DNA of 64,000 nt. It comes from a virus. Of the stretch, positions 1 through 64,000 are shown piece by piece. Under the pieces are notes generated by a model. The model was not told where the DNA came from, made no database searches, and saw only the letters and a program-made list of their open reading frames with translations. The position numbers and the translations under genes were made by a program. Positions within the stretch are counted from its first letter, which is position 1; each line of letters opens with the position of its first letter. The stretch spans positions 32,001 through 96,000 of IMG/VR virus record IMGVR_UViG_3300022213_000237; one strand, 5' to 3'.

Positions 1-2
1 AC

Positions 3-140
3 ACAGGGGTGGCAAGCACTAGTCCTTTGCTGGTACTTATTGACACCACCACGGGAGTAACGCTTCCGTTTAACACAAACGGTGGCGACATTGTCTGGGC
101 GCCGGATTCAGGGGTAAATAAGATTTTTAGGTTAGTGTAG
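3..140 (+). CDS. 3' end of a virion structural protein (partial, runs off window start)
   Basis: Frame 3 reads TGVASTSPLLVLIDTTTGVTLPFNTNGGDIVWAPDSGVNKIFRLV*, resembling the ...NGGDI...NKIF C-terminus of small phage structural proteins; lies upstream of the structural cluster. Confidence 0.55.
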   Translation, partial: TGVASTSPLLVLIDTTTGVTLPFNTNGGDIVWAPDSGVNKIFRLV

Positions 141-176
141 GTAATTTAAAAGTTTCAACAAAAAGGGCGGTATAAG

Positions 177-2291
177 ATGGCTATTCAAGACGATTTTAGT
201 ATTTCTGCAACTGGCGATATTCGCTATACTGGCTCTGGAGCCAACTATACGGTAATTGCACTCCATCGCTGGCTTGGCGACTTGATGGACGACGCTCAGG
301 CATCGGGTAACGATATCCTTGACATTACCGACGCCACTGCTTCTGAACGCGCCACCGACAACCTAATTACTTTAAAATCTCCGTATAATATCGACGCCGT
401 AGCTGCTCAGCATTTATATGACGGTTCTATTGTACAAAGCAATGGCGATGATATCTGGGACGGTTTGGTAGTTATCGCTCCTGCTGGCAGCTATTTATAT
501 ATCCAACAAAACGGTAATAACGTAACGCCCAACTTCTGGACCACGGGACTAAACGCCGACTCAGCTAACGGTATTAGTCACCGTTTCATGATTAAAGTAC
601 GGTCAGGTGGATCTGATATCGACGGACGACGTCTAGTTGGTATTACCCGTGAACACGGTAAAGTGTATTCAGAATTTAGAATTAACGGTACCTCTCGCGG
701 CAACAACGTTCTGGCTCTCAGTGCTGGAGACGACCTAAACTTTACTACTTCAGCCGCTACAATCAAGGGTTGGAATACCATCTCAAATACTGAAGGGTAT
801 CGCCTATTAGACGTAGACAACAATACCGTCAACGAAGCTTACTACAGCGAATGGAATAGAGCTACTTTTTCGATTAATCAGTTGTATGAACGAACCAAAT
901 GGCTCTCAAGACGGGCTACGGTTGAGGATTCCAATTCAGATACCGGCACGGATTATGCTATCGGCAATGGCACTATTACTGGCCAGGCTCAGTCATTTGC
1001 AAACGGTAGCGTAGCACAATACGTTACCAGAGTTCATGCCAGATTGCGCAAAACCGGCTCTCCTACTGGCAACCTTACGGCCAAAATTTATGCCCATAGC
1101 GGATCTTTTGGATCTTCGTCGGTTCCTACTGGCGGAGCGCTGGCGACTAGCGTGAACATCGACGTCTCAAAGCTAACCACCACTTACGCTGAAACTGAAA
1201 TTGGATTCACTACCCAATATTTAATGACTGCTTCCACCAACTACGTAGTATCATTTGAATATAGTGGTGGAGATGGGTCTAATTATGTAGAAGTAGAAGG
1301 CGCAGCGTCTGGCACGCACGCCGGAAATCGCTCAGAAAACACTGGATCTTGGGGAGCGTCTGCTGGTTCTGATTTGTGGTTTGCGGTTTACGACTCACCT
1401 CAACTTTATGGTTTGTCAGGCGAAGTGTTCCGTGGCATCACACACGAAGTTGCAATAGGATCACCTTCAGGCACATTCAATGCAGTAGAATTAGTCACTT
1501 GGTCTGGTGGTAGCGGCCAAATGTTTGCTATTGACTCGCCTACTGCTGGAACTAAGATGTGGATCCAGCTCTTGACTGGTGTAGCGCCAACCAACACTCA
1601 AACTATCACTGGATTTAGTAGTTCTGCAACGGCGGTAGCTAGTGGTACTGCGACTGAACGTTCTTTATCGTTCCCGTTCCTGGGCGTTTCCACCGGCTCC
1701 GCGCTTATTGGTGGATACGGAGTTGGTGTCGAAACGGCAGACTTGACTGCTTCTGACAAGCTATTCGATCTGACTAACACTCAGCGCACTCCGCCAAACA
1801 ACGTGACGTTTACGGTCCAAGGGCTTGTTGCTTCTGAAGATCGTGTTCTAGTAGGTCCAGAATCAGGCGGTACTCTAGACGAAGCTCAGTTCGCCCTCAA
1901 TACTACGCTCAGTGGAGCGACCGAGACTTCTGTGGTTATTACCACTACCATTCCGTCTGACACTCCGTCATCTGGAACTATTCGCATAGAGCTTGATAGC
2001 GGGATTTATCGACGAGTGCCTTATACTTCATTCTCTGGATCTACATTCACCATCGCCAGCACTGATTTTAGTTCAGACAACGCAACTGCTCCAGCTAATG
2101 TGTATATTTCTTACATTGACAAGCTTGCGGGTTCGTCCAGCGAGACCTTCACCGTAGTTTATTCTTCGAATCGTTCATTGTTTGTACGTGTACGCGACGG
2201 TGGCGGCACTCCGATCAAGACCTTCGAAACTACCGGTACTTTGGGGTCGGCAGGCGGTTCATCTACAGTAATTCGTACTAGCGATACATAA
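177..2291 (+). CDS. Large Ser/Thr/Gly-rich beta-strand virion structural protein
   Basis: 704 aa ORF, beta-rich composition, co-directional with other structural-type genes. Confidence 0.6.
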   Translation: MAIQDDFSISATGDIRYTGSGANYTVIALHRWLGDLMDDAQASGNDILDITDATASERATDNLITLKSPYNIDAVAAQHLYDGSIVQSNGDDIWDGLVVIAPAGSYLYIQQNGNNVTPNFWTTGLNADSANGISHRFMIKVRSGGSDIDGRRLVGITREHGKVYSEFRINGTSRGNNVLALSAGDDLNFTTSAATIKGWNTISNTEGYRLLDVDNNTVNEAYYSEWNRATFSINQLYERTKWLSRRATVEDSNSDTGTDYAIGNGTITGQAQSFANGSVAQYVTRVHARLRKTGSPTGNLTAKIYAHSGSFGSSSVPTGGALATSVNIDVSKLTTTYAETEIGFTTQYLMTASTNYVVSFEYSGGDGSNYVEVEGAASGTHAGNRSENTGSWGASAGSDLWFAVYDSPQLYGLSGEVFRGITHEVAIGSPSGTFNAVELVTWSGGSGQMFAIDSPTAGTKMWIQLLTGVAPTNTQTITGFSSSATAVASGTATERSLSFPFLGVSTGSALIGGYGVGVETADLTASDKLFDLTNTQRTPPNNVTFTVQGLVASEDRVLVGPESGGTLDEAQFALNTTLSGATETSVVITTTIPSDTPSSGTIRIELDSGIYRRVPYTSFSGSTFTIASTDFSSDNATAPANVYISYIDKLAGSSSETFTVVYSSNRSLFVRVRDGGGTPIKTFETTGTLGSAGGSSTVIRTSDT

Positions 2292-2306
2292 TATTTATGG
2301 TGGTGA

Positions 2307-4130
2307 ATGGCTTCTGTAACCAACAATATGACCCGCATCCACGATGCGGAAGGCACACTCACCGCCGGTAATATCCCTTCCGGTGGTGCTGGTGCTACTG
2401 CTAATACAGACATTTTCTTACAAGGAAGTCAATCGTTAGGTAAACGTATTACTGTAACGGCAAGCACCGAAGGGTTTGCGTTAGTTGACGCCGCAGACAA
2501 CGATTGTTCGGCCTCTGGTACACATGTTGGTATGTGGATTTGGATTACACACTACTCAATCATGGACGATTTGCGTGTATCGCTATCTACTGGCACTACT
2601 CCATCCACGAACTACGATTATCACACAGTCCCTCTTTCAGAGTTCCCCGCCCTTGGTGGTTGGAAACGCGTGTGGGTACACGTAAACCGCACACCTAGCG
2701 GTACGGCGGGCTCGGGGTTAACCGAATCTCAGGTTCGATGTTATGGCGTACAAGTATCTTTTAGCTCCGGTCCTGGCGGTAGCGCTGCCAATTTGATGTT
2801 AGATGCAGCAGATTACGTTACTGGTCCTGCTTTGACCTTAACTGGAACGAGCGGGGTCTGGACTGATTTTACTACTTCAGATGAAAACTCTACCAATCAA
2901 TATGGTGTAATGCGTAATGTAGGCGGGGTCTATAACTTATTCGCTAGAGTTAAATTGGGCACCAGCGGCTCCTCTCTCGCATTCACGGATTCGAATTTTG
3001 CAGTCGTATACCCAGTTCAGTCACTCGTTCAGTCAACTTGGATGGGAATAGACGTTAGCCTGGAGCATGCTAGTACTGCAATTTCTTGGACAAACGGCGT
3101 TATAAAATCTGTATCAACCTCTGGTAATCAAGGTGATCTTTCGGTTGTTGGAACTTCCGGAACGCTTACTGCTACCGGAATGACAATGGCGTCGCTGCGT
3201 GCGGTCACTTTAACTTCGGTTTGTTCTTTTACGAACTCTTCGTTTATTAGCTGTGGTCAAATTACGGCTCCTGGTAGCACTTTGACCGGTAATAAATATT
3301 CAGGATACGAAGGAACTACCGACAGTGCTTATTTAGTATGGGATGTCAATACCGATACAGACGGCAAGCTAGATAGCTCGAGTTTTACTAAAGGTACTGC
3401 CGCCACCCATGCGATTGAATTGGGTACTTCTAGTCCAACGAGCGTGACGTTACGAAATATCGCCTTTTCTGGATACAATGCAAGCAATGCCCAGAACGAT
3501 TCTACAATTTTGGTCAGTAGAACCACAGGCACAGTAACTATCAGCTTAGTTGGATGTAGTGGAAACATTAGCTATAAGTCGGCTGGAGCTACCGTTACGT
3601 TGGTTGTAGATCCTGTAACGACTCAAGTCACCGTCAGGGACGTAGACACCGGGTCAGTTATACAAAATGCTCGAGTTTTACTAAAAACAGCAGACGGTAC
3701 GGGGCCGATGCCGTATCAAAAATCTACGACCATAACTAGGTCTGGTGCCACGGCCACGGCTTCATGTACCGGCCACGGATTAGTGACTAACGATTACGTT
3801 GTCATCAAAGGCGCTACCCAACAAGAATATAATGGTGTCTTTCAAGTAACAGTTTCGGACGCCAATACATTTACGTACACAGTTACTGGCACACCAGCCA
3901 CACCAGCCACTGGCACCATCACTACCACAGGCGCTCCGTTATACGGCCTAACCAACGCTTTTGGTATACTGTCTGCAACTAGGTCATTTACGACCAGCCA
4001 GCCAATTACAGGATGGGTTAGAAAGTCAAGTAGTGCCGATAACCCTAAATATAAAACCAGTACAGTCGGCGGAACCATTAGTAATACTACGGGGTTCTCT
4101 ACTACTATACAAATGATACCGGACCAATAA
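2307..4130 (+). CDS. Virion fibre/decoration protein with beta-helix-like middle and FCCH-like small beta domain
   Basis: 607 aa, T/S/G-rich; ITRSGATATASCTGHGLVTNDYVVIKGA...YNGVFQVTVSDANTFTYTV matches the HG(L/Y)..GD.V...TFTY module also present in 56786..62410. Confidence 0.55.
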   Translation: MASVTNNMTRIHDAEGTLTAGNIPSGGAGATANTDIFLQGSQSLGKRITVTASTEGFALVDAADNDCSASGTHVGMWIWITHYSIMDDLRVSLSTGTTPSTNYDYHTVPLSEFPALGGWKRVWVHVNRTPSGTAGSGLTESQVRCYGVQVSFSSGPGGSAANLMLDAADYVTGPALTLTGTSGVWTDFTTSDENSTNQYGVMRNVGGVYNLFARVKLGTSGSSLAFTDSNFAVVYPVQSLVQSTWMGIDVSLEHASTAISWTNGVIKSVSTSGNQGDLSVVGTSGTLTATGMTMASLRAVTLTSVCSFTNSSFISCGQITAPGSTLTGNKYSGYEGTTDSAYLVWDVNTDTDGKLDSSSFTKGTAATHAIELGTSSPTSVTLRNIAFSGYNASNAQNDSTILVSRTTGTVTISLVGCSGNISYKSAGATVTLVVDPVTTQVTVRDVDTGSVIQNARVLLKTADGTGPMPYQKSTTITRSGATATASCTGHGLVTNDYVVIKGATQQEYNGVFQVTVSDANTFTYTVTGTPATPATGTITTTGAPLYGLTNAFGILSATRSFTTSQPITGWVRKSSSADNPKYKTSTVGGTISNTTGFSTTIQMIPDQ

Positions 4131-4331
4131 ATGAGTGAACTAGATAAGAAAAATGCTGCAGCAGTATTTTTAGCCATTAGGAATATGGAAGAAAAAATGT
4201 TGGCCCAAGATGCAAAAATTCAGACATTGCATACTTTAGTACTTGATTTAATTAATCGTGTAGATAGTGTTGATCAAAAATGGGCACTACAAAAAATTGC
4301 AAGTATGGGAACAGGAGCGACTGTTAAATAA
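4131..4331 (+). CDS. Small coiled-coil hypothetical protein
   Basis: 66 aa, abuts both neighbours. Confidence 0.6.
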   Translation: MSELDKKNAAAVFLAIRNMEEKMLAQDAKIQTLHTLVLDLINRVDSVDQKWALQKIASMGTGATVK

Positions 4332-4835
4332 ATGATATCTATAAATTGGGGCACACGAGTTATTTCGATACCGAAAGCCGACACGACACTTATACAGCTT
4401 ACGCCGTTTGAAATTAGGGAACTAGATTTAAATGCTTTTAGGTTAGCATTAAAAGATCTTGAGGACAGCGAAAATGGAATGGCTTTCCCTTACACACACA
4501 ATCACAATCCACCGGTATCTGTAGGTGGAGTTACGTTGGCTCGAGTTATTGAATTAGTTAACGACTACACTGTAACTTTTGAGAATGGCAACTATGCCGT
4601 GAATCTAGTCGGCGGCAATAGTAATGTAGCCGACAAGGTTAACTTGAATACAGTATCTGTGCGTGCCGCCAATTCCGCTGGCTTGGTACATTCCAGAGAG
4701 ATCGAAGAGCTTCATAAGCTACAAGGATTGAAGTCTGGATCCCCTATGACTGTCACCCCTACGTCTAGGACCGTAGACACCATCACCCAGACCATTTCGA
4801 CCTCAGGCAGCGACGTCACCGTAACCAGAAGCTAA
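4332..4835 (+). CDS. Hypothetical structural-module protein
   Basis: 167 aa ORF abutting the upstream gene in the structural cluster. Confidence 0.6.
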   Translation: MISINWGTRVISIPKADTTLIQLTPFEIRELDLNAFRLALKDLEDSENGMAFPYTHNHNPPVSVGGVTLARVIELVNDYTVTFENGNYAVNLVGGNSNVADKVNLNTVSVRAANSAGLVHSREIEELHKLQGLKSGSPMTVTPTSRTVDTITQTISTSGSDVTVTRS

Positions 4836-4843
4836 AGGCGTTT

Positions 4844-5491
4844 ATGGCAATTAGCCCTCTATCCGTTGCTACAGATGGACTTCAACCGGTTCCTATTGCT
4901 ACATTAAGTGTAGCGACTGCTGGGTATCAATCAAGCAGTGCTCCAACCATTTATGTAAATGGTGTTGGAATTGTTCAAACAATACTATTGGGAAATAGTG
5001 AACTTAACCTACTTACTTCAACAATATCTGCCGGCATTCAACAATCAATTGCTTTAAGTGAGTCTACTGTTGGACTATCGGCGTCCCCGGCTTCTGTAGG
5101 AATTTTAGAGGAGGTACTGGTTGGACGACCAAACATCAATGCCGACGGCTCACCCCTATCGGTCTCCTCCGCTCAAGCCGCAGCCTTGCGAAGTCTTAGT
5201 TTGTTACTTCACGACGCCTTTGCTGATGGTATTGAGAATACTGATTCCGAACATGTAGCAGATCGAATCAAAGTATTCGTGAATTTGTCCGCGCTTCAAC
5301 AAGAACAAGTTGAAAACATATTCAATGAAGCCGCAGCCGCATTTACCAGGGCTCTGAACATTCCAGGAGAGCTGCCTACCACCAGTAATGATAGTTCTGT
5401 TACATTGGCCAAATTGACGACCACACCAGGCAGCACGGGTTCATTGACGTTCGTGGACGGTATTTTAACGGTTAAGGTAGATCCTACTTAG
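4844..5491 (+). CDS. Putative fibre-associated structural protein
   Basis: C-terminal GSLTFVDGILT resembles phage fibre termini; internal QVENIFNEAAAAFTRALNIPGELP resembles the N-terminal peptide of 12687/15774/17382. Confidence 0.5.
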   Translation: MAISPLSVATDGLQPVPIATLSVATAGYQSSSAPTIYVNGVGIVQTILLGNSELNLLTSTISAGIQQSIALSESTVGLSASPASVGILEEVLVGRPNINADGSPLSVSSAQAAALRSLSLLLHDAFADGIENTDSEHVADRIKVFVNLSALQQEQVENIFNEAAAAFTRALNIPGELPTTSNDSSVTLAKLTTTPGSTGSLTFVDGILTVKVDPT

Positions 5492-5494
5492 CTT

Positions 5495-5869
5495 TCAGAA
5501 CCCGTAATCACTCCAATCTTCGTTCCAATCTTCGCTCCACTCTTCGAAAGGATCTTGTCTTTCGGAAATGAACCCGCTCTCGAGATCTTCAACGTAATCA
5601 CCCCTAGCATTACAGGCCAGACAAATAGGAGCCATTAGCGGTTCCTTTTCCCACTCCCATTCGTGGGGAGAATCGAAGTGAGTAGAGGTCCCATCAGGCA
5701 GTTTAGAAGTACCAGGAGTATTTGCGTACATCTTATACAGAGCCTGTACTCGTTCTTCAGTCCACGGCTTAAAAGTGGATTGAACTTTATTTGGCGGCTG
5801 CGAAGGCGGACTAGGCTTCTTCTTTACTGCTTTCTTGGTTTTCTTTACTTTAACCTTTTTCATGTCCAA
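5495..5869 (-). CDS. Hypothetical protein (Lys-rich N-terminus, CxxC, acidic C-terminus)
   Basis: 124 aa ORF overlapping the stop of the upstream - strand gene. Confidence 0.55.
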   Translation of the reverse strand: MDMKKVKVKKTKKAVKKKPSPPSQPPNKVQSTFKPWTEERVQALYKMYANTPGTSKLPDGTSTHFDSPHEWEWEKEPLMAPICLACNARGDYVEDLESGFISERQDPFEEWSEDWNEDWSDYGF

Positions 5870-6200
5870 TCCGCTTCCTTAAGAGTTTTGAGGAATTCTT
5901 CGTCCAAATCTTCGGCCTCTTCATCGCTGCCCGAACAAGTAGACGTGATTCGATTCCTGAAGAACCATTGATAGTCCCCATCTGGGGATATTTCTAAGTC
6001 GGCGTAGGAGTTATTTCTGCTCCACATGAGGACTAGATTTTTGTCTTCGTTGAGATAAATGGCTGGAGCAGGCACTGCCTCAAATCCTTTATCTATTAGA
6101 TTCAAAAATTATGAAAAGCAATACATTGGAACCCGGTAACGGCGGCCTCAAAGGCTTTAACGGCTTCAATCCATTCTTTAGATCGCTTATAGTCTGACAT
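5860..6200 (-). CDS. Hypothetical protein, apparently split by a 1-nt deficit in a T5 run
   Basis: ATG 6200 with GGAG RBS reads ...AFHNF*; one extra T at 6104-6108 joins it in frame to LNLIDKGF... (ORF 5860..6105). Confidence 0.5.
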
Positions 6201-6215
6201 GATTGCTCCAAAAGA

Positions 6216-6254
6216 AAAACACTCTAGCACATGGAGAGGATGCTAGAGTGTTTT
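6216..6254 (-). terminator. Intrinsic terminator, possibly bidirectional
   Basis: Perfect inverted repeat AAAACACTCTAGCA / TGCTAGAGTGTTTT just downstream of 6270..6527, followed by a T-rich tract on -. Confidence 0.75.
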
Positions 6255-6269
6255 GACTACTACTTCAGG

Positions 6270-6527
6270 TTAGAAAGCTGCGAATACGGTGGCACCGTTA
6301 CGGCGTACGGGGCCACGTGGATCGAAAACGACTTTGATGTCGCCTGCGGCCTCGAGTTCATAGGTACGGGCTCGAACAGAAGCAGGCCGAACACCGGTTC
6401 CGTCGTCGTTAACAAAGCGTTTGTTAATTGATTCGTAGGCCTCGCGCACGGTGACGCCATTGCGGCGACGCTTTGCCATTTGGAGAATGAGTTGCTTGAG
6501 AGTTACGTTTTTGGTTGTAGTTGTCAT
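6270..6527 (-). CDS. Small basic winged-helix-like DNA-binding protein
   Basis: GVTVREAYE...PASVRARTYELEAAGDI pattern typical of wHTH; own promoter, AAGGA RBS and terminator. Confidence 0.5.
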   Translation of the reverse strand: MTTTTKNVTLKQLILQMAKRRRNGVTVREAYESINKRFVNDDGTGVRPASVRARTYELEAAGDIKVVFDPRGPVRRNGATVFAAF

Positions 6528-6584
6528 TGCTTAAAATTCCTTGTGAGTTTGAGTCGGTGCTCGGTCTATTTGTAACGGGAAGAT

Positions 6585-6773
6585 CTATTTGCATTCACAC
6601 GTGGTCGTGCCGTAAGGACCGGCGTAGCCGCAGGAGCGAACCCCGTTGGAACACACCTCCTTACATTCTTCACACACAGACTTCTTGGGCAGCTTACATG
6701 CGGGCGTACCTCCATCAGGCGCAGTCGACGGCTCCGTCGTAGACAGAAGAGACATAAGCAAAAAGATTTTCAT
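6585..6773 (-). CDS. Small secreted Cys-rich protein
   Basis: Hydrophobic N-terminus, PDGG linker, 7 Cys; GAGGA RBS. Confidence 0.55.
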   Translation of the reverse strand: MKIFLLMSLLSTTEPSTAPDGGTPACKLPKKSVCEECKEVCSNGVRSCGYAGPYGTTTCECK

Positions 6774-7022
6774 GAGTTTTCCTCTTTGGGGAGTACTGAT
6801 TTTTGTAGCGTCGCGATCTTATCCGCTAACACCCAATTCCCTTTTTCAGATATTCGACTTGGCGTCGAAGCTCCGCGTTCTCGCCCCTAGCGGCTCTACG
6901 GTCTTTTTCGGCTTTGAGCTTTGCCGCCGCCCACCTTTCGTTGGCAGCAATCAGCGCGTTCCGTAACCTCTCAATTTCTTTGAGTGCCTCATCAAGAGTG
7001 AGGGGCATGGGGGCTTGTTCTC

Positions 7023-7385
7023 TCACTTTAAGGCTCCGTAAGGAGTAAAGACAGGGCAATAGTCCGTGTGCGTGGGTCCATAGCCGGTGGCGTCGTAATA
7101 ACACCAAAGACAGTGGCCGTTAGAGTCAGGGTGAGCATCCACAGCCTTTGCGGTAGCGGTAACTCCTAAGTCGTAGGCCTCGAGTAAGAGCTGTCTATAC
7201 TTCTTCACTTCGCCTCTCAGCCTTTTAACCTCATTCACCAACATCATCGAATCTTCGCCAGTACATATTTCACAGCGCTCCCAGGGATCGCGCCCATGAA
7301 CGCATTGTAGAGGGGCGGCGTCGTAAGGAATCTCGAAAGCTTCGTTGGCCCGGTCCTGGATTTCTTGTAATTGATCTTCAGTCAT
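7023..7385 (-). CDS. Hypothetical protein with Cys/His metal-binding motifs
   Basis: CVHG...CEIC and CLWC...HTDYCP. Confidence 0.6.
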   Translation of the reverse strand: MTEDQLQEIQDRANEAFEIPYDAAPLQCVHGRDPWERCEICTGEDSMMLVNEVKRLRGEVKKYRQLLLEAYDLGVTATAKAVDAHPDSNGHCLWCYYDATGYGPTHTDYCPVFTPYGALK

Positions 7386-7644
7386 TTTTTAACCACCTGA
7401 CATATCCGTCTTCAATCCAAGTAACCATGTTGTTGCATCCGGGGCATGGCTCAGCAGCATACCCCGTCTTCGTATACCCCGTCTTCGTATACAAAGGCGA
7501 CTTAGGTAATGGATATCCGCACGGCTCCCAAGGGCATCTTGGGGTTCTTTTGCGCTTCTCGCCCAGGACGTGCTCGGCTAGCGCGTATCCAGCACAAAAG
7601 AAGAAAAATGCGAGAATAGGGCCGATAATGATTAGAGGTTCCAA
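7378..7644 (-). CDS. Membrane-anchored Zn-ribbon protein
   Basis: N-terminal TM, CPWEPC/CPGC; contains a 15-bp tandem duplication (YTKTG x2, 7459-7488). Confidence 0.5.
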   Translation of the reverse strand: MEPLIIIGPILAFFFFCAGYALAEHVLGEKRKRTPRCPWEPCGYPLPKSPLYTKTGYTKTGYAAEPCPGCNNMVTWIEDGYVRWLKND

Positions 7645-7690
7645 AAATAACTCCTTGACAATTACAGTGTTTTATGGTTTAGTTGTGAAC

Positions 7691-7966
7691 ATGAAAACTT
7701 ACTTACTGTTGTTTACCGCCTTGATCTCTGCCTGTACCTCCAAGACGCCACGCGTCAAGGAGGTCTGCGACCATCTGGGCGGTAACAAAGAAACCCACGA
7801 TTTCTGTATCAATAAGCTTGGATACATGAAGGAATACGCGCTTTTGCCCACGACTCCAGTAGAGCAAAAAGAGTATTACGACAAATTCATGCGATGCCTC
7901 ATGAAGCAAGACAATTGGGACGAGGCAGGTGAAGTGTGCTCTTCACTTAAGGTCGAAGAACCTTAA
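7691..7966 (+). CDS. Putative lipoprotein
   Basis: MKTYLLLFTALISAC lipobox; TTGACA at 7655-7660 puts the predicted start site on the ATG. Confidence 0.65.
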   Translation: MKTYLLLFTALISACTSKTPRVKEVCDHLGGNKETHDFCINKLGYMKEYALLPTTPVEQKEYYDKFMRCLMKQDNWDEAGEVCSSLKVEEP

Positions 7967-8183
7967 GTGATGCCGTGTTTAGTGTCGTAGTAATTCCACC
8001 AAAGGGTCAGAATGAACGAGTTCAGCCAGACCGATGGTGCGCCCAGTGTTACGCCGTAGATGTGAAAAGGAAACGTATTACAGGCGTGTCCCACAAGAGC
8101 CAGGACCATGAATCGACCCAAAGTTTTTATAGTTTTGTCCATAAGAGCAATATACCTACAGATCAATTCGGTATGAAGGAGAC

Positions 8184-8564
8184 ATGTATGGAATAGCTAA
8201 CAACCTTCCGGTACCATTGCTGCTTGCTATTGAGGATGTGCACGGGGAGCGCGTTTTCACCATAGACGGCAACGGAGCCACGACCTTCGGTCCGCATTAT
8301 GACGAAGACGAAGCCCTGCGCATACTGCGTTCTGTCTTCGGGTTTACATCATCTGATCAATATGTTGATTTTGCTTTTCGAGATGCCGCAAACAATACTT
8401 TAATTGAGTCAAAAACTAGGGGCGAAGTGAGCTTCAGCCCTAAAATCACCGACAGAAGAGTTATTAGTTTATTCCGGCGCATGGCTCACTATGTAGGTAA
8501 GTGTACGTGCGGCGCCGATTCCTGTGGACATCCTAACCATTCGTCTTGGTGCGATAAGGTATAA
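8184..8564 (+). CDS. Hypothetical protein with C-terminal CxCGA...HxxWC tag
   Basis: 126 aa; GATC 19 nt upstream; ends CTCGADSCGHPNHSSWCDKV. Confidence 0.65.
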   Translation: MYGIANNLPVPLLLAIEDVHGERVFTIDGNGATTFGPHYDEDEALRILRSVFGFTSSDQYVDFAFRDAANNTLIESKTRGEVSFSPKITDRRVISLFRRMAHYVGKCTCGADSCGHPNHSSWCDKV

Positions 8565-8566
8565 AC

Positions 8567-8905
8567 ATGGAAGACTTGACTTACGATGATTGGAAAGAAG
8601 ACGGAGTCGCGTGCAGACGCTGTGGCAAGCCCGTTGAAGGCTTAATTTTAAAAACAAATGGTGCGAGCAGCACTCATTTGAGCTTGACCGGCTGCTGCGG
8701 TCCCACAAATGTATTTTACGCCTGGAAAGAAAAATCGAGTCTCCCATCGTTTGATGAGAGCAAAGAACTTGCTTGGATTAATCAGTTGTATTGCCGGCGT
8801 ACAGAGTCTGTGAGTAACGCGCTACCGATGCAGCCAACTACACGTCTTTGTAACTGCCCAATATCGTCGCTAATGGTTTCGGGTTGCCGCTGCGGCGGGA
8901 AGTAG
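8567..8905 (+). CDS. Zn-finger hypothetical protein with C-terminal CxC..L..GC tag
   Basis: CRRC, CC, and terminal CNCPISSLMVSGCRCGGK. Confidence 0.6.
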   Translation: MEDLTYDDWKEDGVACRRCGKPVEGLILKTNGASSTHLSLTGCCGPTNVFYAWKEKSSLPSFDESKELAWINQLYCRRTESVSNALPMQPTTRLCNCPISSLMVSGCRCGGK

Positions 8906-9015
8906 ATCCTACAGTAGAAGAGTGAAGAGCCACCTCGTGGTTGGGGTTGTTGACGGTGTGGGTTCCGAGCCGTGGCTAATTCGGGGCCGTCGATCCACCG
9001 GCTTTATTCAATTTA

Positions 9016-9165
9016 ATGGATAAAGAAAAAGAAATTGAATTAGAATATTTGCGGAGCATTACCCGCTGCAAATATTTATTTATTAATCCGAATTATCCTG
9101 AATTAAATTTAACCATGTGGTGCCCATGCTCCAAGGTCACTGGCCATAAAGATAGATGTGGGTAA
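9016..9165 (+). CDS. Small protein (49 aa) not in the ORF track
   Basis: MDKEKEIELEYLRSITRCKYLFINPNYPELNLTMWCPCSKVTGHKDRCG*; fills the gap between + strand genes. Confidence 0.45.
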   Translation: MDKEKEIELEYLRSITRCKYLFINPNYPELNLTMWCPCSKVTGHKDRCG

Positions 9166-9176
9166 AGGTGGTGCAA

Positions 9177-9548
9177 ATGAATATAGAAGAAGCTACATAT
9201 TTGGACGAAGTGCTGGAAGCCCTCATGCCCTTGCTTACGCCGAGTGAAATACTGGAGTTGCTTGGGAGCGATAACGTGCATCATGTGAGCGCCATGTGTA
9301 GGGGCATGTCGTTTTTAGATCGCTACGAACTCTCATTCCATTGGGCCGAGTTCGAGGCAGCTGTAAGGGCTCTGCTACTGCACCCAAATTGGGGCGTGGT
9401 GATTACGGCCCTGGACACACTGCGAGCCATTAAAGCCTACGATTCTATTACGTTTAAAATGGTTTGCGAACTCGCGAAGTCACCCATTCCCATAGTTGCC
9501 CAAAACGCTGACTATTGGCTTGTGGAAGCACTCGATGACGAGATGTGA
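9177..9548 (+). CDS. HEAT-repeat-like protein
   Basis: LLLHPNWGVVITALDTL and LAKSPIPIVAQNA resemble HEAT helical pairs. Confidence 0.45.
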   Translation: MNIEEATYLDEVLEALMPLLTPSEILELLGSDNVHHVSAMCRGMSFLDRYELSFHWAEFEAAVRALLLHPNWGVVITALDTLRAIKAYDSITFKMVCELAKSPIPIVAQNADYWLVEALDDEM

Positions 9549-9549
9549 A

Positions 9550-9801
9550 TCACTTCTTGAAGTATTTGGAATGACAAGCGGTTCCCACAGGCCAACCGCC
9601 CATATATCCAGGGTCTTCTTCGGGGCTCGACTCGTCTCCCCAGTCTGAACCACCGTTGATGACCACTGCGAAGTGAGGCCACTCCCAAGGTCCGCCCTTC
9701 ACGCCCTTGCCGCAAATAGCGCATGGAGTCTCTCCGTCGACACATTTCCTGCTGTTTTCTCGGTACTTTGGCCCGCTAAAGGGCGGTATCGTGTAGCTCA
9801 T
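9550..9801 (-). CDS. Zn-finger hypothetical protein
   Basis: GGAGG RBS before MSYTIPP; CAICGK ... VGTAC. Confidence 0.6.
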   Translation of the reverse strand: MSYTIPPFSGPKYRENSRKCVDGETPCAICGKGVKGGPWEWPHFAVVINGGSDWGDESSPEEDPGYMGGWPVGTACHSKYFKK

Positions 9802-9811
9802 GTTACCTCCC

Positions 9812-10069
9812 CTAACACTCTCGATCAAGGATTTTTGATTCAGCCAATCGATTCGCGGCTTCACCCTCGGACTCTCCGACACGGGCTCTAACTTCTCGGG
9901 AGTCTGCACACACGATAGCAAGCATCAGGTAGGAGTTTGAGCCATTGGATCGCCGTACTTGGCGTTGGAGTTTTTCCTCAGCTTGTTCCGCAGCCTCAAG
10001 AGAGCGATGACGAGAGATGACTCGGATGCAGGGGAGAGAAGTCTTATTGAGCAGGTAGTAAGTATTCAT
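9812..10069 (-). CDS. Early hypothetical protein (leaderless)
   Basis: ATG 7 nt after the TATAAA of a TTGACT promoter. Confidence 0.6.
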   Translation of the reverse strand: MNTYYLLNKTSLPCIRVISRHRSLEAAEQAEEKLQRQVRRSNGSNSYLMLAIVCADSREVRARVGESEGEAANRLAESKILDREC

Positions 10070-10105
10070 AGTGGTCTTTATACAGGATCTTTTATCGGGA
10101 GTCAA
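10067..10105 (-). promoter_or_regulatory. Sigma70-like early promoter, leaderless
   Basis: TTGACT-CCCGATAAAAGATCCTG-TATAAA-GACCACT-ATG. Confidence 0.75.
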
Positions 10106-10137
10106 GAGTGTCTTGTGTGTGGTTTTTGAATACATGT

Positions 10138-10193
10138 ACGTTACCAAAAGGTAACGTTTTGGAGGATTGGATGTTACCAAAAGGTAACGTTTT
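10138..10193. repeat. Two direct copies of a palindrome (GTTACC-AAAA-GGTAAC)
   Basis: GTTACCAAAAGGTAACGTTTT at 10140-10160 and 10173-10193 (33-bp period), intergenic. Confidence 0.9.
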
Positions 10194-10296
10194 ATCCGTA
10201 CAAAGGGAATCTCTTTGATTAGAAGATCTATTTGTGTCCGGAACGCGGTCGAGGTCGACCTAGCCCCTCAATTCGCGTCTCGGGCATGCGTATGTC

Positions 10297-10512
10297 CTAC
10301 GCAGCCCGCAGGTTAGCTACATCCCATCCACCGTACCAAGCTTCCATGAGCTTAAGCGCTTGGCTTCTTTCCAGACCGTCGGCCTCAAGTCCTTGAACGA
10401 AGGCAACAAACTCGACATCCAGGGCAATGATACGCCTTGCACCGGCCACGAAGGCGTCATGTCCGAATTGAGCTGCTTTTGCTGCGCGAGCATTTCGTTC
10501 GTTGTTGTTCAT
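10297..10512 (-). CDS. Early hypothetical protein (leaderless)
   Basis: MNNNERN...; promoter immediately upstream. Confidence 0.6.
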   Translation of the reverse strand: MNNNERNARAAKAAQFGHDAFVAGARRIIALDVEFVAFVQGLEADGLERSQALKLMEAWYGGWDVANLRAA

Positions 10513-10548
10513 GAGTGTCTTTATATAGAATCCTTTATTCGTTGTCAA
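10510..10548 (-). promoter_or_regulatory. Sigma70-like early promoter cassette
   Basis: TTGACA-ACGAATAAAGGATTCTA-TATAAA-GACACTC-ATG; near-identical to 11832-11870. Confidence 0.8.
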
Positions 10549-10558
10549 CATCCTTTTC

Positions 10559-10723
10559 TTACAAATCTTCGTTCTCATGAACATATTGAGTAAAATCTTC
10601 TGTCGAGCGTCTGGTTTCACCTGCTAACGATTGCGCAAGGCCACGACGTACCGATGAAAGCATATCCGGATATCGCCACCATAACAATAATTCATATAGC
10701 CATATTTTAAGCCGTAGTTTCAT
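10559..10723 (-). CDS. Small protein (54 aa) not in the ORF track
   Basis: MKLRLKIWLYELLLWWRYPDMLSSVRRGLAQSLAGETRRSTEDFTQYVHENEDL*; fills the gap. Confidence 0.5.
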   Translation of the reverse strand: MKLRLKIWLYELLLWWRYPDMLSSVRRGLAQSLAGETRRSTEDFTQYVHENEDL

Positions 10724-10728
10724 TTATT

Positions 10729-11103
10729 TCACCTCCAGACGTGCACTTCCGCATCAGGATAGTTCTTACACGCTTGCAGATACCGTTTAACGAATTCTAC
10801 AAGATTTTCGTAAGTTCCCCAGCCATTTGCCGCATTTAGCTTTTTAAAACGCTCCGGATCCTCTTGAAGCTTTTGAAGCCCCGCAGTCAAAGGCACAATC
10901 AACCGCCTTGCGAACTTCGAATCGTGCTCATTGGGTTGCCACAATATCTCGTAAATACCAGCCTCTTTGGCCATGGGGGCTAGGTTGTGTGTGATGTTGG
11001 CCGAATAGTGTTCGGGACGAGTTTTGGCGGTATGCTTGTGTCCACAGTCGCATACACACTCGACCTCAACTTCCGGTCCTTCAAGGTAGATATCAAGGCT
11101 CAT
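10729..11103 (-). CDS. Conserved phage hypothetical protein
   Basis: MSLDIYL...ANITHNL...NGWGTYE motifs familiar from phage early proteins. Confidence 0.7.
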   Translation of the reverse strand: MSLDIYLEGPEVEVECVCDCGHKHTAKTRPEHYSANITHNLAPMAKEAGIYEILWQPNEHDSKFARRLIVPLTAGLQKLQEDPERFKKLNAANGWGTYENLVEFVKRYLQACKNYPDAEVHVWR

Positions 11104-11612
11104 AAATTATATCTCAATTCCAAGGGCTGCACAACTCTCTTTCATTTCCCGCAGAGACCACTCGTCAATGAGCCTGCTCACCTCAGATTGCAAACCCAAG
11201 GTGTCCGCAAGTTCCCATAAGGCCTTGTTCCTTTCGCGATGAAGGCGGAGATCTCCTCCTCTTAAAGTCTCTTCCGTGAGACTCCGTAGTTGTAGAGCAA
11301 TACCCAATGCTGACTGACGCTTTACCAATAGGGCCTGCCTTTCGAATTCGGAGTAGTCGGTATCGGCTTGACCTCTTCATGCCCGCATTTTTTTAGAAGT
11401 CTTCTTGGGCGGCTTTTCTTTGTCGGCAACACCTAGGTTAACCCTCGACGCAAGATCTTCGTACTTGTTCTTCCAGTAGTGGACGTCGCACAGGTCACCC
11501 TGGTCAATGTACTCCTTGTGGAGATTGAAGGCGAACGAACCGCAACAGGTAGCAAAGAGGTTCCCATTGGCGTCAATATCTGTTTTTCTTTGTTTGCAGG
11601 TTTTCATGGGAA

Positions 11613-11834
11613 TTATCCAATGGCGACAATGTGAACAGACCAGACACCTGTAATGCAGCCCAGCATAAAACACCAGTCTTCGGCGGCCTCGCGGGTGGAG
11701 AACATCTTAATTCCGGCGCTTGAAAGAGTATCGACGTTCTTGCGTCGGCCCACGTACTTGCCGTCTGCCAGGAGGATGACGTATCGAGCGTAGTTCCCGT
11801 TCTCTTCGTTTGTATGGAGTTCAGTTCGTTTCAT
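11613..11834 (-). CDS. Early hypothetical protein (leaderless)
   Basis: MKRTELHTNEEN; N-terminus shared with 11875..12141. Confidence 0.6.
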   Translation of the reverse strand: MKRTELHTNEENGNYARYVILLADGKYVGRRKNVDTLSSAGIKMFSTREAAEDWCFMLGCITGVWSVHIVAIG

Positions 11835-11870
11835 GGGTACCTTTATACAGAATCCTTTATTCGTTGTCAA
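11832..11870 (-). promoter_or_regulatory. Sigma70-like early promoter cassette
   Basis: TTGACA-ACGAATAAAGGATTCTG-TATAAA-GGTACCC-ATG. Confidence 0.8.
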
Positions 11871-11874
11871 GGGC

Positions 11875-12141
11875 CTACTTAGTTACGGTTGCGATAAAAG
11901 CTCTAGGGTCTTTAACTTCCCCCGTGTTTCCCCACCTGTTCTTGATGACCTCTGTTCGGCCAGACCGCAGGTGGACACAAACTACAAGATTTGCCATCTG
12001 GACAGTCTCATATTCTGAGAGCCAGTAGAACGGAGTGTCAGAGCGGTCTTGCTTCCATGTGCAGTTCTTCTCGATCACGGTCCCGTCATGCATCACGGCG
12101 AGCACCCTGTAGTCGTTCTCTTCGTTTGTGTGTCGTTTCAT
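11875..12141 (-). CDS. Early hypothetical protein
   Basis: MKRHTNEEN; preceded by a truncated cassette TTGACAACGAATAAA that lacks the -10. Confidence 0.6.
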   Translation of the reverse strand: MKRHTNEENDYRVLAVMHDGTVIEKNCTWKQDRSDTPFYWLSEYETVQMANLVVCVHLRSGRTEVIKNRWGNTGEVKDPRAFIATVTK

Positions 12142-12176
12142 GGTTGCTTTTTATTCGTTGTCAAGCATGTTCCCTT

Positions 12177-12632
12177 TTAATCGTCGTGTGCGAAATCGTT
12201 AGCCGCTCTTTCTCCGGCGGAGTCGTCGAGTTCACCTTGTAGGCGTTTGATTTCGTTCTGTAGCGCTTCAATAAAAGCTCTAAGGGCTTGGACCTCGGAC
12301 TCCAGGTCCGTGAAGCGATTTTCTAAGACGGTAACGGGTGACGCCACCGGTTCCTGCCTTCTTTGTAAGTATTGGTCAATATTGAATTTGTAAGTATTGT
12401 ACGCGGTCTGTGTGACAAAACGGGGATTCATGGTACCGTTGTAGACGTGACCGATTTGGGTCACGCCAATACCACGGAAGGTACGGGTGTAGCCGTCGAT
12501 TTCTTTCAAGGTGTAAGAAACTGAATTGTTGGATGTAGTGTCTACGCTACTCACTTTAAACCAGCCGGAAGCGTTAGTCATGTCGCCCGTGTAGTAGATC
12601 TTGTCGTTGATTGCGATTTTGTTGTCGTTCAT
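12177..12632 (-). CDS. Early hypothetical protein with C-terminal coiled coil
   Basis: Start MNDNK after TTGCCA-N18-TATAAA-GGTACCC. Confidence 0.65.
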   Translation of the reverse strand: MNDNKIAINDKIYYTGDMTNASGWFKVSSVDTTSNNSVSYTLKEIDGYTRTFRGIGVTQIGHVYNGTMNPRFVTQTAYNTYKFNIDQYLQRRQEPVASPVTVLENRFTDLESEVQALRAFIEALQNEIKRLQGELDDSAGERAANDFAHDD

Positions 12633-12674
12633 GGGTACCTTTATACGGTATCGCGTAGATCTTTGGCAAGCCCC

Positions 12675-12680
12675 AATCTT
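12675..12680 (+). promoter_or_regulatory. Putative late promoter box AATCTT
   Basis: AATCTT-N6-ATG, same spacing at 15762 and 47015. Confidence 0.65.
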
Positions 12681-12686
12681 TACGGC

Positions 12687-14312
12687 ATGAATTCTGATCA
12701 AAGAAGCGCCCTAAATGAGGCCTTTAATCGCCTACTTGTTGAATCGGGTCTTCCAAATATACCGGAATTTGATCTCGCCGCCTCTATTGAGAGCGTAGAC
12801 GACATTCAAGCGCTTCAAGCCGCTGTCGTGCCCCTGCAATCTGCTACCGACACTCTAGCTGCGGGTCCGGTCACCGGCCTGGAAATTTCAGGATTTACGG
12901 GCGATGCGACTCAGAAGGTATTCGGGGCCACGGCACTCGATACGGGTTTGGCCACGGGTGTAAATGCCGGCACTGCGGGTGCCGCTACCACGGCCACCGC
13001 GCTTAAAAAGCCTGGCGCTGCCGCTAACTGGACGGCTTCTGACCTTAAAGGCCGTTGGCTTCTGATTACTGGCGGTGGCGGTTACGTCGCGGGCGAACTC
13101 ACGTTAAGACCCATTGTCGCCAATACCACGGACACCATCACCCTGGCTTCTGTACCTGGAATGGATAACACCACCACATTCCAGATAGTTACGCTCGCGT
13201 CTTCACTCCAAGTGATTGGGGGCGATGATGTGGCGTTGAGAATTCTTAATAATCAGGCCCCGATAGAGATAGTGGGTGTCAACTTCGCAGACGATTCCGG
13301 CGACTACTTCGTGGAACTGCTCGACAACGCGAAGGTAACCTTCATAGGCTGCCATTTCGATGGCATTCCCACGCTAGATGGTTTTTCTGCTGCACGTAAT
13401 GCCACCGTAGCTCTTCGTCATTGTCAATTCTCTGGTGGTGCGGGCGCCACCGTTTCAAAAGGTTCTTATCTCGAGCTTACTGACGTTCTGTGTCTAGCTG
13501 GAGGTCAAATCGAAGCCAACGCCGTTGCTGCCGTGGATGTACGCACACTCGTAGCCGCTGACGCCACAGGCAACGCTCTTCGTCTAATTGGTGTAGGTGT
13601 GGCCACCGCCGAGGTTTCGGCCTCTGATGGTGGCGCCACAGCCGTTTACCTCGAATCCGTGGCTCAATTCACGGCAGTAGGTACTCTGCTAGTGGGCACG
13701 GGTAACACCGGCTACGGAATCGAAATGGCTGGTGGTTCGGGTGATGCCGAAATCACCGGCTGTACGATTACGGGAACCACCGGAGACATCAACTTCTTTG
13801 GTAACAACTTATCTTACGCCACACTCACTAACCCCGCATACGGCGTAGTGAAGGGCTATGGCTCTAGAGCCACGGCTTCGGTGGCGCCCACTAAGGCTCT
13901 CACTTACGGTAACTACACATTCGTAGGCTCTATCGACATTTCTGGTCGATTACTGCTCTACGGGTACATGAACATTTCCGCGAATCTCGTCGTGCCCACC
14001 CTCACTGGCACCCAGGTGCTTGACATGGAAGCGGGTACCATTGACGATGTGTGGGCTAACTTCGGTCAAATTCGCGGCATGCTCGAAGTGGAGTGTAACT
14101 CCGCTACGGCAGTCATTCGATTGCCTTCTGGGGCTGCGATCGCGGGCGTGATTGTAGTCGTCGCCAATACCGGCTCTCAGACCGCGCTCATCGAACCTCC
14201 AACAGGTGGTGTTCTAAATGGCGGCGCAAATGCCACCGTGGCTGCGGGTACGGCGAAAAAATTCATTTCGTTGAACGGTAACGGCGGCAAGAACTACTAC
14301 ACGATTTCGTAA
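12687..14312 (+). CDS. Tail fibre/spike-like protein with parallel beta-helix region
   Basis: Start revised to MNSDQ; G/A/T-rich beta-helix-type repeats; shares modules with 15774 and 17382. Confidence 0.65.
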   Translation: MNSDQRSALNEAFNRLLVESGLPNIPEFDLAASIESVDDIQALQAAVVPLQSATDTLAAGPVTGLEISGFTGDATQKVFGATALDTGLATGVNAGTAGAATTATALKKPGAAANWTASDLKGRWLLITGGGGYVAGELTLRPIVANTTDTITLASVPGMDNTTTFQIVTLASSLQVIGGDDVALRILNNQAPIEIVGVNFADDSGDYFVELLDNAKVTFIGCHFDGIPTLDGFSAARNATVALRHCQFSGGAGATVSKGSYLELTDVLCLAGGQIEANAVAAVDVRTLVAADATGNALRLIGVGVATAEVSASDGGATAVYLESVAQFTAVGTLLVGTGNTGYGIEMAGGSGDAEITGCTITGTTGDINFFGNNLSYATLTNPAYGVVKGYGSRATASVAPTKALTYGNYTFVGSIDISGRLLLYGYMNISANLVVPTLTGTQVLDMEAGTIDDVWANFGQIRGMLEVECNSATAVIRLPSGAAIAGVIVVVANTGSQTALIEPPTGGVLNGGANATVAAGTAKKFISLNGNGGKNYYTIS

Positions 14313-14328
14313 GGAGTTCCCAGTGGTT

Positions 14329-15363
14329 ATGAAACGCGGATGCGCCCACGTAAAGGGTCTTTACACCGTACCTGGCGGCAGTGGCACCCAGCTGGCCGAT
14401 GGTGCGGCTAAAATCAAACAGCTTGGTCTCAAGGTTTTGAAGATTTACTTGACCTCCGACTACCTCACCGACTACCCGCTCCAAAGCTCTTGGTCTGCGG
14501 TTCCCACGACTCTTACGGAATTGGTACAAACCACTCAGTATCAAGACATTCTCGCCGATTCTTGGTGGGAGACGATTATCTTCACGGGATTCACCTTCGC
14601 CAACGGTTCTACTAATTGGTGGCGCGTCAACCCCTCGAATGCAAAATTTCAGGCCGAATACGATGAGCTGTACGACCTCGGAGTGTACCTGCTTGGTTCG
14701 CCACATCCGGCGAGGAGATACGTGATTCAGAACTGGGAAGGCGACTGGGCACTGATGGATGTTGCTGGTGTGCCTGCAACCGTTGTTGATTACACCATGA
14801 TCCCACGTTATGCCGCGTTTCTGGCGCACAGACAACTTGCTGTCGCCGATGCCCGCAAAGACACTGCCTCAGCCAGCAGCCTTGCCATGGCTGTGGAATT
14901 GAATCGTGTCGTAGATGCTTTTCAATTCCCGGCGCGCCGCCGCATCATCAAAGACATTGCGAAACGTCTTCAGCCGGACATCATTTCCTATTCTGCTTAT
15001 GACAGCACAATCGTGGACCAAGGTGGTTGGGGCGCTTCCACCGCCGCGTGGATAGCCGCGACCACACCCGTCTTCACGAAGGCCATCAGACAGATTAAAG
15101 CCGCATTTCCGGGTGTACCCATTCAAATAGGTGAGTATGGATTTCCGGAGAATGAGGCACCGGTAGGCCACGACCTCTACGCCATGAACCAGCTTGTAAA
15201 CGACATCTGTGAAGCCGAAGGAATCAAGACGCTGGTCTACTGGGAAGTGTTTGATAACGAGCAAGGACAAGGTGGACCCGGTACTTACCGTGGTTACTGG
15301 TTCTTTGAGCCCGACGGGACGAAGACCATTGCGGGCCAGTTCTTCGAAGACATGGGACCTTAG
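14329..15363 (+). CDS. Glycoside hydrolase, clan GH-A-like TIM barrel
   Basis: QNWEGDW (acid/base Glu), IGEYGF (nucleophile Glu), YWEVFDNE; AGGAG RBS; follows the spike gene. Confidence 0.6.
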   Translation: MKRGCAHVKGLYTVPGGSGTQLADGAAKIKQLGLKVLKIYLTSDYLTDYPLQSSWSAVPTTLTELVQTTQYQDILADSWWETIIFTGFTFANGSTNWWRVNPSNAKFQAEYDELYDLGVYLLGSPHPARRYVIQNWEGDWALMDVAGVPATVVDYTMIPRYAAFLAHRQLAVADARKDTASASSLAMAVELNRVVDAFQFPARRRIIKDIAKRLQPDIISYSAYDSTIVDQGGWGASTAAWIAATTPVFTKAIRQIKAAFPGVPIQIGEYGFPENEAPVGHDLYAMNQLVNDICEAEGIKTLVYWEVFDNEQGQGGPGTYRGYWFFEPDGTKTIAGQFFEDMGP

Positions 15364-15728
15364 TCTTCCGGGACTTCGAGGTTTTCTTTACGCGCGAACT
15401 CTTTGAGGTTGTATTCCATGGCCTCGACACTAAAGGCTGTGTCGTGACACTCCTGCAACCTTCTTAGGAAGGCTTCTTCTCCATCGGTGGGAATCAAGTC
15501 CGGGTAGACGTTATCGACTAGCTCGATTACGCCCTTACCCTCGATGTTGGGCGAGTACCGTTCATCAGGAATCAGAAAGCCGATGGCACACTTTCTGCCG
15601 CCATCACCGCGATAGGCGCACGTAATATTTTGTGGCACCAAAGGGTCTAGGCCCCTGACTTCGGACCCCTTAAACCCCTGAGACTTCAGACCCCTGTAAG
15701 CGATGTTAAAAATTTCTTGTCGCGTCAT
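15360..15728 (-). CDS. Conserved phage hypothetical protein
   Basis: QEIFN...CAYRG...KCAIG...LQECHD; GATC-class promoter. Confidence 0.7.
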   Translation of the reverse strand: MTRQEIFNIAYRGLKSQGFKGSEVRGLDPLVPQNITCAYRGDGGRKCAIGFLIPDERYSPNIEGKGVIELVDNVYPDLIPTDGEEAFLRRLQECHDTAFSVEAMEYNLKEFARKENLEVPED

Positions 15729-15773
15729 AAAGTCACTATACCATGAGATCTACGCGACCACAATCTTGACGTC

Positions 15774-17306
15774 ATGGCGATGACAAATGATCAGAAGAAG
15801 GCGTTTAATGACGCGTTTAAGCGGTTGCTCCTAGATGCAGAGCTACCTAACCCCCCGGATTTAGACGTAGCTTCGATTCTCAATAGCGCCGTGTATGCTA
15901 CCACGGGCGACTTCGTTCTGTATGTTGACCCCCTTGGTAATGACGCGAACGCAGGCACCTTACCGGGTGTTGGCGCGTGTCTTACTGTTAGAGGCGCACT
16001 TGCCAAGGTCCCGAAGGTTATCCGCCACGCGGTCACAATCAATGTTGCTGCGGGTACTTACGAGGGCTTTAACGTCCAGGGATTCACCATTGAGTTGCCT
16101 GAGGATGGCTCTCGCGCCGTCTACTTAGATATCGTTGGTACGTTAAGTGCTGCAACGGTAGCAACTGGCACCAATTCAGGGACGTCCACTGCAGGTTCTG
16201 CAGGTAGCGGAAGCACGTACGGGACATTGACCGATTCTGGCCAAGCTTGGACCGTGAACGATCTCGTAGGAAAGTACGTTGAAGTAACGGTATCAGGCAT
16301 TACACGCGCATACGCGATTGACTCTAACACGGCAACTGCGATTACTATCGTAGGAACGTGGTCTTCTCCTGGTGCTGGCACAGCATACACGATCAAACAA
16401 CACGCATCCATAGTCAACACCATGGTCCCTGTTGTCGAGTTCCCCACAGCTAAATTCGAAGCCAGTCCCGGTGCCGGAAACTTTGTCGCTCACGGCATTG
16501 TCTCGGTGCAGAATAACATGACAGCGCCTAACACGAGTACATTAACCGCTGCATCTAGAATCACGCTGCGTAACCTGCACCTAGACGGTACTACACTACC
16601 TTCCCCCTCAGGGTTTACCGCACTTAGTACTTTGTATGTTGCGGATAATAACCTCGTCTCGTTGTACAATTGTACGATCAGTTCTACTACAGGTGCGACT
16701 CCGAACATCAACACTTCTGGCTCGTTGGCCGTGACCCGATGTTATCTAACGTGTCTGGCGTCTAAACGCGGGATCCATGCCACAGGAGTAGACGGCATAG
16801 CCCCTTCAATAACCGTGACCGGTTCTAGGTTTTCTGGCGGCGCAATTGGCTTTTTGATCTCGGCCCCAACGAAACTCTGCAACGTGACGTCCTCAAGTTT
16901 TACTGGCCAAACGACAGCCGGGATTCAGCAAGCCGCAATGTCACAGATGAGTGTCGTTTCTGGTCTGGTCATGACCGGCGGCGGTGGGTCGACCGTTGGG
17001 ATTTTGATCAACGGTACAGGCGGCGGTGTGTTCGGGAGTTCCATTAGTGCGGGGAGCGTTAGCGGTTTCGGTACGGGTATAAAGGTCGATAATCCTAACG
17101 TGGCGCACCTAGGCACGTGGACGGGTACCGGAAATACTACCGGTATTTCTTTGTCATTAGGCGCGGCGGTTCGCATAGGGTCAGGCACTACTTTGACCGG
17201 AACCACCGAAGTATCAATAGATGGGGTGACATCCGATTTGGCAACGATGCGTGCGGCCTCGCCGAAGTTGATTGTCAACACCTACACCACAAGATTTTAC
17301 GAATAA
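15774..17306 (+). CDS. Tail spike/fibre protein with pectate-lyase-like beta-helix
   Basis: LYVDPLGND...TVRGAL...INVAAGTYE beta-helix cap motif; AATCTT-N6-ATG. Confidence 0.7.
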   Translation: MAMTNDQKKAFNDAFKRLLLDAELPNPPDLDVASILNSAVYATTGDFVLYVDPLGNDANAGTLPGVGACLTVRGALAKVPKVIRHAVTINVAAGTYEGFNVQGFTIELPEDGSRAVYLDIVGTLSAATVATGTNSGTSTAGSAGSGSTYGTLTDSGQAWTVNDLVGKYVEVTVSGITRAYAIDSNTATAITIVGTWSSPGAGTAYTIKQHASIVNTMVPVVEFPTAKFEASPGAGNFVAHGIVSVQNNMTAPNTSTLTAASRITLRNLHLDGTTLPSPSGFTALSTLYVADNNLVSLYNCTISSTTGATPNINTSGSLAVTRCYLTCLASKRGIHATGVDGIAPSITVTGSRFSGGAIGFLISAPTKLCNVTSSSFTGQTTAGIQQAAMSQMSVVSGLVMTGGGGSTVGILINGTGGGVFGSSISAGSVSGFGTGIKVDNPNVAHLGTWTGTGNTTGISLSLGAAVRIGSGTTLTGTTEVSIDGVTSDLATMRAASPKLIVNTYTTRFYE

Positions 17307-17381
17307 TTAGGTGCTGTTTTCCACGGACACCCAAAGAAGTAATCTTGGATACTGAATACCTTTCAAAAGGAGTTTACTTAA

Positions 17382-17816
17382 ATGGCAGCAGAAATGAATC
17401 CTGAACTTAAGCACGCCCTCAATGAGGCATGGCAACGGCTACAACGCGAAGTCGGAATCACCGTTGATTTTCCTTTTGATTTTGCAGACGCTCTGTGTCC
17501 TACGGTTCTCGTCTTGACCGCTGATGGAGCCCCTCTTGAAGGTACTGTCACCGACGCGGGTACGACTTTGGTCAAAATGGATACCACGGACGATGACGTG
17601 ACCGTGAACCTGCCTCCCGCCGCAGACATGAAAGGTCGAGCCATTACCATCATGAGAATTGCCGCCGGCAACGTTGCTACCATTGTGCCCGATGGCGCAG
17701 AAGAGATCAACGGCGAAGTCACCCACGCTCTTGTCGAAGACGCTGAAAGTGTGACCCTAATGTCCGATGGCAGCAATTGGTTCATTGTTGGCTCATTCGC
17801 TGGTAATGCTCCTTAA
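17382..17816 (+). CDS. Small virion protein (shared N-terminal peptide plus fibre C-terminal domain)
   Basis: VTVNLPPAA...INGE...SDGSNWFIV domain; AATCTT at 17341 and AGGAG RBS. Confidence 0.65.
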   Translation: MAAEMNPELKHALNEAWQRLQREVGITVDFPFDFADALCPTVLVLTADGAPLEGTVTDAGTTLVKMDTTDDDVTVNLPPAADMKGRAITIMRIAAGNVATIVPDGAEEINGEVTHALVEDAESVTLMSDGSNWFIVGSFAGNAP

Positions 17817-18463
17817 TGGCTACTGATTTACAAATGCCGTATGTGGCGCAAGCTCTTACCGCCGACGGAGGTTCGGATGGTCGACTTACCGTCGCCTCCA
17901 CCGCGAATCTACGTAAAGGCGCTAGAGTGTTGTTGCGTGATAATACTAACGATGCCGTGGAGTTAGAAATCACGAAAATCGTGGACGCCACACACGTGGA
18001 AGTAAAAGATCCTTCGAAGATCGGCTCTTTCCTGTACGATTGTTCAGCATACGTCATCACCGGCATGTCTCCGCCCGTAAACGACACCTTCACGACCGCA
18101 GGTACGGGTGGAACCCTGCCTGACGGCGATTATTACTACCGAGTTACGGCTGTTAATTACTTAGGTAATGAGACTCTGCCCTCGGTGGAGACCAACTTAG
18201 TTATTTCCGCAGGTACGGCAACGCAAATAGTTACGGTGAAATGGGCTGCTGTGGCCGGCGCCGTGAAGTACAAGATTTACGGCAGAACCACTGGCGCAGA
18301 GCTATACATGGCTACAGTTTCGGCTGGTACGCTTGAGTGGGTTGATGATGGTAGCGTCACACCCGCAGGCGCATTACCTGTGTCCAATGGGACCGTAAAC
18401 AGCGCCATCCTCACCCAGAACAAGCAAACGGACATGTACGCTCGTACGTGGACTTGGTTCTAA
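17816..18463 (+). CDS. Virion protein with inserted FN3-like domain; paralog of 54476..54781
   Basis: YYYRVTAVN...ETLPS...VKWAAVAGAVKYKIYGR; N- and C-termini align with 54476..54781. Confidence 0.65.
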   Translation: MATDLQMPYVAQALTADGGSDGRLTVASTANLRKGARVLLRDNTNDAVELEITKIVDATHVEVKDPSKIGSFLYDCSAYVITGMSPPVNDTFTTAGTGGTLPDGDYYYRVTAVNYLGNETLPSVETNLVISAGTATQIVTVKWAAVAGAVKYKIYGRTTGAELYMATVSAGTLEWVDDGSVTPAGALPVSNGTVNSAILTQNKQTDMYARTWTWF

Positions 18464-18487
18464 GGCTTTAGTACGCTCTAAAACGCC

Positions 18488-18772
18488 ATGGATCTCGACG
18501 TCTTCATTAAAAGCTTGCAAAACACGACCGAGAACATCAGCGCTTTGCTGGAAAAATGGGACCAGCTAAATCCAGACCTCACCGCCCACTACGTGGACGA
18601 GCTTGTGATGCTTATTGCTCGGATTCCCACAGCACTCATGATAGCCACTTCAAAGAATGTCGCCCTCACCTACGAGGTTGTTCGTTTTGAGAAAGAACTT
18701 CAGCTCAACAAATTCGCGCTTCAAAAGCTTGGTGTGGACGTCGATGCGATTTTGAATTTCAGCACCGAGTAA
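18488..18772 (+). CDS. Helical hypothetical protein
   Basis: 94 aa ORF. Confidence 0.5.
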   Translation: MDLDVFIKSLQNTTENISALLEKWDQLNPDLTAHYVDELVMLIARIPTALMIATSKNVALTYEVVRFEKELQLNKFALQKLGVDVDAILNFSTE

Positions 18773-19037
18773 CGGTACAAGCTTCTCGTCTGTTGTCAAC
18801 TGATATCGCCGCCTCTATCAGCTTCCAGTTGGGTGAAGCTGTACCGTCCTTGAGCATTGGAATACCTTCGGGTGTGAGTATGAACACATAATAGAGACCG
18901 TATGGGTCCTTTACGTCGTAAGCCCAGGCGATATGGCGAGAGCATTCTCCTCCGGGAGGAAAGTAATAGACCACCTTCCAACCCCTCTTCTTGTCTGTCT
19001 TGGGGTCGGTGTAGCCCCAGATTTCGCCCGGCTTCAT
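18759..19037 (-). CDS. Hypothetical protein
   Basis: 92 aa ORF in the - strand run. Confidence 0.5.
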   Translation of the reverse strand: MKPGEIWGYTDPKTDKKRGWKVVYYFPPGGECSRHIAWAYDVKDPYGLYYVFILTPEGIPMLKDGTASPNWKLIEAAISVDNRREACTVTRC

Positions 19038-19070
19038 GTCGTAGCCTCAGAAGCCATAATCGGGGTCTTG

Positions 19071-20063
19071 TTAATCATCCTCTGGAATATCCTTCGTGAG
19101 TGCGGTGAAGATTTGTGTCTGTGCGGGCGCTGGGGTCTTAGACACTAGGCGCTTAAACCGCCTACCTGCTTCGGAGCTAATGGCTTTGATTGCTTCCTTT
19201 GAGGCAACGATTTCGTCCCGCCCTTCGACGAGCACGTCTTCGACCATTAGGGTAATAAACTCTTGGGTATCCTTAATACTTACATCACGGCCCAGTTTGG
19301 CTTTCAGCTTGTCGACCACGTGTTCCGCACGACCTTCCGTAACCCACTCCTCCGCGATGTCTTGAGCCTTAGTTAGGAGTTCTAACTTCTCTGGCGAGGC
19401 GTTTGTATCTCGTTTGGAGCGTCGTTCCGAGAACTCGGGGCGTTTGTGTTTGGCAATAAGCCGTTCACCATTATTTGTTCTCACCTCAATGGGCGGCCTG
19501 ATGACAATGCCCTCAGAGATTTTGGGTTCTAGAATACCGTTACGTGCTGCCTGTCTGCTCGGCAGGTCCCGCTCTCGATCGAGAGTGGGTATGTCCGCGT
19601 CCACTAGATTCCAGGCCACGAATTGTAGTCCTAACTTGGACACAAGGAATTCAGCTTGCTCCACGCCCAACCATTTCTTGGTGGTGTCTAAGTCGTCAGA
19701 CATCAAGACATCGAAGGCCACGAACTTCAACTTGTCGCCATAGGTGTCTTTCATGCCCTGCCACTTACCACCATAGGCCTCACCGAAGACCACCATTTTC
19801 TCCACGCCCAACTCAAGGAATCGGCGTTTCAGGTCTTCGACGTCGAAGACGGCCACGAAGTTATCGTGTTTCTCTCCACCGGAAAAGAAGGTGATTTCCG
19901 CTTCCACTTGTTGGGGGCCATCGTCGGTAAGTGGCGGCCCAACTACTTTACGCCTCAAACTAATATGGGCGGAAGTGCCGTGAATTTTTTCGAGGGCGTA
20001 AACTTGCTTGAATGCAAGGACTTTATTGTTCTTGTATAGGTTGTCAATTTTGAGGTAGCCCAT
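19071..20063 (-). CDS. RNA ligase, Rnl2 family
   Basis: Motif I EKIHGT, III FGEAYG, IIIa FVAFDV, IV SEGIVIRP, V IAKHK..FSE. Confidence 0.85.
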   Translation of the reverse strand: MGYLKIDNLYKNNKVLAFKQVYALEKIHGTSAHISLRRKVVGPPLTDDGPQQVEAEITFFSGGEKHDNFVAVFDVEDLKRRFLELGVEKMVVFGEAYGGKWQGMKDTYGDKLKFVAFDVLMSDDLDTTKKWLGVEQAEFLVSKLGLQFVAWNLVDADIPTLDRERDLPSRQAARNGILEPKISEGIVIRPPIEVRTNNGERLIAKHKRPEFSERRSKRDTNASPEKLELLTKAQDIAEEWVTEGRAEHVVDKLKAKLGRDVSIKDTQEFITLMVEDVLVEGRDEIVASKEAIKAISSEAGRRFKRLVSKTPAPAQTQIFTALTKDIPEDD

Positions 20064-20064
20064 A

Positions 20065-20370
20065 TTACATTACCTCTGCGCGTGTGGTCGCGGTCTGAAT
20101 CCATGAGGTTTTGACAATGTTTACTACGCCATCGTCGAAACGCACGGGCGTGTAGCTGTCGCAGTCGGGTCCAACTACTTGGAACGTAAGGCCGGAGCCC
20201 CGTACACGGCGACGCTCTCCGGGTGAGAAAGATGCAGGACCTCCAAAGAGTTTGGCCACCAACAACGAAATTAGCCCCACGATTGCCATGAATCCGCCCC
20301 AGACCGCACTTGCTACCAGGAACTTGGTATCGCCGTCTAAGGTATTGAAGTTCTCAAAAATTGTGTCCAT
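20065..20370 (-). CDS. Membrane hypothetical protein
   Basis: One TM segment; GATC 18 nt before ATG 20370. Confidence 0.55.
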   Translation of the reverse strand: MDTIFENFNTLDGDTKFLVASAVWGGFMAIVGLISLLVAKLFGGPASFSPGERRRVRGSGLTFQVVGPDCDSYTPVRFDDGVVNIVKTSWIQTATTRAEVM

Positions 20371-20379
20371 GGACACTTC

Positions 20380-20598
20380 TTAGCGGGAGATCGTAGGCCC
20401 AATCCAGGTTAGGGTGTCGTTCTTTAGCTCCACTAGCTTGGTGTTTTGGAGCATGCCGATAATTCGGTTGTAGGATTGAATGTCGAGAGTATTCATCATT
20501 CTCGCGTACAGGTGTCCATTCGGAATCGAACCCAGGGATTGAATTGCTTCCCCTACTGCCGCCACTAATTGGAGTGCCGCGTTTTGTTGTTTAGTCAT
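20380..20598 (-). CDS. Small winged-helix-like early protein
   Basis: IPNGHLYA...YNRIIGML pattern; TTGACA leaderless promoter (-35 at 20629-20634). Confidence 0.55.
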   Translation of the reverse strand: MTKQQNAALQLVAAVGEAIQSLGSIPNGHLYARMMNTLDIQSYNRIIGMLQNTKLVELKNDTLTWIGPTISR

Positions 20599-20630
20599 GA
20601 TTTCTTTCTATCAAAGAATTGGGGATCTTG

Positions 20631-21906
20631 TCAAGGGAAATAAAGAACGGGTTTATCTTCATTGGGATCTTTTATACGATTCAGCTCTTGAACCCATTCA
20701 TTTAGCGTCTTATCTGCTTGGATAACGTTGATGTCGATTAACTCCGGAGCATCTACATCCAGCGCTTTGCGTTGTTCGACCAATTGTTGGATGTCGTAGC
20801 TCAGACCCTCTCGGTCATCGGCATCGAGGTTTTTCCATTGGAGCATTCCCGCCGCGATTCGCGCCACTGCCATCGGGTAGTTCGTAACGAACGTTAAGGT
20901 ATTCAAGGGTAATAACCCTTTAAACCTGGCGGGCGCTCAAGGCCCTCAAAGCGGACGGCGCGAACAAGCTTTAAATCCTCAAGACCTGTCACAATAACGG
21001 TTTCTAATACTTGGCCGGTTTCATCGAGCGGGAAGAATTCATTGTGATTGGTCATGAGCAGGAATTTCATGTACTCGCTTTCGACCTCGTACACAGAGTA
21101 GACCCCGTCGTTGACGAGACACTTGACTTCGTACGGCAGCTTGTACAGACCCTCGTTCATGGTTCCTTGCCCAGTGCTTCTTCAGCGGCATCACTCAAGA
21201 TAGAATCAACACTCTCTATTGCGTCTTCAAGGGAGGTGAATCCGTCAATAACGTTCATTACCGTGATGGCGTACTGTCTCATCATTTCTTTCTGGGTTTT
21301 GGTAAGGTTTTCGGTCATGCGAAGAAGATGTTCGTTCAGTAGCGTACGCGCTGCGGCTAGGCGTTGTTCTATGTAGTAGTATTTTCGGGGCATTAGAGAC
21401 CTTTCAAGACCGGTACAGGATCTTCACCGCGCATGGCTATAGCCACAGACGCATAGGCCCGTACAATCTCTCGATTCTTAAGCTTACTCTTAACAGGTAG
21501 GGTCGCGGTCAGTACGGCAATAAGGAATTCAGCCGATGCACGCTCTAGGCGAAAATCATTAAGAAGAACATCAACCCCCTCAAATTCTCCGTTCCTTAAC
21601 AGAGGATCGATGAGATTGTAGACTTCTTGAATAGCTTCGTCAGTTTTACCGTCTCTATCCAACCCCAGGGCAGGAACCCACGACACACAATGTTCTAGCT
21701 TATCCACCGTTAATCTCCGTATTTAGAATTTCTTCCAAATCTCGTAAATCCTTGGTCACAGTTTCTAGTTCCAGCACTTCTCGAGCAACTTCGAGTGGCA
21801 TAGTTTGTTTTTCAATCCACGCAGCAAAATTGCTTCCAATTACTAAGTTCTGAACCATAAGGCGAGCCCTTTGGACCGTCTCATACCAACCATCTATTTT
21901 AGCCAC
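20631..21906 (-). other. Run of five small translationally coupled hypothetical genes (20631-20906, 20903-21160, 21157-21393, 21393-21707, 21700-21906)
   Basis: Overlapping stop/start codons, same strand. Confidence 0.65.
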
Positions 21907-22525
21907 GGACGCACCCCATGTTCTTTAAAGTGAGAGGATCGTGCCAAGCGTAGATGAGCGGCTCCCAGGAATTAGCTTGGGCATCACGTACTTTCTGAAC
22001 TACCTCGGCGATGGTGTCCACGCGCGTTGAAGGCCATCCGTAGTCCATATAGGCCCACGTGCCGTCGCGGAACTTAATCAGATTGACGTTGTGGCCACCG
22101 TAGCCAGCGTGGTCGGTCGAGCCAGGTTCTCCTTTGTTCTTCCACATGACCGTGAGAAGATACGTGGTCTCGATTCCGAGAGCTGACCGGGTGTTGTTTT
22201 GCAACTCGTTACGCATCACCGCTGCAGAATAGCGTCCGAATTCGTCGCAATCACCAATGAACTTCTCCGGCTCATTATCGGCCCGCCACTGAATGTGACC
22301 GATTGAACTAGTGGCATCCCACAGTTCCCGCCATGAATCCGCACGCCATTTAAGTGTGCGAATATAGCTAACCAAATCGCTTAGCGATTCGAAGCGTTTA
22401 AGCGGGGTGTTACGGGTTTTGCGTTGCCAGATCAGGGCATAAAGGTTCGACCAAAACCGCATTACGCCCGCGCGGAAGTAAAACCACAACAATGCCGATA
22501 ACAGGAAGTCTTTTGCTTTGCTCAT
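21899..22525 (-). CDS. Transglutaminase-like/papain-fold cysteine enzyme
   Basis: GDCDEF (Cys), GGHNV (His), YMDY (Asp) in triad order. Confidence 0.55.
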   Translation of the reverse strand: MSKAKDFLLSALLWFYFRAGVMRFWSNLYALIWQRKTRNTPLKRFESLSDLVSYIRTLKWRADSWRELWDATSSIGHIQWRADNEPEKFIGDCDEFGRYSAAVMRNELQNNTRSALGIETTYLLTVMWKNKGEPGSTDHAGYGGHNVNLIKFRDGTWAYMDYGWPSTRVDTIAEVVQKVRDAQANSWEPLIYAWHDPLTLKNMGCVRG

Positions 22526-22550
22526 GCTTCCTGTTATTGCGGGTAGATCT

Positions 22551-23177
22551 TTAAGAATCGAAGCCGAAAATCATACGCACGTTTTCGCCGCCGTATTTGG
22601 TAGCAAGCTCTTTAACTGCGGCAATAAAGTCATCAAGGCCATCGGGTGCGTCCCAAGAGGTACGCACGTGCGTGGCGTCGCTTCGTGTGGCGAATTCATC
22701 CTCTTCGACGACAACGACACCTGGCCCTGCGATGTCCCCGCTCCAACTCGTGGGCATGATTCCAGCACGCAATGCCCTGTAGGCGGGGACATCCAGCACT
22801 CCATACTGGGTTCGGCGCGGTCGCGGGTGCGCGAGGATTTCTGCGAAAGTAGCATACCCTTGGCTATGGTCACCTAGGTCGTGACCATCGATTTGATCAC
22901 CTTCGTCGTCCCACTCCGGCTCCACATATTCAAAGTCTTCAGGAAAGCCGCGATCCGAGGTAAGTGGCGCAACTGGATCGAAGGTTTTAATTCCCGCAAA
23001 ACCATAGCCGTTACGAACGTCGGCCAGCCACGCAAACCAGTAGTAATTGCGGTCACGACCATATTTGAACTCCCCGCCCACATCTTTGTTTGTCTTGAAA
23101 TCGTACTTAGCGGTTTCGACATCAATCCATTTGTTGTCTTGCTTGCGTTGTACTATGTAGTGAATGTCTGTTCCCAT
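22551..23177 (-). CDS. Conserved phage hypothetical protein
   Basis: MGTDIH...RNYYWFAWLADVRN...DHS...RMIFGFDS family motifs. Confidence 0.75.
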   Translation of the reverse strand: MGTDIHYIVQRKQDNKWIDVETAKYDFKTNKDVGGEFKYGRDRNYYWFAWLADVRNGYGFAGIKTFDPVAPLTSDRGFPEDFEYVEPEWDDEGDQIDGHDLGDHSQGYATFAEILAHPRPRRTQYGVLDVPAYRALRAGIMPTSWSGDIAGPGVVVVEEDEFATRSDATHVRTSWDAPDGLDDFIAAVKELATKYGGENVRMIFGFDS

Positions 23178-23198
23178 GATTTATCCTTTATCTGTAGA

Positions 23199-23894
23199 TC
23201 AAGAACCCGAACCCAATCGTCCCGCACCAGCACCCAGTTTGCCTTCGGTGCCGAGACTAATGGATTGACCTGCGGCACGACCCGCAGCACGTGCACCCGC
23301 ATCAAACCCACTACGAGCGACTCGTTTTCTGGTACGGAGATTGGAGGCAAACCAGCGTTCGACCGCCTCGTCGTTAGAGGCAATGCGTGCCAACGCCGTG
23401 CTCTTGCCGTCGGCGGCAGCCTTCGCCTTAAACTCTTCGCTGTCTTTCTTCAAGCGTTCGGCAAGGGCATCGACCACACCTAGCCGGAAGTTATTGCACC
23501 ACGTACGACCGTAGCTATTGTTGGCTAATTTGAGTAGCCGGTCTGTCTCGTTGATGAGCCAGCGATACATGTATCGCACCGTGTCCGCATCTGATTTGCG
23601 ACCCACGATTGAAAGCCCTTCAGTACCAAAGACGTAGACCTTACATCCGTTGGCTCTAGCCAGTACGGTCGCGAGCCTCGACTTCCAGGTCGAAGTAGAG
23701 TTATCAAGCAGGTCGTTTCTGAAGTCTTGGATTTGCTCCTCTTGGGTGCCGACTTCCAGAGTAGCGGCATCAAGACGGTATTCGTCCATGATACGCTGGG
23801 CGAGGGACATGGCGGCCGCCGCCTCGTGAACGTTGTCGGACTTGGAGAGGCGTAGTAGCTTCTGGACTCGGTCAACGGCTTCGGCTAAGTTCAT
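23199..23894 (-). CDS. DUF2786-domain protein
   Basis: RVQKLLRLSKSDNVHEAAAAMSLAQRIMDEY is the typical DUF2786 N-terminus; TTGACA leaderless promoter. Confidence 0.8.
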   Translation of the reverse strand: MNLAEAVDRVQKLLRLSKSDNVHEAAAAMSLAQRIMDEYRLDAATLEVGTQEEQIQDFRNDLLDNSTSTWKSRLATVLARANGCKVYVFGTEGLSIVGRKSDADTVRYMYRWLINETDRLLKLANNSYGRTWCNNFRLGVVDALAERLKKDSEEFKAKAAADGKSTALARIASNDEAVERWFASNLRTRKRVARSGFDAGARAAGRAAGQSISLGTEGKLGAGAGRLGSGS

Positions 23895-23943
23895 GGCTCA
23901 CTTATACCATTAAAGAGAATCGCTTGTCAAGTTCTTAAGCGGC

Positions 23944-24126
23944 TCATTTCTTCACCACACACCAGTCGGCGTGAATCGACTTAGCTTTCTCGGCTCCGCA
24001 AACGCACTTAGGCTTGAATTCGTAGCGAAGCATACGCGCCTCTTTCCATGTTTGTGATTCGTTCCCCGGCTCCCACAACCACTCGGCGAAAGCTTGTAAC
24101 TCTTCGGGGGTTACTTCTGACATCAT
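23944..24126 (-). CDS. Small protein with C-terminal CxCGA...HxxWC tag
   Basis: Ends CVCGAEKAKSIHADWCVVKK. Confidence 0.6.
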   Translation of the reverse strand: MMSEVTPEELQAFAEWLWEPGNESQTWKEARMLRYEFKPKCVCGAEKAKSIHADWCVVKK

Positions 24127-24174
24127 GGATGCGGCTCCGTTTTAAAGTTATCCCGATTTAGAGCGTCATGATCT

Positions 24175-25056
24175 CTAGATTTTGTCGTACCGGAACATAT
24201 CCTCTTCAGCACAGTCTTTCTCTGCCGCCGCAACATAAGCACGGAAGGCTTTGACCATGTGGGCGTATATTTGGTCATACTCTACGTCATCCACTTGATA
24301 CTCGTGAATAGAGTTAGTGAGTATATCCATTAGCTCGCGAACTACGGTGTTCTCCATGCCACTAAAATGGTCGCGTGGAGTCACGATAACTGTGTGGCCG
24401 GAATCGATTATTTCCTTCGCTACGGCAGCCGCTTCTTCGTAAGTTTTGTGCAAAGAGCCGTATTCTTGGCTTCCTACGCGCACTTCGTATATGGTTTTGA
24501 TTTTCTTGGTCATAATTCACCGTATTTTCTTCGCGTAGTCCCAATCAGGGCAGATCCTGTAGCGAGCGAAAGGGTCGTTTTGGAGCCGCAGCTGGCCCAC
24601 AGTCACGGTCCCATTAGCCAACGCTTTCGCGTCGGCGGCACGGGATGCGGCTTTCTCTTCAGAACGCTTAGTGGGTTTGAAGTGCTTTGGTTTCCGTTTC
24701 ATGGATAGTCTATATGGAGTGGATCAATTTTTACGAAATAGTTCGGAGTACAAATAAATTCTCAGCTCGTTTGTGTCCATATTAGCCAATTCGCTTGTTT
24801 CTTTAACGGTTAGCGATCTTTTGAACTTACGTTCTAATTCAGCCGTCAGCCAATTAAGAATCGCAGACCTGTGGCCACGGCGCTCGTATCGCTGGTTCTC
24901 TAAATCTTCGGTGTGGCGCCTTCTGAATTCTTCTAGCTCTAATACAATCCAAATCCCGTAAAAGCCTATCACACATACAAGCTGTTTTACCGGCTCAACA
25001 TCTGAATTAATGAGAGCGATAGTCGCAACGATGGCGATGAACGGCTTAAGCAGCAT
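24175..25056 (-). other. Three small hypothetical genes (24175-24513, 24517-24702, 24724-25056)
   Basis: Tightly packed ORFs; the last has N-terminal TM segments. Confidence 0.6.
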
Positions 25057-27373
25057 TTTGGACCCCCTCGTCAGACTTCACATATTCGAAGGTATAGCCG
25101 CCAGCGGTTTTATTTTTACCAGTCAATACCTGAGAGATCGAAGTTCTGTGGATGCCCAGAGCGAGCGAAGCTTTCTTTACGCTATTGTATATTGTTTTGT
25201 TTTGGTGACAATATATCTTCACACTTTTAGATTGACTAAGAGTCTGACCTCGGCATTGTGGGCATGTCGTATTGTTACGGGATCTTTTATTAACGTTTCT
25301 AAAACTATTTTCAAATTCGTGCCCAGTCGGACACCTCATCTTAAATGCTGTTGTAGTGTCTGTATAGACCCCAATCCTTTGAATATTCTTTTGTTGTAAT
25401 ACCAAATCTACTTCTTGTTCGGATAACGGGGCATTAGGAATAAAATACAATTCTTTTATCAAATCAGGATACTTTCTATTAGCGATATGATAAACAGCTT
25501 TGTCGTTAGACGATAGTAAGTCTTTGACCGATCTATATTTTTTAAGAATAGAATAGACCTCATCTTGTGTTCTTTGACGAATACGGTTTGGAAAGACTTC
25601 ATTTACCAAGCCTTCATGGTATTTGCAGGCTGCAACATAGGCACCTGGTGACAGCGCTTTTGCTTCTTTAAGAGTGGGGTGCTTCTGTAATTCTTCTTTA
25701 CAGTTTTCTCGATTATTTCTCCAATGTCCCGGCTCAACAGACAACTTGCTCCAGTTAGGTAGAATGGTATACAGTTTTTTTAAAAAATCATTACATGAAG
25801 CGTTCTTGGACCATCGGTACCATCTAACGCTTTCTTGAAGACCCTCAGGAAAATCACTCTTAGTTGCTTTATAATCTTCAAACTTACCCGCCTCTTCTTT
25901 CTCCTTCCTCAATTTTCGTGCAAACACCAAAATCTTCTCTTTAGTCTCCTCAACCCGCGCAAACTCCTCAGACATCCATCGCTTAGTCTCAGTAAACGTG
26001 CTCCAGGCATAGGGTTCAAATTCACCGTGGTCGACATGCTTAAGGTCTTGGAACGTATAAAACCGAGGTAGATTGACTTTAGGTGGTGTTTTAGGTCGTT
26101 CGTTCTTTTCTCCGTTACCGCGTTGCTCACGAACAACCCGCTCGATGTCACCAGCAACCGGAATAGCTCTATGCTTCCATGAACCATCGTAAGCTTCAAA
26201 TACCTTCCGCGTACCCATGGCCATCACAAAGGACATAACGTGGTGAGTTAAAGGCGCTGTTGCCGTGGGAGTGACTTTGATGAAGAGTTTTTCTTCTTTG
26301 GGTTTCTTCTCGGAGACGCGAACCAACCTACATAGAGCCTGGAAGTTCTTGTCAGGATTCATGGTGCAGCTAATGTCTACGATATTAAACAGTTCAGTGT
26401 AGTCAAAACCCAAAGTTGCTCGATTCACAACAATCAAAACCGGTTCGGGGCCGGTTTTAAACTGCGTGACATTAGCGCTGTCTTTGTCTGAATCTGACGT
26501 CGACACCAATGCATCGATACCAAAGCTTTTGAGCACCCTCTTGGCTGCATACGCCTGACTTTGTCGGTTACAAATGACCAGAGTCTTTTGCAAATGTCGT
26601 TCAAAGAACGCCTTGGCGGCATTACCCAATACACCCTTATTCCAGTTCGGAGTCTTGACGGGATGTTTAAGCCGTTTTACAAACAAATCACATAGTTTAG
26701 CAAAGCTATCAGTGAGTGCTAACCTAACCTGCTCGTCGGTCATCTCGACTTCTTGTCGTAGATCCTCGTCGCCGTTGTAATCGTCCATCGTAAACGGTAG
26801 CGCCGTCTGTACTAATTCAATGTAAGGGTCCTTCAATACTTCATAATCAAGCAATTCGCATGCCGTTACACAGCGCATGGGGAAGTTCTTAGCCTTAATG
26901 AAGGGGCTGGGAGTACCGGTAAGACAAAGAACCTTGGCGCGTGGATTCTTCTTAATGAATCTCTGTACCATTCCGTCTTCTTTGTCCGTGTCTTTGGCAA
27001 AGAAAAAGTGGTGCGCTTCGTCTACTACGATAAGTCCGTAATCGGTCGGAATCTTCCTCATTTTGAAGAAGTGTGGAATTGCGACCTGGATTTGTGCGTC
27101 TACTGGCGCACACGTCAATTCCGCAAAAGAATATTTCACTTCCAGGCGCTCAAGACGTTCGTAGAACTGCTCTCGCAGTACGGTTTGGCCGTGGGCAAAC
27201 ACCAACACTTTGGATGTGGGATTATCGCGCAAGAAGCGTTTAATAATCTCAATTGCCATGTTGGTCTTGCCGGCACCGGGCGTGGCAGCAAGTACGGCAC
27301 CACCAGAGGGGTCAGTTTTTATAAGTTCGTAGACTTCACCAACTAGCTTATCTTGGTAACTGTAATCAGTCAT
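25046..27373 (-). CDS. Superfamily II DExH helicase fused to Zn-ribbon and NUMOD1-like DNA-binding domains
   Basis: TPGAGKT, VDEAHH, TGTP, motif V GFD, motif VI QALCRLVR; C-terminal CPTGHEF..CPQC and IYCHQNKTIYNSVKKAS...TAGGYTFEY. Confidence 0.8.
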   Translation of the reverse strand: MTDYSYQDKLVGEVYELIKTDPSGGAVLAATPGAGKTNMAIEIIKRFLRDNPTSKVLVFAHGQTVLREQFYERLERLEVKYSFAELTCAPVDAQIQVAIPHFFKMRKIPTDYGLIVVDEAHHFFFAKDTDKEDGMVQRFIKKNPRAKVLCLTGTPSPFIKAKNFPMRCVTACELLDYEVLKDPYIELVQTALPFTMDDYNGDEDLRQEVEMTDEQVRLALTDSFAKLCDLFVKRLKHPVKTPNWNKGVLGNAAKAFFERHLQKTLVICNRQSQAYAAKRVLKSFGIDALVSTSDSDKDSANVTQFKTGPEPVLIVVNRATLGFDYTELFNIVDISCTMNPDKNFQALCRLVRVSEKKPKEEKLFIKVTPTATAPLTHHVMSFVMAMGTRKVFEAYDGSWKHRAIPVAGDIERVVREQRGNGEKNERPKTPPKVNLPRFYTFQDLKHVDHGEFEPYAWSTFTETKRWMSEEFARVEETKEKILVFARKLRKEKEEAGKFEDYKATKSDFPEGLQESVRWYRWSKNASCNDFLKKLYTILPNWSKLSVEPGHWRNNRENCKEELQKHPTLKEAKALSPGAYVAACKYHEGLVNEVFPNRIRQRTQDEVYSILKKYRSVKDLLSSNDKAVYHIANRKYPDLIKELYFIPNAPLSEQEVDLVLQQKNIQRIGVYTDTTTAFKMRCPTGHEFENSFRNVNKRSRNNTTCPQCRGQTLSQSKSVKIYCHQNKTIYNSVKKASLALGIHRTSISQVLTGKNKTAGGYTFEYVKSDEGVQNAA

Positions 27374-27421
27374 AAGGTATTTATACCGTACCGACTGGAT
27401 CTAGTCAAGGATCTTCAACTT

Positions 27422-28865
27422 TCAACGAGAAGAGGTTCCCTTGCCATCACAGGTTTGGCATAAACGAGAACAACCATGTGAGCCATCGAACCATGTGCCC
27501 TCACCGCGACACTCCTTACAATACCGGCGGTGCTTCGCCGTATTGATTTGAATCTGGCCAACCACGTCTTCAATGCAGTCGTGCAATAGACGACGAACAT
27601 CGTGCATGTTGTCGCCAAACTCGGACGCCTTGTCGTGCGCCTTGTCGAGGAGCTTTAGAAGCGCGTCGAGGTTCTGGTTTTCTTCGACTTTAGTTTTCAT
27701 GTTTCCTCCGGTCTACGTGCGCCATCAAGGATTTCTAATCCGGTCTTAATGGCATCAATAAAGGTCCAACCCGCTGGCGTCTTGGCTTTCATACTCGCGG
27801 GACGATTAATATTCTCGTAGGCGCGATAGAAGCGGTCAAACTCTACGTCTCGGGCCATAAACTCTTTGACGTCTTCGGGTTTCACCCCGCCACCAGGAAG
27901 TAGGCAACTGCTGAATAGGAAAGAACCGCAAAGAGAACAGCAAGCACAGCTAAGTCGATAACGTTGCGTAGGTTCATACCTCTAAACTAGCCTGTGGATC
28001 TGTTTCGGACCATAAATCTCCAGACTCGAACTCACGATCAGCTACAGCCCACCACAAAACACCTTGTTCTTCGCCAACTAATTTTTGGGTAAGCCAATCC
28101 TTTTGCTGGGTGTTTACGAAATAAATCGTTTGTCCAATTGGAGGAATCTTATAAGGCATGTCTGACATATCGTACAATTTGGTGGTGAATTGTCCATTTT
28201 ATCGGACAATCAAGACAAACAGGCAATAGAGGTCGTCGTTCATTTGCTATCCCCGATCGCTTTGGCGATGGCGGTGGCAATGGCATCGTCCAACAGCGAA
28301 CTGCCGCCACGAGTCTCATCTAAAAGAGATGGACACTCTCCCTTGACGAGCGCCACCAACTCCTCAAGGCACGCAAGCAAATCCGGTGCGGCGGCAATGA
28401 GGCGCGCGTTGGCTTCGTCCGGGTCTCGAATCGCTGCGACGGTTCCGTAAGCCGAGACCACATCCCATCGAAGCATTCGATGAAGGTCTACAGCCACGGG
28501 CCCGCTTCCCAAAATCACCTTCGACACCGCTTTCCACGGCCCAGGCGTAAATTTTGCGCTCACAGCACACCGCCTCTCAACTTAGCCACGGCCACCACCT
28601 GCTGGGCGGCGCGTACCCAGTTCTCGGGCGTAAGGCTCCAGGCCTCGCACGCGATTCTCATCTTGCACAATTCATTGAATCGGGTGTTAGTGGCGTCGGC
28701 AGGCGCAAATTTTGCGCTCATGGCCTTCCATTCCTTGCGTAGTGAGGAGAACTCCGCGCGTTGCTCAAGCAGCAACACCATCTCGTTATAAGCGGTTTCG
28801 ATCGCGTTCTCGTGTTGGAACTGAAGGGCTTCTAGCTCTGCTGGATCGTTGTAATAAAGTGTCAT
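27422..28865 (-). other. Small hypothetical genes (27422-27700 with a DnaJ-like CxxCxGxG pair, 27697-27885, 27974-28177, 28240-28563, 28560-28865)
   Basis: 28240-28563 has the common phage motif FTPGPW...ANARLIAAAPDLL; 28865 start follows a TTGACA promoter. Confidence 0.65.
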
Positions 28866-28872
28866 GGTGTAG

Positions 28873-29424
28873 TTATACAGGATCTTGTGGGGTTGTGTCA
28901 AGCTCTTCTTCCCATGCGGGATTGATTATCTCCATGTCGAGAAAATCCTGTAGCATCGCAAAGGAACTGACCGTGTATCCAATCTTCATGTGAAATTCGG
29001 CATACTCTCGTTGGGTGAGAACCTTCTTCGTGTGGTAGTCGAGACGTAGCTTATTCAAGTCGATTACGCCACCGTCCACAAGCTTGGAGAGCAGTGGGTC
29101 GGGGACAAAACGCTGTTGACCCTTTTCGTCGAAATACGTCGTATAATGGTCTTTGCCGACCTTGACCATGACGTATACCGGCGATTCTGGTACTTCCGCT
29201 TTGGCCATCTTGTACAGAGCCATCACAAAGTTCACAAAATTGTCTTCATTGTAGAAGGGGTCGGCGTCAGTGCCACTGATCTTCTCGTACATCTCCGCAT
29301 CAAAGCCGTATAGCGCATTCATGAAAAACTGACCAGGCCGTTGACCGTTTAACGCCATTTCTAGCTGTGTCCATTTGTCTTGCGTGGCTTCAAACCAGGC
29401 TTTGACTTCGCTGAGAGTTTTCAT
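28873..29424 (-). CDS. Hypothetical protein (two small phage domains)
   Basis: QRPGQFFMNAL...ADPFY and DEKGQQRF...IDLNKL...IGY. Confidence 0.6.
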   Translation of the reverse strand: MKTLSEVKAWFEATQDKWTQLEMALNGQRPGQFFMNALYGFDAEMYEKISGTDADPFYNEDNFVNFVMALYKMAKAEVPESPVYVMVKVGKDHYTTYFDEKGQQRFVPDPLLSKLVDGGVIDLNKLRLDYHTKKVLTQREYAEFHMKIGYTVSSFAMLQDFLDMEIINPAWEEELDTTPQDPV

Positions 29425-29800
29425 TTGTTTCTCGTCCTGAATGCGTGTATGACTTCGGTCTCTAACTCGGTGCGGAAGGAGCAAAAGTCGCCGTCAATGG
29501 AGTATTCACGTTCCTGCTGTTTCCTCACAACGGAAAGCGTTTTGAGGAGAATGATGATTGGTATGAGGGTGAACACCACAATCACGATATCGACGAAGTT
29601 CATACTTCCTCTACTAGATCAATTACGAGTTCGTCGTCAAGTTCCTCGGCAATCATTTCTCCTAATGTGGCCGCACGTTTTGCGCGTTCATTTAATTCGA
29701 TCATGATCGCCATTGGAGACCAACCCATGGCGCCCAGCACTCTAACGGCTTCGTCGAAAGTAACTTTGTCCATGGTCAATGCATAGCTTGTGATCGTCAC

Positions 29801-29839
29801 TTGACTTCCGATAAAATGTTTTGTATAAAGGTACCCATG
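29801..29839 (+). promoter_or_regulatory. Early promoter cassette in inverted orientation
   Basis: TTGACT-TCCGATAAAATGTTTTG-TATAAA-GGTACCC-ATG; same 3' 17 nt as 11832 and 12630. Confidence 0.8.
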
Positions 29840-30142
29840 ACCGCATATCTCACCGGAAATTCTCTTTCTCTCGGTATTAGTCGCATTTCAAGTGGTTTTC
29901 TCGTCGAGGACGTTAACTCGGAACGGGCACGCCCAAATCGCGGGTACCACGACTACAATCGCAGACTTACGGTCTGGGGCTTTGCTAAGATAAAAATTGA
30001 CGCCCTAGCTGCGGAACAGCTTGCGGACGTCACCAAGCCTTTGTATATGTGGCAACGTGAAGTGTCTCGTATAACCTACGTTGTTGGTGATGTAACCTTC
30101 ACCGAAATACTCATCAACTACGGTTACGATTCGGGGGATTAA
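29837..30142 (+). CDS. Early hypothetical protein (leaderless)
   Basis: Lone + strand gene directly after the promoter cassette. Confidence 0.6.
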   Translation: MTAYLTGNSLSLGISRISSGFLVEDVNSERARPNRGYHDYNRRLTVWGFAKIKIDALAAEQLADVTKPLYMWQREVSRITYVVGDVTFTEILINYGYDSGD

Positions 30143-30145
30143 TCG

Positions 30146-30937
30146 TTACGGTACCTTAATTAGGTTTTCTACGAACGACCGATCTTCTTTGAAGATGGGT
30201 GTGACGTTGGGCACGTACCATTCAGAACGCTCAATATATACGGGACCTTCTATTTTGGAAAGGAATTGACCGTTCACAGTAATTTCAGCCCGTGCGGCCA
30301 ATTCTTTTCGGACCTTGCGTTTAACCACGACTCGACCGTCTTTGGTATGGGAATCTAGCGCCGCCCAGTTAAACCCCTTTTGGAAACACATCTCGTGCTG
30401 CTCGGCACGACTTTTGCCGTGTAGCTCTTTGGGAGAATACAGAGATTGCGCAAGCATGGCAAGGCTGTTACGGTTCCAATCTTGTTGCCGCCAGATAAAA
30501 TAATTGTTGACTTCGTGTTCTGGTAGAACAAAAGCGCGGGCATCGAATACAGCTTCTTTAACCACTGGTCCGGGGAAGAGTCGAGGACTGAGAGTTGTCA
30601 TCTTGGCAGAAGCAGTGGCAGCGGCTACAGACACCATCTTTTGTAGGTTGTTATCAAACCAAGGCGAGGTATCAATATCTTTGTAATTGACCAATAACAA
30701 CGAGATTTCGTCACTTTGAGTGTACGCCAATACCGTATTCTGGACTTGATCGCAGAGATGTTTGGCGACGTCATTCATGACTGCCATTAAGTCTTTGGCG
30801 TATGGGCGCGCCAAGCCTTTTGTCCAAGTATGGAAGGCTTTGCCGTCCAATCGAATAATCACGGGCAACCGGTTGGGGAGATAATGGCGTGAGGCGCCTT
30901 CATACCGTTTCATCCGGTCCCCGAGAGTATCTTTCAT
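30146..30937 (-). CDS. tRNA(His) guanylyltransferase / Thg1-like 3'-5' polymerase
   Basis: RMKRYE, IIRLDGKAFH, YTQSDEISL, FDAR, YFIWRQQD..RNS. Confidence 0.92.
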   Translation of the reverse strand: MKDTLGDRMKRYEGASRHYLPNRLPVIIRLDGKAFHTWTKGLARPYAKDLMAVMNDVAKHLCDQVQNTVLAYTQSDEISLLLVNYKDIDTSPWFDNNLQKMVSVAAATASAKMTTLSPRLFPGPVVKEAVFDARAFVLPEHEVNNYFIWRQQDWNRNSLAMLAQSLYSPKELHGKSRAEQHEMCFQKGFNWAALDSHTKDGRVVVKRKVRKELAARAEITVNGQFLSKIEGPVYIERSEWYVPNVTPIFKEDRSFVENLIKVP

Positions 30938-31075
30938 GATTTGTTCGTATCTGACTGATCATGCTTCCAATCACGACATTCACGCCGAGAACGCTCTTTA
31001 CGTTGATCCTTAGTAGTATTTGCCTTAGTGGCTCCGTTAATGAGCTTAACTAACAGAACGTCACGGGTTTTAAGC

Positions 31076-31539
31076 TTATTTGGATTTATCGTCTTTGGTT
31101 TCATTACGTAATCCCTTAACTCTCATAACTCGACGTTCTTCAGCCTTGCTAGCAAATTCGTATGTTTTGATTTCGCCATCACTATCTGCCACTAGAAAGG
31201 GATTTTGTTCAATACCGGTAAAAAACAATATTGACCCCTTTGACGGGATGAGAGCGGTGACTTCACCTATTTTATTACCTACGGCTACAAACATTCCTAT
31301 TTTAATGTCTTTAGCTTTCATAGGGATCTTGTATCAGATTGATTGCGTCTTGTCAAGATCTTATACTCGGAATATGTTAGCTTAATTTCGCATCTTACGC
31401 ACATATAATAACCGGCGACACGGATTGCGAACGGCAGATCTCTTGGATCTTCTGGTAATTTTCTGTCAGGAAACATTTGATTATAACGTTTAACGGAAAT
31501 ATCTCCACCAGGGATTATTAGCCATTCATGCTCGCACAT
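31076..31539 (-). other. Two small hypothetical genes (31076-31321, 31318-31539)
   Basis: Coupled ORFs; CEHEW...CVRC in the second. Confidence 0.55.
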
Positions 31540-32073
31540 TCACGGACCCACCTCATCCATCCAAGCGGTATCGCTCATAAGCTTATCGAGATAATCCCAC
31601 ATCTCAAGGTGTTCACCCGAAGAATACAGCTTGGCCGTAAACTCCTCATGCTCTTTACGGTACATTCTGAATAGAGGTGCGTTGCAGGTATGGATGGTAT
31701 GTTCGACGTTTGCAATGCGGTCGGCAAGCTTAAGTTGAGTCGCACCGGGCGTGGCTTTGATTTTAGGGTAAGTTTTAGCCTTACGTTCTTTCCTATTGAC
31801 CCCAGGTTCATCGGTAACTGCCGAAACCAGTTCGGCTACACGTGGACCAAAGAGATCGGCAATGGTCGCACTGGAAACGCCCGTGTCTTCGATAGAGTCA
31901 TGTAGGTATGCGGCACACAGCATGTCCTTATCAGAGACGTGGAACCGCAACGTGAGAGTGTCCACCACTTCGTAAAGATGATAGGAATAAGGGTGGTCAC
32001 CGTATCGCTGTGAGTCGTGGAGCAGCTCCGCGAATCTTCTGGCCGCCTGTACCTTGTTATCGAATTTCACCAT
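31540..32073 (-). CDS. HD-domain (p)ppGpp hydrolase-like protein (small alarmone hydrolase/Mesh1-like)
   Basis: HDSQRYGDHPYSYHL, AAYLHDSIEDT, LVSAVTD, KLADRIAN; no synthetase domain. Confidence 0.85.
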   Translation of the reverse strand: MVKFDNKVQAARRFAELLHDSQRYGDHPYSYHLYEVVDTLTLRFHVSDKDMLCAAYLHDSIEDTGVSSATIADLFGPRVAELVSAVTDEPGVNRKERKAKTYPKIKATPGATQLKLADRIANVEHTIHTCNAPLFRMYRKEHEEFTAKLYSSGEHLEMWDYLDKLMSDTAWMDEVGP

Positions 32074-32094
32074 GTTCTCTATTAGCTGGTGGAT

Positions 32095-32813
32095 CTAGTA
32101 ATAGTCGTAAGGGTCGCGAATATACTCTTCGGCCAGGTCTCGAGCGAATTGTTTGGGTTCCACGTCTTCAGGGCAGTGTCCAAATTCAAAGCATTCGTAG
32201 CCCGAGTCATCGTCTTCAGGATGAAACTCGATTCTGTGACCACAACAGCCGGTGTCGCAGCCGTAATAGGAATGGTAGACCAAGATTTTCATGAGTTGGA
32301 TCCCCTTTTGCATTCATCGCAAGGGGCGTAACCGCTGCAATAGCACGTACGTAAATCGCTAAAATGACTGTGTGGCGCATTGCCACTGTTCTTGCACTTG
32401 TTACAAAACGGAAGCCGCACGTATTCTTTCCAAAACTCTGCTGAATGTTCAGTACAGTAAATAGGCCCGTCGCCTGGCGGGACCATGTAGACGAGGTGTT
32501 TGCAGACCTCGCAGCGGTTCTGTCCCGAATTCCTCACTCACTTGCCTTCAAACTTTTTCTTGCAGTAGAGGGATTGTTCGATTTTGAGCTTAAGCCACTC
32601 GTCGCGTAATCTATGGGTTTCGTTCTCGAGCCTGTCGAACTCGGGGTCGGGGGATTCGATTGTAGGGTACATACGCGACTCCATGCCACGCATTGCTTCC
32701 CACCATACGAGATCGGCTGCGTATCGTTTCGCTCTTTCAAGCAACTGTTCTTTAGTTAATAGTTTCATGTTCTTAGCCTTTGAGCACGATTTCAAATTCG
32801 GTGGTCTGTTCAT
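32095..32813 (-). other. Three small hypothetical genes, two Cys-rich
   Basis: YYGCDTGCCGH; multiple CxxC. Confidence 0.55.
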
Positions 32814-33970
32814 CTACGCGAGGCGCACACGGGCCATAGATACGTCGATAGTCATTTTGCAATTACGGCCTTCGCCTACTTTTGAGACCGAGAGCAGGTT
32901 CATTTTCCTAAGCCGGGTCAGATATTTAGACACTACCGACTGAGGACGTCCCAACTGTTTAGCGAGAGCACGCGTCGATATCTGTACCGTCTTACCGGGG
33001 CCGGTGGCGTTTGCTAGGTGTGTAAGTGTCGTGTTCAGGCCGAGTTTCAGGTCCAGGTCTCGAACGTCTTCAAGCTCGGGGAATGGGTTTGTATCTTTGT
33101 CTGTCATAAACCTCCTTTTGGGGGTGTTGGTCTGAAATCCAAAGTAAGAAAAAATTTGATTGTCTTCTTTTAAAATTTTTAATTTTTCGCCTTCGAACGC
33201 CGCTTTGCAAGCTTTAAGCACTTTTTTGAAAATGGGTTTGGCTTCAGTTTTTGCTTTGCTTGCTGATGACAACCCGTTGATGTAGTTATGGAGCGCCAAT
33301 TCCGGGGAATTTTCTGAAAGGTTTGCTCCCGAACTAGCCTTACGAATCAACACCTGAACTCTAGCGGGATTTTGAGAATAGGCAACCGCGAGAGCGGCCT
33401 GTACAGGTGCACGCGACCATCCGGATCCGCTACAGTTTTGAATTACAAAGTCGATTCCATCGCAGTATTTCTCACGTACTTTTTCTTGCTCCAAATACTC
33501 GACCACTCCTACATGGCTCCCTGGGTTGGTGGCTATGAGAATACATCGGGTAATAGCAGCTTGTTTTGATGGAGCAACTAAGCCAGGATTTTTAATGGCC
33601 ATACGTTGTGACGTGCTTCGAGACTGGCCAGAATCAATTACATCGATGGCGTCAGGAACGGCGTTAAAAAGAACCGGCATGCGAACGGCAACTCCGGATT
33701 CTACTATCGCCATTAGCCGGTGTTGGCCATCTTCCAGAAGCCCGGAAGAACTGAACGTAACCCCTTGGCCCGTAGTTAAGAAGCCTCCGGTTTCCATTTT
33801 TTTCGATATAGCGCAACCCGATCGGGTTGAATCCGGCGATTTCTGGTGTTTCGCAGCAGCCAGGATTCAGCTATATCTGGTGTTACTAAAACTAAATGAG
33901 ACTGAAGCTCCTTGGTTTTGAAGACTTCATATGTCCACTTCTGGTACTCTTCTCTTATGACAGATTGCAT
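32814..33970 (-). CDS. ParB/Srx-like N-terminal domain protein with C-terminal HTH, split at an A7 run
   Basis: VTPDIAESWLLRNTRNRR...LYRKK (33776..34027) continues as METGG...EDGQHRLMAI in the -1 frame at 33797-33803; HTH STRALAKQLGRPQSVVSKYL. Confidence 0.7.
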
Positions 33971-33998
33971 TGATTTTCCTTTTAAGGGGTTTCTTGTA

Positions 33999-36900
33999 TT
34001 AATCGGCTTGATCTCTAGTCGTGTCAACCACCGGATACAAGAAATCCAAAACCCTCTCCGTATCGAAGGTGCTTAGTCCCGGCTTAGGACGTAGACTGCA
34101 GCTCACGGTATTGCCTTCAATTTTCACATCCACATCGAGCAAGCTCAACACGTCGTTGCCGTATTGAAAAATAGAATCATATAGAATCTGCTTAATGACA
34201 GCCTTTATAGTATCAGCAAATACAGTACTAACCTTCTGACCTACAAAACGCTCCCGTAAATGCTCGTTGAATCGAGCCTCTAGTTCCTTCTTAAGAAAAT
34301 CCGTTTCTTTACGCGTCATGACACATCATCCTCAATCTCTTTAACTAGAGTCCGATTCTGAACCACATCATCAAGAGCCTCTTCAGGCCCCATGGGGTGG
34401 TATCCGCTTTCTACCTCGTCAAGCATCGATTGCAAATATTCCTCGGCGCGGTCATCACACTGGCCATCGTCCCACGATGCGGGCATTGAGAGGATGACAT
34501 ACTCATTCGCCACCCACACCATACGAAATTTACGGTTTTCTAGGTTCATAACATTTCGTTGATTTTGCTACCAATTTCGCGTATCATCATAATCACAGCC
34601 GCCGACCCCACAATACACGATAACCCAAGAAAGAACGCGATGTAGGGTTCGGACTCTCCAAGTAGTAACCCCACGGCCACACCTATTCGGTAAACTATGA
34701 ATGCGGTTGCGAAGGCCAGAAACAATGCGAGCACACCTAGACTGAAATCTTCTACAAAGTCTTTCATTGCTCTGGTCCTATTTCGTCTACTTGGGTAACG
34801 ACCCAGTCGGAAGCCTGTGAGCGCGCCGCCTCAGCCATTGCCTCTTGCTCTTCCTTCCGCGTGAGGTCAGTGGGGTCAGAATCCTCGTCGTGCTCGACCA
34901 CGATTTCTACTTCTCTAATGGCTGTAAGTTCTACGCGTACACGTGTTTTCATTCTAAATCCCTTTGCAATACCAGCGAGGGTGCAAGCACCGCCTTGGCT
35001 TCTAGCACATAAAAGGATTGGCCTGAAAGTTCGGCGCATTTGGTGGCGCTAGCAACCGCATCTTGAAAAGAAGTATATTTTCTGACGGGAGGGCTATGAG
35101 AGTCAGGATTCCAGAGGATCCAGAACTTCTTGTCTTTGGACTCACGTCCCTCTTCTTCCGGCCACTTCTGACCGGGAAAGTCGTTGCCTAGAATATCGTC
35201 GTAGTAATTGCTCATTTCTTTCTCTTTAGGGTTAGTTGTTATTAAGTGAGTATCTTCGCCAACCCGCGAATAAACATAAAAATAATGAATGTTACTGTAA
35301 AGGCTCTGGCGTAGAAGAGAAATAGCTCCCACCATGAGAACTCAATCACTTCTCCTTCATCGGTTCTCATTTTAACCTTCTTCATAATTCATTTCTTTCC
35401 TTTGGCCTTATCGCTGTATCTCAACATCGACATCAAACTGGAGAGGTGGGCATGATTCCCAGTAAGGTTACCCTCCTTCTCTATACGCGCTGCCGCCTGC
35501 GTCGGCGTCATGTTCCACTCGGTGCGCGCAATGTCCTTAATCATTTGCTGTACCTGCTTCTTAGTAAGGTGCACGATTTTTGGTTGTGGCGATGGCGTAG
35601 GAGGGTCAAGCATTTCGCCGATTTCGTCTTGGATCAAGGCTAGATCGATAGCCAGGGAGTTAAGGGAATCAATCTTTTCTCTTAAAGCGCCGCGAATAGA
35701 TTTGAGGTCTGCACCCAAGTTGTACAGGGTCCGGCGTTTGAGCGTTACCACTTTTTCTGTGTATTTTTTCATTTGTCTTCCGGGTCAGGTGCAGTGTGCT
35801 TGTCGAGTAGCGCCATCAGCTGGTCGGAGGAGGACAGGAACTCCAGGTGAAAGAACTCGTCTTTTTCCGTGAAGGAGTTGCGAATCTCCTCAATCTTCTT
35901 GATGAGGCGCCACTTGCGGTTGTCGGCTTTGATGCGGATGGTATCGATCCGGATGCTCTTGGTGACTTCAGCGGTCACAGGCTCCAAAAACGACAGGCTC
36001 CACCCGCTGCCTTTTTTGCCCCAGTTCCATTCCGTGGAGTCTGGGCACAAGGTGACGATTTTCGCCCTGGTCGGAGTGATTCTCTTCACGGTGTGAATCT
36101 GGTAGCCGTAGTCCCGGCTATGGGGCCCATAACCCAGTTGACGGGTCTTGGCAGCTACTTTGTCGCCTGGCTTCAGGCAGTCAAGAAACTTCTTTCTTTC
36201 AGAGAAATCCATTATGACCTCATTTTGCGAATCTGCACCCAATGCTACAAAACGGGGACCAGCCGTTAAATAGCGGTCGAAACTTGCGTCCACATTCGAT
36301 ACAGACATCGCCGTTGCGCTCCAACCATTCTTCGGCTTCACGGCGATTCCGCTCTTTCGTGTCCTCCAACACCTTAATGGCGGCACCCAGAGCTTCATCG
36401 TGGTCCACGTGGGCACGGGCCAGCTGGACAACCGTCTCCATGAGAGGAATGGTGGCGCGGGGCATTATTTGCCTTCTAGGCGATTTGAGCAATACTCTGC
36501 GAGTCGTACTTTAGCTTCATAGGCTTTGACGAAGGCCTTGACGATTTCGTTTTCAAGCTCGTTGAATTGTGGATCTGGAGTCGGGTTTTGTTGCAATAAT
36601 TCCTGCTGAATAAGTTTGTATTTCCTGACGTCTGCCTGGCAGTATGAAAGGTCTCCGGCTTGTTTTCTGACGAGCTTCAAAAAATCTTCTTTGCTCATGG
36701 GTTTTGTCATGGTCTAATCCTATCGTTTTGATCTTGTGGATACACAAGAAGGTGAGTGGCCTGTAGACATCAAGTCCTTCATGTCGCAGCGGCAGGTATC
36801 GGATGCGGAAGGAGCACTCGCGTTTTTGGATTCTTTGTACTCCATGTAACCTTTGTATTTTATAGGATCTACATCGATATCTGGCAGTTGAAATTTCAGA

Positions 36901-37971
36901 GTGTCTTGCCAGTGCTTGAGGTTAAAGTTGCTGATACCGCCATAGACAATGCGACTGATTTCGAATGTGACGTACGGTAAGGATCGATTCGTTAGACCCT
37001 CACGGGAAATTACATCAACCAATTTTCGAGCACAACTCATTGGCACGCTCAAAACGCCTTGGTCCGTCTGGAAGACCGCCAATCTCCCCATGCCGTACGT
37101 GTCGGAGAAATACGATACAATTTCTTTTGACTCCAACAACCGGAACCTCAATTTACCGTCCTTGGGGACGGTGATAACTTTTTGTCCTGATTCTCTTTCG
37201 ATTTTGGCGATAAGCTCTTTGTAAGTTGGCAATGTCATGATCTCACTCCGGTCGGGGTCCAAGAAGGTTGACACCACGTTTACGCGCGACCGCGTAGATA
37301 ATGTCAATAGCTTTGGTGGCTTTAAAGATCATGCTCACTCCCTTGTTCGCCGTGCGTCTATCGCCCATGTTCGCATACATGGTCGTAATTTTGTCCGCGT
37401 TGGCGAGGAATCCGCGTTGGACCCTGTATTCATCCCACAACTGCTGATTCGTCATGTTCTTGATGAGCATGTTGTCTTTATACTTTATTCGGATCTGGAA
37501 GTCAAGGCAGGGTCTGTAATTTTTCCGGCAGCATTTTATAGATGCCGAAACCAAGCGGGACCGCGAGGACGAAGATGGTGGCAACCAAAGAAGCGATGTA
37601 ACCGGTTCCATGTGGGCCGCCACCAAACATTTGATCCGCGAGGATCATTACCGCGTATATTGTCACAATCCCCATAGCAAAGCAGACTGTGACGCGGACA
37701 AAGAATTTGGCCAATTTTAAAAGAGTGTTCATCGCTTCCTCTCGCAACATCCGTCGTCGTGACCTGTCGACAATAAGTTCTTGATATCGCAAGAGCATTT
37801 GGCCGCAAGTGGTTTTAGGTGGTAAGTGTACACCTCAGGCGGAGACAGAATCGTTACCCATTTGATGGATTTGTCCACAATAATAGACCGTTCCCATAGG
37901 TCCTTAAAGGACGCGGGATCAACAGGATCGACGGTGAAGTATTCTGAAAAATGTTTGGTCGAAGTCTTCAT
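33999..37971 (-). other. Dense array of about 13 small hypothetical genes
   Basis: Overlapping stop/start ORFs (e.g. 33999-34319, 34316-34549, 34546-34767, 35389-35772, 35769-36212, 36465-36710, 36720-37238, 37243-37470, 37729-37971). Confidence 0.6.
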
Positions 37972-37978
37972 GGTTCAC

Positions 37979-38506
37979 TCATTCCGGCTTGATCAGCAAA
38001 TCCGTTCTCATCACATACTTGGAACCGGATACGACGGTAGTGGATTCATGTAGGCGTGCATGTGGGAATATCAGACATCTGCCCGGTTCCGGCCAAACCG
38101 TCATCTTTCGGCCATTGTCGTCATCCTCGTACAAGACGGTTTTTCCGCCTTCAAAGTCGTTGTTCAAGTAAAGTAGGAGAGTGTGCGTGCTCATACCTCC
38201 AGGCGTGCTGCTGGCGCCGTCACGATGCATTTTAAAGTAGTCGTCGACGTCATAGCGGTAGGCCCGCCATACGGGACTGTATGCGTCACAATGGAAACCT
38301 TTAAAATGTAACTGATCAAATACAAATTCGGTTACATGGTGCCAATCGGTTATGATTTGACGCTTAGCTCTCCTAATGTCTCTACCGTACGCCTTACCAA
38401 AAGGCGCGTCTTGAAGTTGTGTGAGTTGATCTACAATCCGATGACAGAGTGATTCGTGAGCAATTTGGTCGATGACTCTAGTCGTGGCGTAAATTGACAT
38501 GGACAC
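37979..38506 (-). CDS. 2OG-Fe(II) oxygenase, prolyl-4-hydroxylase-like
   Basis: FKMHRD (HxD), LLYLNNDFEGGKT, LHES, KYVMRTD. Confidence 0.85.
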   Translation of the reverse strand: MSMSIYATTRVIDQIAHESLCHRIVDQLTQLQDAPFGKAYGRDIRRAKRQIITDWHHVTEFVFDQLHFKGFHCDAYSPVWRAYRYDVDDYFKMHRDGASSTPGGMSTHTLLLYLNNDFEGGKTVLYEDDDNGRKMTVWPEPGRCLIFPHARLHESTTVVSGSKYVMRTDLLIKPE

Positions 38507-38583
38507 ATCCTATCAGTCGGTAAAGCTTTTGACCAGACCCCAACAGGCAGCACCCATTAAGACAAACACTATAAGCTGAGCAA

Positions 38584-39279
38584 TCACGGCTTCACGTTCC
38601 GAACAATAGGGCCTTTGGTCTGCTGTGTGACTCGAATATATCCGGCTCCAATATCTTTAAATCTTAGCCATTCTCTATCTACCATAGCCATGTTGTAAGA
38701 ATGATCGATATGGACAGGTCTCTTGGCGTACAGGTGATAGCTGTTGTTGGTTTTGAGGAAATTAAAATCCTCGAGAGCCGCTTTCGGAATCTCGGTAAGA
38801 AATGGATGGCCATCGTAGAATTGGAGTTCGCGTTGCCCCACCACTCCGTTGCTCCAGCCAATAAGAATGGTGGCGTTCACACCAAGCTCCTGGTCAGGAC
38901 TTAGGCACGCGGCTCTCGCCTTTAAGATTTGGGGCACAAGCTCTACGTCGCCAATATTACGCAAATATATTGGTTCTAATACTTCGTTACGAAAGTCGTA
39001 GCGCGATTTGGCGCCGGGAACATAAGCCGATACCGGTACAATGATCCAGGCGGGTTTAACGGTGTGTGGATTGAGACCATTGTCGATGGGCGTTCCAAAA
39101 ACATCTAGCAACATGCGTTGAATTTCTGTCACAGAGTCTTTTGAGAGGATTTCCATATTCTTTTCCATTTTGTTAGCTGCGTGTACGAATTTTTCAACTG
39201 CGGCTAAATGTTCTGGAGAATTAACTTCTTCGAGTTTTTGTTCCCAGAAATTAGGGCTTACGCTATTGATGAATTTCAT
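38584..39279 (-). CDS. Hypothetical protein
   Basis: 231 aa ORF. Confidence 0.6.
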   Translation of the reverse strand: MKFINSVSPNFWEQKLEEVNSPEHLAAVEKFVHAANKMEKNMEILSKDSVTEIQRMLLDVFGTPIDNGLNPHTVKPAWIIVPVSAYVPGAKSRYDFRNEVLEPIYLRNIGDVELVPQILKARAACLSPDQELGVNATILIGWSNGVVGQRELQFYDGHPFLTEIPKAALEDFNFLKTNNSYHLYAKRPVHIDHSYNMAMVDREWLRFKDIGAGYIRVTQQTKGPIVRNVKP

Positions 39280-39743
39280 TTTTATGTCGTTTGTTTATAC
39301 GCAATAACAATGAGTTGGAGTACATTTATGAACTACACACAGAGACATTTTGGTGCAAACCTTCTGGTTTTCGCCTGGATCCATAAATCCAGTACATTCA
39401 CTTTCTGTCAGAACCGGTGGCCACAAAGGGGGTGTTTCGTGTGGATCAGGAATCTTTTTAGGCTCCGGCTGTTTGTATGCGTCCTTCGGGAGGCAACCAT
39501 TACAGTAGGGAACGTTTTTGTACTTAACGAGTGCCTGAGCGCTGCAGACGTAGCATCTCATGAAGCCTACTCTCGAGTGGCTAGGTCAATGAATTGATGG
39601 ATAACAAAACCAAAGAGGAGAGCGGTCCCCGTTTGTATGGAGTACATGCCCGTAATCTCAGCAACGAGGTTGAGGCCGATAAAAGCAAGGCTGGCAATAA
39701 ATTTTGCGGTTGAGCGTTTCATGTCTTGACTGTAGCCACGAGA

Positions 39744-40934
39744 TCATTCTTCAAAAAACTTAGCGATGTCGAAGCGGGGCTCTTCGGAGGCGCTAAACCC
39801 TAAAGCCTTCTTCTTCGGCGAACCCTTCCATCCGGCATGGCGGGCATACTGATAGACGTCCGCGAGTGTGGCCCCACCTTGATTGATTTGTCCCGGGATG
39901 CCATTGCTACCGAGAACTGTCGTAGGTTGTGCTTTCGGTTGGCCAATAAGCTTCAGATAGAGCTTGGTCCCAGCCTCTGACGATAGATTGCCGATATGGA
40001 TTTTACGCGAGAGCCGCCCAGGTCGTACCACAGCGGGGTCAAGCTCTTCGTTCTTCAAGTTAGTGGTGCAAACCAACCTGATATCCAGGGCGGAGCCAAT
40101 AATACCATCACCAAGATTGAGTAGAGCCGATACGGCGTTGACGTTGCTGGCGTCGCGGGAACCAAGACAATCGTCGGCGTCCTCGACTAAGAACACGGTC
40201 GGAGCATTCGCGTCATGGCGACCCGCACGCGTATTCAGCAGCGCGCTCACCATACTTGGATCCGAAAGATGAGGTACGAGCCCCACGGGCACGAGAACGA
40301 ACAGGGCGTTGGGGCAAGCATCGATTAGACCGCGCACCATGTAGGTTTTACCCGTACCTGGAGGTCCGTCGAAGATGGCCAATCTACCCGATGGAGCATC
40401 GCTATTGAGGTCGGAGACGACGGCGTCAAAGTCGCTAACCACCTCTTCAGAGTAGTTATCACGCTCGAGTGGGACCGCCGTACGGCCAATGGATTGGAGC
40501 TTGATTCCGTCCTGGGTCGAAATCAATACGTACGCCCTACCGGACGAAACCTTTGGCCCCACGACTTCGTCGAAGAGGGCGAGAAGTTTCGTCTCCATTT
40601 CGGTAGAAGTAGTACACGCATCGAGGCAGACATCTCCGTCGCCATCCCAGCGAATACTTACCGCCGCGTCGTCTCTAACATAAAAAGAGAATACGCTTTC
40701 TTCTTCGGCGGCGGCAACAGAATCGCGCTTTACACATCTAAAGCCTTCTGCCCCTAACCGGCTTACGACTTCTTGAAACTCTATGCGGGCTGTTCCGTCC
40801 TTAGTCATCTCAATAAGAGGAGGTCCGCCCGCGAGAGCGTCTTCAGCCATGGAATAAATCGCCCAAAAAAGACTTGGGCCCGAGTAGTTCCAGAATTCTT
40901 TACGACCGTGCCACCAAGGTAGAGGATTTTGCAT
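39744..40934 (-). CDS. AAA+ ATPase (single domain, BCS1-like)
   Basis: GPPGTGKT, FLVEDAD, LLNLGDG, CTTN, DPAVVRPGRL. Confidence 0.88.
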   Translation of the reverse strand: MQNPLPWWHGRKEFWNYSGPSLFWAIYSMAEDALAGGPPLIEMTKDGTARIEFQEVVSRLGAEGFRCVKRDSVAAAEEESVFSFYVRDDAAVSIRWDGDGDVCLDACTTSTEMETKLLALFDEVVGPKVSSGRAYVLISTQDGIKLQSIGRTAVPLERDNYSEEVVSDFDAVVSDLNSDAPSGRLAIFDGPPGTGKTYMVRGLIDACPNALFVLVPVGLVPHLSDPSMVSALLNTRAGRHDANAPTVFLVEDADDCLGSRDASNVNAVSALLNLGDGIIGSALDIRLVCTTNLKNEELDPAVVRPGRLSRKIHIGNLSSEAGTKLYLKLIGQPKAQPTTVLGSNGIPGQINQGGATLADVYQYARHAGWKGSPKKKALGFSASEEPRFDIAKFFEE

Positions 40935-40957
40935 TACTACCCATCTACCGGGTAGAT

Positions 40958-41290
40958 CTACTTGCCGTCGATAAAGTCTTCTAGTTTTACTTTTGACAAC
41001 GCGCCCACCGAAATTCTATCCGATTTCCCCGCCTCTATGGAGATAAGCGTCGGCACGGAACGAATACCGTATTGGGCCGTAACTTCTTGGGCCTCATCGA
41101 CATCGACCTTAATGACGACGACATCCGCACGGGCCTGTGCCACCGACTCTAACACTGGATTCAGGGCCCGGCATGGACCACACCAAGTGGCGCCAAAATC
41201 CAATAAAACCTTCTTACCGGAAGCCACAGCTTCGGCAAGCATTGGTTGTAAAGTTTTGTCGTCAGCTTTCTTGGTGTATTCGATTCCCAT
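40958..41290 (-). CDS. trxA: Thioredoxin
   Basis: DFGATWCGPC active site, GIRSVPT. Confidence 0.92.
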   Translation of the reverse strand: MGIEYTKKADDKTLQPMLAEAVASGKKVLLDFGATWCGPCRALNPVLESVAQARADVVVIKVDVDEAQEVTAQYGIRSVPTLISIEAGKSDRISVGALSKVKLEDFIDGK

Positions 41291-41341
41291 GGAGACCCTC
41301 AGATTTGTGGTGTTGACGGAAAGATTCCTACCGAAAGGCGC

Positions 41342-41617
41342 CTATCTAGCACCCTGAGAGCTGACCTGAGCATAAATAGCTTGATATTCGGCCTTAATTT
41401 TTCAATCGCGGCCAACCTTTTTCGTATTGTCCTCGTGCTTCAGCGTAAGCCGTAATCCCCTGAACACAATAGTCGCGGCTATGTGGAGCACCACGCCTAA
41501 GGGCCTCAATAAGGTTATAAAGAGAGATATTTATTTCCTCTAGTTGGGCTAATAGTCCTTCTTTGCCTGTGCCGTTTAGCGGTTCCATCAACGCACTTAT
41601 AAATTTTGGGTAGTCAT
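41342..41617 (-). CDS. Hypothetical protein apparently broken by three 1-nt homopolymer deficits
   Basis: LNGTGKE...APHSRDY; adding one base at each of about 41604-41610, 41418-41422 and 41398-41402 gives MTTPKFISALMEPLNG...EKRLAAIEKIKAEYQAIYAQVSSQGAR*. Confidence 0.5.
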
Positions 41618-42192
41618 GCGGTTTGCGTTACCATGACCAACGTAGGAACGAGTTCGAGATCGAATTGTGATTCCTTCATTTGAAAGAGGATCGGCTCCAC
41701 CTTGGGCCAAAATTCCGAAGATGTTAGCAAGATCGTTGCTCGCCCCTCGTGGTTGCCAGTGCCGACCTGCTTTAAACGCACCGCGTGCTTGTTTGATCTA
41801 AGAACAACATGTGCCCCGAGCCTAAACTGCCACTCAAATGAGGGCAGTCTAATGAGCACGCTCTGTTTTGCTGGAAATACAAACAAATCTTCAGGATGAA
41901 CACGCATCACGGCGACTCCGGTTTGGTTATTTTGAGCAATCCTTTGTAGGAGAGTCAAAGAATTTTGTTGAGCGTCGTTGCGGTTTTTGACCAGAGCCAA
42001 ATAAAATTGCCTGAGGACCTCCACATCATCTTTCCGAAACCAAACAACCGAATGCCCGTTACAGCTGTAACGGGCGCGATCCACTTCCCAACTACCGGTA
42101 ACTACATACAAAATCGCCTGACGTAGGCGCTTCCATAATGAAGCGTGGTGTCCCGAAGAGACTAAGATTATTGGGTCTTTGATTTCATTCAT
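41614..42192 (-). CDS. Hypothetical protein
   Basis: 192 aa; GATC 20 nt upstream of ATG. Confidence 0.6.
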   Translation of the reverse strand: MNEIKDPIILVSSGHHASLWKRLRQAILYVVTGSWEVDRARYSCNGHSVVWFRKDDVEVLRQFYLALVKNRNDAQQNSLTLLQRIAQNNQTGVAVMRVHPEDLFVFPAKQSVLIRLPSFEWQFRLGAHVVLRSNKHAVRLKQVGTGNHEGRATILLTSSEFWPKVEPILFQMKESQFDLELVPTLVMVTQTA

Positions 42193-42258
42193 AGAGTTTT
42201 CTTTATCCGTAAGATCAGACTTAATCTAGGTACCGAAACCCCATTTTTGGAGTTAAAC

Positions 42259-42609
42259 ATGGCAACCTTATCTCAAGCAGCGTCGAAAGCAATCGCGGTC
42301 GCGCTCGCCAACAACGTAGTAGCACCCGAAGTTATTCAGGCCGTAGCGGATGCCCGCGCTGTCGCAGACCAAGGTGCGGTGATCATCGCCGCCACCATCG
42401 TGGCCACCAGCGTCAGCCAGACCACCGATTTCGGTGCTTTGCTTGAGAACGACATCGTTCTCGTAATCGCAGCCTCTGCCGGAAACGCACATTTCGTGGA
42501 AATCGCCACCGCAGGTGACCTAGGCGAAGCCGCTGTTGTGGGCAGCCTCTACGTTGTGCTTCGCGCGGCTTCATTGCCTGCGGCAGCTGACGTCGCTCCT
42601 ATTTTCTAA
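42259..42609 (+). CDS. Ala/Val-rich small virion (decoration-type) protein
   Basis: AATCTA at 42223, GGAG RBS, own terminator. Confidence 0.55.
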   Translation: MATLSQAASKAIAVALANNVVAPEVIQAVADARAVADQGAVIIAATIVATSVSQTTDFGALLENDIVLVIAASAGNAHFVEIATAGDLGEAAVVGSLYVVLRAASLPAAADVAPIF

Positions 42610-42632
42610 TTAAAAAGGTTGAACACAACCTT

Positions 42633-42666
42633 TGGCCGGCACCCTTGTGGGGTCGCCGGCTTTTTG
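42633..42666 (+). terminator. Rho-independent terminator
   Basis: GCCGGCACCC-loop-GGGTCGCCGGC stem followed by TTTTT. Confidence 0.8.
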
Positions 42667-42969
42667 TGTTTTATTTCATGTTTCGTTCTTGAATATCGGA
42701 GCGATGCCGGCGCAGTTTGAGCATCAGATGATCGAATGCGACGCGAATGTGCGCGCCCGCGACCCCAAAGAACTGGACCACCATCTGGATCTCGTCTTGG
42801 CAGATATGGAAATGCATATCGCCTTTCTAGCACGATCGGATCAAGCTGTCAAGCTTGCTACCAAATACGGCATTAACCGCATAAGAGAACCCGATACTAA
42901 GAACTAGGCCCACAAACAATGCCACGAAGGCACCCAGCATCAATAGGTTGTGGATAGCTTCCACAAGAC

Positions 42970-43275
42970 TCATAGACATTTACCGTGCTTGACGAGACCT
43001 TTCTTTAGACCACGTCCGGCATCACAACGACCATTCTCATTGCTTTTCCCAGGTAAATCGAGACCAGCGTCGACGCCCTCGACACTTCCGGAGTCCGGAA
43101 CTTCAGGTTCTCCGGCGTCAACCGGTTCCATGACGATAATTACACGACCATCCTCAACTTCTACCCGAACAGGTATGTACTCAAAGACATCTGTGGCTTC
43201 CGTAGGAATGGAGTGAATAGCAGGATCTCTACCGCACGAGACGAAGAGCAGAGCCAACAAAACGAGTTTTTTCAT
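42970..43275 (-). CDS. Lipoprotein with DAG/DSG linker repeats
   Basis: MKKLVLLALLFVSC lipobox; VDAG/PDSG/VDAG/CDAG. Confidence 0.7.
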   Translation of the reverse strand: MKKLVLLALLFVSCGRDPAIHSIPTEATDVFEYIPVRVEVEDGRVIIVMEPVDAGEPEVPDSGSVEGVDAGLDLPGKSNENGRCDAGRGLKKGLVKHGKCL

Positions 43276-43405
43276 GCAATGATTCTAGCTTCCAGATCAA
43301 TGCATGTCGTCACGCGGGCGATACTGCTCCCATTTGGTATAATGTACTGAAGGATGACGAGCCGCAAAGCACCGCCACCCTAACATGGGCATTATCGCTC
43401 GCAAG

Positions 43406-43672
43406 TTAAAATATCTGTCTACCGTATGCGTCGTATTCGTTGGTCCAAAGATTCTCGATGCCGCACGTTTCTTCTAGCCCTCTAGAACGACAATAGGTCT
43501 TACTTTCTGCCACACACGACTTTTCGTTAAAAGGTCGGTAGGGAGGTGAACGTAAACATGCGTGAAGCGATGACCCGGCCTGACGTCTAACACCAGCCCT
43601 TTCTTGGAGTCGAAGGGTTTCGGCATTAAAGGCACAACCGGAGAGCAATGCGGCAAGGAGGATTGTTTTCAT
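43406..43672 (-). CDS. Cys-rich lipoprotein
   Basis: MKTILLAALLSGC lipobox. Confidence 0.65.
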   Translation of the reverse strand: MKTILLAALLSGCAFNAETLRLQERAGVRRQAGSSLHACLRSPPYRPFNEKSCVAESKTYCRSRGLEETCGIENLWTNEYDAYGRQIF

Positions 43673-43826
43673 CCACCTTCCGTATCCGGTGGATCTTTTG
43701 CTTCCTCTTTTGGAGCGAGGAGCCGCTCTAGTCGCGCGACTCTGACCCTTAATTCTTCCAGATGTTTGTATAGTTTTTGAATTTGATTTAAGGGTCTGCT
43801 TGGTGGATATTCATTTTTCATAGATA

Positions 43827-44141
43827 TCAACGGAGATACGCAACACCGTATGGTCCGCAGCCTTCAATTGGGTTGATGGCATGGATATTGCCGCGAGGAT
43901 GACGTTTAGGCTCCGGAGCCTTCCAGCTAGCGGGCTTGAGGATGTTGCCGGTCTCGACTTCGATGAAGCAATAAACCGAAACGCTGACCCCATGCCTCTT
44001 GACGAGGCGGATAAACTTCTTACCGCTGGGGTCGATGGTGACGGTGGTTGCGTCTCCGAGAGCATTTTTCAGCATGACCGAAAGTTGATTCACGAAGTTG
44101 ACCAGTGCGGGGTAGATTTCGGTATTCTCGATTGCGTTCAT
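43827..44141 (-). CDS. Conserved phage early protein
   Basis: SVYCFI...GNILKPASWKAP...RGNI; TTGACA leaderless promoter. Confidence 0.7.
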   Translation of the reverse strand: MNAIENTEIYPALVNFVNQLSVMLKNALGDATTVTIDPSGKKFIRLVKRHGVSVSVYCFIEVETGNILKPASWKAPEPKRHPRGNIHAINPIEGCGPYGVAYLR

Positions 44142-44172
44142 AACTACTTTATAGCAAATCACTTATCGTCTG

Positions 44173-44487
44173 TCAATAGGGCCTCAAACCCAGCTCGATC
44201 TGAGTCAAATACAACCTGAATTCGGCGGCTTGAGACTTTAAGTCTCTGATTTCTTTATATATAGAGTCCCGCCTTTCCTTAATCGCGAGCAAAGTAGCAT
44301 CGACATCCACCTCTGAGGAGAGGGATTCGCGCTCGTCAACTAAGGCTCGTTGGGCGTTATCCAGATTGAAAATGACGTGATACTCCAACCAAGTTATCCT
44401 GTCTCGAATCAGACGAAGTTGTAGTCTAGCGTTCCCGACTTTACGCCACCGTAGCCACCACGTCTTTAAATTTTCCCATCTACTCAT
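44173..44487 (-). CDS. Coiled-coil hypothetical protein
   Basis: Overlaps the AAA gene stop. Confidence 0.55.
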   Translation of the reverse strand: MSRWENLKTWWLRWRKVGNARLQLRLIRDRITWLEYHVIFNLDNAQRALVDERESLSSEVDVDATLLAIKERRDSIYKEIRDLKSQAAEFRLYLTQIELGLRPY

Positions 44488-45382
44488 CAGTCAAATCCTT
44501 ACCACGAAGACGTTTGATTTCGGCCTCTAGGTCTCCATCTAGGATCGAAACGGCCACAATCAATTCCTTCAAGTGTGCCATGCTTAGCCCTTTAGACCTT
44601 CTAACCCATAGGTCCAAGGTCAAGTCATTTTTGCATACACCTCGGCTCTTAAGGTATTCCCGACGCATTTCCGCGTTGGGAGCCCCAATTTCAATAATCT
44701 TATCGAATCGAGAGGGCCTATTAGAAATTCGTTCTGGAATACGAGACAGGTAGTTGGTGGTGGCAATATACACTACTCCACCAATTGAGGTGTCGCCGTC
44801 AAGCAGGGCCAAAAGCTGGGATTCGCCAAACCGGAGAAGATTGTCGAGATCCTCCATCACCACCACTAATTGGCGAGTGGGTTCGATGGCACGGAAACTT
44901 GTTAACATCAAAGATAAGCCGTTTGGGTCTTCGGGGGCCATAATAACGACTCCATCTTTTTCGATGGTATCACTCATAACGTGATTAAGCGTAGATGTTT
45001 TACCCGTACCAGGAGGCCCATGAAGCAGGAACCCGCGCTTGTGGATAAAACCGTACTTACGGTATTTTTCTTCTAGGGTCCAGAAGCGGTCGATTTCGGA
45101 AATTACCTCCTTAGCCGACGAATTCCCAGAACGGATGAGGGTGTCGGTGCTGATCGACACCGGCTGGAAGCCAAGATCGAATCCCACTTGACTTACCTTA
45201 TAGACACCGGCAGGTAATTTTGGGGTTGCGGACACGGGCATAGACGGAACAAAGCACCCGCCTCTAGTGTGGTACTCAGACACTTCTTGTATTGTTTTCT
45301 TTTTGTTGATCATATCGTTTTCGGTCTCTTCGTTTTCGTCGTAGTATTCACAGTCGTCAGAGAAGGTTATTACGTCTCGCAT
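44480..45382 (-). CDS. AAA+ ATPase (BCS1-like)
   Basis: KRGFLLHGPPGTGKT, VMEDLD, LLDG, ATTN, RPSRFD. Confidence 0.9.
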   Translation of the reverse strand: MRDVITFSDDCEYYDENEETENDMINKKKTIQEVSEYHTRGGCFVPSMPVSATPKLPAGVYKVSQVGFDLGFQPVSISTDTLIRSGNSSAKEVISEIDRFWTLEEKYRKYGFIHKRGFLLHGPPGTGKTSTLNHVMSDTIEKDGVVIMAPEDPNGLSLMLTSFRAIEPTRQLVVVMEDLDNLLRFGESQLLALLDGDTSIGGVVYIATTNYLSRIPERISNRPSRFDKIIEIGAPNAEMRREYLKSRGVCKNDLTLDLWVRRSKGLSMAHLKELIVAVSILDGDLEAEIKRLRGKDLTDE

Positions 45383-45730
45383 GATGGTATCATACCTGCT
45401 GATCGTCGCCCTTACCTTGATGGTATTTATCCCAAAGCTTTTTGGCGATTACGCATAAGCTCCACAAAACCAGACCTCCCGGTACCAGGATTATGAGGAT
45501 TGCTAGAGCTATACGCCACCATTTCATGCTACCTCTTACCCGACTGATCGGTATCAGCATCCGCCCGCTTACTTCAAAAGCGGTTTAACGCAAACGATAA
45601 ATCGCTAAACCCGCCACAATCGCGATAGAAGGCAGAGCCAAAATTACGGCCACGCCAATTAAACATTTTACCGCCAATCTCTCTTTCATTTATTTTTCCG
45701 ACTTTTTGGTTGTGTTGGGGTCAAAAATGT

Positions 45731-46054
45731 TTAAAGCTCTTCTGCTGTGATTTTAAGTCTTTCTTCGCGTTTGGCTTTGGATTCATCCATGCTCTTCGAG
45801 CGTCGTAGCCCCGTGGCAAGGGTTCTTTTGGGCTTGATTTTACCCGCACGACAATCGACGCAATACGATTGAGACGAAAAACGGTTCGGTCTACCGTATG
45901 CGTCTTTATGGGTACGAACACCAAAGAACTTAAACCTTCGGATACGTTCGCATTTTGGACATCGCTTAGTTGAGGGAGCCTGCGCAACCACCCGCTTGCG
46001 TTGAGAGGTAACGTATGCTGCTACTCCGCGAGTCATCTTGAATTTTGTTGTCAT
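45731..46054 (-). CDS. Basic Zn-finger protein
   Basis: KRCPKC...SYCVDCR. Confidence 0.6.
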   Translation of the reverse strand: MTTKFKMTRGVAAYVTSQRKRVVAQAPSTKRCPKCERIRRFKFFGVRTHKDAYGRPNRFSSQSYCVDCRAGKIKPKRTLATGLRRSKSMDESKAKREERLKITAEEL

Positions 46055-46087
46055 AATGTTCCTTATAGCAGATCTAGATCCAGAAAG

Positions 46088-46639
46088 TCAAGAAACTTTG
46101 GTGATATTTGCTTCGCCGATGGCGGGAATGGTGTAAAAGTCACCATGCGGATCCAACATGGGATAGCCCGGAAACGCAGTCCGCAAAGCCTTCCAGAGAC
46201 GATTTTTGGACGTCACCGGAACTTCATTGACGTGAAGGCTTGCGTTCCATCTTCTGCCGGGCACGGAACCTAGTTGTTGGACTCCGATTTCAGTATATGG
46301 GGTGGTGACCAACAGCACTTCTGGACGGTTTGGGTCTTGAAGCACTCGAATGGACATGATGCGGATAGCGATTTTTGACGCCAGTGTAGTAAAGCCAAGA
46401 TGCATGAGTTGGCGGCAAGCATCAACGGCATCCAAGCCGCTTTGTTTATCAGCAATTTCAAAAATAAGGGCATTCGCGAGGGCTCTGTTGTCGTCATTGA
46501 TGAACCCGTCGTATCCGTGTTTTTCTCTACAATCCGGGCCAATGCCCAGCTCCACAGACACAGCGTCTCTTAGGGGCCGAGCGCAGACTGCGCAGTGAGT
46601 GGCGAGAAGTTTAGTGCTTCGAAGGTTCTCGTAGGTCAT
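46088..46639 (-). CDS. DUF6011-like Zn-finger protein
   Basis: CAVCARPLRDAVSVELGIGPDC. Confidence 0.7.
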   Translation of the reverse strand: MTYENLRSTKLLATHCAVCARPLRDAVSVELGIGPDCREKHGYDGFINDDNRALANALIFEIADKQSGLDAVDACRQLMHLGFTTLASKIAIRIMSIRVLQDPNRPEVLLVTTPYTEIGVQQLGSVPGRRWNASLHVNEVPVTSKNRLWKALRTAFPGYPMLDPHGDFYTIPAIGEANITKVS

Positions 46640-46689
46640 GTGGATAGTTATACACTTAAACAGATCCGCATGTCAAGGCCTAAAACGAT

Positions 46690-46938
46690 TTACCGGTTCC
46701 GCCTCCTGAACTCACGCCTTTCTTGTTTAAGCCTAGCCTTTTCCAGCCTCTTCTTGAGTACCTCGGCCTTGATAACGCGTTCGGCCACAATTTGGGCCAC
46801 GAAAGCTAACGGTAGCTCGTAGCTTTGATGTCGTCGGTACGGTCGGACAGTGAAGGTGCCCGCTTCTCGGTTTATAAACACCGTAACGCTGTCTGTGCCG
46901 TCAAAACTCCAATCCACTTGAAATTTAGCTGTAGTCAT
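46690..46938 (-). CDS. Hypothetical early protein
   Basis: AAGGA RBS; TTGACA at 47005-47010. Confidence 0.55.
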   Translation of the reverse strand: MTTAKFQVDWSFDGTDSVTVFINREAGTFTVRPYRRHQSYELPLAFVAQIVAERVIKAEVLKKRLEKARLKQERREFRRRNR

Positions 46939-47026
46939 ATTTATCCTTTTTATTCAATAGCTTATTGTCTGCCAGCTTAGTCTTGTACCTTTATCGGCAG
47001 ATCTTGTCAACCACAATCTTGACATC

Positions 47027-49480
47027 ATGCCCACAGTTCAGATCCAGGCAACCAATTCGGTTCCTGCCAATAAGCACAAATTTTACAGCTCGGACTACGC
47101 AATTAATGCGCAAAATTGGGACCAGTACATGCCTTACCAATTAATCATGGTCAAGGCCTCTGACCCAGATCCACAGACCGGAGAGGTGCAATACACGGAA
47201 CTGCCTATGCGTTTTACGCTACCAATTCCCCCGCAAGAGCTAACAAATGAAATGGCAATAGCGACAACGTTACAAGCGACTCTGACAGGCGTAAGCGCCC
47301 AGCATGGTGGCGCGCCATTTCGGGACATATCTCTTTCTGGCACTACGGGTATCAATCCATCCAAAATCCGTACCGATGAACGTCGCAACGTAGTAGCTGC
47401 GGCGGCAGAGAGCATTTTTGCGGGTACTATCCAAAACGCTTTGCTCGCACAACAATCAGCACAACAAGCCATTTTAGGCGGCTCGTTTCAAAACAACTTC
47501 TATCAAGGGATTACGGAGGGAGATGCGGACGAACCAGATCGCATAGACCGCACTTCCACCGGCTTCTATCAGATGCAGCTGATGGAAAGATTCATCGAAT
47601 CCTACATCGCTCTCAAAACCGATGGACCTGGCGTATTGGTCTCTTCAAAAGATTCACAAGCGGACGCGACCTTAAGAGATTTAGATCCAAGGAAGGTGCG
47701 GCTCGCTTTCTGTATCTGGAGAGAAGAAGCTATTTATTTGGTAGAACCAATGCGGTTTTCGAAACGTCGCTCGGCGCAAAGTCCCATGGAGTATATGTTC
47801 ACACTCCAGCTACGGGCTTATAAACGAATTCGCTTCGAGCGTGCTCCCGAGACATCAGCTCACCATCAGTTTGCTGGTCGTCGGCCATCTATCATTGCCG
47901 AGATTTTTAATCGCGTACGAGCCGCTCGTCGTCTGCTTACGAATCTGAATGACTCTATCGAGAGTATGATTTCCGACCCCGCCAATGTCGTTGGTGAAGC
48001 CATTCGAGAAACTAGTTTGTTCCTCGCCGAAATCTCCGGAGTCAAAGCCTCGCTTGCGGAGCTACCCACGAACATCACCGACGAAATGATTCCTGCCATT
48101 AGGTCTGACTGGGCGACACTTCGAACACGGTATTTGGCGGCAATCAGTCCATCGGTGGACGCTGCTTTGTTACAAACAAATGGATTGGCTCAACTCAAGC
48201 AACCATTAGACCAAGACATTAAAGACGAGCTATACACAAACGTCTTCCCGAATTTAAAGCCCGATCAACTGAGGCTGTCTCCCACCACTCGGACTAAAAT
48301 CAACAACGAGATTGAACGCGTGAAAAAATTTGGAAGATATGACTTCGAGAAAGCGCGCGACCTAGTACTTAAAGCCTCCGCCGACTTTGCAGATAGGGCC
48401 GGGGCCGGGAGCGTTACTTACGCCGAAGTCTATGGGCGTGAGGTCCCGACCGTGTTCACTACCCCCACTAGCACCACAATGGATGTGATTTTTGCCTTCA
48501 ATGAAATGGCAATAAACTTGGACCGTCTCGCTGTAAGCTCAAAAATCGACCCACCGGCACCGACGAGCTTAGAGTATATTGCGGGTCTCGCCGAGGCATC
48601 TGGTATTGCTTTCACGACTCCACGGTCAAAGTTGGCGGTGCCATTTCCTTACGGATTCACTCTCGAGCGCTTGTCTGCATTGTACTTGGGTGACCCCAAC
48701 CGTTGGCACGAAATAGTAGCCCTCAATGGATTGCGTACCCCATACGTAGACGAAGAAGGATTTCAGCTCAGTCTATTAGTGAATGGCGACGGAAACATCG
48801 TTGTCGTGAATGACAGGAAAAACCTTTATATTGGACAAACTGTTTGGCTCGCCGCCAATGCGGTACGACGCGAGAAACGTCATATTGTAAACATAACTGA
48901 AGTCACTGCCCAAGAATACGAAGTAACTCTTGATGGGGCAGCAGACTTAGAGCGCTTTACCGTATCGGATCAAGCAGTGCTTGAAGCTTTCTTGCCAGCC
49001 ACAGTGAATAGCCAACAGTCTATTTATATTCCATCACAGAATGAAGCTCCAGATGACCCACTCACTAAACAGATTCCAGGCGTCGATGAATTCGATGCGT
49101 TGCTACAGGTATCGGGCGTTGATCTGCTCCTGACTCCCGACGGTGACCTTGCAATTACTCCAGATGGAGACTGTAGACTTGCTTACGGATTGGCTAATAT
49201 TGTTCAAACCGTTAAGTTGGCTCTATCTACCCCAAAAGGGGCTCTGCTTCAGCACCCAGAATACGGGCTTGAGATTGTAGCCGGTACCTCTACTGCGGAC
49301 ATAAACGCAGACTCTATCCTTCAGTCCGTGGAGCAAATGTTTAATCGCGACCCCATGTTCTCGGGTGTGCGTTCCGCTTTTGTGGCCAAAAACGGTTCCA
49401 CGTTAACAATCACTCTCGATGTTGGTATTGCCGGGACTTCCAGCTTTATACCAATCACTGTGGCGATAAAGTCTACGTAA
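47027..49480 (+). CDS. Baseplate/tail protein with LysM-like and C-terminal gp25/XkdS-like wedge domains
   Basis: TLERLSALYLGDPNRWHEIVALNGL; DLLLTPDGDL...LSTPKGALLQHPEYGL; AATCTT-N6-ATG. Confidence 0.75.
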   Translation: MPTVQIQATNSVPANKHKFYSSDYAINAQNWDQYMPYQLIMVKASDPDPQTGEVQYTELPMRFTLPIPPQELTNEMAIATTLQATLTGVSAQHGGAPFRDISLSGTTGINPSKIRTDERRNVVAAAAESIFAGTIQNALLAQQSAQQAILGGSFQNNFYQGITEGDADEPDRIDRTSTGFYQMQLMERFIESYIALKTDGPGVLVSSKDSQADATLRDLDPRKVRLAFCIWREEAIYLVEPMRFSKRRSAQSPMEYMFTLQLRAYKRIRFERAPETSAHHQFAGRRPSIIAEIFNRVRAARRLLTNLNDSIESMISDPANVVGEAIRETSLFLAEISGVKASLAELPTNITDEMIPAIRSDWATLRTRYLAAISPSVDAALLQTNGLAQLKQPLDQDIKDELYTNVFPNLKPDQLRLSPTTRTKINNEIERVKKFGRYDFEKARDLVLKASADFADRAGAGSVTYAEVYGREVPTVFTTPTSTTMDVIFAFNEMAINLDRLAVSSKIDPPAPTSLEYIAGLAEASGIAFTTPRSKLAVPFPYGFTLERLSALYLGDPNRWHEIVALNGLRTPYVDEEGFQLSLLVNGDGNIVVVNDRKNLYIGQTVWLAANAVRREKRHIVNITEVTAQEYEVTLDGAADLERFTVSDQAVLEAFLPATVNSQQSIYIPSQNEAPDDPLTKQIPGVDEFDALLQVSGVDLLLTPDGDLAITPDGDCRLAYGLANIVQTVKLALSTPKGALLQHPEYGLEIVAGTSTADINADSILQSVEQMFNRDPMFSGVRSAFVAKNGSTLTITLDVGIAGTSSFIPITVAIKST

Positions 49481-49486
49481 ACTGAG

Positions 49487-50041
49487 TTACGGTTGTGGTA
49501 CGACTCGGTCGACGAAACCACGTGCTAGCGCTTCATCCCAATTCATCCACCACTGGAGACCGCCCACCGTGTTGGCATGCGCTTCTTCAAACGAGGCGTT
49601 TGTTCGGTGGATAGTGTGTTCGAGGAGGGCACGGTTGAGCGCCTTCATCATGGCCACCACCGCTTGCCAATTATTGGGATTACCTTCCATTACACCCGAA
49701 AGCGAAATCTCATGCGCCATTAACGTTGAGCGTTTGGTCATCAAACGGACGTCACAGCTTTGGAGGATGTATAAGGCCATGGACGCGGCCATGCCATCAA
49801 CCACGCACGCGACCGTGCCATCATGCTGTTCGATTGCTTTCGAGAGGGCGAGACCTGCGGGTACTGAACCACCGGGGGAGTCGATTACGATTACGACGTT
49901 ACCGGGAGACTCAAGGGCTTCGATTAGAGGGTCTACAGATTCGTCTGTGACCACGGTATCTAGGCTAAGGTAGTTTGTTTGATTGGCGTGGGCTGGTGTC
50001 GTACACGCGAACAGGAGCAGTAGGGCAAAGAGCTTTCTCAT
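49487..50041 (-). CDS. ClpP-like serine peptidase with signal peptide/lipobox
   Basis: IDSPGGSV, GMAASMA (Ser), LMAHE (His), EALARGFVD; N-terminus MRKLFALLLLFAC. Confidence 0.8.
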   Translation of the reverse strand: MRKLFALLLLFACTTPAHANQTNYLSLDTVVTDESVDPLIEALESPGNVVIVIDSPGGSVPAGLALSKAIEQHDGTVACVVDGMAASMALYILQSCDVRLMTKRSTLMAHEISLSGVMEGNPNNWQAVVAMMKALNRALLEHTIHRTNASFEEAHANTVGGLQWWMNWDEALARGFVDRVVPQP

Positions 50042-50493
50042 CTAGATGGAGATTGTGGCTCGATCTGGGCCTTAATCTCGGCTTTGCCCCTGCCAGCTAG
50101 AGAATCCGCCCTTTCGTTCCAGGTGTTCCCCTGATGCCCTCGTACCCATCGGGTCCGGACTTTTAGTTCGTCGTGCAGGTAACGTATTCGTTCCGCCAAT
50201 TCCAGATTAGCAGAAGGCGTGTATCCTCCAGATGCCAGGCCTAAAACATACTGAGAGTCGGACACCAACTCGATCATTTCTTCGGGCCCAATTTCGCCAA
50301 AGGCTTTGCACAATATCACCGCCTCAAGACCCTTAATTGCGGCAGTTAACTCCATGCAATTATTAGTGGTTTTTGGATCTCCACCGTAGTCCGCGTACAG
50401 CACCTGGGTCTCGTCTCGCACCATCACCCAGGCCCAACCTCCAGGCTTACCACCCCGAGAGGAGCTACTGCCGTCAGAATATACGGAAATCAT
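50038..50493 (-). CDS. rnhA: Ribonuclease HI
   Basis: YSDGS, TTNNCMEL, SDSQY, WVRGH, NERAD. Confidence 0.9.
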   Translation of the reverse strand: MISVYSDGSSSSRGGKPGGWAWVMVRDETQVLYADYGGDPKTTNNCMELTAAIKGLEAVILCKAFGEIGPEEMIELVSDSQYVLGLASGGYTPSANLELAERIRYLHDELKVRTRWVRGHQGNTWNERADSLAGRGKAEIKAQIEPQSPSR

Positions 50494-50500
50494 AAGAGTA

Positions 50501-51323
50501 TTACTGGTTTTCGCGCATCCACAACGTGCCCCCGTCATACTTAACAATACCCAAAAAACGCAAATTCTCTGGATCAAAACTTTCCCCAGACGAGTATCGG
50601 TGAAGCGTTATTGTCTCCGTCTCACTTAATTCACCTAACGGTACGAGCACAATCAGACACAAAAAGGAATCAAACATAGATTCTACTGTGTGCATCTCCA
50701 AGACTTTGCTTCCTTTTGGAAGGTCCAATTTGGTCTCCGACGCCATTGGTTGTGGCAGCCGGTAAGTAAAAATTGTATGTTCAGCCATACTCCGTAATAG
50801 CTAGGCGATCGCCTTGCGACTCACGATCCAAAACTGCTGTTCAATTTGGATGACATCGCCGTCGTCCATGGTGTCGAAGATGTAGCGTTCGCACATTTGC
50901 AAATCCACCGGCTTCTCGTTCTTCTGGAAAAATTGCTGGAGCATGCGATAAAGTTCCTGGACGGTATCCTCTTTGCTCCATCCACACTCTTCGTTCAGGT
51001 GCTTAAATCGAGCCGCGTACTCGCTTTTAGAGACCAAGTCTCGGACATAAAGGTCGTACGTTCCATTATCCCTACGCTTGACAAGGTATTGAGAGGTCAT
51101 ACTTCATTATTATCAAAAACCATAACTACTGTCAATACATGGCCTCTTCGTATATCTCATCCAGAGAATCAACTTCAGCGATTCTACGGTCAGAAACCTT
51201 ATTTTGTTTACGCATTTCGGCCTGATGCTCAAGCAGACACTCTTGTGCTTCATCGCGTGTCTCGTGTTCGTGTTCACAGCAATCAAGGCCTTTGGACGTG
51301 AATTTTCCTACGGTAATGAACAT
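50501..51323 (-). other. Three small hypothetical genes (50501-50788, 50801-51100, 51132-51323)
   Basis: Packed ORFs; GATC-class promoter for 50788, TTGACA-class promoter for 51100. Confidence 0.6.
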
Positions 51324-51327
51324 AATT

Positions 51328-52584
51328 TCAACGGCGTTTCGGGTTTGTGAAACCAAGCTCCTCGTCTTTGGGTTGCCACACAATAGATACATTCTCTTTT
51401 GCTCTAGTCACGGCAGTATAAATCCATCTTCTACCTTCTAGCGTGAAGGGTTGGACCGAGCGCTCAATGACCACGAGCACGTCGCTATATTCCGAGCCCT
51501 GACACTTATGCGCAGTCAACGTGTATCCGAACGAACAATGCAAATACGGAATGTCTCTACCGATTTTGAAGTTACTTACTAATTCTAGGGCGGCGATTCC
51601 TACGTTTTCGCATCGACCAAAGACTGCTTGCGGTGATAGCGAGCACTCTTGGCCCTCAACAAGTCCGACACCAAACGACGAAGAAGTTTCCTGCTGCTTC
51701 CAGTGGTCCCAGACCTTCCACTGCTGGCCGGGGCTGCGCTTCCATTCGTCGAATCGCAGTACTTCGCCATTGAAGCGCTGTAACTGATAGCTGTTGCGCA
51801 ATACCAACAAAGGCTCGCCGTCGTGTAGACTTCGGTCACTTAATTTTTTGTGCTCGCGAATTCTTCGGTTGAGTTCGAGGCGGGAGCTGTTGCGATGACA
51901 AATAGCTACCCCATTTTTAGGTAATATCTCTAAATGCTTTTCCAGCATTTTATCTGTCGAAACTCGGGGCAGCTCCATGACGGCATCAAGGACGTTGCCT
52001 TCTCGTAGTCTCGCTCCCGCACGAATAATAGGGCTTTCTAGCGCTTGGCGTGTAATTTCGGTCAAATCGGATTGAAGGTCGAAGGTGAAGTCCGGAAGGA
52101 GCAGACCAAATGGTTCACTGCTGTCGGTTTGAACCGGTGGCAATTGGAAAGAGTCTCCGACGCAAAGAATATGGCAGTCCAAATTCTTGGCCACGTCAAC
52201 AATATCTTCCCACACTTGAAGACCTACCATCGAAGCTTCTTCTACGACTATCAGACCGCTGTCGGGACGTTCGATATCGTCAACCCCCTTGCGTTGATAA
52301 CGTATTTCGCCAGACAGTGGATCTTGCTTGGGAAGATAGATGAAGCTGTGAATTGTTCGAGCCGGTAGTCCCGTAGCTTCTGTAACACGTACGGAAGCTT
52401 TACCCGTGGGAGCAATGATAGCCATTTCGCCAATTTCGTGCCCGAAGACCCGAATCATGGACGTCTTTCCTGTGCCAGCGGGTCCGCGTAAGACCCCAAT
52501 TTTAGGACGGTCGTGAGGAAGCTTTACGAGCTTCTTGACCATGGCCAGAGCTTCGTGTTGGCCCTTTGTTAGCTCGAAACTCAT
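51328..52584 (-). CDS. SF1 RecD2/Dda-like helicase
   Basis: GPAGTGKT, APTGKA, TIHS, EEASMV, GDSFQLPP, EITRQ, TAHKCQGSEY, YTAVTRA. Confidence 0.9.
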   Translation of the reverse strand: MSFELTKGQHEALAMVKKLVKLPHDRPKIGVLRGPAGTGKTSMIRVFGHEIGEMAIIAPTGKASVRVTEATGLPARTIHSFIYLPKQDPLSGEIRYQRKGVDDIERPDSGLIVVEEASMVGLQVWEDIVDVAKNLDCHILCVGDSFQLPPVQTDSSEPFGLLLPDFTFDLQSDLTEITRQALESPIIRAGARLREGNVLDAVMELPRVSTDKMLEKHLEILPKNGVAICHRNSSRLELNRRIREHKKLSDRSLHDGEPLLVLRNSYQLQRFNGEVLRFDEWKRSPGQQWKVWDHWKQQETSSSFGVGLVEGQECSLSPQAVFGRCENVGIAALELVSNFKIGRDIPYLHCSFGYTLTAHKCQGSEYSDVLVVIERSVQPFTLEGRRWIYTAVTRAKENVSIVWQPKDEELGFTNPKRR

Positions 52585-52733
52585 AGATCTACCCAGACAG
52601 GGTGACCGCAACGAGCACAGTTGAAGTCTTCTGGATCTTCATTAAGGTAATGACCTCTAAAGAGGCAAATCAAACGGCGCCAAAGGCTAAATGAGGTGGC
52701 TTCTTCCACCACCCCATTTAGCAGTTAGATCGT

Positions 52734-53714
52734 TCACGCGATACGCGTCATTTGCATCACGGTCTGGAACGCTTGAGCCTTCATGGCCACTCCGGAACCA
52801 AACCAGGCGGAGGTAGCGCGAGTAGATTCTGCGGTAGCGTCATTGAAGGTACGGGTGCCGCGCTCGTAGTCAACGAACTCAACGACGGCGTTCAGTCCTG
52901 CCCAAGCCGTCCCGACTATGCCTGATTCCTGGTGACCGCGACCTTGAGTAAACAGTTCCACCACTTTCTCGCGATTGGATTCAGTCCTTCCCGACAGCTC
53001 TTTCGTTTCCCCGCTTTCATCTACTTTATTGGGGAACACCGTGGCGGCAAGTTCCTTCATCTGATTATCAGAGAATGGGGTCCGCGCCATCTTGTCGGCG
53101 AGAATCTCGAATTGAGAGTAATAGCTGTTGGCCGCGCCCAGTGACTTGCGAGCCTCATTTAGCTTATTCATTCCCTTCACGGTGTGACGGATTGCAACCG
53201 ATTCGCGAAAGCGATTCATCACGGCCCGGATTTGGTTAGAGCAATACAGGCGGAAGGGTGAGAACAGGGACCGGTACATCTGGCTTCCATCGTGTGAATT
53301 GATGATGGTGAGAAACTTGGCGACTTCGTCACCCGTGGGTCCGATTTTCATCCTCCCAGGTAATTCAAGCGAGAAGAAGGTGGCTGCGCCGCCATTAAAG
53401 GTGCCGGCTCGAATCATCTTGCACCCGCCTTCGTTCACAAAGTCTTCGACGATAGCCAGTGCGTCACGGTTCTGGAACGGTTGGTACTTGGCGCCGACAA
53501 TACCTAGGGGTGCAAGCGTGTCGGTGCGGACGATGGTTTTGAAGTCTGGAACCTCGACAATACGGTCTCCGACCATGGTTTGCACCGGGCCGGGCGCCAC
53601 ATTCCAGTCGAGTCCAGCCATACTTATAGCCGTTTGAAAGTCCCCGGCTTTGCTGATGTCTTTACCAAAGCCGCCTAAGCGGGGTCCAAGTTGGGTGAGA
53701 GTTTGCTTCTGCAT
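52734..53714 (-). CDS. DUF932-family phage protein
   Basis: AGLDWNV, YQPFQN, NSHDGS, RLYCSN, IRHT, TAWAGLNAVVEFVD. Confidence 0.85.
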   Translation of the reverse strand: MQKQTLTQLGPRLGGFGKDISKAGDFQTAISMAGLDWNVAPGPVQTMVGDRIVEVPDFKTIVRTDTLAPLGIVGAKYQPFQNRDALAIVEDFVNEGGCKMIRAGTFNGGAATFFSLELPGRMKIGPTGDEVAKFLTIINSHDGSQMYRSLFSPFRLYCSNQIRAVMNRFRESVAIRHTVKGMNKLNEARKSLGAANSYYSQFEILADKMARTPFSDNQMKELAATVFPNKVDESGETKELSGRTESNREKVVELFTQGRGHQESGIVGTAWAGLNAVVEFVDYERGTRTFNDATAESTRATSAWFGSGVAMKAQAFQTVMQMTRIA

Positions 53715-53812
53715 TGTGTTCTCCTATTTTGCTGCGGTTGATGTTCCTACTTATACAGTACCGTTTAAGTGCTGTCAAGTGGATTGTTTTAACCGTGCAA
53801 TATAGAAGTAAC

Positions 53813-54118
53813 TTAGCGGCCCGAGGGAGTCTCTGGATCCGGCATTAAAGCTTGTTGTTTTTTGACTGTGGGTTTCGGTGGAGACTCTTCTTGTGGCCCG
53901 TTTTTAGCCGACATCCATTTGACGGCGGCGTTCCCTGAAACGTACAGACCAGCGGCGCCAAGCAGGAACATAAACAACTCTGCCAGAGTCACAGCCAAAG
54001 CAGGATATTTGGCCGTAAGTAACCACGCACCTAGACCTAAAATCATGACGATGTACGCCATGACGAGCTTCCTGCTCTTGTATCCACCGTCTCTTCGGTC
54101 CATTTTTATGATGTCCAA
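53813..54118 (-). CDS. Holin-like two-TM membrane protein
   Basis: KSRKL followed by two TM segments and a charged tail; in an AATCTA-driven operon. Confidence 0.5.
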   Translation of the reverse strand: MDIIKMDRRDGGYKSRKLVMAYIVMILGLGAWLLTAKYPALAVTLAELFMFLLGAAGLYVSGNAAVKWMSAKNGPQEESPPKPTVKKQQALMPDPETPSGR

Positions 54119-54462
54119 CCCACGAGCTTCGCGATACTGGCCGCAATGCCAACCAAGACACCTATGAAGGTCATAATTTTTGCGATTGCTCCCACCACAG
54201 CCACATGAGTGGAGATGGGTTTGACCTCGCTTCGAATTTGTTCGAGATGTTGTTCTACTTCGTGACGAAAGGCGTCAAAATGTTGACTGACTTCGGAACG
54301 GTGCTGTTCAAGATTTGCTTCCTGAGTGTCAGACCTTTTGATATGATGTTCGAGCTGAACCGCTTGTCGACCTAGCGTCTTGTCTACACTAGCAAGATGC
54401 TCTGACTGTTTGTCGATTTTAGCTTCTAGGCGGATAACGATGTCTTTGAGCGGGCTCTTCAT
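54106..54462 (-). CDS. Coiled-coil protein with C-terminal TM (XhlA/holin-associated type)
   Basis: Heptad repeats then a hydrophobic C-terminus. Confidence 0.5.
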   Translation of the reverse strand: MKSPLKDIVIRLEAKIDKQSEHLASVDKTLGRQAVQLEHHIKRSDTQEANLEQHRSEVSQHFDAFRHEVEQHLEQIRSEVKPISTHVAVVGAIAKIMTFIGVLVGIAASIAKLVGWTS

Positions 54463-54475
54463 CGGCTACCTCCCC

Positions 54476-54781
54476 TTAGAACCAATTCCAGGTACGAGCG
54501 TACATGTCGGTTTGTTCGTTCTGGGTGAGCATCGCGTTCTGAGCCACGGTGTACGCACTGCAATTGTAGAGCGATAGGAGGCTCTCGAGTCGGACAGTTA
54601 GAACCGTAGCGGAAACGATTTCATCGATAATCAATTCCACGGCATCGGTGTTGTCGTCTCTCAAAAAAACACGGGCACCCTTACGAAATCCAGCAGTTGA
54701 AGCAAAAGTTAATCGACCGTTTGATCCGCCATCAACGCTTAATGCTGTACTCTGATAAGGGGTTTGAAGATCTGTCGCCAT
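54476..54781 (-). CDS. Small virion protein, short paralog of 17816..18463
   Basis: MATDLQ.PY...QTDMYARTW.WF shared; AATCTA at 54820-54825 on -. Confidence 0.7.
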   Translation of the reverse strand: MATDLQTPYQSTALSVDGGSNGRLTFASTAGFRKGARVFLRDDNTDAVELIIDEIVSATVLTVRLESLLSLYNCSAYTVAQNAMLTQNEQTDMYARTWNWF

Positions 54782-54847
54782 AGAGAGCCTAACTCCGGTG
54801 AGTTACAATTGTCACCGTGTAGATTACCGCTCTCCAATTTTGCTCAA

Positions 54848-55348
54848 TTACCGGCGTTTCAGGCCGCGTTTCTTCTTAAGTTTAAGCGCCTTGGGTGCAT
54901 CAGGACCCAAAGTCTTCTGGAGTTCAGTTCGTACCAATCCAGGAACGATGTCGAGCCCTTTAGTCAGAGTCTTTTTAGCCTCATGTCGCGCCACGATCCC
55001 AATTTGATTGGCTATTTTAGCTTCCTGCATGAACTTCTCATCTTCGTCAATCCTGTCTGTCTTTTGATGAAGTTGCGATTCAATGCCCAATAATTTATTG
55101 GCCTGGTCAACAGAGTGGGCGTGAAGTCCGTTCACTCTACCCTCCAGCACCACCAGCTGGCCGCGCATTTCCCCAATACGTTGCCCCAATGACCCGAAAA
55201 GTTGAATAATTTGGTCGATCTTTGCGACTTCGTCTGCGTCCCGCGCTTTGCGGGAACAGTAATTTGGGAAAATTTTCATCAACAAACGGGACTTGACGCC
55301 AAGCATTAAATTGAAGAGATTAAGGATAAAAAGTTTGATTTTAGTCAT
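54848..55348 (-). CDS. Coiled-coil hypothetical protein
   Basis: GATC 19 nt upstream of ATG. Confidence 0.55.
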   Translation of the reverse strand: MTKIKLFILNLFNLMLGVKSRLLMKIFPNYCSRKARDADEVAKIDQIIQLFGSLGQRIGEMRGQLVVLEGRVNGLHAHSVDQANKLLGIESQLHQKTDRIDEDEKFMQEAKIANQIGIVARHEAKKTLTKGLDIVPGLVRTELQKTLGPDAPKALKLKKKRGLKRR

Positions 55349-55369
55349 AGACTCTAATTAGCTGGGAGA

Positions 55370-55933
55370 TCATGTTTGTTGGTCAGTTACTGATGCGGTG
55401 CTCCAATAGTCTTCTCCAAACCATATTTTCCACTCAGCGGGCATCCACGGCTTGTAGCGTAGGCCCTTACGGAAATTCTCTGGAAGACTGTCGGGTTTGA
55501 TTGGTTTGGAACGCAGTCTCATTCCCGCTTCTTGTGGTGTGCGGTCTCTCTTTTTGCCGTTACACTCTACACAGGCAACAACTATGTTGTCCCAAGTTGT
55601 TTTGCCGCCACGAGATTTTGGGATAACGTGGTCGTAAGTGTAGGTGGATCGAGGTACATCTCGTCCGCAGTACTGACACTTCCCAAAATCTCGAGCCCAT
55701 ATGTGGTCTCGTGAAAATTTGAGTGCTTTCTTTTTGGTCTTGCTAAACTTCACGTGGCGAACCACCGAGGGCATACGGTGAGTGGCGTTAGCCGACCGCA
55801 CCACCCTGTCTTCGTAAGTGGATATTATTTCTACTCGTTCCGAGGCCTGCTCCGAATAGAGCTTAATGAATGCGTCTTTCCAGGATACGATATTTACAGG
55901 CTGATAGGCGCTGTTAAGCACTAACACGTCCAC
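55370..55933 (-). CDS. HNH endonuclease (McrA-like)
   Basis: VLVLNSAYQP, RDFGKCQYCG, DHVIPKSRGG, NIVVACVECN. Confidence 0.9.
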   Translation of the reverse strand: MDVLVLNSAYQPVNIVSWKDAFIKLYSEQASERVEIISTYEDRVVRSANATHRMPSVVRHVKFSKTKKKALKFSRDHIWARDFGKCQYCGRDVPRSTYTYDHVIPKSRGGKTTWDNIVVACVECNGKKRDRTPQEAGMRLRSKPIKPDSLPENFRKGLRYKPWMPAEWKIWFGEDYWSTASVTDQQT

Positions 55934-55975
55934 GACGCAACGCCCTTTCTTGAGTGTGTATCCAGGTTTAGTAGC

Positions 55976-56236
55976 TTATTGATCTATAATCAATTCGTAG
56001 GTGCTATTTTCTGTATTGAATACGATTCGTTGTCCGTTATGTGAAGTGATTTGCTTCACTGGAGAGGTTACCACGACACGAGCCCCTACTCCCGTCAGAG
56101 GCTGATCATTAGCCAGTTGAAATGGCCAACCCACTTTTGGTTCGATCAAAAACGAACCACGCACAGAAGCGGTTCGCAACGGGTTGGCGCTTTTGGCTTC
56201 GGTGATGTTCCCGAGCTTGGTGAGTGTGCCAATCAT
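55976..56236 (-). CDS. Hypothetical protein
   Basis: TSPV...FNTENSTYEL phage motif. Confidence 0.55.
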   Translation of the reverse strand: MIGTLTKLGNITEAKSANPLRTASVRGSFLIEPKVGWPFQLANDQPLTGVGARVVVTSPVKQITSHNGQRIVFNTENSTYELIIDQ

Positions 56237-56688
56237 TTGGTGCCGCTGCTCCCGAATCCGCCAGAACCTCTTTGAGTATCAGAGAGTTCCACAACTTCTT
56301 CGACAATGGGCTGAATCACGGGCGCGATCACCAACTGGGCGATTCTATCTCCATCAGAAATAACAACCGGTTCTGTTCCAGTATTCTGAAGGATTACGCA
56401 TACTTCGCCTCTGTAATCGCTATCGATGGTGCCGGGACTGTTGAGAACCATCAGACCTACCTTGAGAGCTAGACCGCTACGCGACCGCACCTGCGCCTCG
56501 TAGCCTGGTGGGATTTCGATGGCGATGCCAGTGGGGATAAGAGCGCGGTTAAAGGCTCTTATCTTCACCTCTTCGTATAAATTTGCGTGAAGGTCCATCC
56601 CCGCGCTACCAGGAGTAGCGTATTGGGGGATTTTGGCTTTTTCTGTCAAGCGTTTAATCTTTACTATGGGTCGTGTATTTATTGTCAT
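56233..56688 (-). CDS. dut: Trimeric dUTPase
   Basis: AGMDL, RSGLA, GTIDSDYRGE, RIAQL, RGSGGFGSSG. Confidence 0.95.
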   Translation of the reverse strand: MTINTRPIVKIKRLTEKAKIPQYATPGSAGMDLHANLYEEVKIRAFNRALIPTGIAIEIPPGYEAQVRSRSGLALKVGLMVLNSPGTIDSDYRGEVCVILQNTGTEPVVISDGDRIAQLVIAPVIQPIVEEVVELSDTQRGSGGFGSSGTK

Positions 56689-56785
56689 ATTTTATCCACT
56701 GGCACTTCATATCGGATTGATCTACCAAGCATAATCTTGAATACGTGGAAGGTGTGCAAAACCCACCACATACTAAGGATAATTC

Positions 56786-59700
56786 ATGGCAGGCGAAATC
56801 CCCACTCCCAGATCTTACCAGAGTCTCCTTGGAGATATGATTGATGGCTTTTTGAGCCGTTTCGGTCTTCGAGGCTTACGTGTTGGCGGCCCGATTTTAA
56901 GTATTCTGGAAGACGCGGCCCAAAGCGATTTGCGCGGTTCCCAAGATATCTTTAATCTGCTAGACGCCACAGACATTGACAGAGCCACAGGCTTAGCGCT
57001 GGACCGTAAAGCACTGGACGAAGACCTGTCTCGTTTTCCCATAAAGGCGTCGACCGGTTTTTTAACCATCATCGACAATTCTTTTACCAAAATTTCGTCC
57101 AAAGTTTACCCCGGTGCGGCAGCACCTAATGCCGGTACGACTGTCCTGAAGGTATCTGATGCCTCGGACTTTCCATCCACGGGTCAAGTCTATATTGGTC
57201 GCAATACTTCAAATTTTGAAGGTCCACTTTCGTATACGTCACCAGTTGCAGCCGGTACTTATTGGACCATCACTCTGACGAGCCCCACACTCAGATTCCA
57301 TGATGTGAATGAGACCGTGACCGTGGCTCAGGGCGGTGACCGCGTGGTCGCTGCAGGTACCATCGTACGAACATCACTCAATAATGTGGGGCCGAGCGTA
57401 AACTACAGCATCACGAACCCCGCAACCCTAGTAGACGGCGAAACCGAAATCGATGGGGTATCAATTATTTGTCAACAGCCGGGTACGATTGGCAACGTCA
57501 TTGCCGGCGCAATCAGCGAATTCTCCTCGCCCCCATTTGTGGGTGCTACCTGTACTAACCCTTTACCTATCGACAACGGCCAACCCACGGAAAACGACAA
57601 TTCGTTACGTGAACGTATTAAGGCCACGCGCCAATCACGCGCACGAGGAACTCCGTTAGCTCTCATTACTAACGCAAAAGGAGTTGTTGCCCCAGACGAA
57701 AACAAATCTGTCGTTAGCGCCAACGTGTTTCAGCCCGAAGGCGAGCCCGCGATTTTGTTTATTGATGACGGTACGGGATACGAAGAAGTCGATGAGTCTG
57801 TGGCTCTGGACGTTATCGTCGACGAGGCCTTGGGTGGTGAACAATACCTTAAGCTTTCTACCACGCTGCTACCCGTTACTCAAGCATTTGTCACCTCCAC
57901 TAGCACTACACCGTTTGCGATATCGCCTGGAGCCAAATTGGCGATCAAAGTAGCCGGTGTTTTATCCGAACATACTTTTGAAAACAGCGAGTTCAGGAAT
58001 ATATCCAACGCCACCGCTTACGAAGTAGTTTCGGCAATTAACGGCGACCCGGATCTACTATTCTCTGCTCGTACTGCCAACAATGGGACCAAAGTAGTTT
58101 TATTTGCGCGTACTGACAGTAACGAAGACATTGAAGTTGTAACGCCTGATACCGGTATTGACGCCAACACGTATTTCAATTATCCGGTAGGTACTAATTA
58201 TACTTTGCGTCTTTACAAGAACGACCAGCTTCTTTTCAAAGACGGCAAGACCGCAATCGTAGTTTCTGCGCCACAAAGCAATTGGAGCCCTACCATAGCC
58301 TCTGGAGTTTACCTCAAGCTTAAGGTCGATAGTACACCTGCAATGGTCTACAAAATTGTAGACGCGGATTTTATTAACGCAGGCACTGCATACACGACCG
58401 TCGATAAAGACAACTCCCTTGAATCCTGGGCAAGCGTTCTGAATTCTAGAATACCTGGCATTGATTGCACGGTATCCGCTGGACGTTTGCAACTTGTATC
58501 AAACCGTGGAGCTTCTGGCGTTGCAGCCATCACCATTAGTCAACCCTCAGGCGGTGACAAGGATACCGATGGCGTAACCGTAGTTAACCCATCCAACAAC
58601 TTAGTCCAGAAGGGAGTGTTTACCAGCACCATTGGCTTGACGGCCTCTGGTCGTAACAACGACTACACCCTTAATCGTAATACTGGTGAACTTAAGCTTT
58701 CGGTACCTCTCGCCGAAGATGATGTCCTTTCTGCGGGCACGCTCTTCACGCGCGCATACATCCAAAGCGATGAAATCGCGTCTGGTGTTATTACGTTGGC
58801 CTCAAACGCTAACCTGTTTTTTGTCGTAGATGGGGACGCGTCTATCGTTTCGACGGGTTTGACGGCAGCAACGGAGCTGGATTTGACTAACCCCGCAGGA
58901 GAAAGAAGGCGTTATGCTACCAATCCAAGCGTGGCAATTTTTCAAAACGTTCAGGTTGGCGACTGGCTAGCCTTATGGGACCCCGCGTTTACTGTTCGCG
59001 GGGCGTGGCGCGTTTCTTTTGTTGACCCCGCGTTCACGTATTTTGAAGTCGAACGCAACGTCGCTCACGTAAACGAACTCGGAATCGCCCCCGCTGCTAA
59101 CGGCATGGTGTTTGTTCGTACAGCCGCGCCACTACAACAAGTTGTTGTTTCGTCAGGCGCTAATCGCTTGCTTTCGTCCATTGCGACAGACATTACTGAT
59201 GGTCTAGAAGGCGCCACCGCCTCAGCATATCGTTCCACTTATTTGCGAGTGACAACCGACACCTTTGGATCCAACGGTTCTATTTTCCTCGCTACCGCCG
59301 ATACCGTGGGTCAACAGCTTCTGCTGCCTCGTGGTACTTTGAAGGTGAACTCAACTAACCATCTACCCGCAATAGAATCGGCAAATCGCGAGGCGGGAAC
59401 CCCTAATTTTACTCTGGGTACTATTAGTACGTTGCCTGGCACTCTAGGAACTCAACTAACCCAAGCTGGCGCCACGCTCGATATCGGTGGTCTAATTTAT
59501 TGGCCCCGCCGTCTTTATGGCACAAACGGTGGTTTTGGTAATCTGGTAGACCAGTGGACTCCAATTGATAGTGTCGCTGCGGGTACATACGATTTACGTA
59601 AAACCATGGCCGGTGCCGCGCTCAGCGATCCAATCATTTCGGTTTCTCCATACTCTATAAGCTACGAAGATAACTTAAGCGTCATCCTCGACAGGCAAGA

Positions 59701-62410
59701 TGTCAGCAAAAATTACAATATTCCGTTGTGGCGTAAATCTTCTCCAGTACCTGGCCAAAACTACACCGCCGTAAATTTAGAGCTGCTCGACTCAGATAAC
59801 GGAGACGCAGATTTTTCTGCTGCGTTTGGTGACGACGATGCCTTGTTCTTCCAAGACTGGGCGGTGTTCATGCACGCGCGAGCAAAGTCTCATGGTGGCG
59901 ACGGCGGCTCAGCTCCTCCTGGGTATTCCGATAATAAGGCCCTTTTGTGGAGATATACACTCATGGGAGCGGCAGGTAATCGTGCTACCGTGGCTTACGC
60001 CAACCCCATTGCCGCCAACCAACCCATTACGGCCACAACCAGTAATGGAGCTTTGGCTTCGGTTGAAATTAGATTGCCGAGTGGAGCTGCTCGTGGCGGT
60101 CTCAGTCTTCAAGACAACACCCGCTTTACGACCGCTATTGTGGTTGGTGTACCAGACGATGATGTTACCTATTCGTATAGCGATCTAGTTGCTTCTTACA
60201 CCCGCGTTTCTAATGTCGTTACCGTCACCACCACGGGTAATCACGGTTACGCCGCAGGGGATACTGTTTACACTACCACTGCTGACGTTAACTTCCCTAA
60301 CGGACCCAAAACAATTGTTACCACCCCGGCTGGCAACACCTTTACTTACAATGAGGCGGGAATCAATGCCGGCCCGGTAGCGGGAACTTGCTCGAGTGCG
60401 TCCGCCGCTCCTGACTTTTCAAGTGTAGTTGTTGGTGATGTCGTCAATATCGGAGAAAATACTGGATTCGATGAATCGGCCTTTGGTGCCTTCAGGGTCA
60501 CGGCTAAGACGTCGACCACTTTTACAGTCAAGCGGGTGAGCGGTGAGCAGGTAGCAAATGCAACTCCGGTGTCATTAAATGGAGCAAGCAATTTACAATT
60601 CTATCCAATTGATACGGCCAATAGTAGCGCGGCTCAAATCGCGACATGGGTGAATGCAAATATTCCCTCTATAGTAACCGCAGCGGCGGTAGAGAATGGT
60701 GGCGGTAATCCAGGAATTGGGGTCATTGATAGGTCTACCGAAGCCGAATATCTTGAGGGGTACGGAAATACGACTGCCGGAACTCCTGTCCTGTATTATT
60801 CTCTAGTTGACGGAATAAATTGGGTGAAAGACTGCGATATTACTCTAAGTCCGGCCATCTTTTCGTTTAAGAATGATGTCAATACAGATTTAGTATCAAA
60901 CTCGGATTTTGATAATGAAGAATTCCGTCTCGTTCCTATCTTAGCTAAGGGCATTGTCAATTGCCTCTCAAGTCCAGGCACCAGCGGTTTTTATGCTGGC
61001 AGTGAGGAAAAGCGTTCGAGCCGCGCCGCGTACGTTCAATTAAGCTCTCTAACGGCTGGGTCCGACGGAAGCGTACAGGTTACCGGAGGAACGGCTAATT
61101 CTGTAGGCCCTACGGTAATGGGTTCAGGTTCTCAGGTCGATTCTACTTACACCAAAGTGTCAATACCCGCGACACAGGCAAAGGGTTTGGTTGGAGACCA
61201 GTGGTGCGCTCTTCAAGGTAGTGCGGTACAGCCAAAAGATACGCTACTAACCAGTGCGTCGTCAATTGTTTCTATCCAGCCGGACGGAAATGGTAATTGG
61301 GAAATTAAATTTGATGTGGATCTTTGGAATCACGTACACCAGGATTCTGGTGCTGTTAAATTCCAAATCGACAAAGTCGGCAACTACGCACTCGTTACCC
61401 GCTTCACCGGTACTTTTGGCACGGTTGAAGATGGCATGTGGGTACGTTTCACTTGGACTACGTCTAATTCCGCCAACGCGGGTACCTTTAGAGTTGTGCG
61501 CCAGGTAGATACTACCCACATTTGGATTGAAAATCCTGATGCGGTGGCAGAAACCTTCACGTCTGGGGTATCCGATCAAGTAGAAATTTTCTCTTACGAT
61601 GACATCATGCCCGGCGACACTCTGACCATCGACACGTCAGCATACGGGACCAAGAATCGCGGCACGTTTACAGTAGTAGCGAATTCTGAACTCTCAAACG
61701 ATACTACCCAAGTTAGTATTGCTGGCGACATGGAAGCGTATACGGGGCCCACAGTGCTAGGAGGTAATGTCCAGCTGATTCGGTTCCTGGAAGCTGAACC
61801 TGTACGCATCATCAAGCGTATTTGGACTATGGGTCAGAATACGAACAGCTCTAGCGTGATGGATGTTATATTTGTTGGTGAGACGCTTGCGAATAAGCTC
61901 ACAAGCTCGGCTGGGGTTTCAATCCAACCTCTAGACAAGTTTGAATTTACCACGGACTTAGTTGCTGGTGCAGACGCTTACAGCTACGCAGTAGGTCTTA
62001 TCGGCGAAGTCAATAGAGTTGCTTACGGAGATCCAGCTAACCCATCGGTCTATCCTGGTGTTGTTGCAGCCGGCGCTCAAGTTAATATCTCAGGTCCACT
62101 CATTAAACGAGTAACCGTCTCTTTGGCTGTGCGTTTGCGAACCGGAAGCGCGGCGTCGGTGGCTTCTGATACTATCAATCGCATCAAGAGCGCGGTAGCT
62201 AGCGCCGTGAACCAGACCCCCATCGGGACCTCAATTGCTATTTCCAGTCTTGTCTCGGCTGCTCAAGGTGTTGATGGCGTGACCGCTGTTACTGTTCTCA
62301 GTCCTACTTATGCCTCCGGCAACGACTTAATCGCTGTGGGGTCAAACGAAAAACCAAGAGTCTTGGATCTGGACAATGACGTTCTTGTCGTAACTGTCGG
62401 AGGACAGTAA
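56786..62410 (+). CDS. Giant baseplate J-like (wedge) protein with long inserted beta-domain array
   Basis: GTIGNV, ENDNSLRERI...GT in the N-part; C-terminal IGTSIAISSLVSAAQGVDGV; AATCTT at 56733. Confidence 0.75.
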   Translation: MAGEIPTPRSYQSLLGDMIDGFLSRFGLRGLRVGGPILSILEDAAQSDLRGSQDIFNLLDATDIDRATGLALDRKALDEDLSRFPIKASTGFLTIIDNSFTKISSKVYPGAAAPNAGTTVLKVSDASDFPSTGQVYIGRNTSNFEGPLSYTSPVAAGTYWTITLTSPTLRFHDVNETVTVAQGGDRVVAAGTIVRTSLNNVGPSVNYSITNPATLVDGETEIDGVSIICQQPGTIGNVIAGAISEFSSPPFVGATCTNPLPIDNGQPTENDNSLRERIKATRQSRARGTPLALITNAKGVVAPDENKSVVSANVFQPEGEPAILFIDDGTGYEEVDESVALDVIVDEALGGEQYLKLSTTLLPVTQAFVTSTSTTPFAISPGAKLAIKVAGVLSEHTFENSEFRNISNATAYEVVSAINGDPDLLFSARTANNGTKVVLFARTDSNEDIEVVTPDTGIDANTYFNYPVGTNYTLRLYKNDQLLFKDGKTAIVVSAPQSNWSPTIASGVYLKLKVDSTPAMVYKIVDADFINAGTAYTTVDKDNSLESWASVLNSRIPGIDCTVSAGRLQLVSNRGASGVAAITISQPSGGDKDTDGVTVVNPSNNLVQKGVFTSTIGLTASGRNNDYTLNRNTGELKLSVPLAEDDVLSAGTLFTRAYIQSDEIASGVITLASNANLFFVVDGDASIVSTGLTAATELDLTNPAGERRRYATNPSVAIFQNVQVGDWLALWDPAFTVRGAWRVSFVDPAFTYFEVERNVAHVNELGIAPAANGMVFVRTAAPLQQVVVSSGANRLLSSIATDITDGLEGATASAYRSTYLRVTTDTFGSNGSIFLATADTVGQQLLLPRGTLKVNSTNHLPAIESANREAGTPNFTLGTISTLPGTLGTQLTQAGATLDIGGLIYWPRRLYGTNGGFGNLVDQWTPIDSVAAGTYDLRKTMAGAALSDPIISVSPYSISYEDNLSVILDRQDVSKNYNIPLWRKSSPVPGQNYTAVNLELLDSDNGDADFSAAFGDDDALFFQDWAVFMHARAKSHGGDGGSAPPGYSDNKALLWRYTLMGAAGNRATVAYANPIAANQPITATTSNGALASVEIRLPSGAARGGLSLQDNTRFTTAIVVGVPDDDVTYSYSDLVASYTRVSNVVTVTTTGNHGYAAGDTVYTTTADVNFPNGPKTIVTTPAGNTFTYNEAGINAGPVAGTCSSASAAPDFSSVVVGDVVNIGENTGFDESAFGAFRVTAKTSTTFTVKRVSGEQVANATPVSLNGASNLQFYPIDTANSSAAQIATWVNANIPSIVTAAAVENGGGNPGIGVIDRSTEAEYLEGYGNTTAGTPVLYYSLVDGINWVKDCDITLSPAIFSFKNDVNTDLVSNSDFDNEEFRLVPILAKGIVNCLSSPGTSGFYAGSEEKRSSRAAYVQLSSLTAGSDGSVQVTGGTANSVGPTVMGSGSQVDSTYTKVSIPATQAKGLVGDQWCALQGSAVQPKDTLLTSASSIVSIQPDGNGNWEIKFDVDLWNHVHQDSGAVKFQIDKVGNYALVTRFTGTFGTVEDGMWVRFTWTTSNSANAGTFRVVRQVDTTHIWIENPDAVAETFTSGVSDQVEIFSYDDIMPGDTLTIDTSAYGTKNRGTFTVVANSELSNDTTQVSIAGDMEAYTGPTVLGGNVQLIRFLEAEPVRIIKRIWTMGQNTNSSSVMDVIFVGETLANKLTSSAGVSIQPLDKFEFTTDLVAGADAYSYAVGLIGEVNRVAYGDPANPSVYPGVVAAGAQVNISGPLIKRVTVSLAVRLRTGSAASVASDTINRIKSAVASAVNQTPIGTSIAISSLVSAAQGVDGVTAVTVLSPTYASGNDLIAVGSNEKPRVLDLDNDVLVVTVGGQ

Positions 62411-62412
62411 TT

Positions 62413-63522
62413 GTGGCCACCTGGAATTCAGTCGTAAGCGGTACGGGCGAAGATTTATATAGCGTCTGGGGTGCTTCCGCAAATGATGTATGGGCAGTGG
62501 GTACAAATGGCACCATATTACACTGGGATGGAGTAAGCTGGTCTTCGGTTGTCAGCGGTACGGCTGCATCTTTGTTTGGTGTCTGGGGTTTTGCGTCTAA
62601 CGACGTATGGGCCTGCGGCACTGGTGGCACCATATTACACTGGGATGGAGTAAGCTGGTCTTCGGTTGTCAGCGGTACGGCCTCAACGCTATTCCGTATT
62701 TGGGGTATTGCCGCTAACGACATCTGGGTTACCGTCCTTGGGTTTGACGCCAATGTTTATCATTGGGATGGTGTATCGTGGTCTGCTGTTCCTGCATTTA
62801 CGAATACAATTAGCGTCTGGGGAGCAGCATCTAACGACGTCTGGATGGGCAGCAGTGGTGGTAAAATTTACCATTGGGATGGCGTGAACTGGTCTCTGGA
62901 TACTACCATAGGAGCCGCCACCGAATACCTTCGACGTATGCATGGTCAAGGACCTAACGACGTCTGGGTTTCCGGAAGTCTTGATATTACCAATACAACC
63001 GGTTTAGTCTATCACTGGGATGGCGTGAACTGGACGTCCTCCTACGCATCACCTGTGCCGCCAGGATCTCTTGAAGGTGTCTGGAGTTTTACCGCCAACG
63101 ACGTTTGGGCCTCTTCAACCGATGGTTATGTCGTGCACTGGGATGGCGTCAGCTGGACACCAGACAACATTTCGGCTCTACAACTAAAAGGTATTTGGGG
63201 TTTTGCCGCCAACGACGTTTGGGTAGTGGGCTCATCTGGAGAAATATTACATTACACAGATGTAGTTAGCCCTCTTACCTTAGTTCATGCTCAAGCTCCA
63301 GATACTAGGCACGTGGACGTAATCTTCTCATTGCCTGTGGTTGAGCCCGAGGCTTTACTTCCCGAAAATTACGAAATCACTGGGGCCGGCGGGTTAACGG
63401 TTTCGGCGGTGACTAAAAACAGTGCCACAAGTTACAGACTCACTACTGAACGCCATGTTCCCGGCGGGGCCTATACCGTTACAGCCTCCAATATTCATAG
63501 CCTCGACGGGGATCTAATCTAA
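62413..63522 (+). CDS. 7-bladed beta-propeller (WG..ANDVW / HWDG repeats) plus Ig-like domain
   Basis: Seven ~39-aa repeats; N-terminal strand positioned to close the last blade. Confidence 0.75.
   Translation: MATWNSVVSGTGEDLYSVWGASANDVWAVGTNGTILHWDGVSWSSVVSGTAASLFGVWGFASNDVWACGTGGTILHWDGVSWSSVVSGTASTLFRIWGIAANDIWVTVLGFDANVYHWDGVSWSAVPAFTNTISVWGAASNDVWMGSSGGKIYHWDGVNWSLDTTIGAATEYLRRMHGQGPNDVWVSGSLDITNTTGLVYHWDGVNWTSSYASPVPPGSLEGVWSFTANDVWASSTDGYVVHWDGVSWTPDNISALQLKGIWGFAANDVWVVGSSGEILHYTDVVSPLTLVHAQAPDTRHVDVIFSLPVVEPEALLPENYEITGAGGLTVSAVTKNSATSYRLTTERHVPGGAYTVTASNIHSLDGDLI
62508..62681 (+). repeat. 57-bp exact direct repeat within the propeller gene
   Basis: 62508-62564 equals 62625-62681, period 117 bp (one blade). 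Confidence 0.9.
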
Positions 63523-64000
63523 TGCCATCGTCAACAACATTTACCGGCGCTTCCTTCGCCCTCCTCAGCGTATCTCAACAAGCCCCGGCGGCGCTGCGTC
63601 TTAATTTTACAGATGAGCCTTTGCAAGCGAGTTCGTCCGGTGCCAATGACGGTCTCAATCCTCTAAACTATTCACTCAGTGGGCCCGCTATCAACAGAGT
63701 GAGCAGCGTGCAGACTATTGGTGGAGAACCCCAGTCTCTGTATTTAATTCTCGCCGCCCCCTTGATTCCTGGGACCTGGGAAATATCTGTTTCGAACGTT
63801 GAGACACCTTTGGCGGTTGGTCTTAATAGCCCTTCGGCTCTAACTTTTACGGCTTCAGCTTTATCCTCAATTCCACCGCTTTCGCAAGGCAGTATTAACG
63901 ACGATGAAGAAACTCTGCTTCGTAAGCACTTGCCTATGTCCATGGTTGGACGCGGCTGGGACGCCTTAATTGCGGGTCTGGCTGTTGGTGACCGGTACCG
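63522..64000 (+). CDS. Baseplate/structural protein, partial (runs off window end)
   Basis: ATG overlaps the upstream TAA; MPSSTTFTG... Ig-like strand pattern, open to the window end. Confidence 0.6.
   Translation, partial: MPSSTTFTGASFALLSVSQQAPAALRLNFTDEPLQASSSGANDGLNPLNYSLSGPAINRVSSVQTIGGEPQSLYLILAAPLIPGTWEISVSNVETPLAVGLNSPSALTFTASALSSIPPLSQGSINDDEETLLRKHLPMSMVGRGWDALIAGLAVGDRY

Follow-up and report, generated by a model that had tools for sequence, protein, structure and literature searches.

In the Thermus phages phiYS40 and P23-45 a leaderless arrangement serves the non-early (middle and late) gene classes, in phage P1 the Lpa element lies near −22, and the Dam-regulated promoters IS10 pIN, Mu mom and P1 cre are single promoters of hosts that possess Dam. 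Lpa binds a 9-bp inverted repeat common to the 11 late promoters of P1 (PMC10695390), while in Deinococcus a −10 box adjoining the ORF yields leaderless mRNA, as established by experiment (PMC12340547). An uncultured phage related to Myxococcus phage Mx1, with a genome of 169.6 kb, has about 30 non-structural genes that begin 22–24 bases past a GATC word. We consider it probable that this GATC box forms the upstream half of a compact promoter that is phage-specific, lacks a −35, is read by a phage factor and yields leaderless mRNA. Most likely this promoter type is undescribed, the box finding no support as a methylation switch. Positions below are those of the window, the 64,000-nt stretch analysed, while genome positions refer to the whole phage record.

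With the Thermus phages and Deinococcus-Thermus (PMC12340547) the arrangement shares a −10-like element 5–7 nt before the start codon, no −35, and mRNA (here predicted) without leader or SD. It differs in the extra GATC word 6–7 nt upstream of the TA, in a −10-like part consisting of G at −14, C/G at −13 and TA only, without T at −7, in the host phylum, Myxococcota at least for Mx1, and in that GATC also marks the spacers of early promoters. As with Lpa of P1, a phage-specific element replaces the −35 upstream of the −10 and one activator would serve about a dozen promoters. However, P1 combines its 9-bp inverted repeat with a canonical −10 and leadered transcripts, whereas here four invariant bp, with flanks that are asymmetric in Mx1, accompany a non-canonical −10 and predicted leaderless transcripts. 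The T4 middle promoters, with their MotA box and AsiA-remodelled sigma-70, offer the parallel of a three-tier cascade, comprising host-type early promoters, middle promoters with a phage box for the −35 and late promoters served by a phage sigma that reads no −35 (gp55 in T4), in which early −35-dependent promoters would close as middle ones open. The MotA box, however, lies near −30 with a sigma-70-like −10, whereas here the box lies near −21, the −10 is degenerate and no leader is predicted. Finally, Dam-regulated promoters likewise hold GATC inside the promoter core, but here it is present in some 30 box promoters and in most early ones, the phage is without a methylase and relatives swap GATC for GATT.

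A GATC word at fixed distance from start codons

The distance of 22–24 nt is counted from the G of GATC to the A of the start codon and equals the gap of 18–20 nt reported by the first-pass annotation. Counted genome-wide over every first-ATG ORF of 50 aa or more, with untuned gene models and an expectation drawn from offsets 30–69, GATC occurs 37 times at offsets 22–24 against 5.3 expected (Poisson p 3e-19), which is the genome-wide positional peak that the annotation had proposed to look for, and it ranks first among the 256 four-letter words at these offsets. In the template W-N6/7-TA-N9..11-ATG, again over the whole genome, GATC scores 32 against a 256-word mean of 2.2 (sd 2.6), the runners-up being words that overlap GATC, while GATC-N5-G-N-TA-N10-ATG has eight matches in the window against 0.08 in dinucleotide-preserving shuffles. 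The association of GATC with start codons is genuine and well past chance level. With 521 copies GATC is overall rarer in the genome than expected (0.8x) and is the four-letter word with the highest intergenic enrichment (1.9x). That a 4-bp word is a poor specificity determinant counts against a phage promoter.

All 19 GATC/start pairs of the earlier list are present, with TA in 17 and AA in two as claimed, and a G stands two bases ahead of the TA in 16; the accompanying chance estimate of 1–2 hits was roughly correct. Three more leaderless-spaced boxes, at 8142(−), 29773(−) and 43672(−), were absent from that list. The plus-strand box at 8161..8186 (leaderless-spaced, N7/TA/N10, 126-aa ORF), where AAGGAG is also present, shares its GATC (8161–8164) with a box in the opposite direction at 8140..8164 (−; N6/TA/N10, 59-aa ORF). 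All others of this spacing lie on the minus strand. Boxes precede a 263-aa gene annotated as Thg1-like (30935..30960), a 177-aa gene annotated as HD-domain (32071..32095), a 300-aa gene annotated as AAA (45380..45404) and an AAA ATPase gene of 396 aa (40932..40958), whose ortholog has its own lineage's box in Mx1 and in the more distant relatives L018 and L019. Further ORFs follow boxes at 15726..15750 (122 aa; N6/TATAGT/N6-ATG), 20368..20392 (101 aa; leaderless-spaced), 23175..23200 (208 aa; overlapped by the upstream gene's TGA stop), 24700..24725 (61 aa; without G at −14), 29771..29795 (57 aa; newly added), 36708..36733 (81 aa), 39720..39745 (51 aa), 42190..42216 (192 aa), 43273..43298 (101 aa; N7/TAGAAT/N6-ATG), 43670..43695 (88 aa; newly added), 45525..45549 (45 aa), 50786..50810 (95 aa) and 55346..55371 (166 aa). 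The AA variants lie at 22523..22549 (208-aa ORF) and 37969..37994 (80-aa ORF). At 52707..52731 the gene start (52709) is doubtful, the GTG opening 42 codons only.

The five boxes said to precede leadered genes (6582, 6815, 8905(+), 55981 and 56719) are likewise in the sequence. Those at 6525..6585 (GATC-N7-TA, ATG 45 nt on), 6771..6818 (GATC-N7-TA, then the SD-like AGAGGA), 55931..55984 (187-aa ORF) and 56686..56722 (21-nt leader, in a divergent gap facing a 1874-aa late gene) are on the minus strand; the GATC-N6-TA box at 8905..8920 (+) has no adjacent start codon.

Box anatomy and the predicted transcript start

Refinement of the motif gives (a/t)GATC-N4/5-G-(C/G)-TA-N9/10-(c)ATG. Its (a/t)GATC falls at about −23 to −19, ahead of G at −14, C/G at −13 and TA at −12/−11, with the −10-like part one base nearer in Mx1; −1 is a pyrimidine, and the start codon's A is +1. 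No −35-like conservation was found upstream of the boxes. From this anatomy, with the A of ATG as +1, we infer that the RNA begins at the start codon, and the sequence context indirectly supports a −35-less promoter class that would place +1 there. Among genes with the core spacing, ATG, GTG and TTG starts stand at 27:3:1 here and 30:1:0 in Mx1. SD-like words precede 18% of box genes against 39% of other genes here (9% against 36% in Mx1), and a pyrimidine occupies −1 in 79% against 53% (94% against 46% in Mx1). The mRNA would thus be translated without leader or ribosome-binding site, although the SD-like words in 6/33 box genes count against a leaderless reading.

Such a strict spacing ahead of the start codon would be compatible, too, with an RNA processing site or a translation-initiation signal in polycistronic messages, such as a site where an endoribonuclease trims them back to the AUG; tight same-strand arrays hold many box genes, and GAUC is self-complementary to a GAUC close to the 16S rRNA 3′ end. 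We nevertheless hold a signal of this kind, in place of a promoter, to be highly improbable. Intrinsic terminators run straight into the box, with strong hairpins (−23 to −34 kcal/mol) and T-runs that finish right at GATC (Mx1 21191, 42788, 70196 and 96421; genome position 15573 here). Boxes stand in divergent gaps, out of reach of any upstream transcript, such as the 45-nt gap 15728/15774, which contains one whole box (15726..15750) and one late motif, and they precede tRNA genes (tRNA-Tyr, tRNA-Ala and tRNA-Met in Mx1, tRNA-Pro in this genome). Leadered copies also occur with an SD of their own, and in early promoters the GATC precedes the predicted start and so would not be transcribed. The combination of a pyrimidine at −1 and A at +1 is typical of a transcription start. 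The stop codon of the upstream gene overlaps GATC (TGAtc, TAGatc) at 13/33 sites here and 14/32 in Mx1.

The box class is confined to non-structural genes and absent from structural genes, a gene set that fits a middle or delayed-early regulon. Box promoters would serve the replication, nucleotide and RNA-repair genes of Mx1-like myxophages, together with many small genes.

Conservation of the box and the methylation model

The same GATC positional peak appears in Mx1, which shares 189 reciprocal-best orthologs with this phage (median protein identity 48%). Six orthologs have the box in both phages, eight and five in one of the two only and 170 in neither (Fisher p 2e-5), so that boxes are shared at orthologous genes beyond chance; the high turnover of boxes between the two phages counts against the promoter reading. 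Among more remote relatives, GATTCG(T/C)TA or CCGTTATAGG takes the place of the box at an unchanged start-codon geometry and is no Dam site. The box reads tGAT(T/C)CGTTACAG-N7-ATG in 7/8 copies of L018, where GATT and GATC copies are mixed, yCGTTATAGG-N8-ATG in 6/11 copies of L019, and GATTCGCTATC in L017. A constant geometry with a changing word supports a reader that would be lineage-specific.

These relatives bear on the suggestion that Dam methylation gates the promoters. Phage DNA would be fully methylated on entry and under-methylated after rapid replication, and the methylation state of GATC would silence early promoters and switch on the box class. In favour of this, GATC is the target of Dam, its changing place within early spacers suits a position-free mark, and partial GATC m6A, at 31.9% of sites, is reported for Myxococcus hansupus (PMC4765838); a host may methylate the GATC of this phage. 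Against such a switch, the proposed search for a methylase returned no Dam (PF02086, PF05869), N6/N4 (PF01555) or C5 (PF00145) methyltransferase in the complete phage genome, relatives with the same geometry use the non-Dam words GATTCG or CCGTTA or, in L018, mix GATT with GATC, and the flanks of the Mx1 GATC are asymmetric (aGATCaaC). We judge gating by methylation to be quite improbable; a protein would instead read GATC as base sequence.

Early promoters, the putative reader of the box and the late motif

The canonical promoters of the same phage, TTGAC-N17-TATAA, have an ATG 6–7 nt past the −10 in 15/35 cases, and this leaderless layout occurs eight times against 0.11 expected. GATC falls within the spacer of 10/33 sigma-70-type promoters here (2.1 expected) and of 35/45 in Mx1 (2.4 expected). 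The eight TTGAC-class promoters previously described as holding GATC inside or beside them were all located, on the minus strand: TTGACT-N17-TATAAA-N7-ATG at 10067..10105 (leaderless, spacer GATC 3 nt before the TA); a hybrid site at 12630..12661, in which GATC-N7-TA overlaps a TATAAA −10 with ATG 7 nt on; TTGACA-N18-TAGAAA-N6-ATG at 20596..20634, with GATC beside the −35; TTGACT-N17-TATAAA-N6-ATG at 27371..27408, before a 775-aa helicase gene, with a spacer GATC and a second just upstream; TTGAC-N..-GATC-ctg-TATAAC-N6-ATG at 28863..28901; TTGACT-N17-TATAAA-N6-ATG at 37468..37505, with a spacer GATC; TTGACT-N18-TATAAG-N7-ATG at 46052..46091, with two; and TTGAC-N..-TATAAC-N7-ATG at 46637..46676, with a spacer GATC, before a 183-aa ORF. 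At 42815..42852 (−) TTGACA-N17-TAGAAA-N6-ATG also has two spacer GATC. A leaderless promoter of this type without GATC lies at 10510..10548 (−), and further GATC-free promoters have TTGAC at 11870, 23930, 29801(+), 31356, 44176 and 51135.

The distance from the spacer GATC to the −10 varies (3, 6/7, 10 or 12 nt), which would suit repression or a position-free mark better than a single docking geometry. GATC in early spacers fits one factor that represses early and activates box promoters, and these counts lend real support to early repression by that factor: the spacer GATC would let it close early promoters while switching on box promoters.

The boxes might instead be ordinary host extended −10 promoters, G at −14 and TA being read by the primary sigma unaided, with no phage factor or temporal class and with GATC as a spacer element that boosts −35-less and canonical promoters alike. 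G at −14 plus T at −12 and A at −11 resembles an extended −10, most canonical early promoters carry GATC yet must fire on host polymerase alone as infection begins, and leaderless transcription in Deinococcus needs just the −10 box (PMC12340547). However, T at −15 is unconserved in box sites, GATC takes several positions in early spacers, unlike a fixed polymerase contact, the box differs by lineage (GATC, GATTCG, CCGTTA) though host polymerases should be similar, and structural genes are without the box class. Of the Mx1 sites, 9/30 in the box class have T at −7, compared with 21/22 of sigma-70 type (p 2e-6), which makes reading by the unaided host sigma unlikely there; the canonical −10 boxes of this genome likewise lack this T, ending in A or G (TATAAA), so that it tells the classes apart only in Mx1. 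On balance we regard host extended −10 promoters as rather unlikely, and favour host core RNA polymerase with a phage-specified factor as the reader of the boxes, which the unaided primary sigma would not recognize.

A search of the phage for MotA, AsiA or a second sigma as candidate readers found none, the MotA and AsiA family searches being weak in that the control genomes were without these families, and in 11/14 of the first proteins behind early promoters no DNA-binding family was found. The phage sigma ortholog (genome 139647–140702) yields a model that matches sigma-A chains only and ends two helices past the linker, and is, by this model, without a −35-reading region. A GATC box (GATC-N7-TA, followed by an SD) precedes the operon of this sole recognizable phage sigma, which is why a third motif of late type, cAATCTT, is its more likely target. 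The first-pass proposal of a middle regulon read by a phage activator or sigma factor is indirectly supported as regards the missing −35, the non-structural genes and the improbability of unaided host sigma, but the lone sigma is more likely late. One box promoter would drive the sigma operon, and the sigma would then serve cAATCTT, which lies ahead of structural genes here, in Mx1 and in L014–L016. In the window this late-type motif appears on the plus strand as CAATCTTG-N5-ATG before a 510-aa gene (15761..15776, in the 45-nt gap described above) and an 817-aa baseplate gene (47014..47029), and as AATCTTG upstream of the 1874-aa gene (56733..56739).

Position and anatomy of the GATC box

The first-pass annotation described a GATC at a near-constant distance from the start codon of at least 19 genes, and all 19 listed GATC/start codon pairs were found at their coordinates, the G of GATC lying 22–24 nt 5′ of the start-codon A. 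The layout it gave is also present, with TA following GATC after N6/7 in 17 pairs and AA in two, and a G two bases 5′ of the TA in 16. One start, a GTG at window position 52709 which opens 42 codons, is doubtful; additional sites with leaderless spacing occur in the window at 8142, 29773 and 43672. The plot of GATC against start codons over the whole 169.6-kb genome contains the expected peak at offsets 22–24, and five controls were made independent of the earlier choice of starts. When genes were called crudely and started at their first ATG, GATC preceded 30 of 188 at −24 to −22, about 1.5 being expected per offset. Among six-frame first-ATG ORFs with a length of 50 aa or more there are 37 GATC at offsets 22–24 against 5.3 expected from offsets 30–69 (p 3e-19), and GATC ranks first of the 256 four-letter words at these offsets. 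In a template of the form W-N6/7-TA-N9..11-ATG, where W is any four-letter word, GATC scores 32 (mean of all words 2.2, sd 2.6), while one fixed-spacing version of the motif has eight matches in the window compared with 0.08 in dinucleotide shuffles. GATC, under-represented overall, is also the four-letter word most enriched in intergenic sequence (1.9-fold). The association between GATC and start codons is thereby confirmed.

The window comprises bases 32001–96000 of a single virus contig of 169,567 bp from a sediment metagenome, a genome rated complete by CheckV. The ~100 nt at one contig end (1–100) recur at the other (169467–169567), the motif at position 44 being found again at 169467; this makes the assembly circular or terminally redundant, although it is catalogued as linear. 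Among named phages the genome is closest to Myxococcus phage Mx1 (OR576727, 169,621 bp), with 189 reciprocal-best protein pairs at a median identity of 48%. The same peak is found in Mx1 (34 vs 8.9 in the offset control, 32 vs a mean of 1.7 in the word control), GATC again being first in both. Across the 189 ortholog pairs the box precedes both members in six, one member only in eight and five, and neither in 170 (Fisher p 2e-5), which indicates conservation at some genes together with quick turnover; the box genes are mostly small and lack an ortholog in the other genome. The publication of the Mx1 genome is an announcement whose text holds no promoter analysis, and we found no literature on Mx1 transcription beyond it; promoters are unmentioned in a 2026 myxophage preprint, and the literature searched yielded no published description of a GATC-box promoter.

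In the genome the box reads (a/t)(a/t)GATC, followed by four to five weakly constrained bases, G (25/27), C (15/27), TA, N10 with C at −1 (17/27), and ATG. The Mx1 form is aGATC-aaC-..-G-G-TA-N6-GGC-ATG, which places the TA one base nearer the ATG. The base profile of 27 genome and 30 Mx1 sites shows no −35-like conservation in the 12 nt 5′ of GATC, a stretch which at ~40% of sites still belongs to the preceding coding sequence, and the box sites lack the TTGACA-like hexamer that canonical sigma-70 promoters carry 16–18 bp 5′ of the −10. They also lack a TAnnnT −10 with conserved T at −7, this T being present in 8/27 genome and 9/30 Mx1 box sites compared with 21/22 Mx1 promoters of the TTGAC class (p 2e-6 for Mx1). 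Comparison with an extended −10 element reveals G at −14 in 25/27 genome and 20/30 Mx1 sites, with T at −15 unconserved and the hexamer degenerate past TA. The palindrome consists of GATC alone, its flanks in Mx1 being asymmetric (A on both sides), and only two of ~100 GATC sites have the G/C-TA part on both sides. At window positions 8140–8186 a single GATC (8161–8164), flanked by a GGTAT inverted repeat, lies between divergent ORFs of leaderless spacing 41 nt apart; this may be a bidirectional box, an arrangement seen at only two GATC sites of the genome.

Evidence for a probable promoter with its predicted start on the AUG

Several local arrangements are indirect evidence for a promoter. 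At four Mx1 sites and one genome site a GC-rich hairpin (−20 to −34 kcal/mol) with its T-run ends directly at GATC, so that the signal for transcription to restart must fall within the 22–23 bp 5′ of the ATG. At 13 of 33 genome and 14 of 32 Mx1 sites the preceding gene ends in a stop codon that overlaps or adjoins GATC (TGAtc, TAGatc), and promoter information further upstream could there lie only inside coding sequence. The 45-nt divergent gap between window positions 15728 and 15774 contains the box leftward and CAATCTTG rightward, and other divergent gaps are alike. The box is also found before untranslated genes, namely those for tRNA-Tyr, tRNA-Ala and tRNA-Met of Mx1 (21–27 nt upstream) and tRNA-Pro of the genome.

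A leaderless start is suggested by the region next to the AUG. ATG is the start in 57 of 62 cases at the core spacing (genome and Mx1 combined) compared with 12 of 22 at neighbouring spacings, SD-like words are about one-half to one-quarter as frequent at box genes as at other conserved genes, and a pyrimidine occupies −1 at 79% of genome and 94% of Mx1 box sites against ~50% for other genes. Canonical promoters place the start codon 6–7 nt past the −10 in 15 of 35 sites genome-wide. With the spacing TA-N9/10-ATG and their scarcity of SD-like words, box genes resemble leaderless genes that have a −10-like element 5–7 nt before the AUG and no SD, and in Deinococcus a −10 box adjoining the ORF has been shown by experiment to yield leaderless mRNA (PMC12340547). 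That the GAUC might instead act in translation, by SD-like pairing with the 3′ end of 16S rRNA, was rejected because its distance to the AUG is 18–20 nt and it falls on the wrong side relative to an SD position. Taken as sequence evidence, these features make it very likely that the box is a promoter whose predicted start is on the AUG.

A generic consensus scan of window positions 36001–56000 returned no excess of sigma-70-like sites (13 vs 19.7) or of terminators (27 vs 21); the scan demands a T at −7, which the phage promoters lack. In the window as a whole TTGAC-N17-TATAA was counted eight times (0.11 expected). The predicted leaderless transcripts would all be A-initiated, usually after C, and the Mx1 annotation includes a nicotinamide phosphoribosyltransferase, an NMN adenylyltransferase, a phosphopantetheine adenylyltransferase and a giant NUDIX protein; capping of A-initiated RNAs by a cofactor (NAD or dpCoA) is conceivable.

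GATC in early promoters and the lineage boxes

The strongest new result concerns the early, sigma-70-type promoters, in or beside many of which GATC had been noticed in the first-pass annotation. This observation extends to Mx1, where 35 of 45 TTGAC-N16-18-TAnnnT spacers contain GATC compared with 2.4 expected (p 2e-28), making it by far the commonest spacer word. In the genome GATC is present in 10 of 33 early promoter spacers (2.1 expected), and both such promoters in L018, a sampled locus from a distant metagenomic relative, have two copies each. The distance from GATC to TA in early promoters is variable (3, 6/7, 10 or 12 nt). Binding of a protein at any point from the −35 to the −10 would block a canonical promoter, while activation needs a fixed geometry such as the box class has; the pattern fits a single factor that would repress early promoters and activate box promoters.

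The early class itself differs in leader between the two phages. In Mx1 it has the form TTGACW-N17-TAnnnT with SD leaders of 20–30 nt. Promoters of this type in the genome are leaderless-spaced, with ATG 6–7 nt past a −10 of TATAAA or TATAAG that lacks the final T (window positions 10067–10105, 10510–10548, 11832–11870, 23892–23930, 27371–27408, 37468–37505, 44139–44176 and 51098–51135). Many predicted early transcripts of Mx1 would share a conserved leader, roughly CTACCTCGAACAC(A/G)GGAG, examples of which are on the minus strand at positions 103645, 101524, 91480, 89727, 87134 and 93465 of the Mx1 records L002/L003. Pairing is possible between the first bases of this leader, just past the predicted start, and its SD region, which points to a shared 5′-UTR hairpin regulating translation.

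Gating of the box by Dam methylation, as proposed in the first-pass annotation, is not supported. Six-frame translation of the complete genome gave no match to methyltransferase families PF02086, PF05869 (Dam), PF01555 (N6/N4) or PF00145 (C5). Metagenomic relatives were sampled as six 21-kb loci; neither the AAA ATPase nor the sigma alignment, when scanned against IMG/VR, returned a close relative. The three more distant ones (L017, L018 and L019), sampled around the ortholog of the AAA ATPase gene, whose box in the window is at 40932–40958, lack the GATC-N6/7 peak in these loci and have compact boxes of their own with the same start-codon geometry: tGAT(T/C)CGTTACAG-N7-ATG in L018, yCGTTATAGG-N8-ATG in L019 and tGATTCGCTATC-N7/8-ATG in L017. 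A promoter of the local type is kept at the AAA ATPase gene in the genome, Mx1, L018 and L019. With T or C in fourth position the family as a whole does not depend on the palindrome, and relatives with GATTCG boxes make it less likely that m6A is needed throughout. Partial GATC m6A has been reported from Myxococcus hansupus (PMC4765838), and host methylation of GATC may act on the box. GATC is under-represented in the two genomes that use it as a promoter word (0.8-fold in the genome, ~0.67-fold in Mx1) and over-represented two- to threefold in some relatives (193–226 copies per 21 kb, comparing L014, L018 and L019), L014 not being a clean fit to this pattern.

Candidate readers, the phage sigma factor and known systems

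With T at −7 in only 9 of 30 Mx1 box sites, reading of the box by the unaided host primary sigma is unlikely, at least in Mx1; the argument does not apply to the genome, in which even the canonical −10 boxes have A or G as their last base. The genome has one recognizable sigma factor (139647–140702, +), which is 58% identical to the putative sigma factor of Mx1 and has 353 homologues, many on contigs of 160–180 kb. Its sequence matches are weak (PF04542 at E 0.003, below the cut-off of that family; phrog_351, 'RNA polymerase sigma factor', at 8.7e-7; RpoD/SigA among PDB sequences at 7e-5), and its predicted structure (pLDDT 83) is clearer, the top Foldseek matches all being sigma-A chains of holoenzymes. 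From these matches and the model, regions 2 and 3 of the sigma-70 family are present. The protein ends in two helices (residues 316–346) past a disordered linker, and its C-terminus, LSLFERKLLTLKG, resembles region 4.1 only; judged from secondary structure, the region 4.2 helix–turn–helix which reads the −35 appears to be missing. In region 2.3/2.4 a number of aromatic and polar residues are presumably replaced relative to the E. coli sequence, which we take as no more than a lead. GATC-N7-TA and an SD stand before the sigma operon itself.

A third promoter-like motif, (g/c)cAATCTT(g/t), precedes plus-strand structural genes in the genome, in Mx1 and in the three closer relatives (L014–L016). 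These last loci, sampled around the sigma gene, have long operons with few promoters, and the GATC box occurs at some orthologous genes, with no usable histogram. When AATCTT is taken as the hexamer, A falls at −11 and T at −7. The motif is found at window positions 15761–15768, 17341–17347, 47014–47021 and 56733–56739, at genome positions 44, 5106, 9637, 24989, 146298 and 165649, and in Mx1 (L001–L003) before 7617, 8615, 28851, 36563, 39319, 75289, 121405 and 130008. It lies 5–6 nt from the ATG in several cases and 10 nt before the tRNA-Tyr gene at genome position 15822. As a bare count in the window CAATCTTG is not enriched (4 vs 2.55), its support being positional and comparative. The motif is likely to be the target of the phage sigma lacking region 4.2. 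In the simplest cascade, host sigma would serve the early promoters, an early-encoded factor the box promoters and the phage sigma the late promoters.

Middle timing and a phage-encoded reader of the box are plausible. In Pfam and PHROGs searches the first proteins encoded behind 11 of the 14 early promoters had no match to a DNA-binding family. The families of T7-type RNA polymerase, MotA and AsiA (PF09114, PF09010) had no match in the genome, blanks which are weak since the control genomes lack these families and are hence uninformative. A 540-aa plus-strand ORF (genome 112564–114186) was considered as a second sigma and rejected, with no sigma signal in Pfam or PDB sequences. A 73-aa ORF (genome 124198–124419, −) gives only a weak Sigma70_r4 match (PF04545, E 0.01–0.04); its protein, highly conserved among 12 close homologues and Mx1 and found only in the closest relatives and Mx1, has a model of pLDDT 69 without significant structural match and a region-4.2-like helix–turn–helix pattern. 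It is a possible second part of a sigma split in two, or alternatively a mimic. We tentatively consider a toggle, a rather speculative one, in which one small early phage protein would read GATC, block ~35–45 early promoters and recruit polymerase to ~30–40 box promoters. Bound in the spacer it would obstruct the sigma-70-type early promoters, while at a fixed 6–7 bp from a minimal G-N-TA it would bring polymerase to −35-less promoters that start on the AUG. In a variant of this reading the toggle would be timed by methylation of GATC by the host, as phage replication dilutes it.

The geometry of the box matches the −35-less leaderless promoters of Thermus phages and Deinococcus, while its logic, a phage-specific box in place of the −35, is common to T4 MotA and P1 Lpa (PMC10695390). 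However, the MotA box of T4 middle promoters lies near −30 whereas the GATC box is centred near −21, and Lpa-type promoters combine a 9-bp inverted repeat with a canonical −10 where the GATC box has a 4-bp palindrome only and a non-canonical −10. The GATC box falls outside all these classes, differing in position, sequence, symmetry and −10, with no MotA/AsiA homologue found. GATC marks both promoters expected to be turned off and promoters expected to be turned on, and the word differs by lineage, which makes the clade a natural system for the retargeting of host RNA polymerase without a −35. Mx1 can be cultivated, its host being the model bacterium Myxococcus xanthus. The three sequence-readable promoter classes (sigma-70-type early, GATC-box and cAATCTT late) provide a testable map of the infection programme, one that would serve a clade with hundreds of metagenomic relatives and would allow the extent of leaderless translation beyond Actinobacteria and Deinococcus–Thermus to be addressed. 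In practical terms the box amends start-codon calls and predicts small genes, and the promoters, at 23 bp, offer small parts for genetic work in myxobacteria.

The genome contains 13 tRNAs, one of which, at 16214–16285 (+) in the phage tRNA cluster outside the window, has an identity left undetermined by ARAGORN; in Mx1 the ARAGORN count is 37, compared with 22 annotated.
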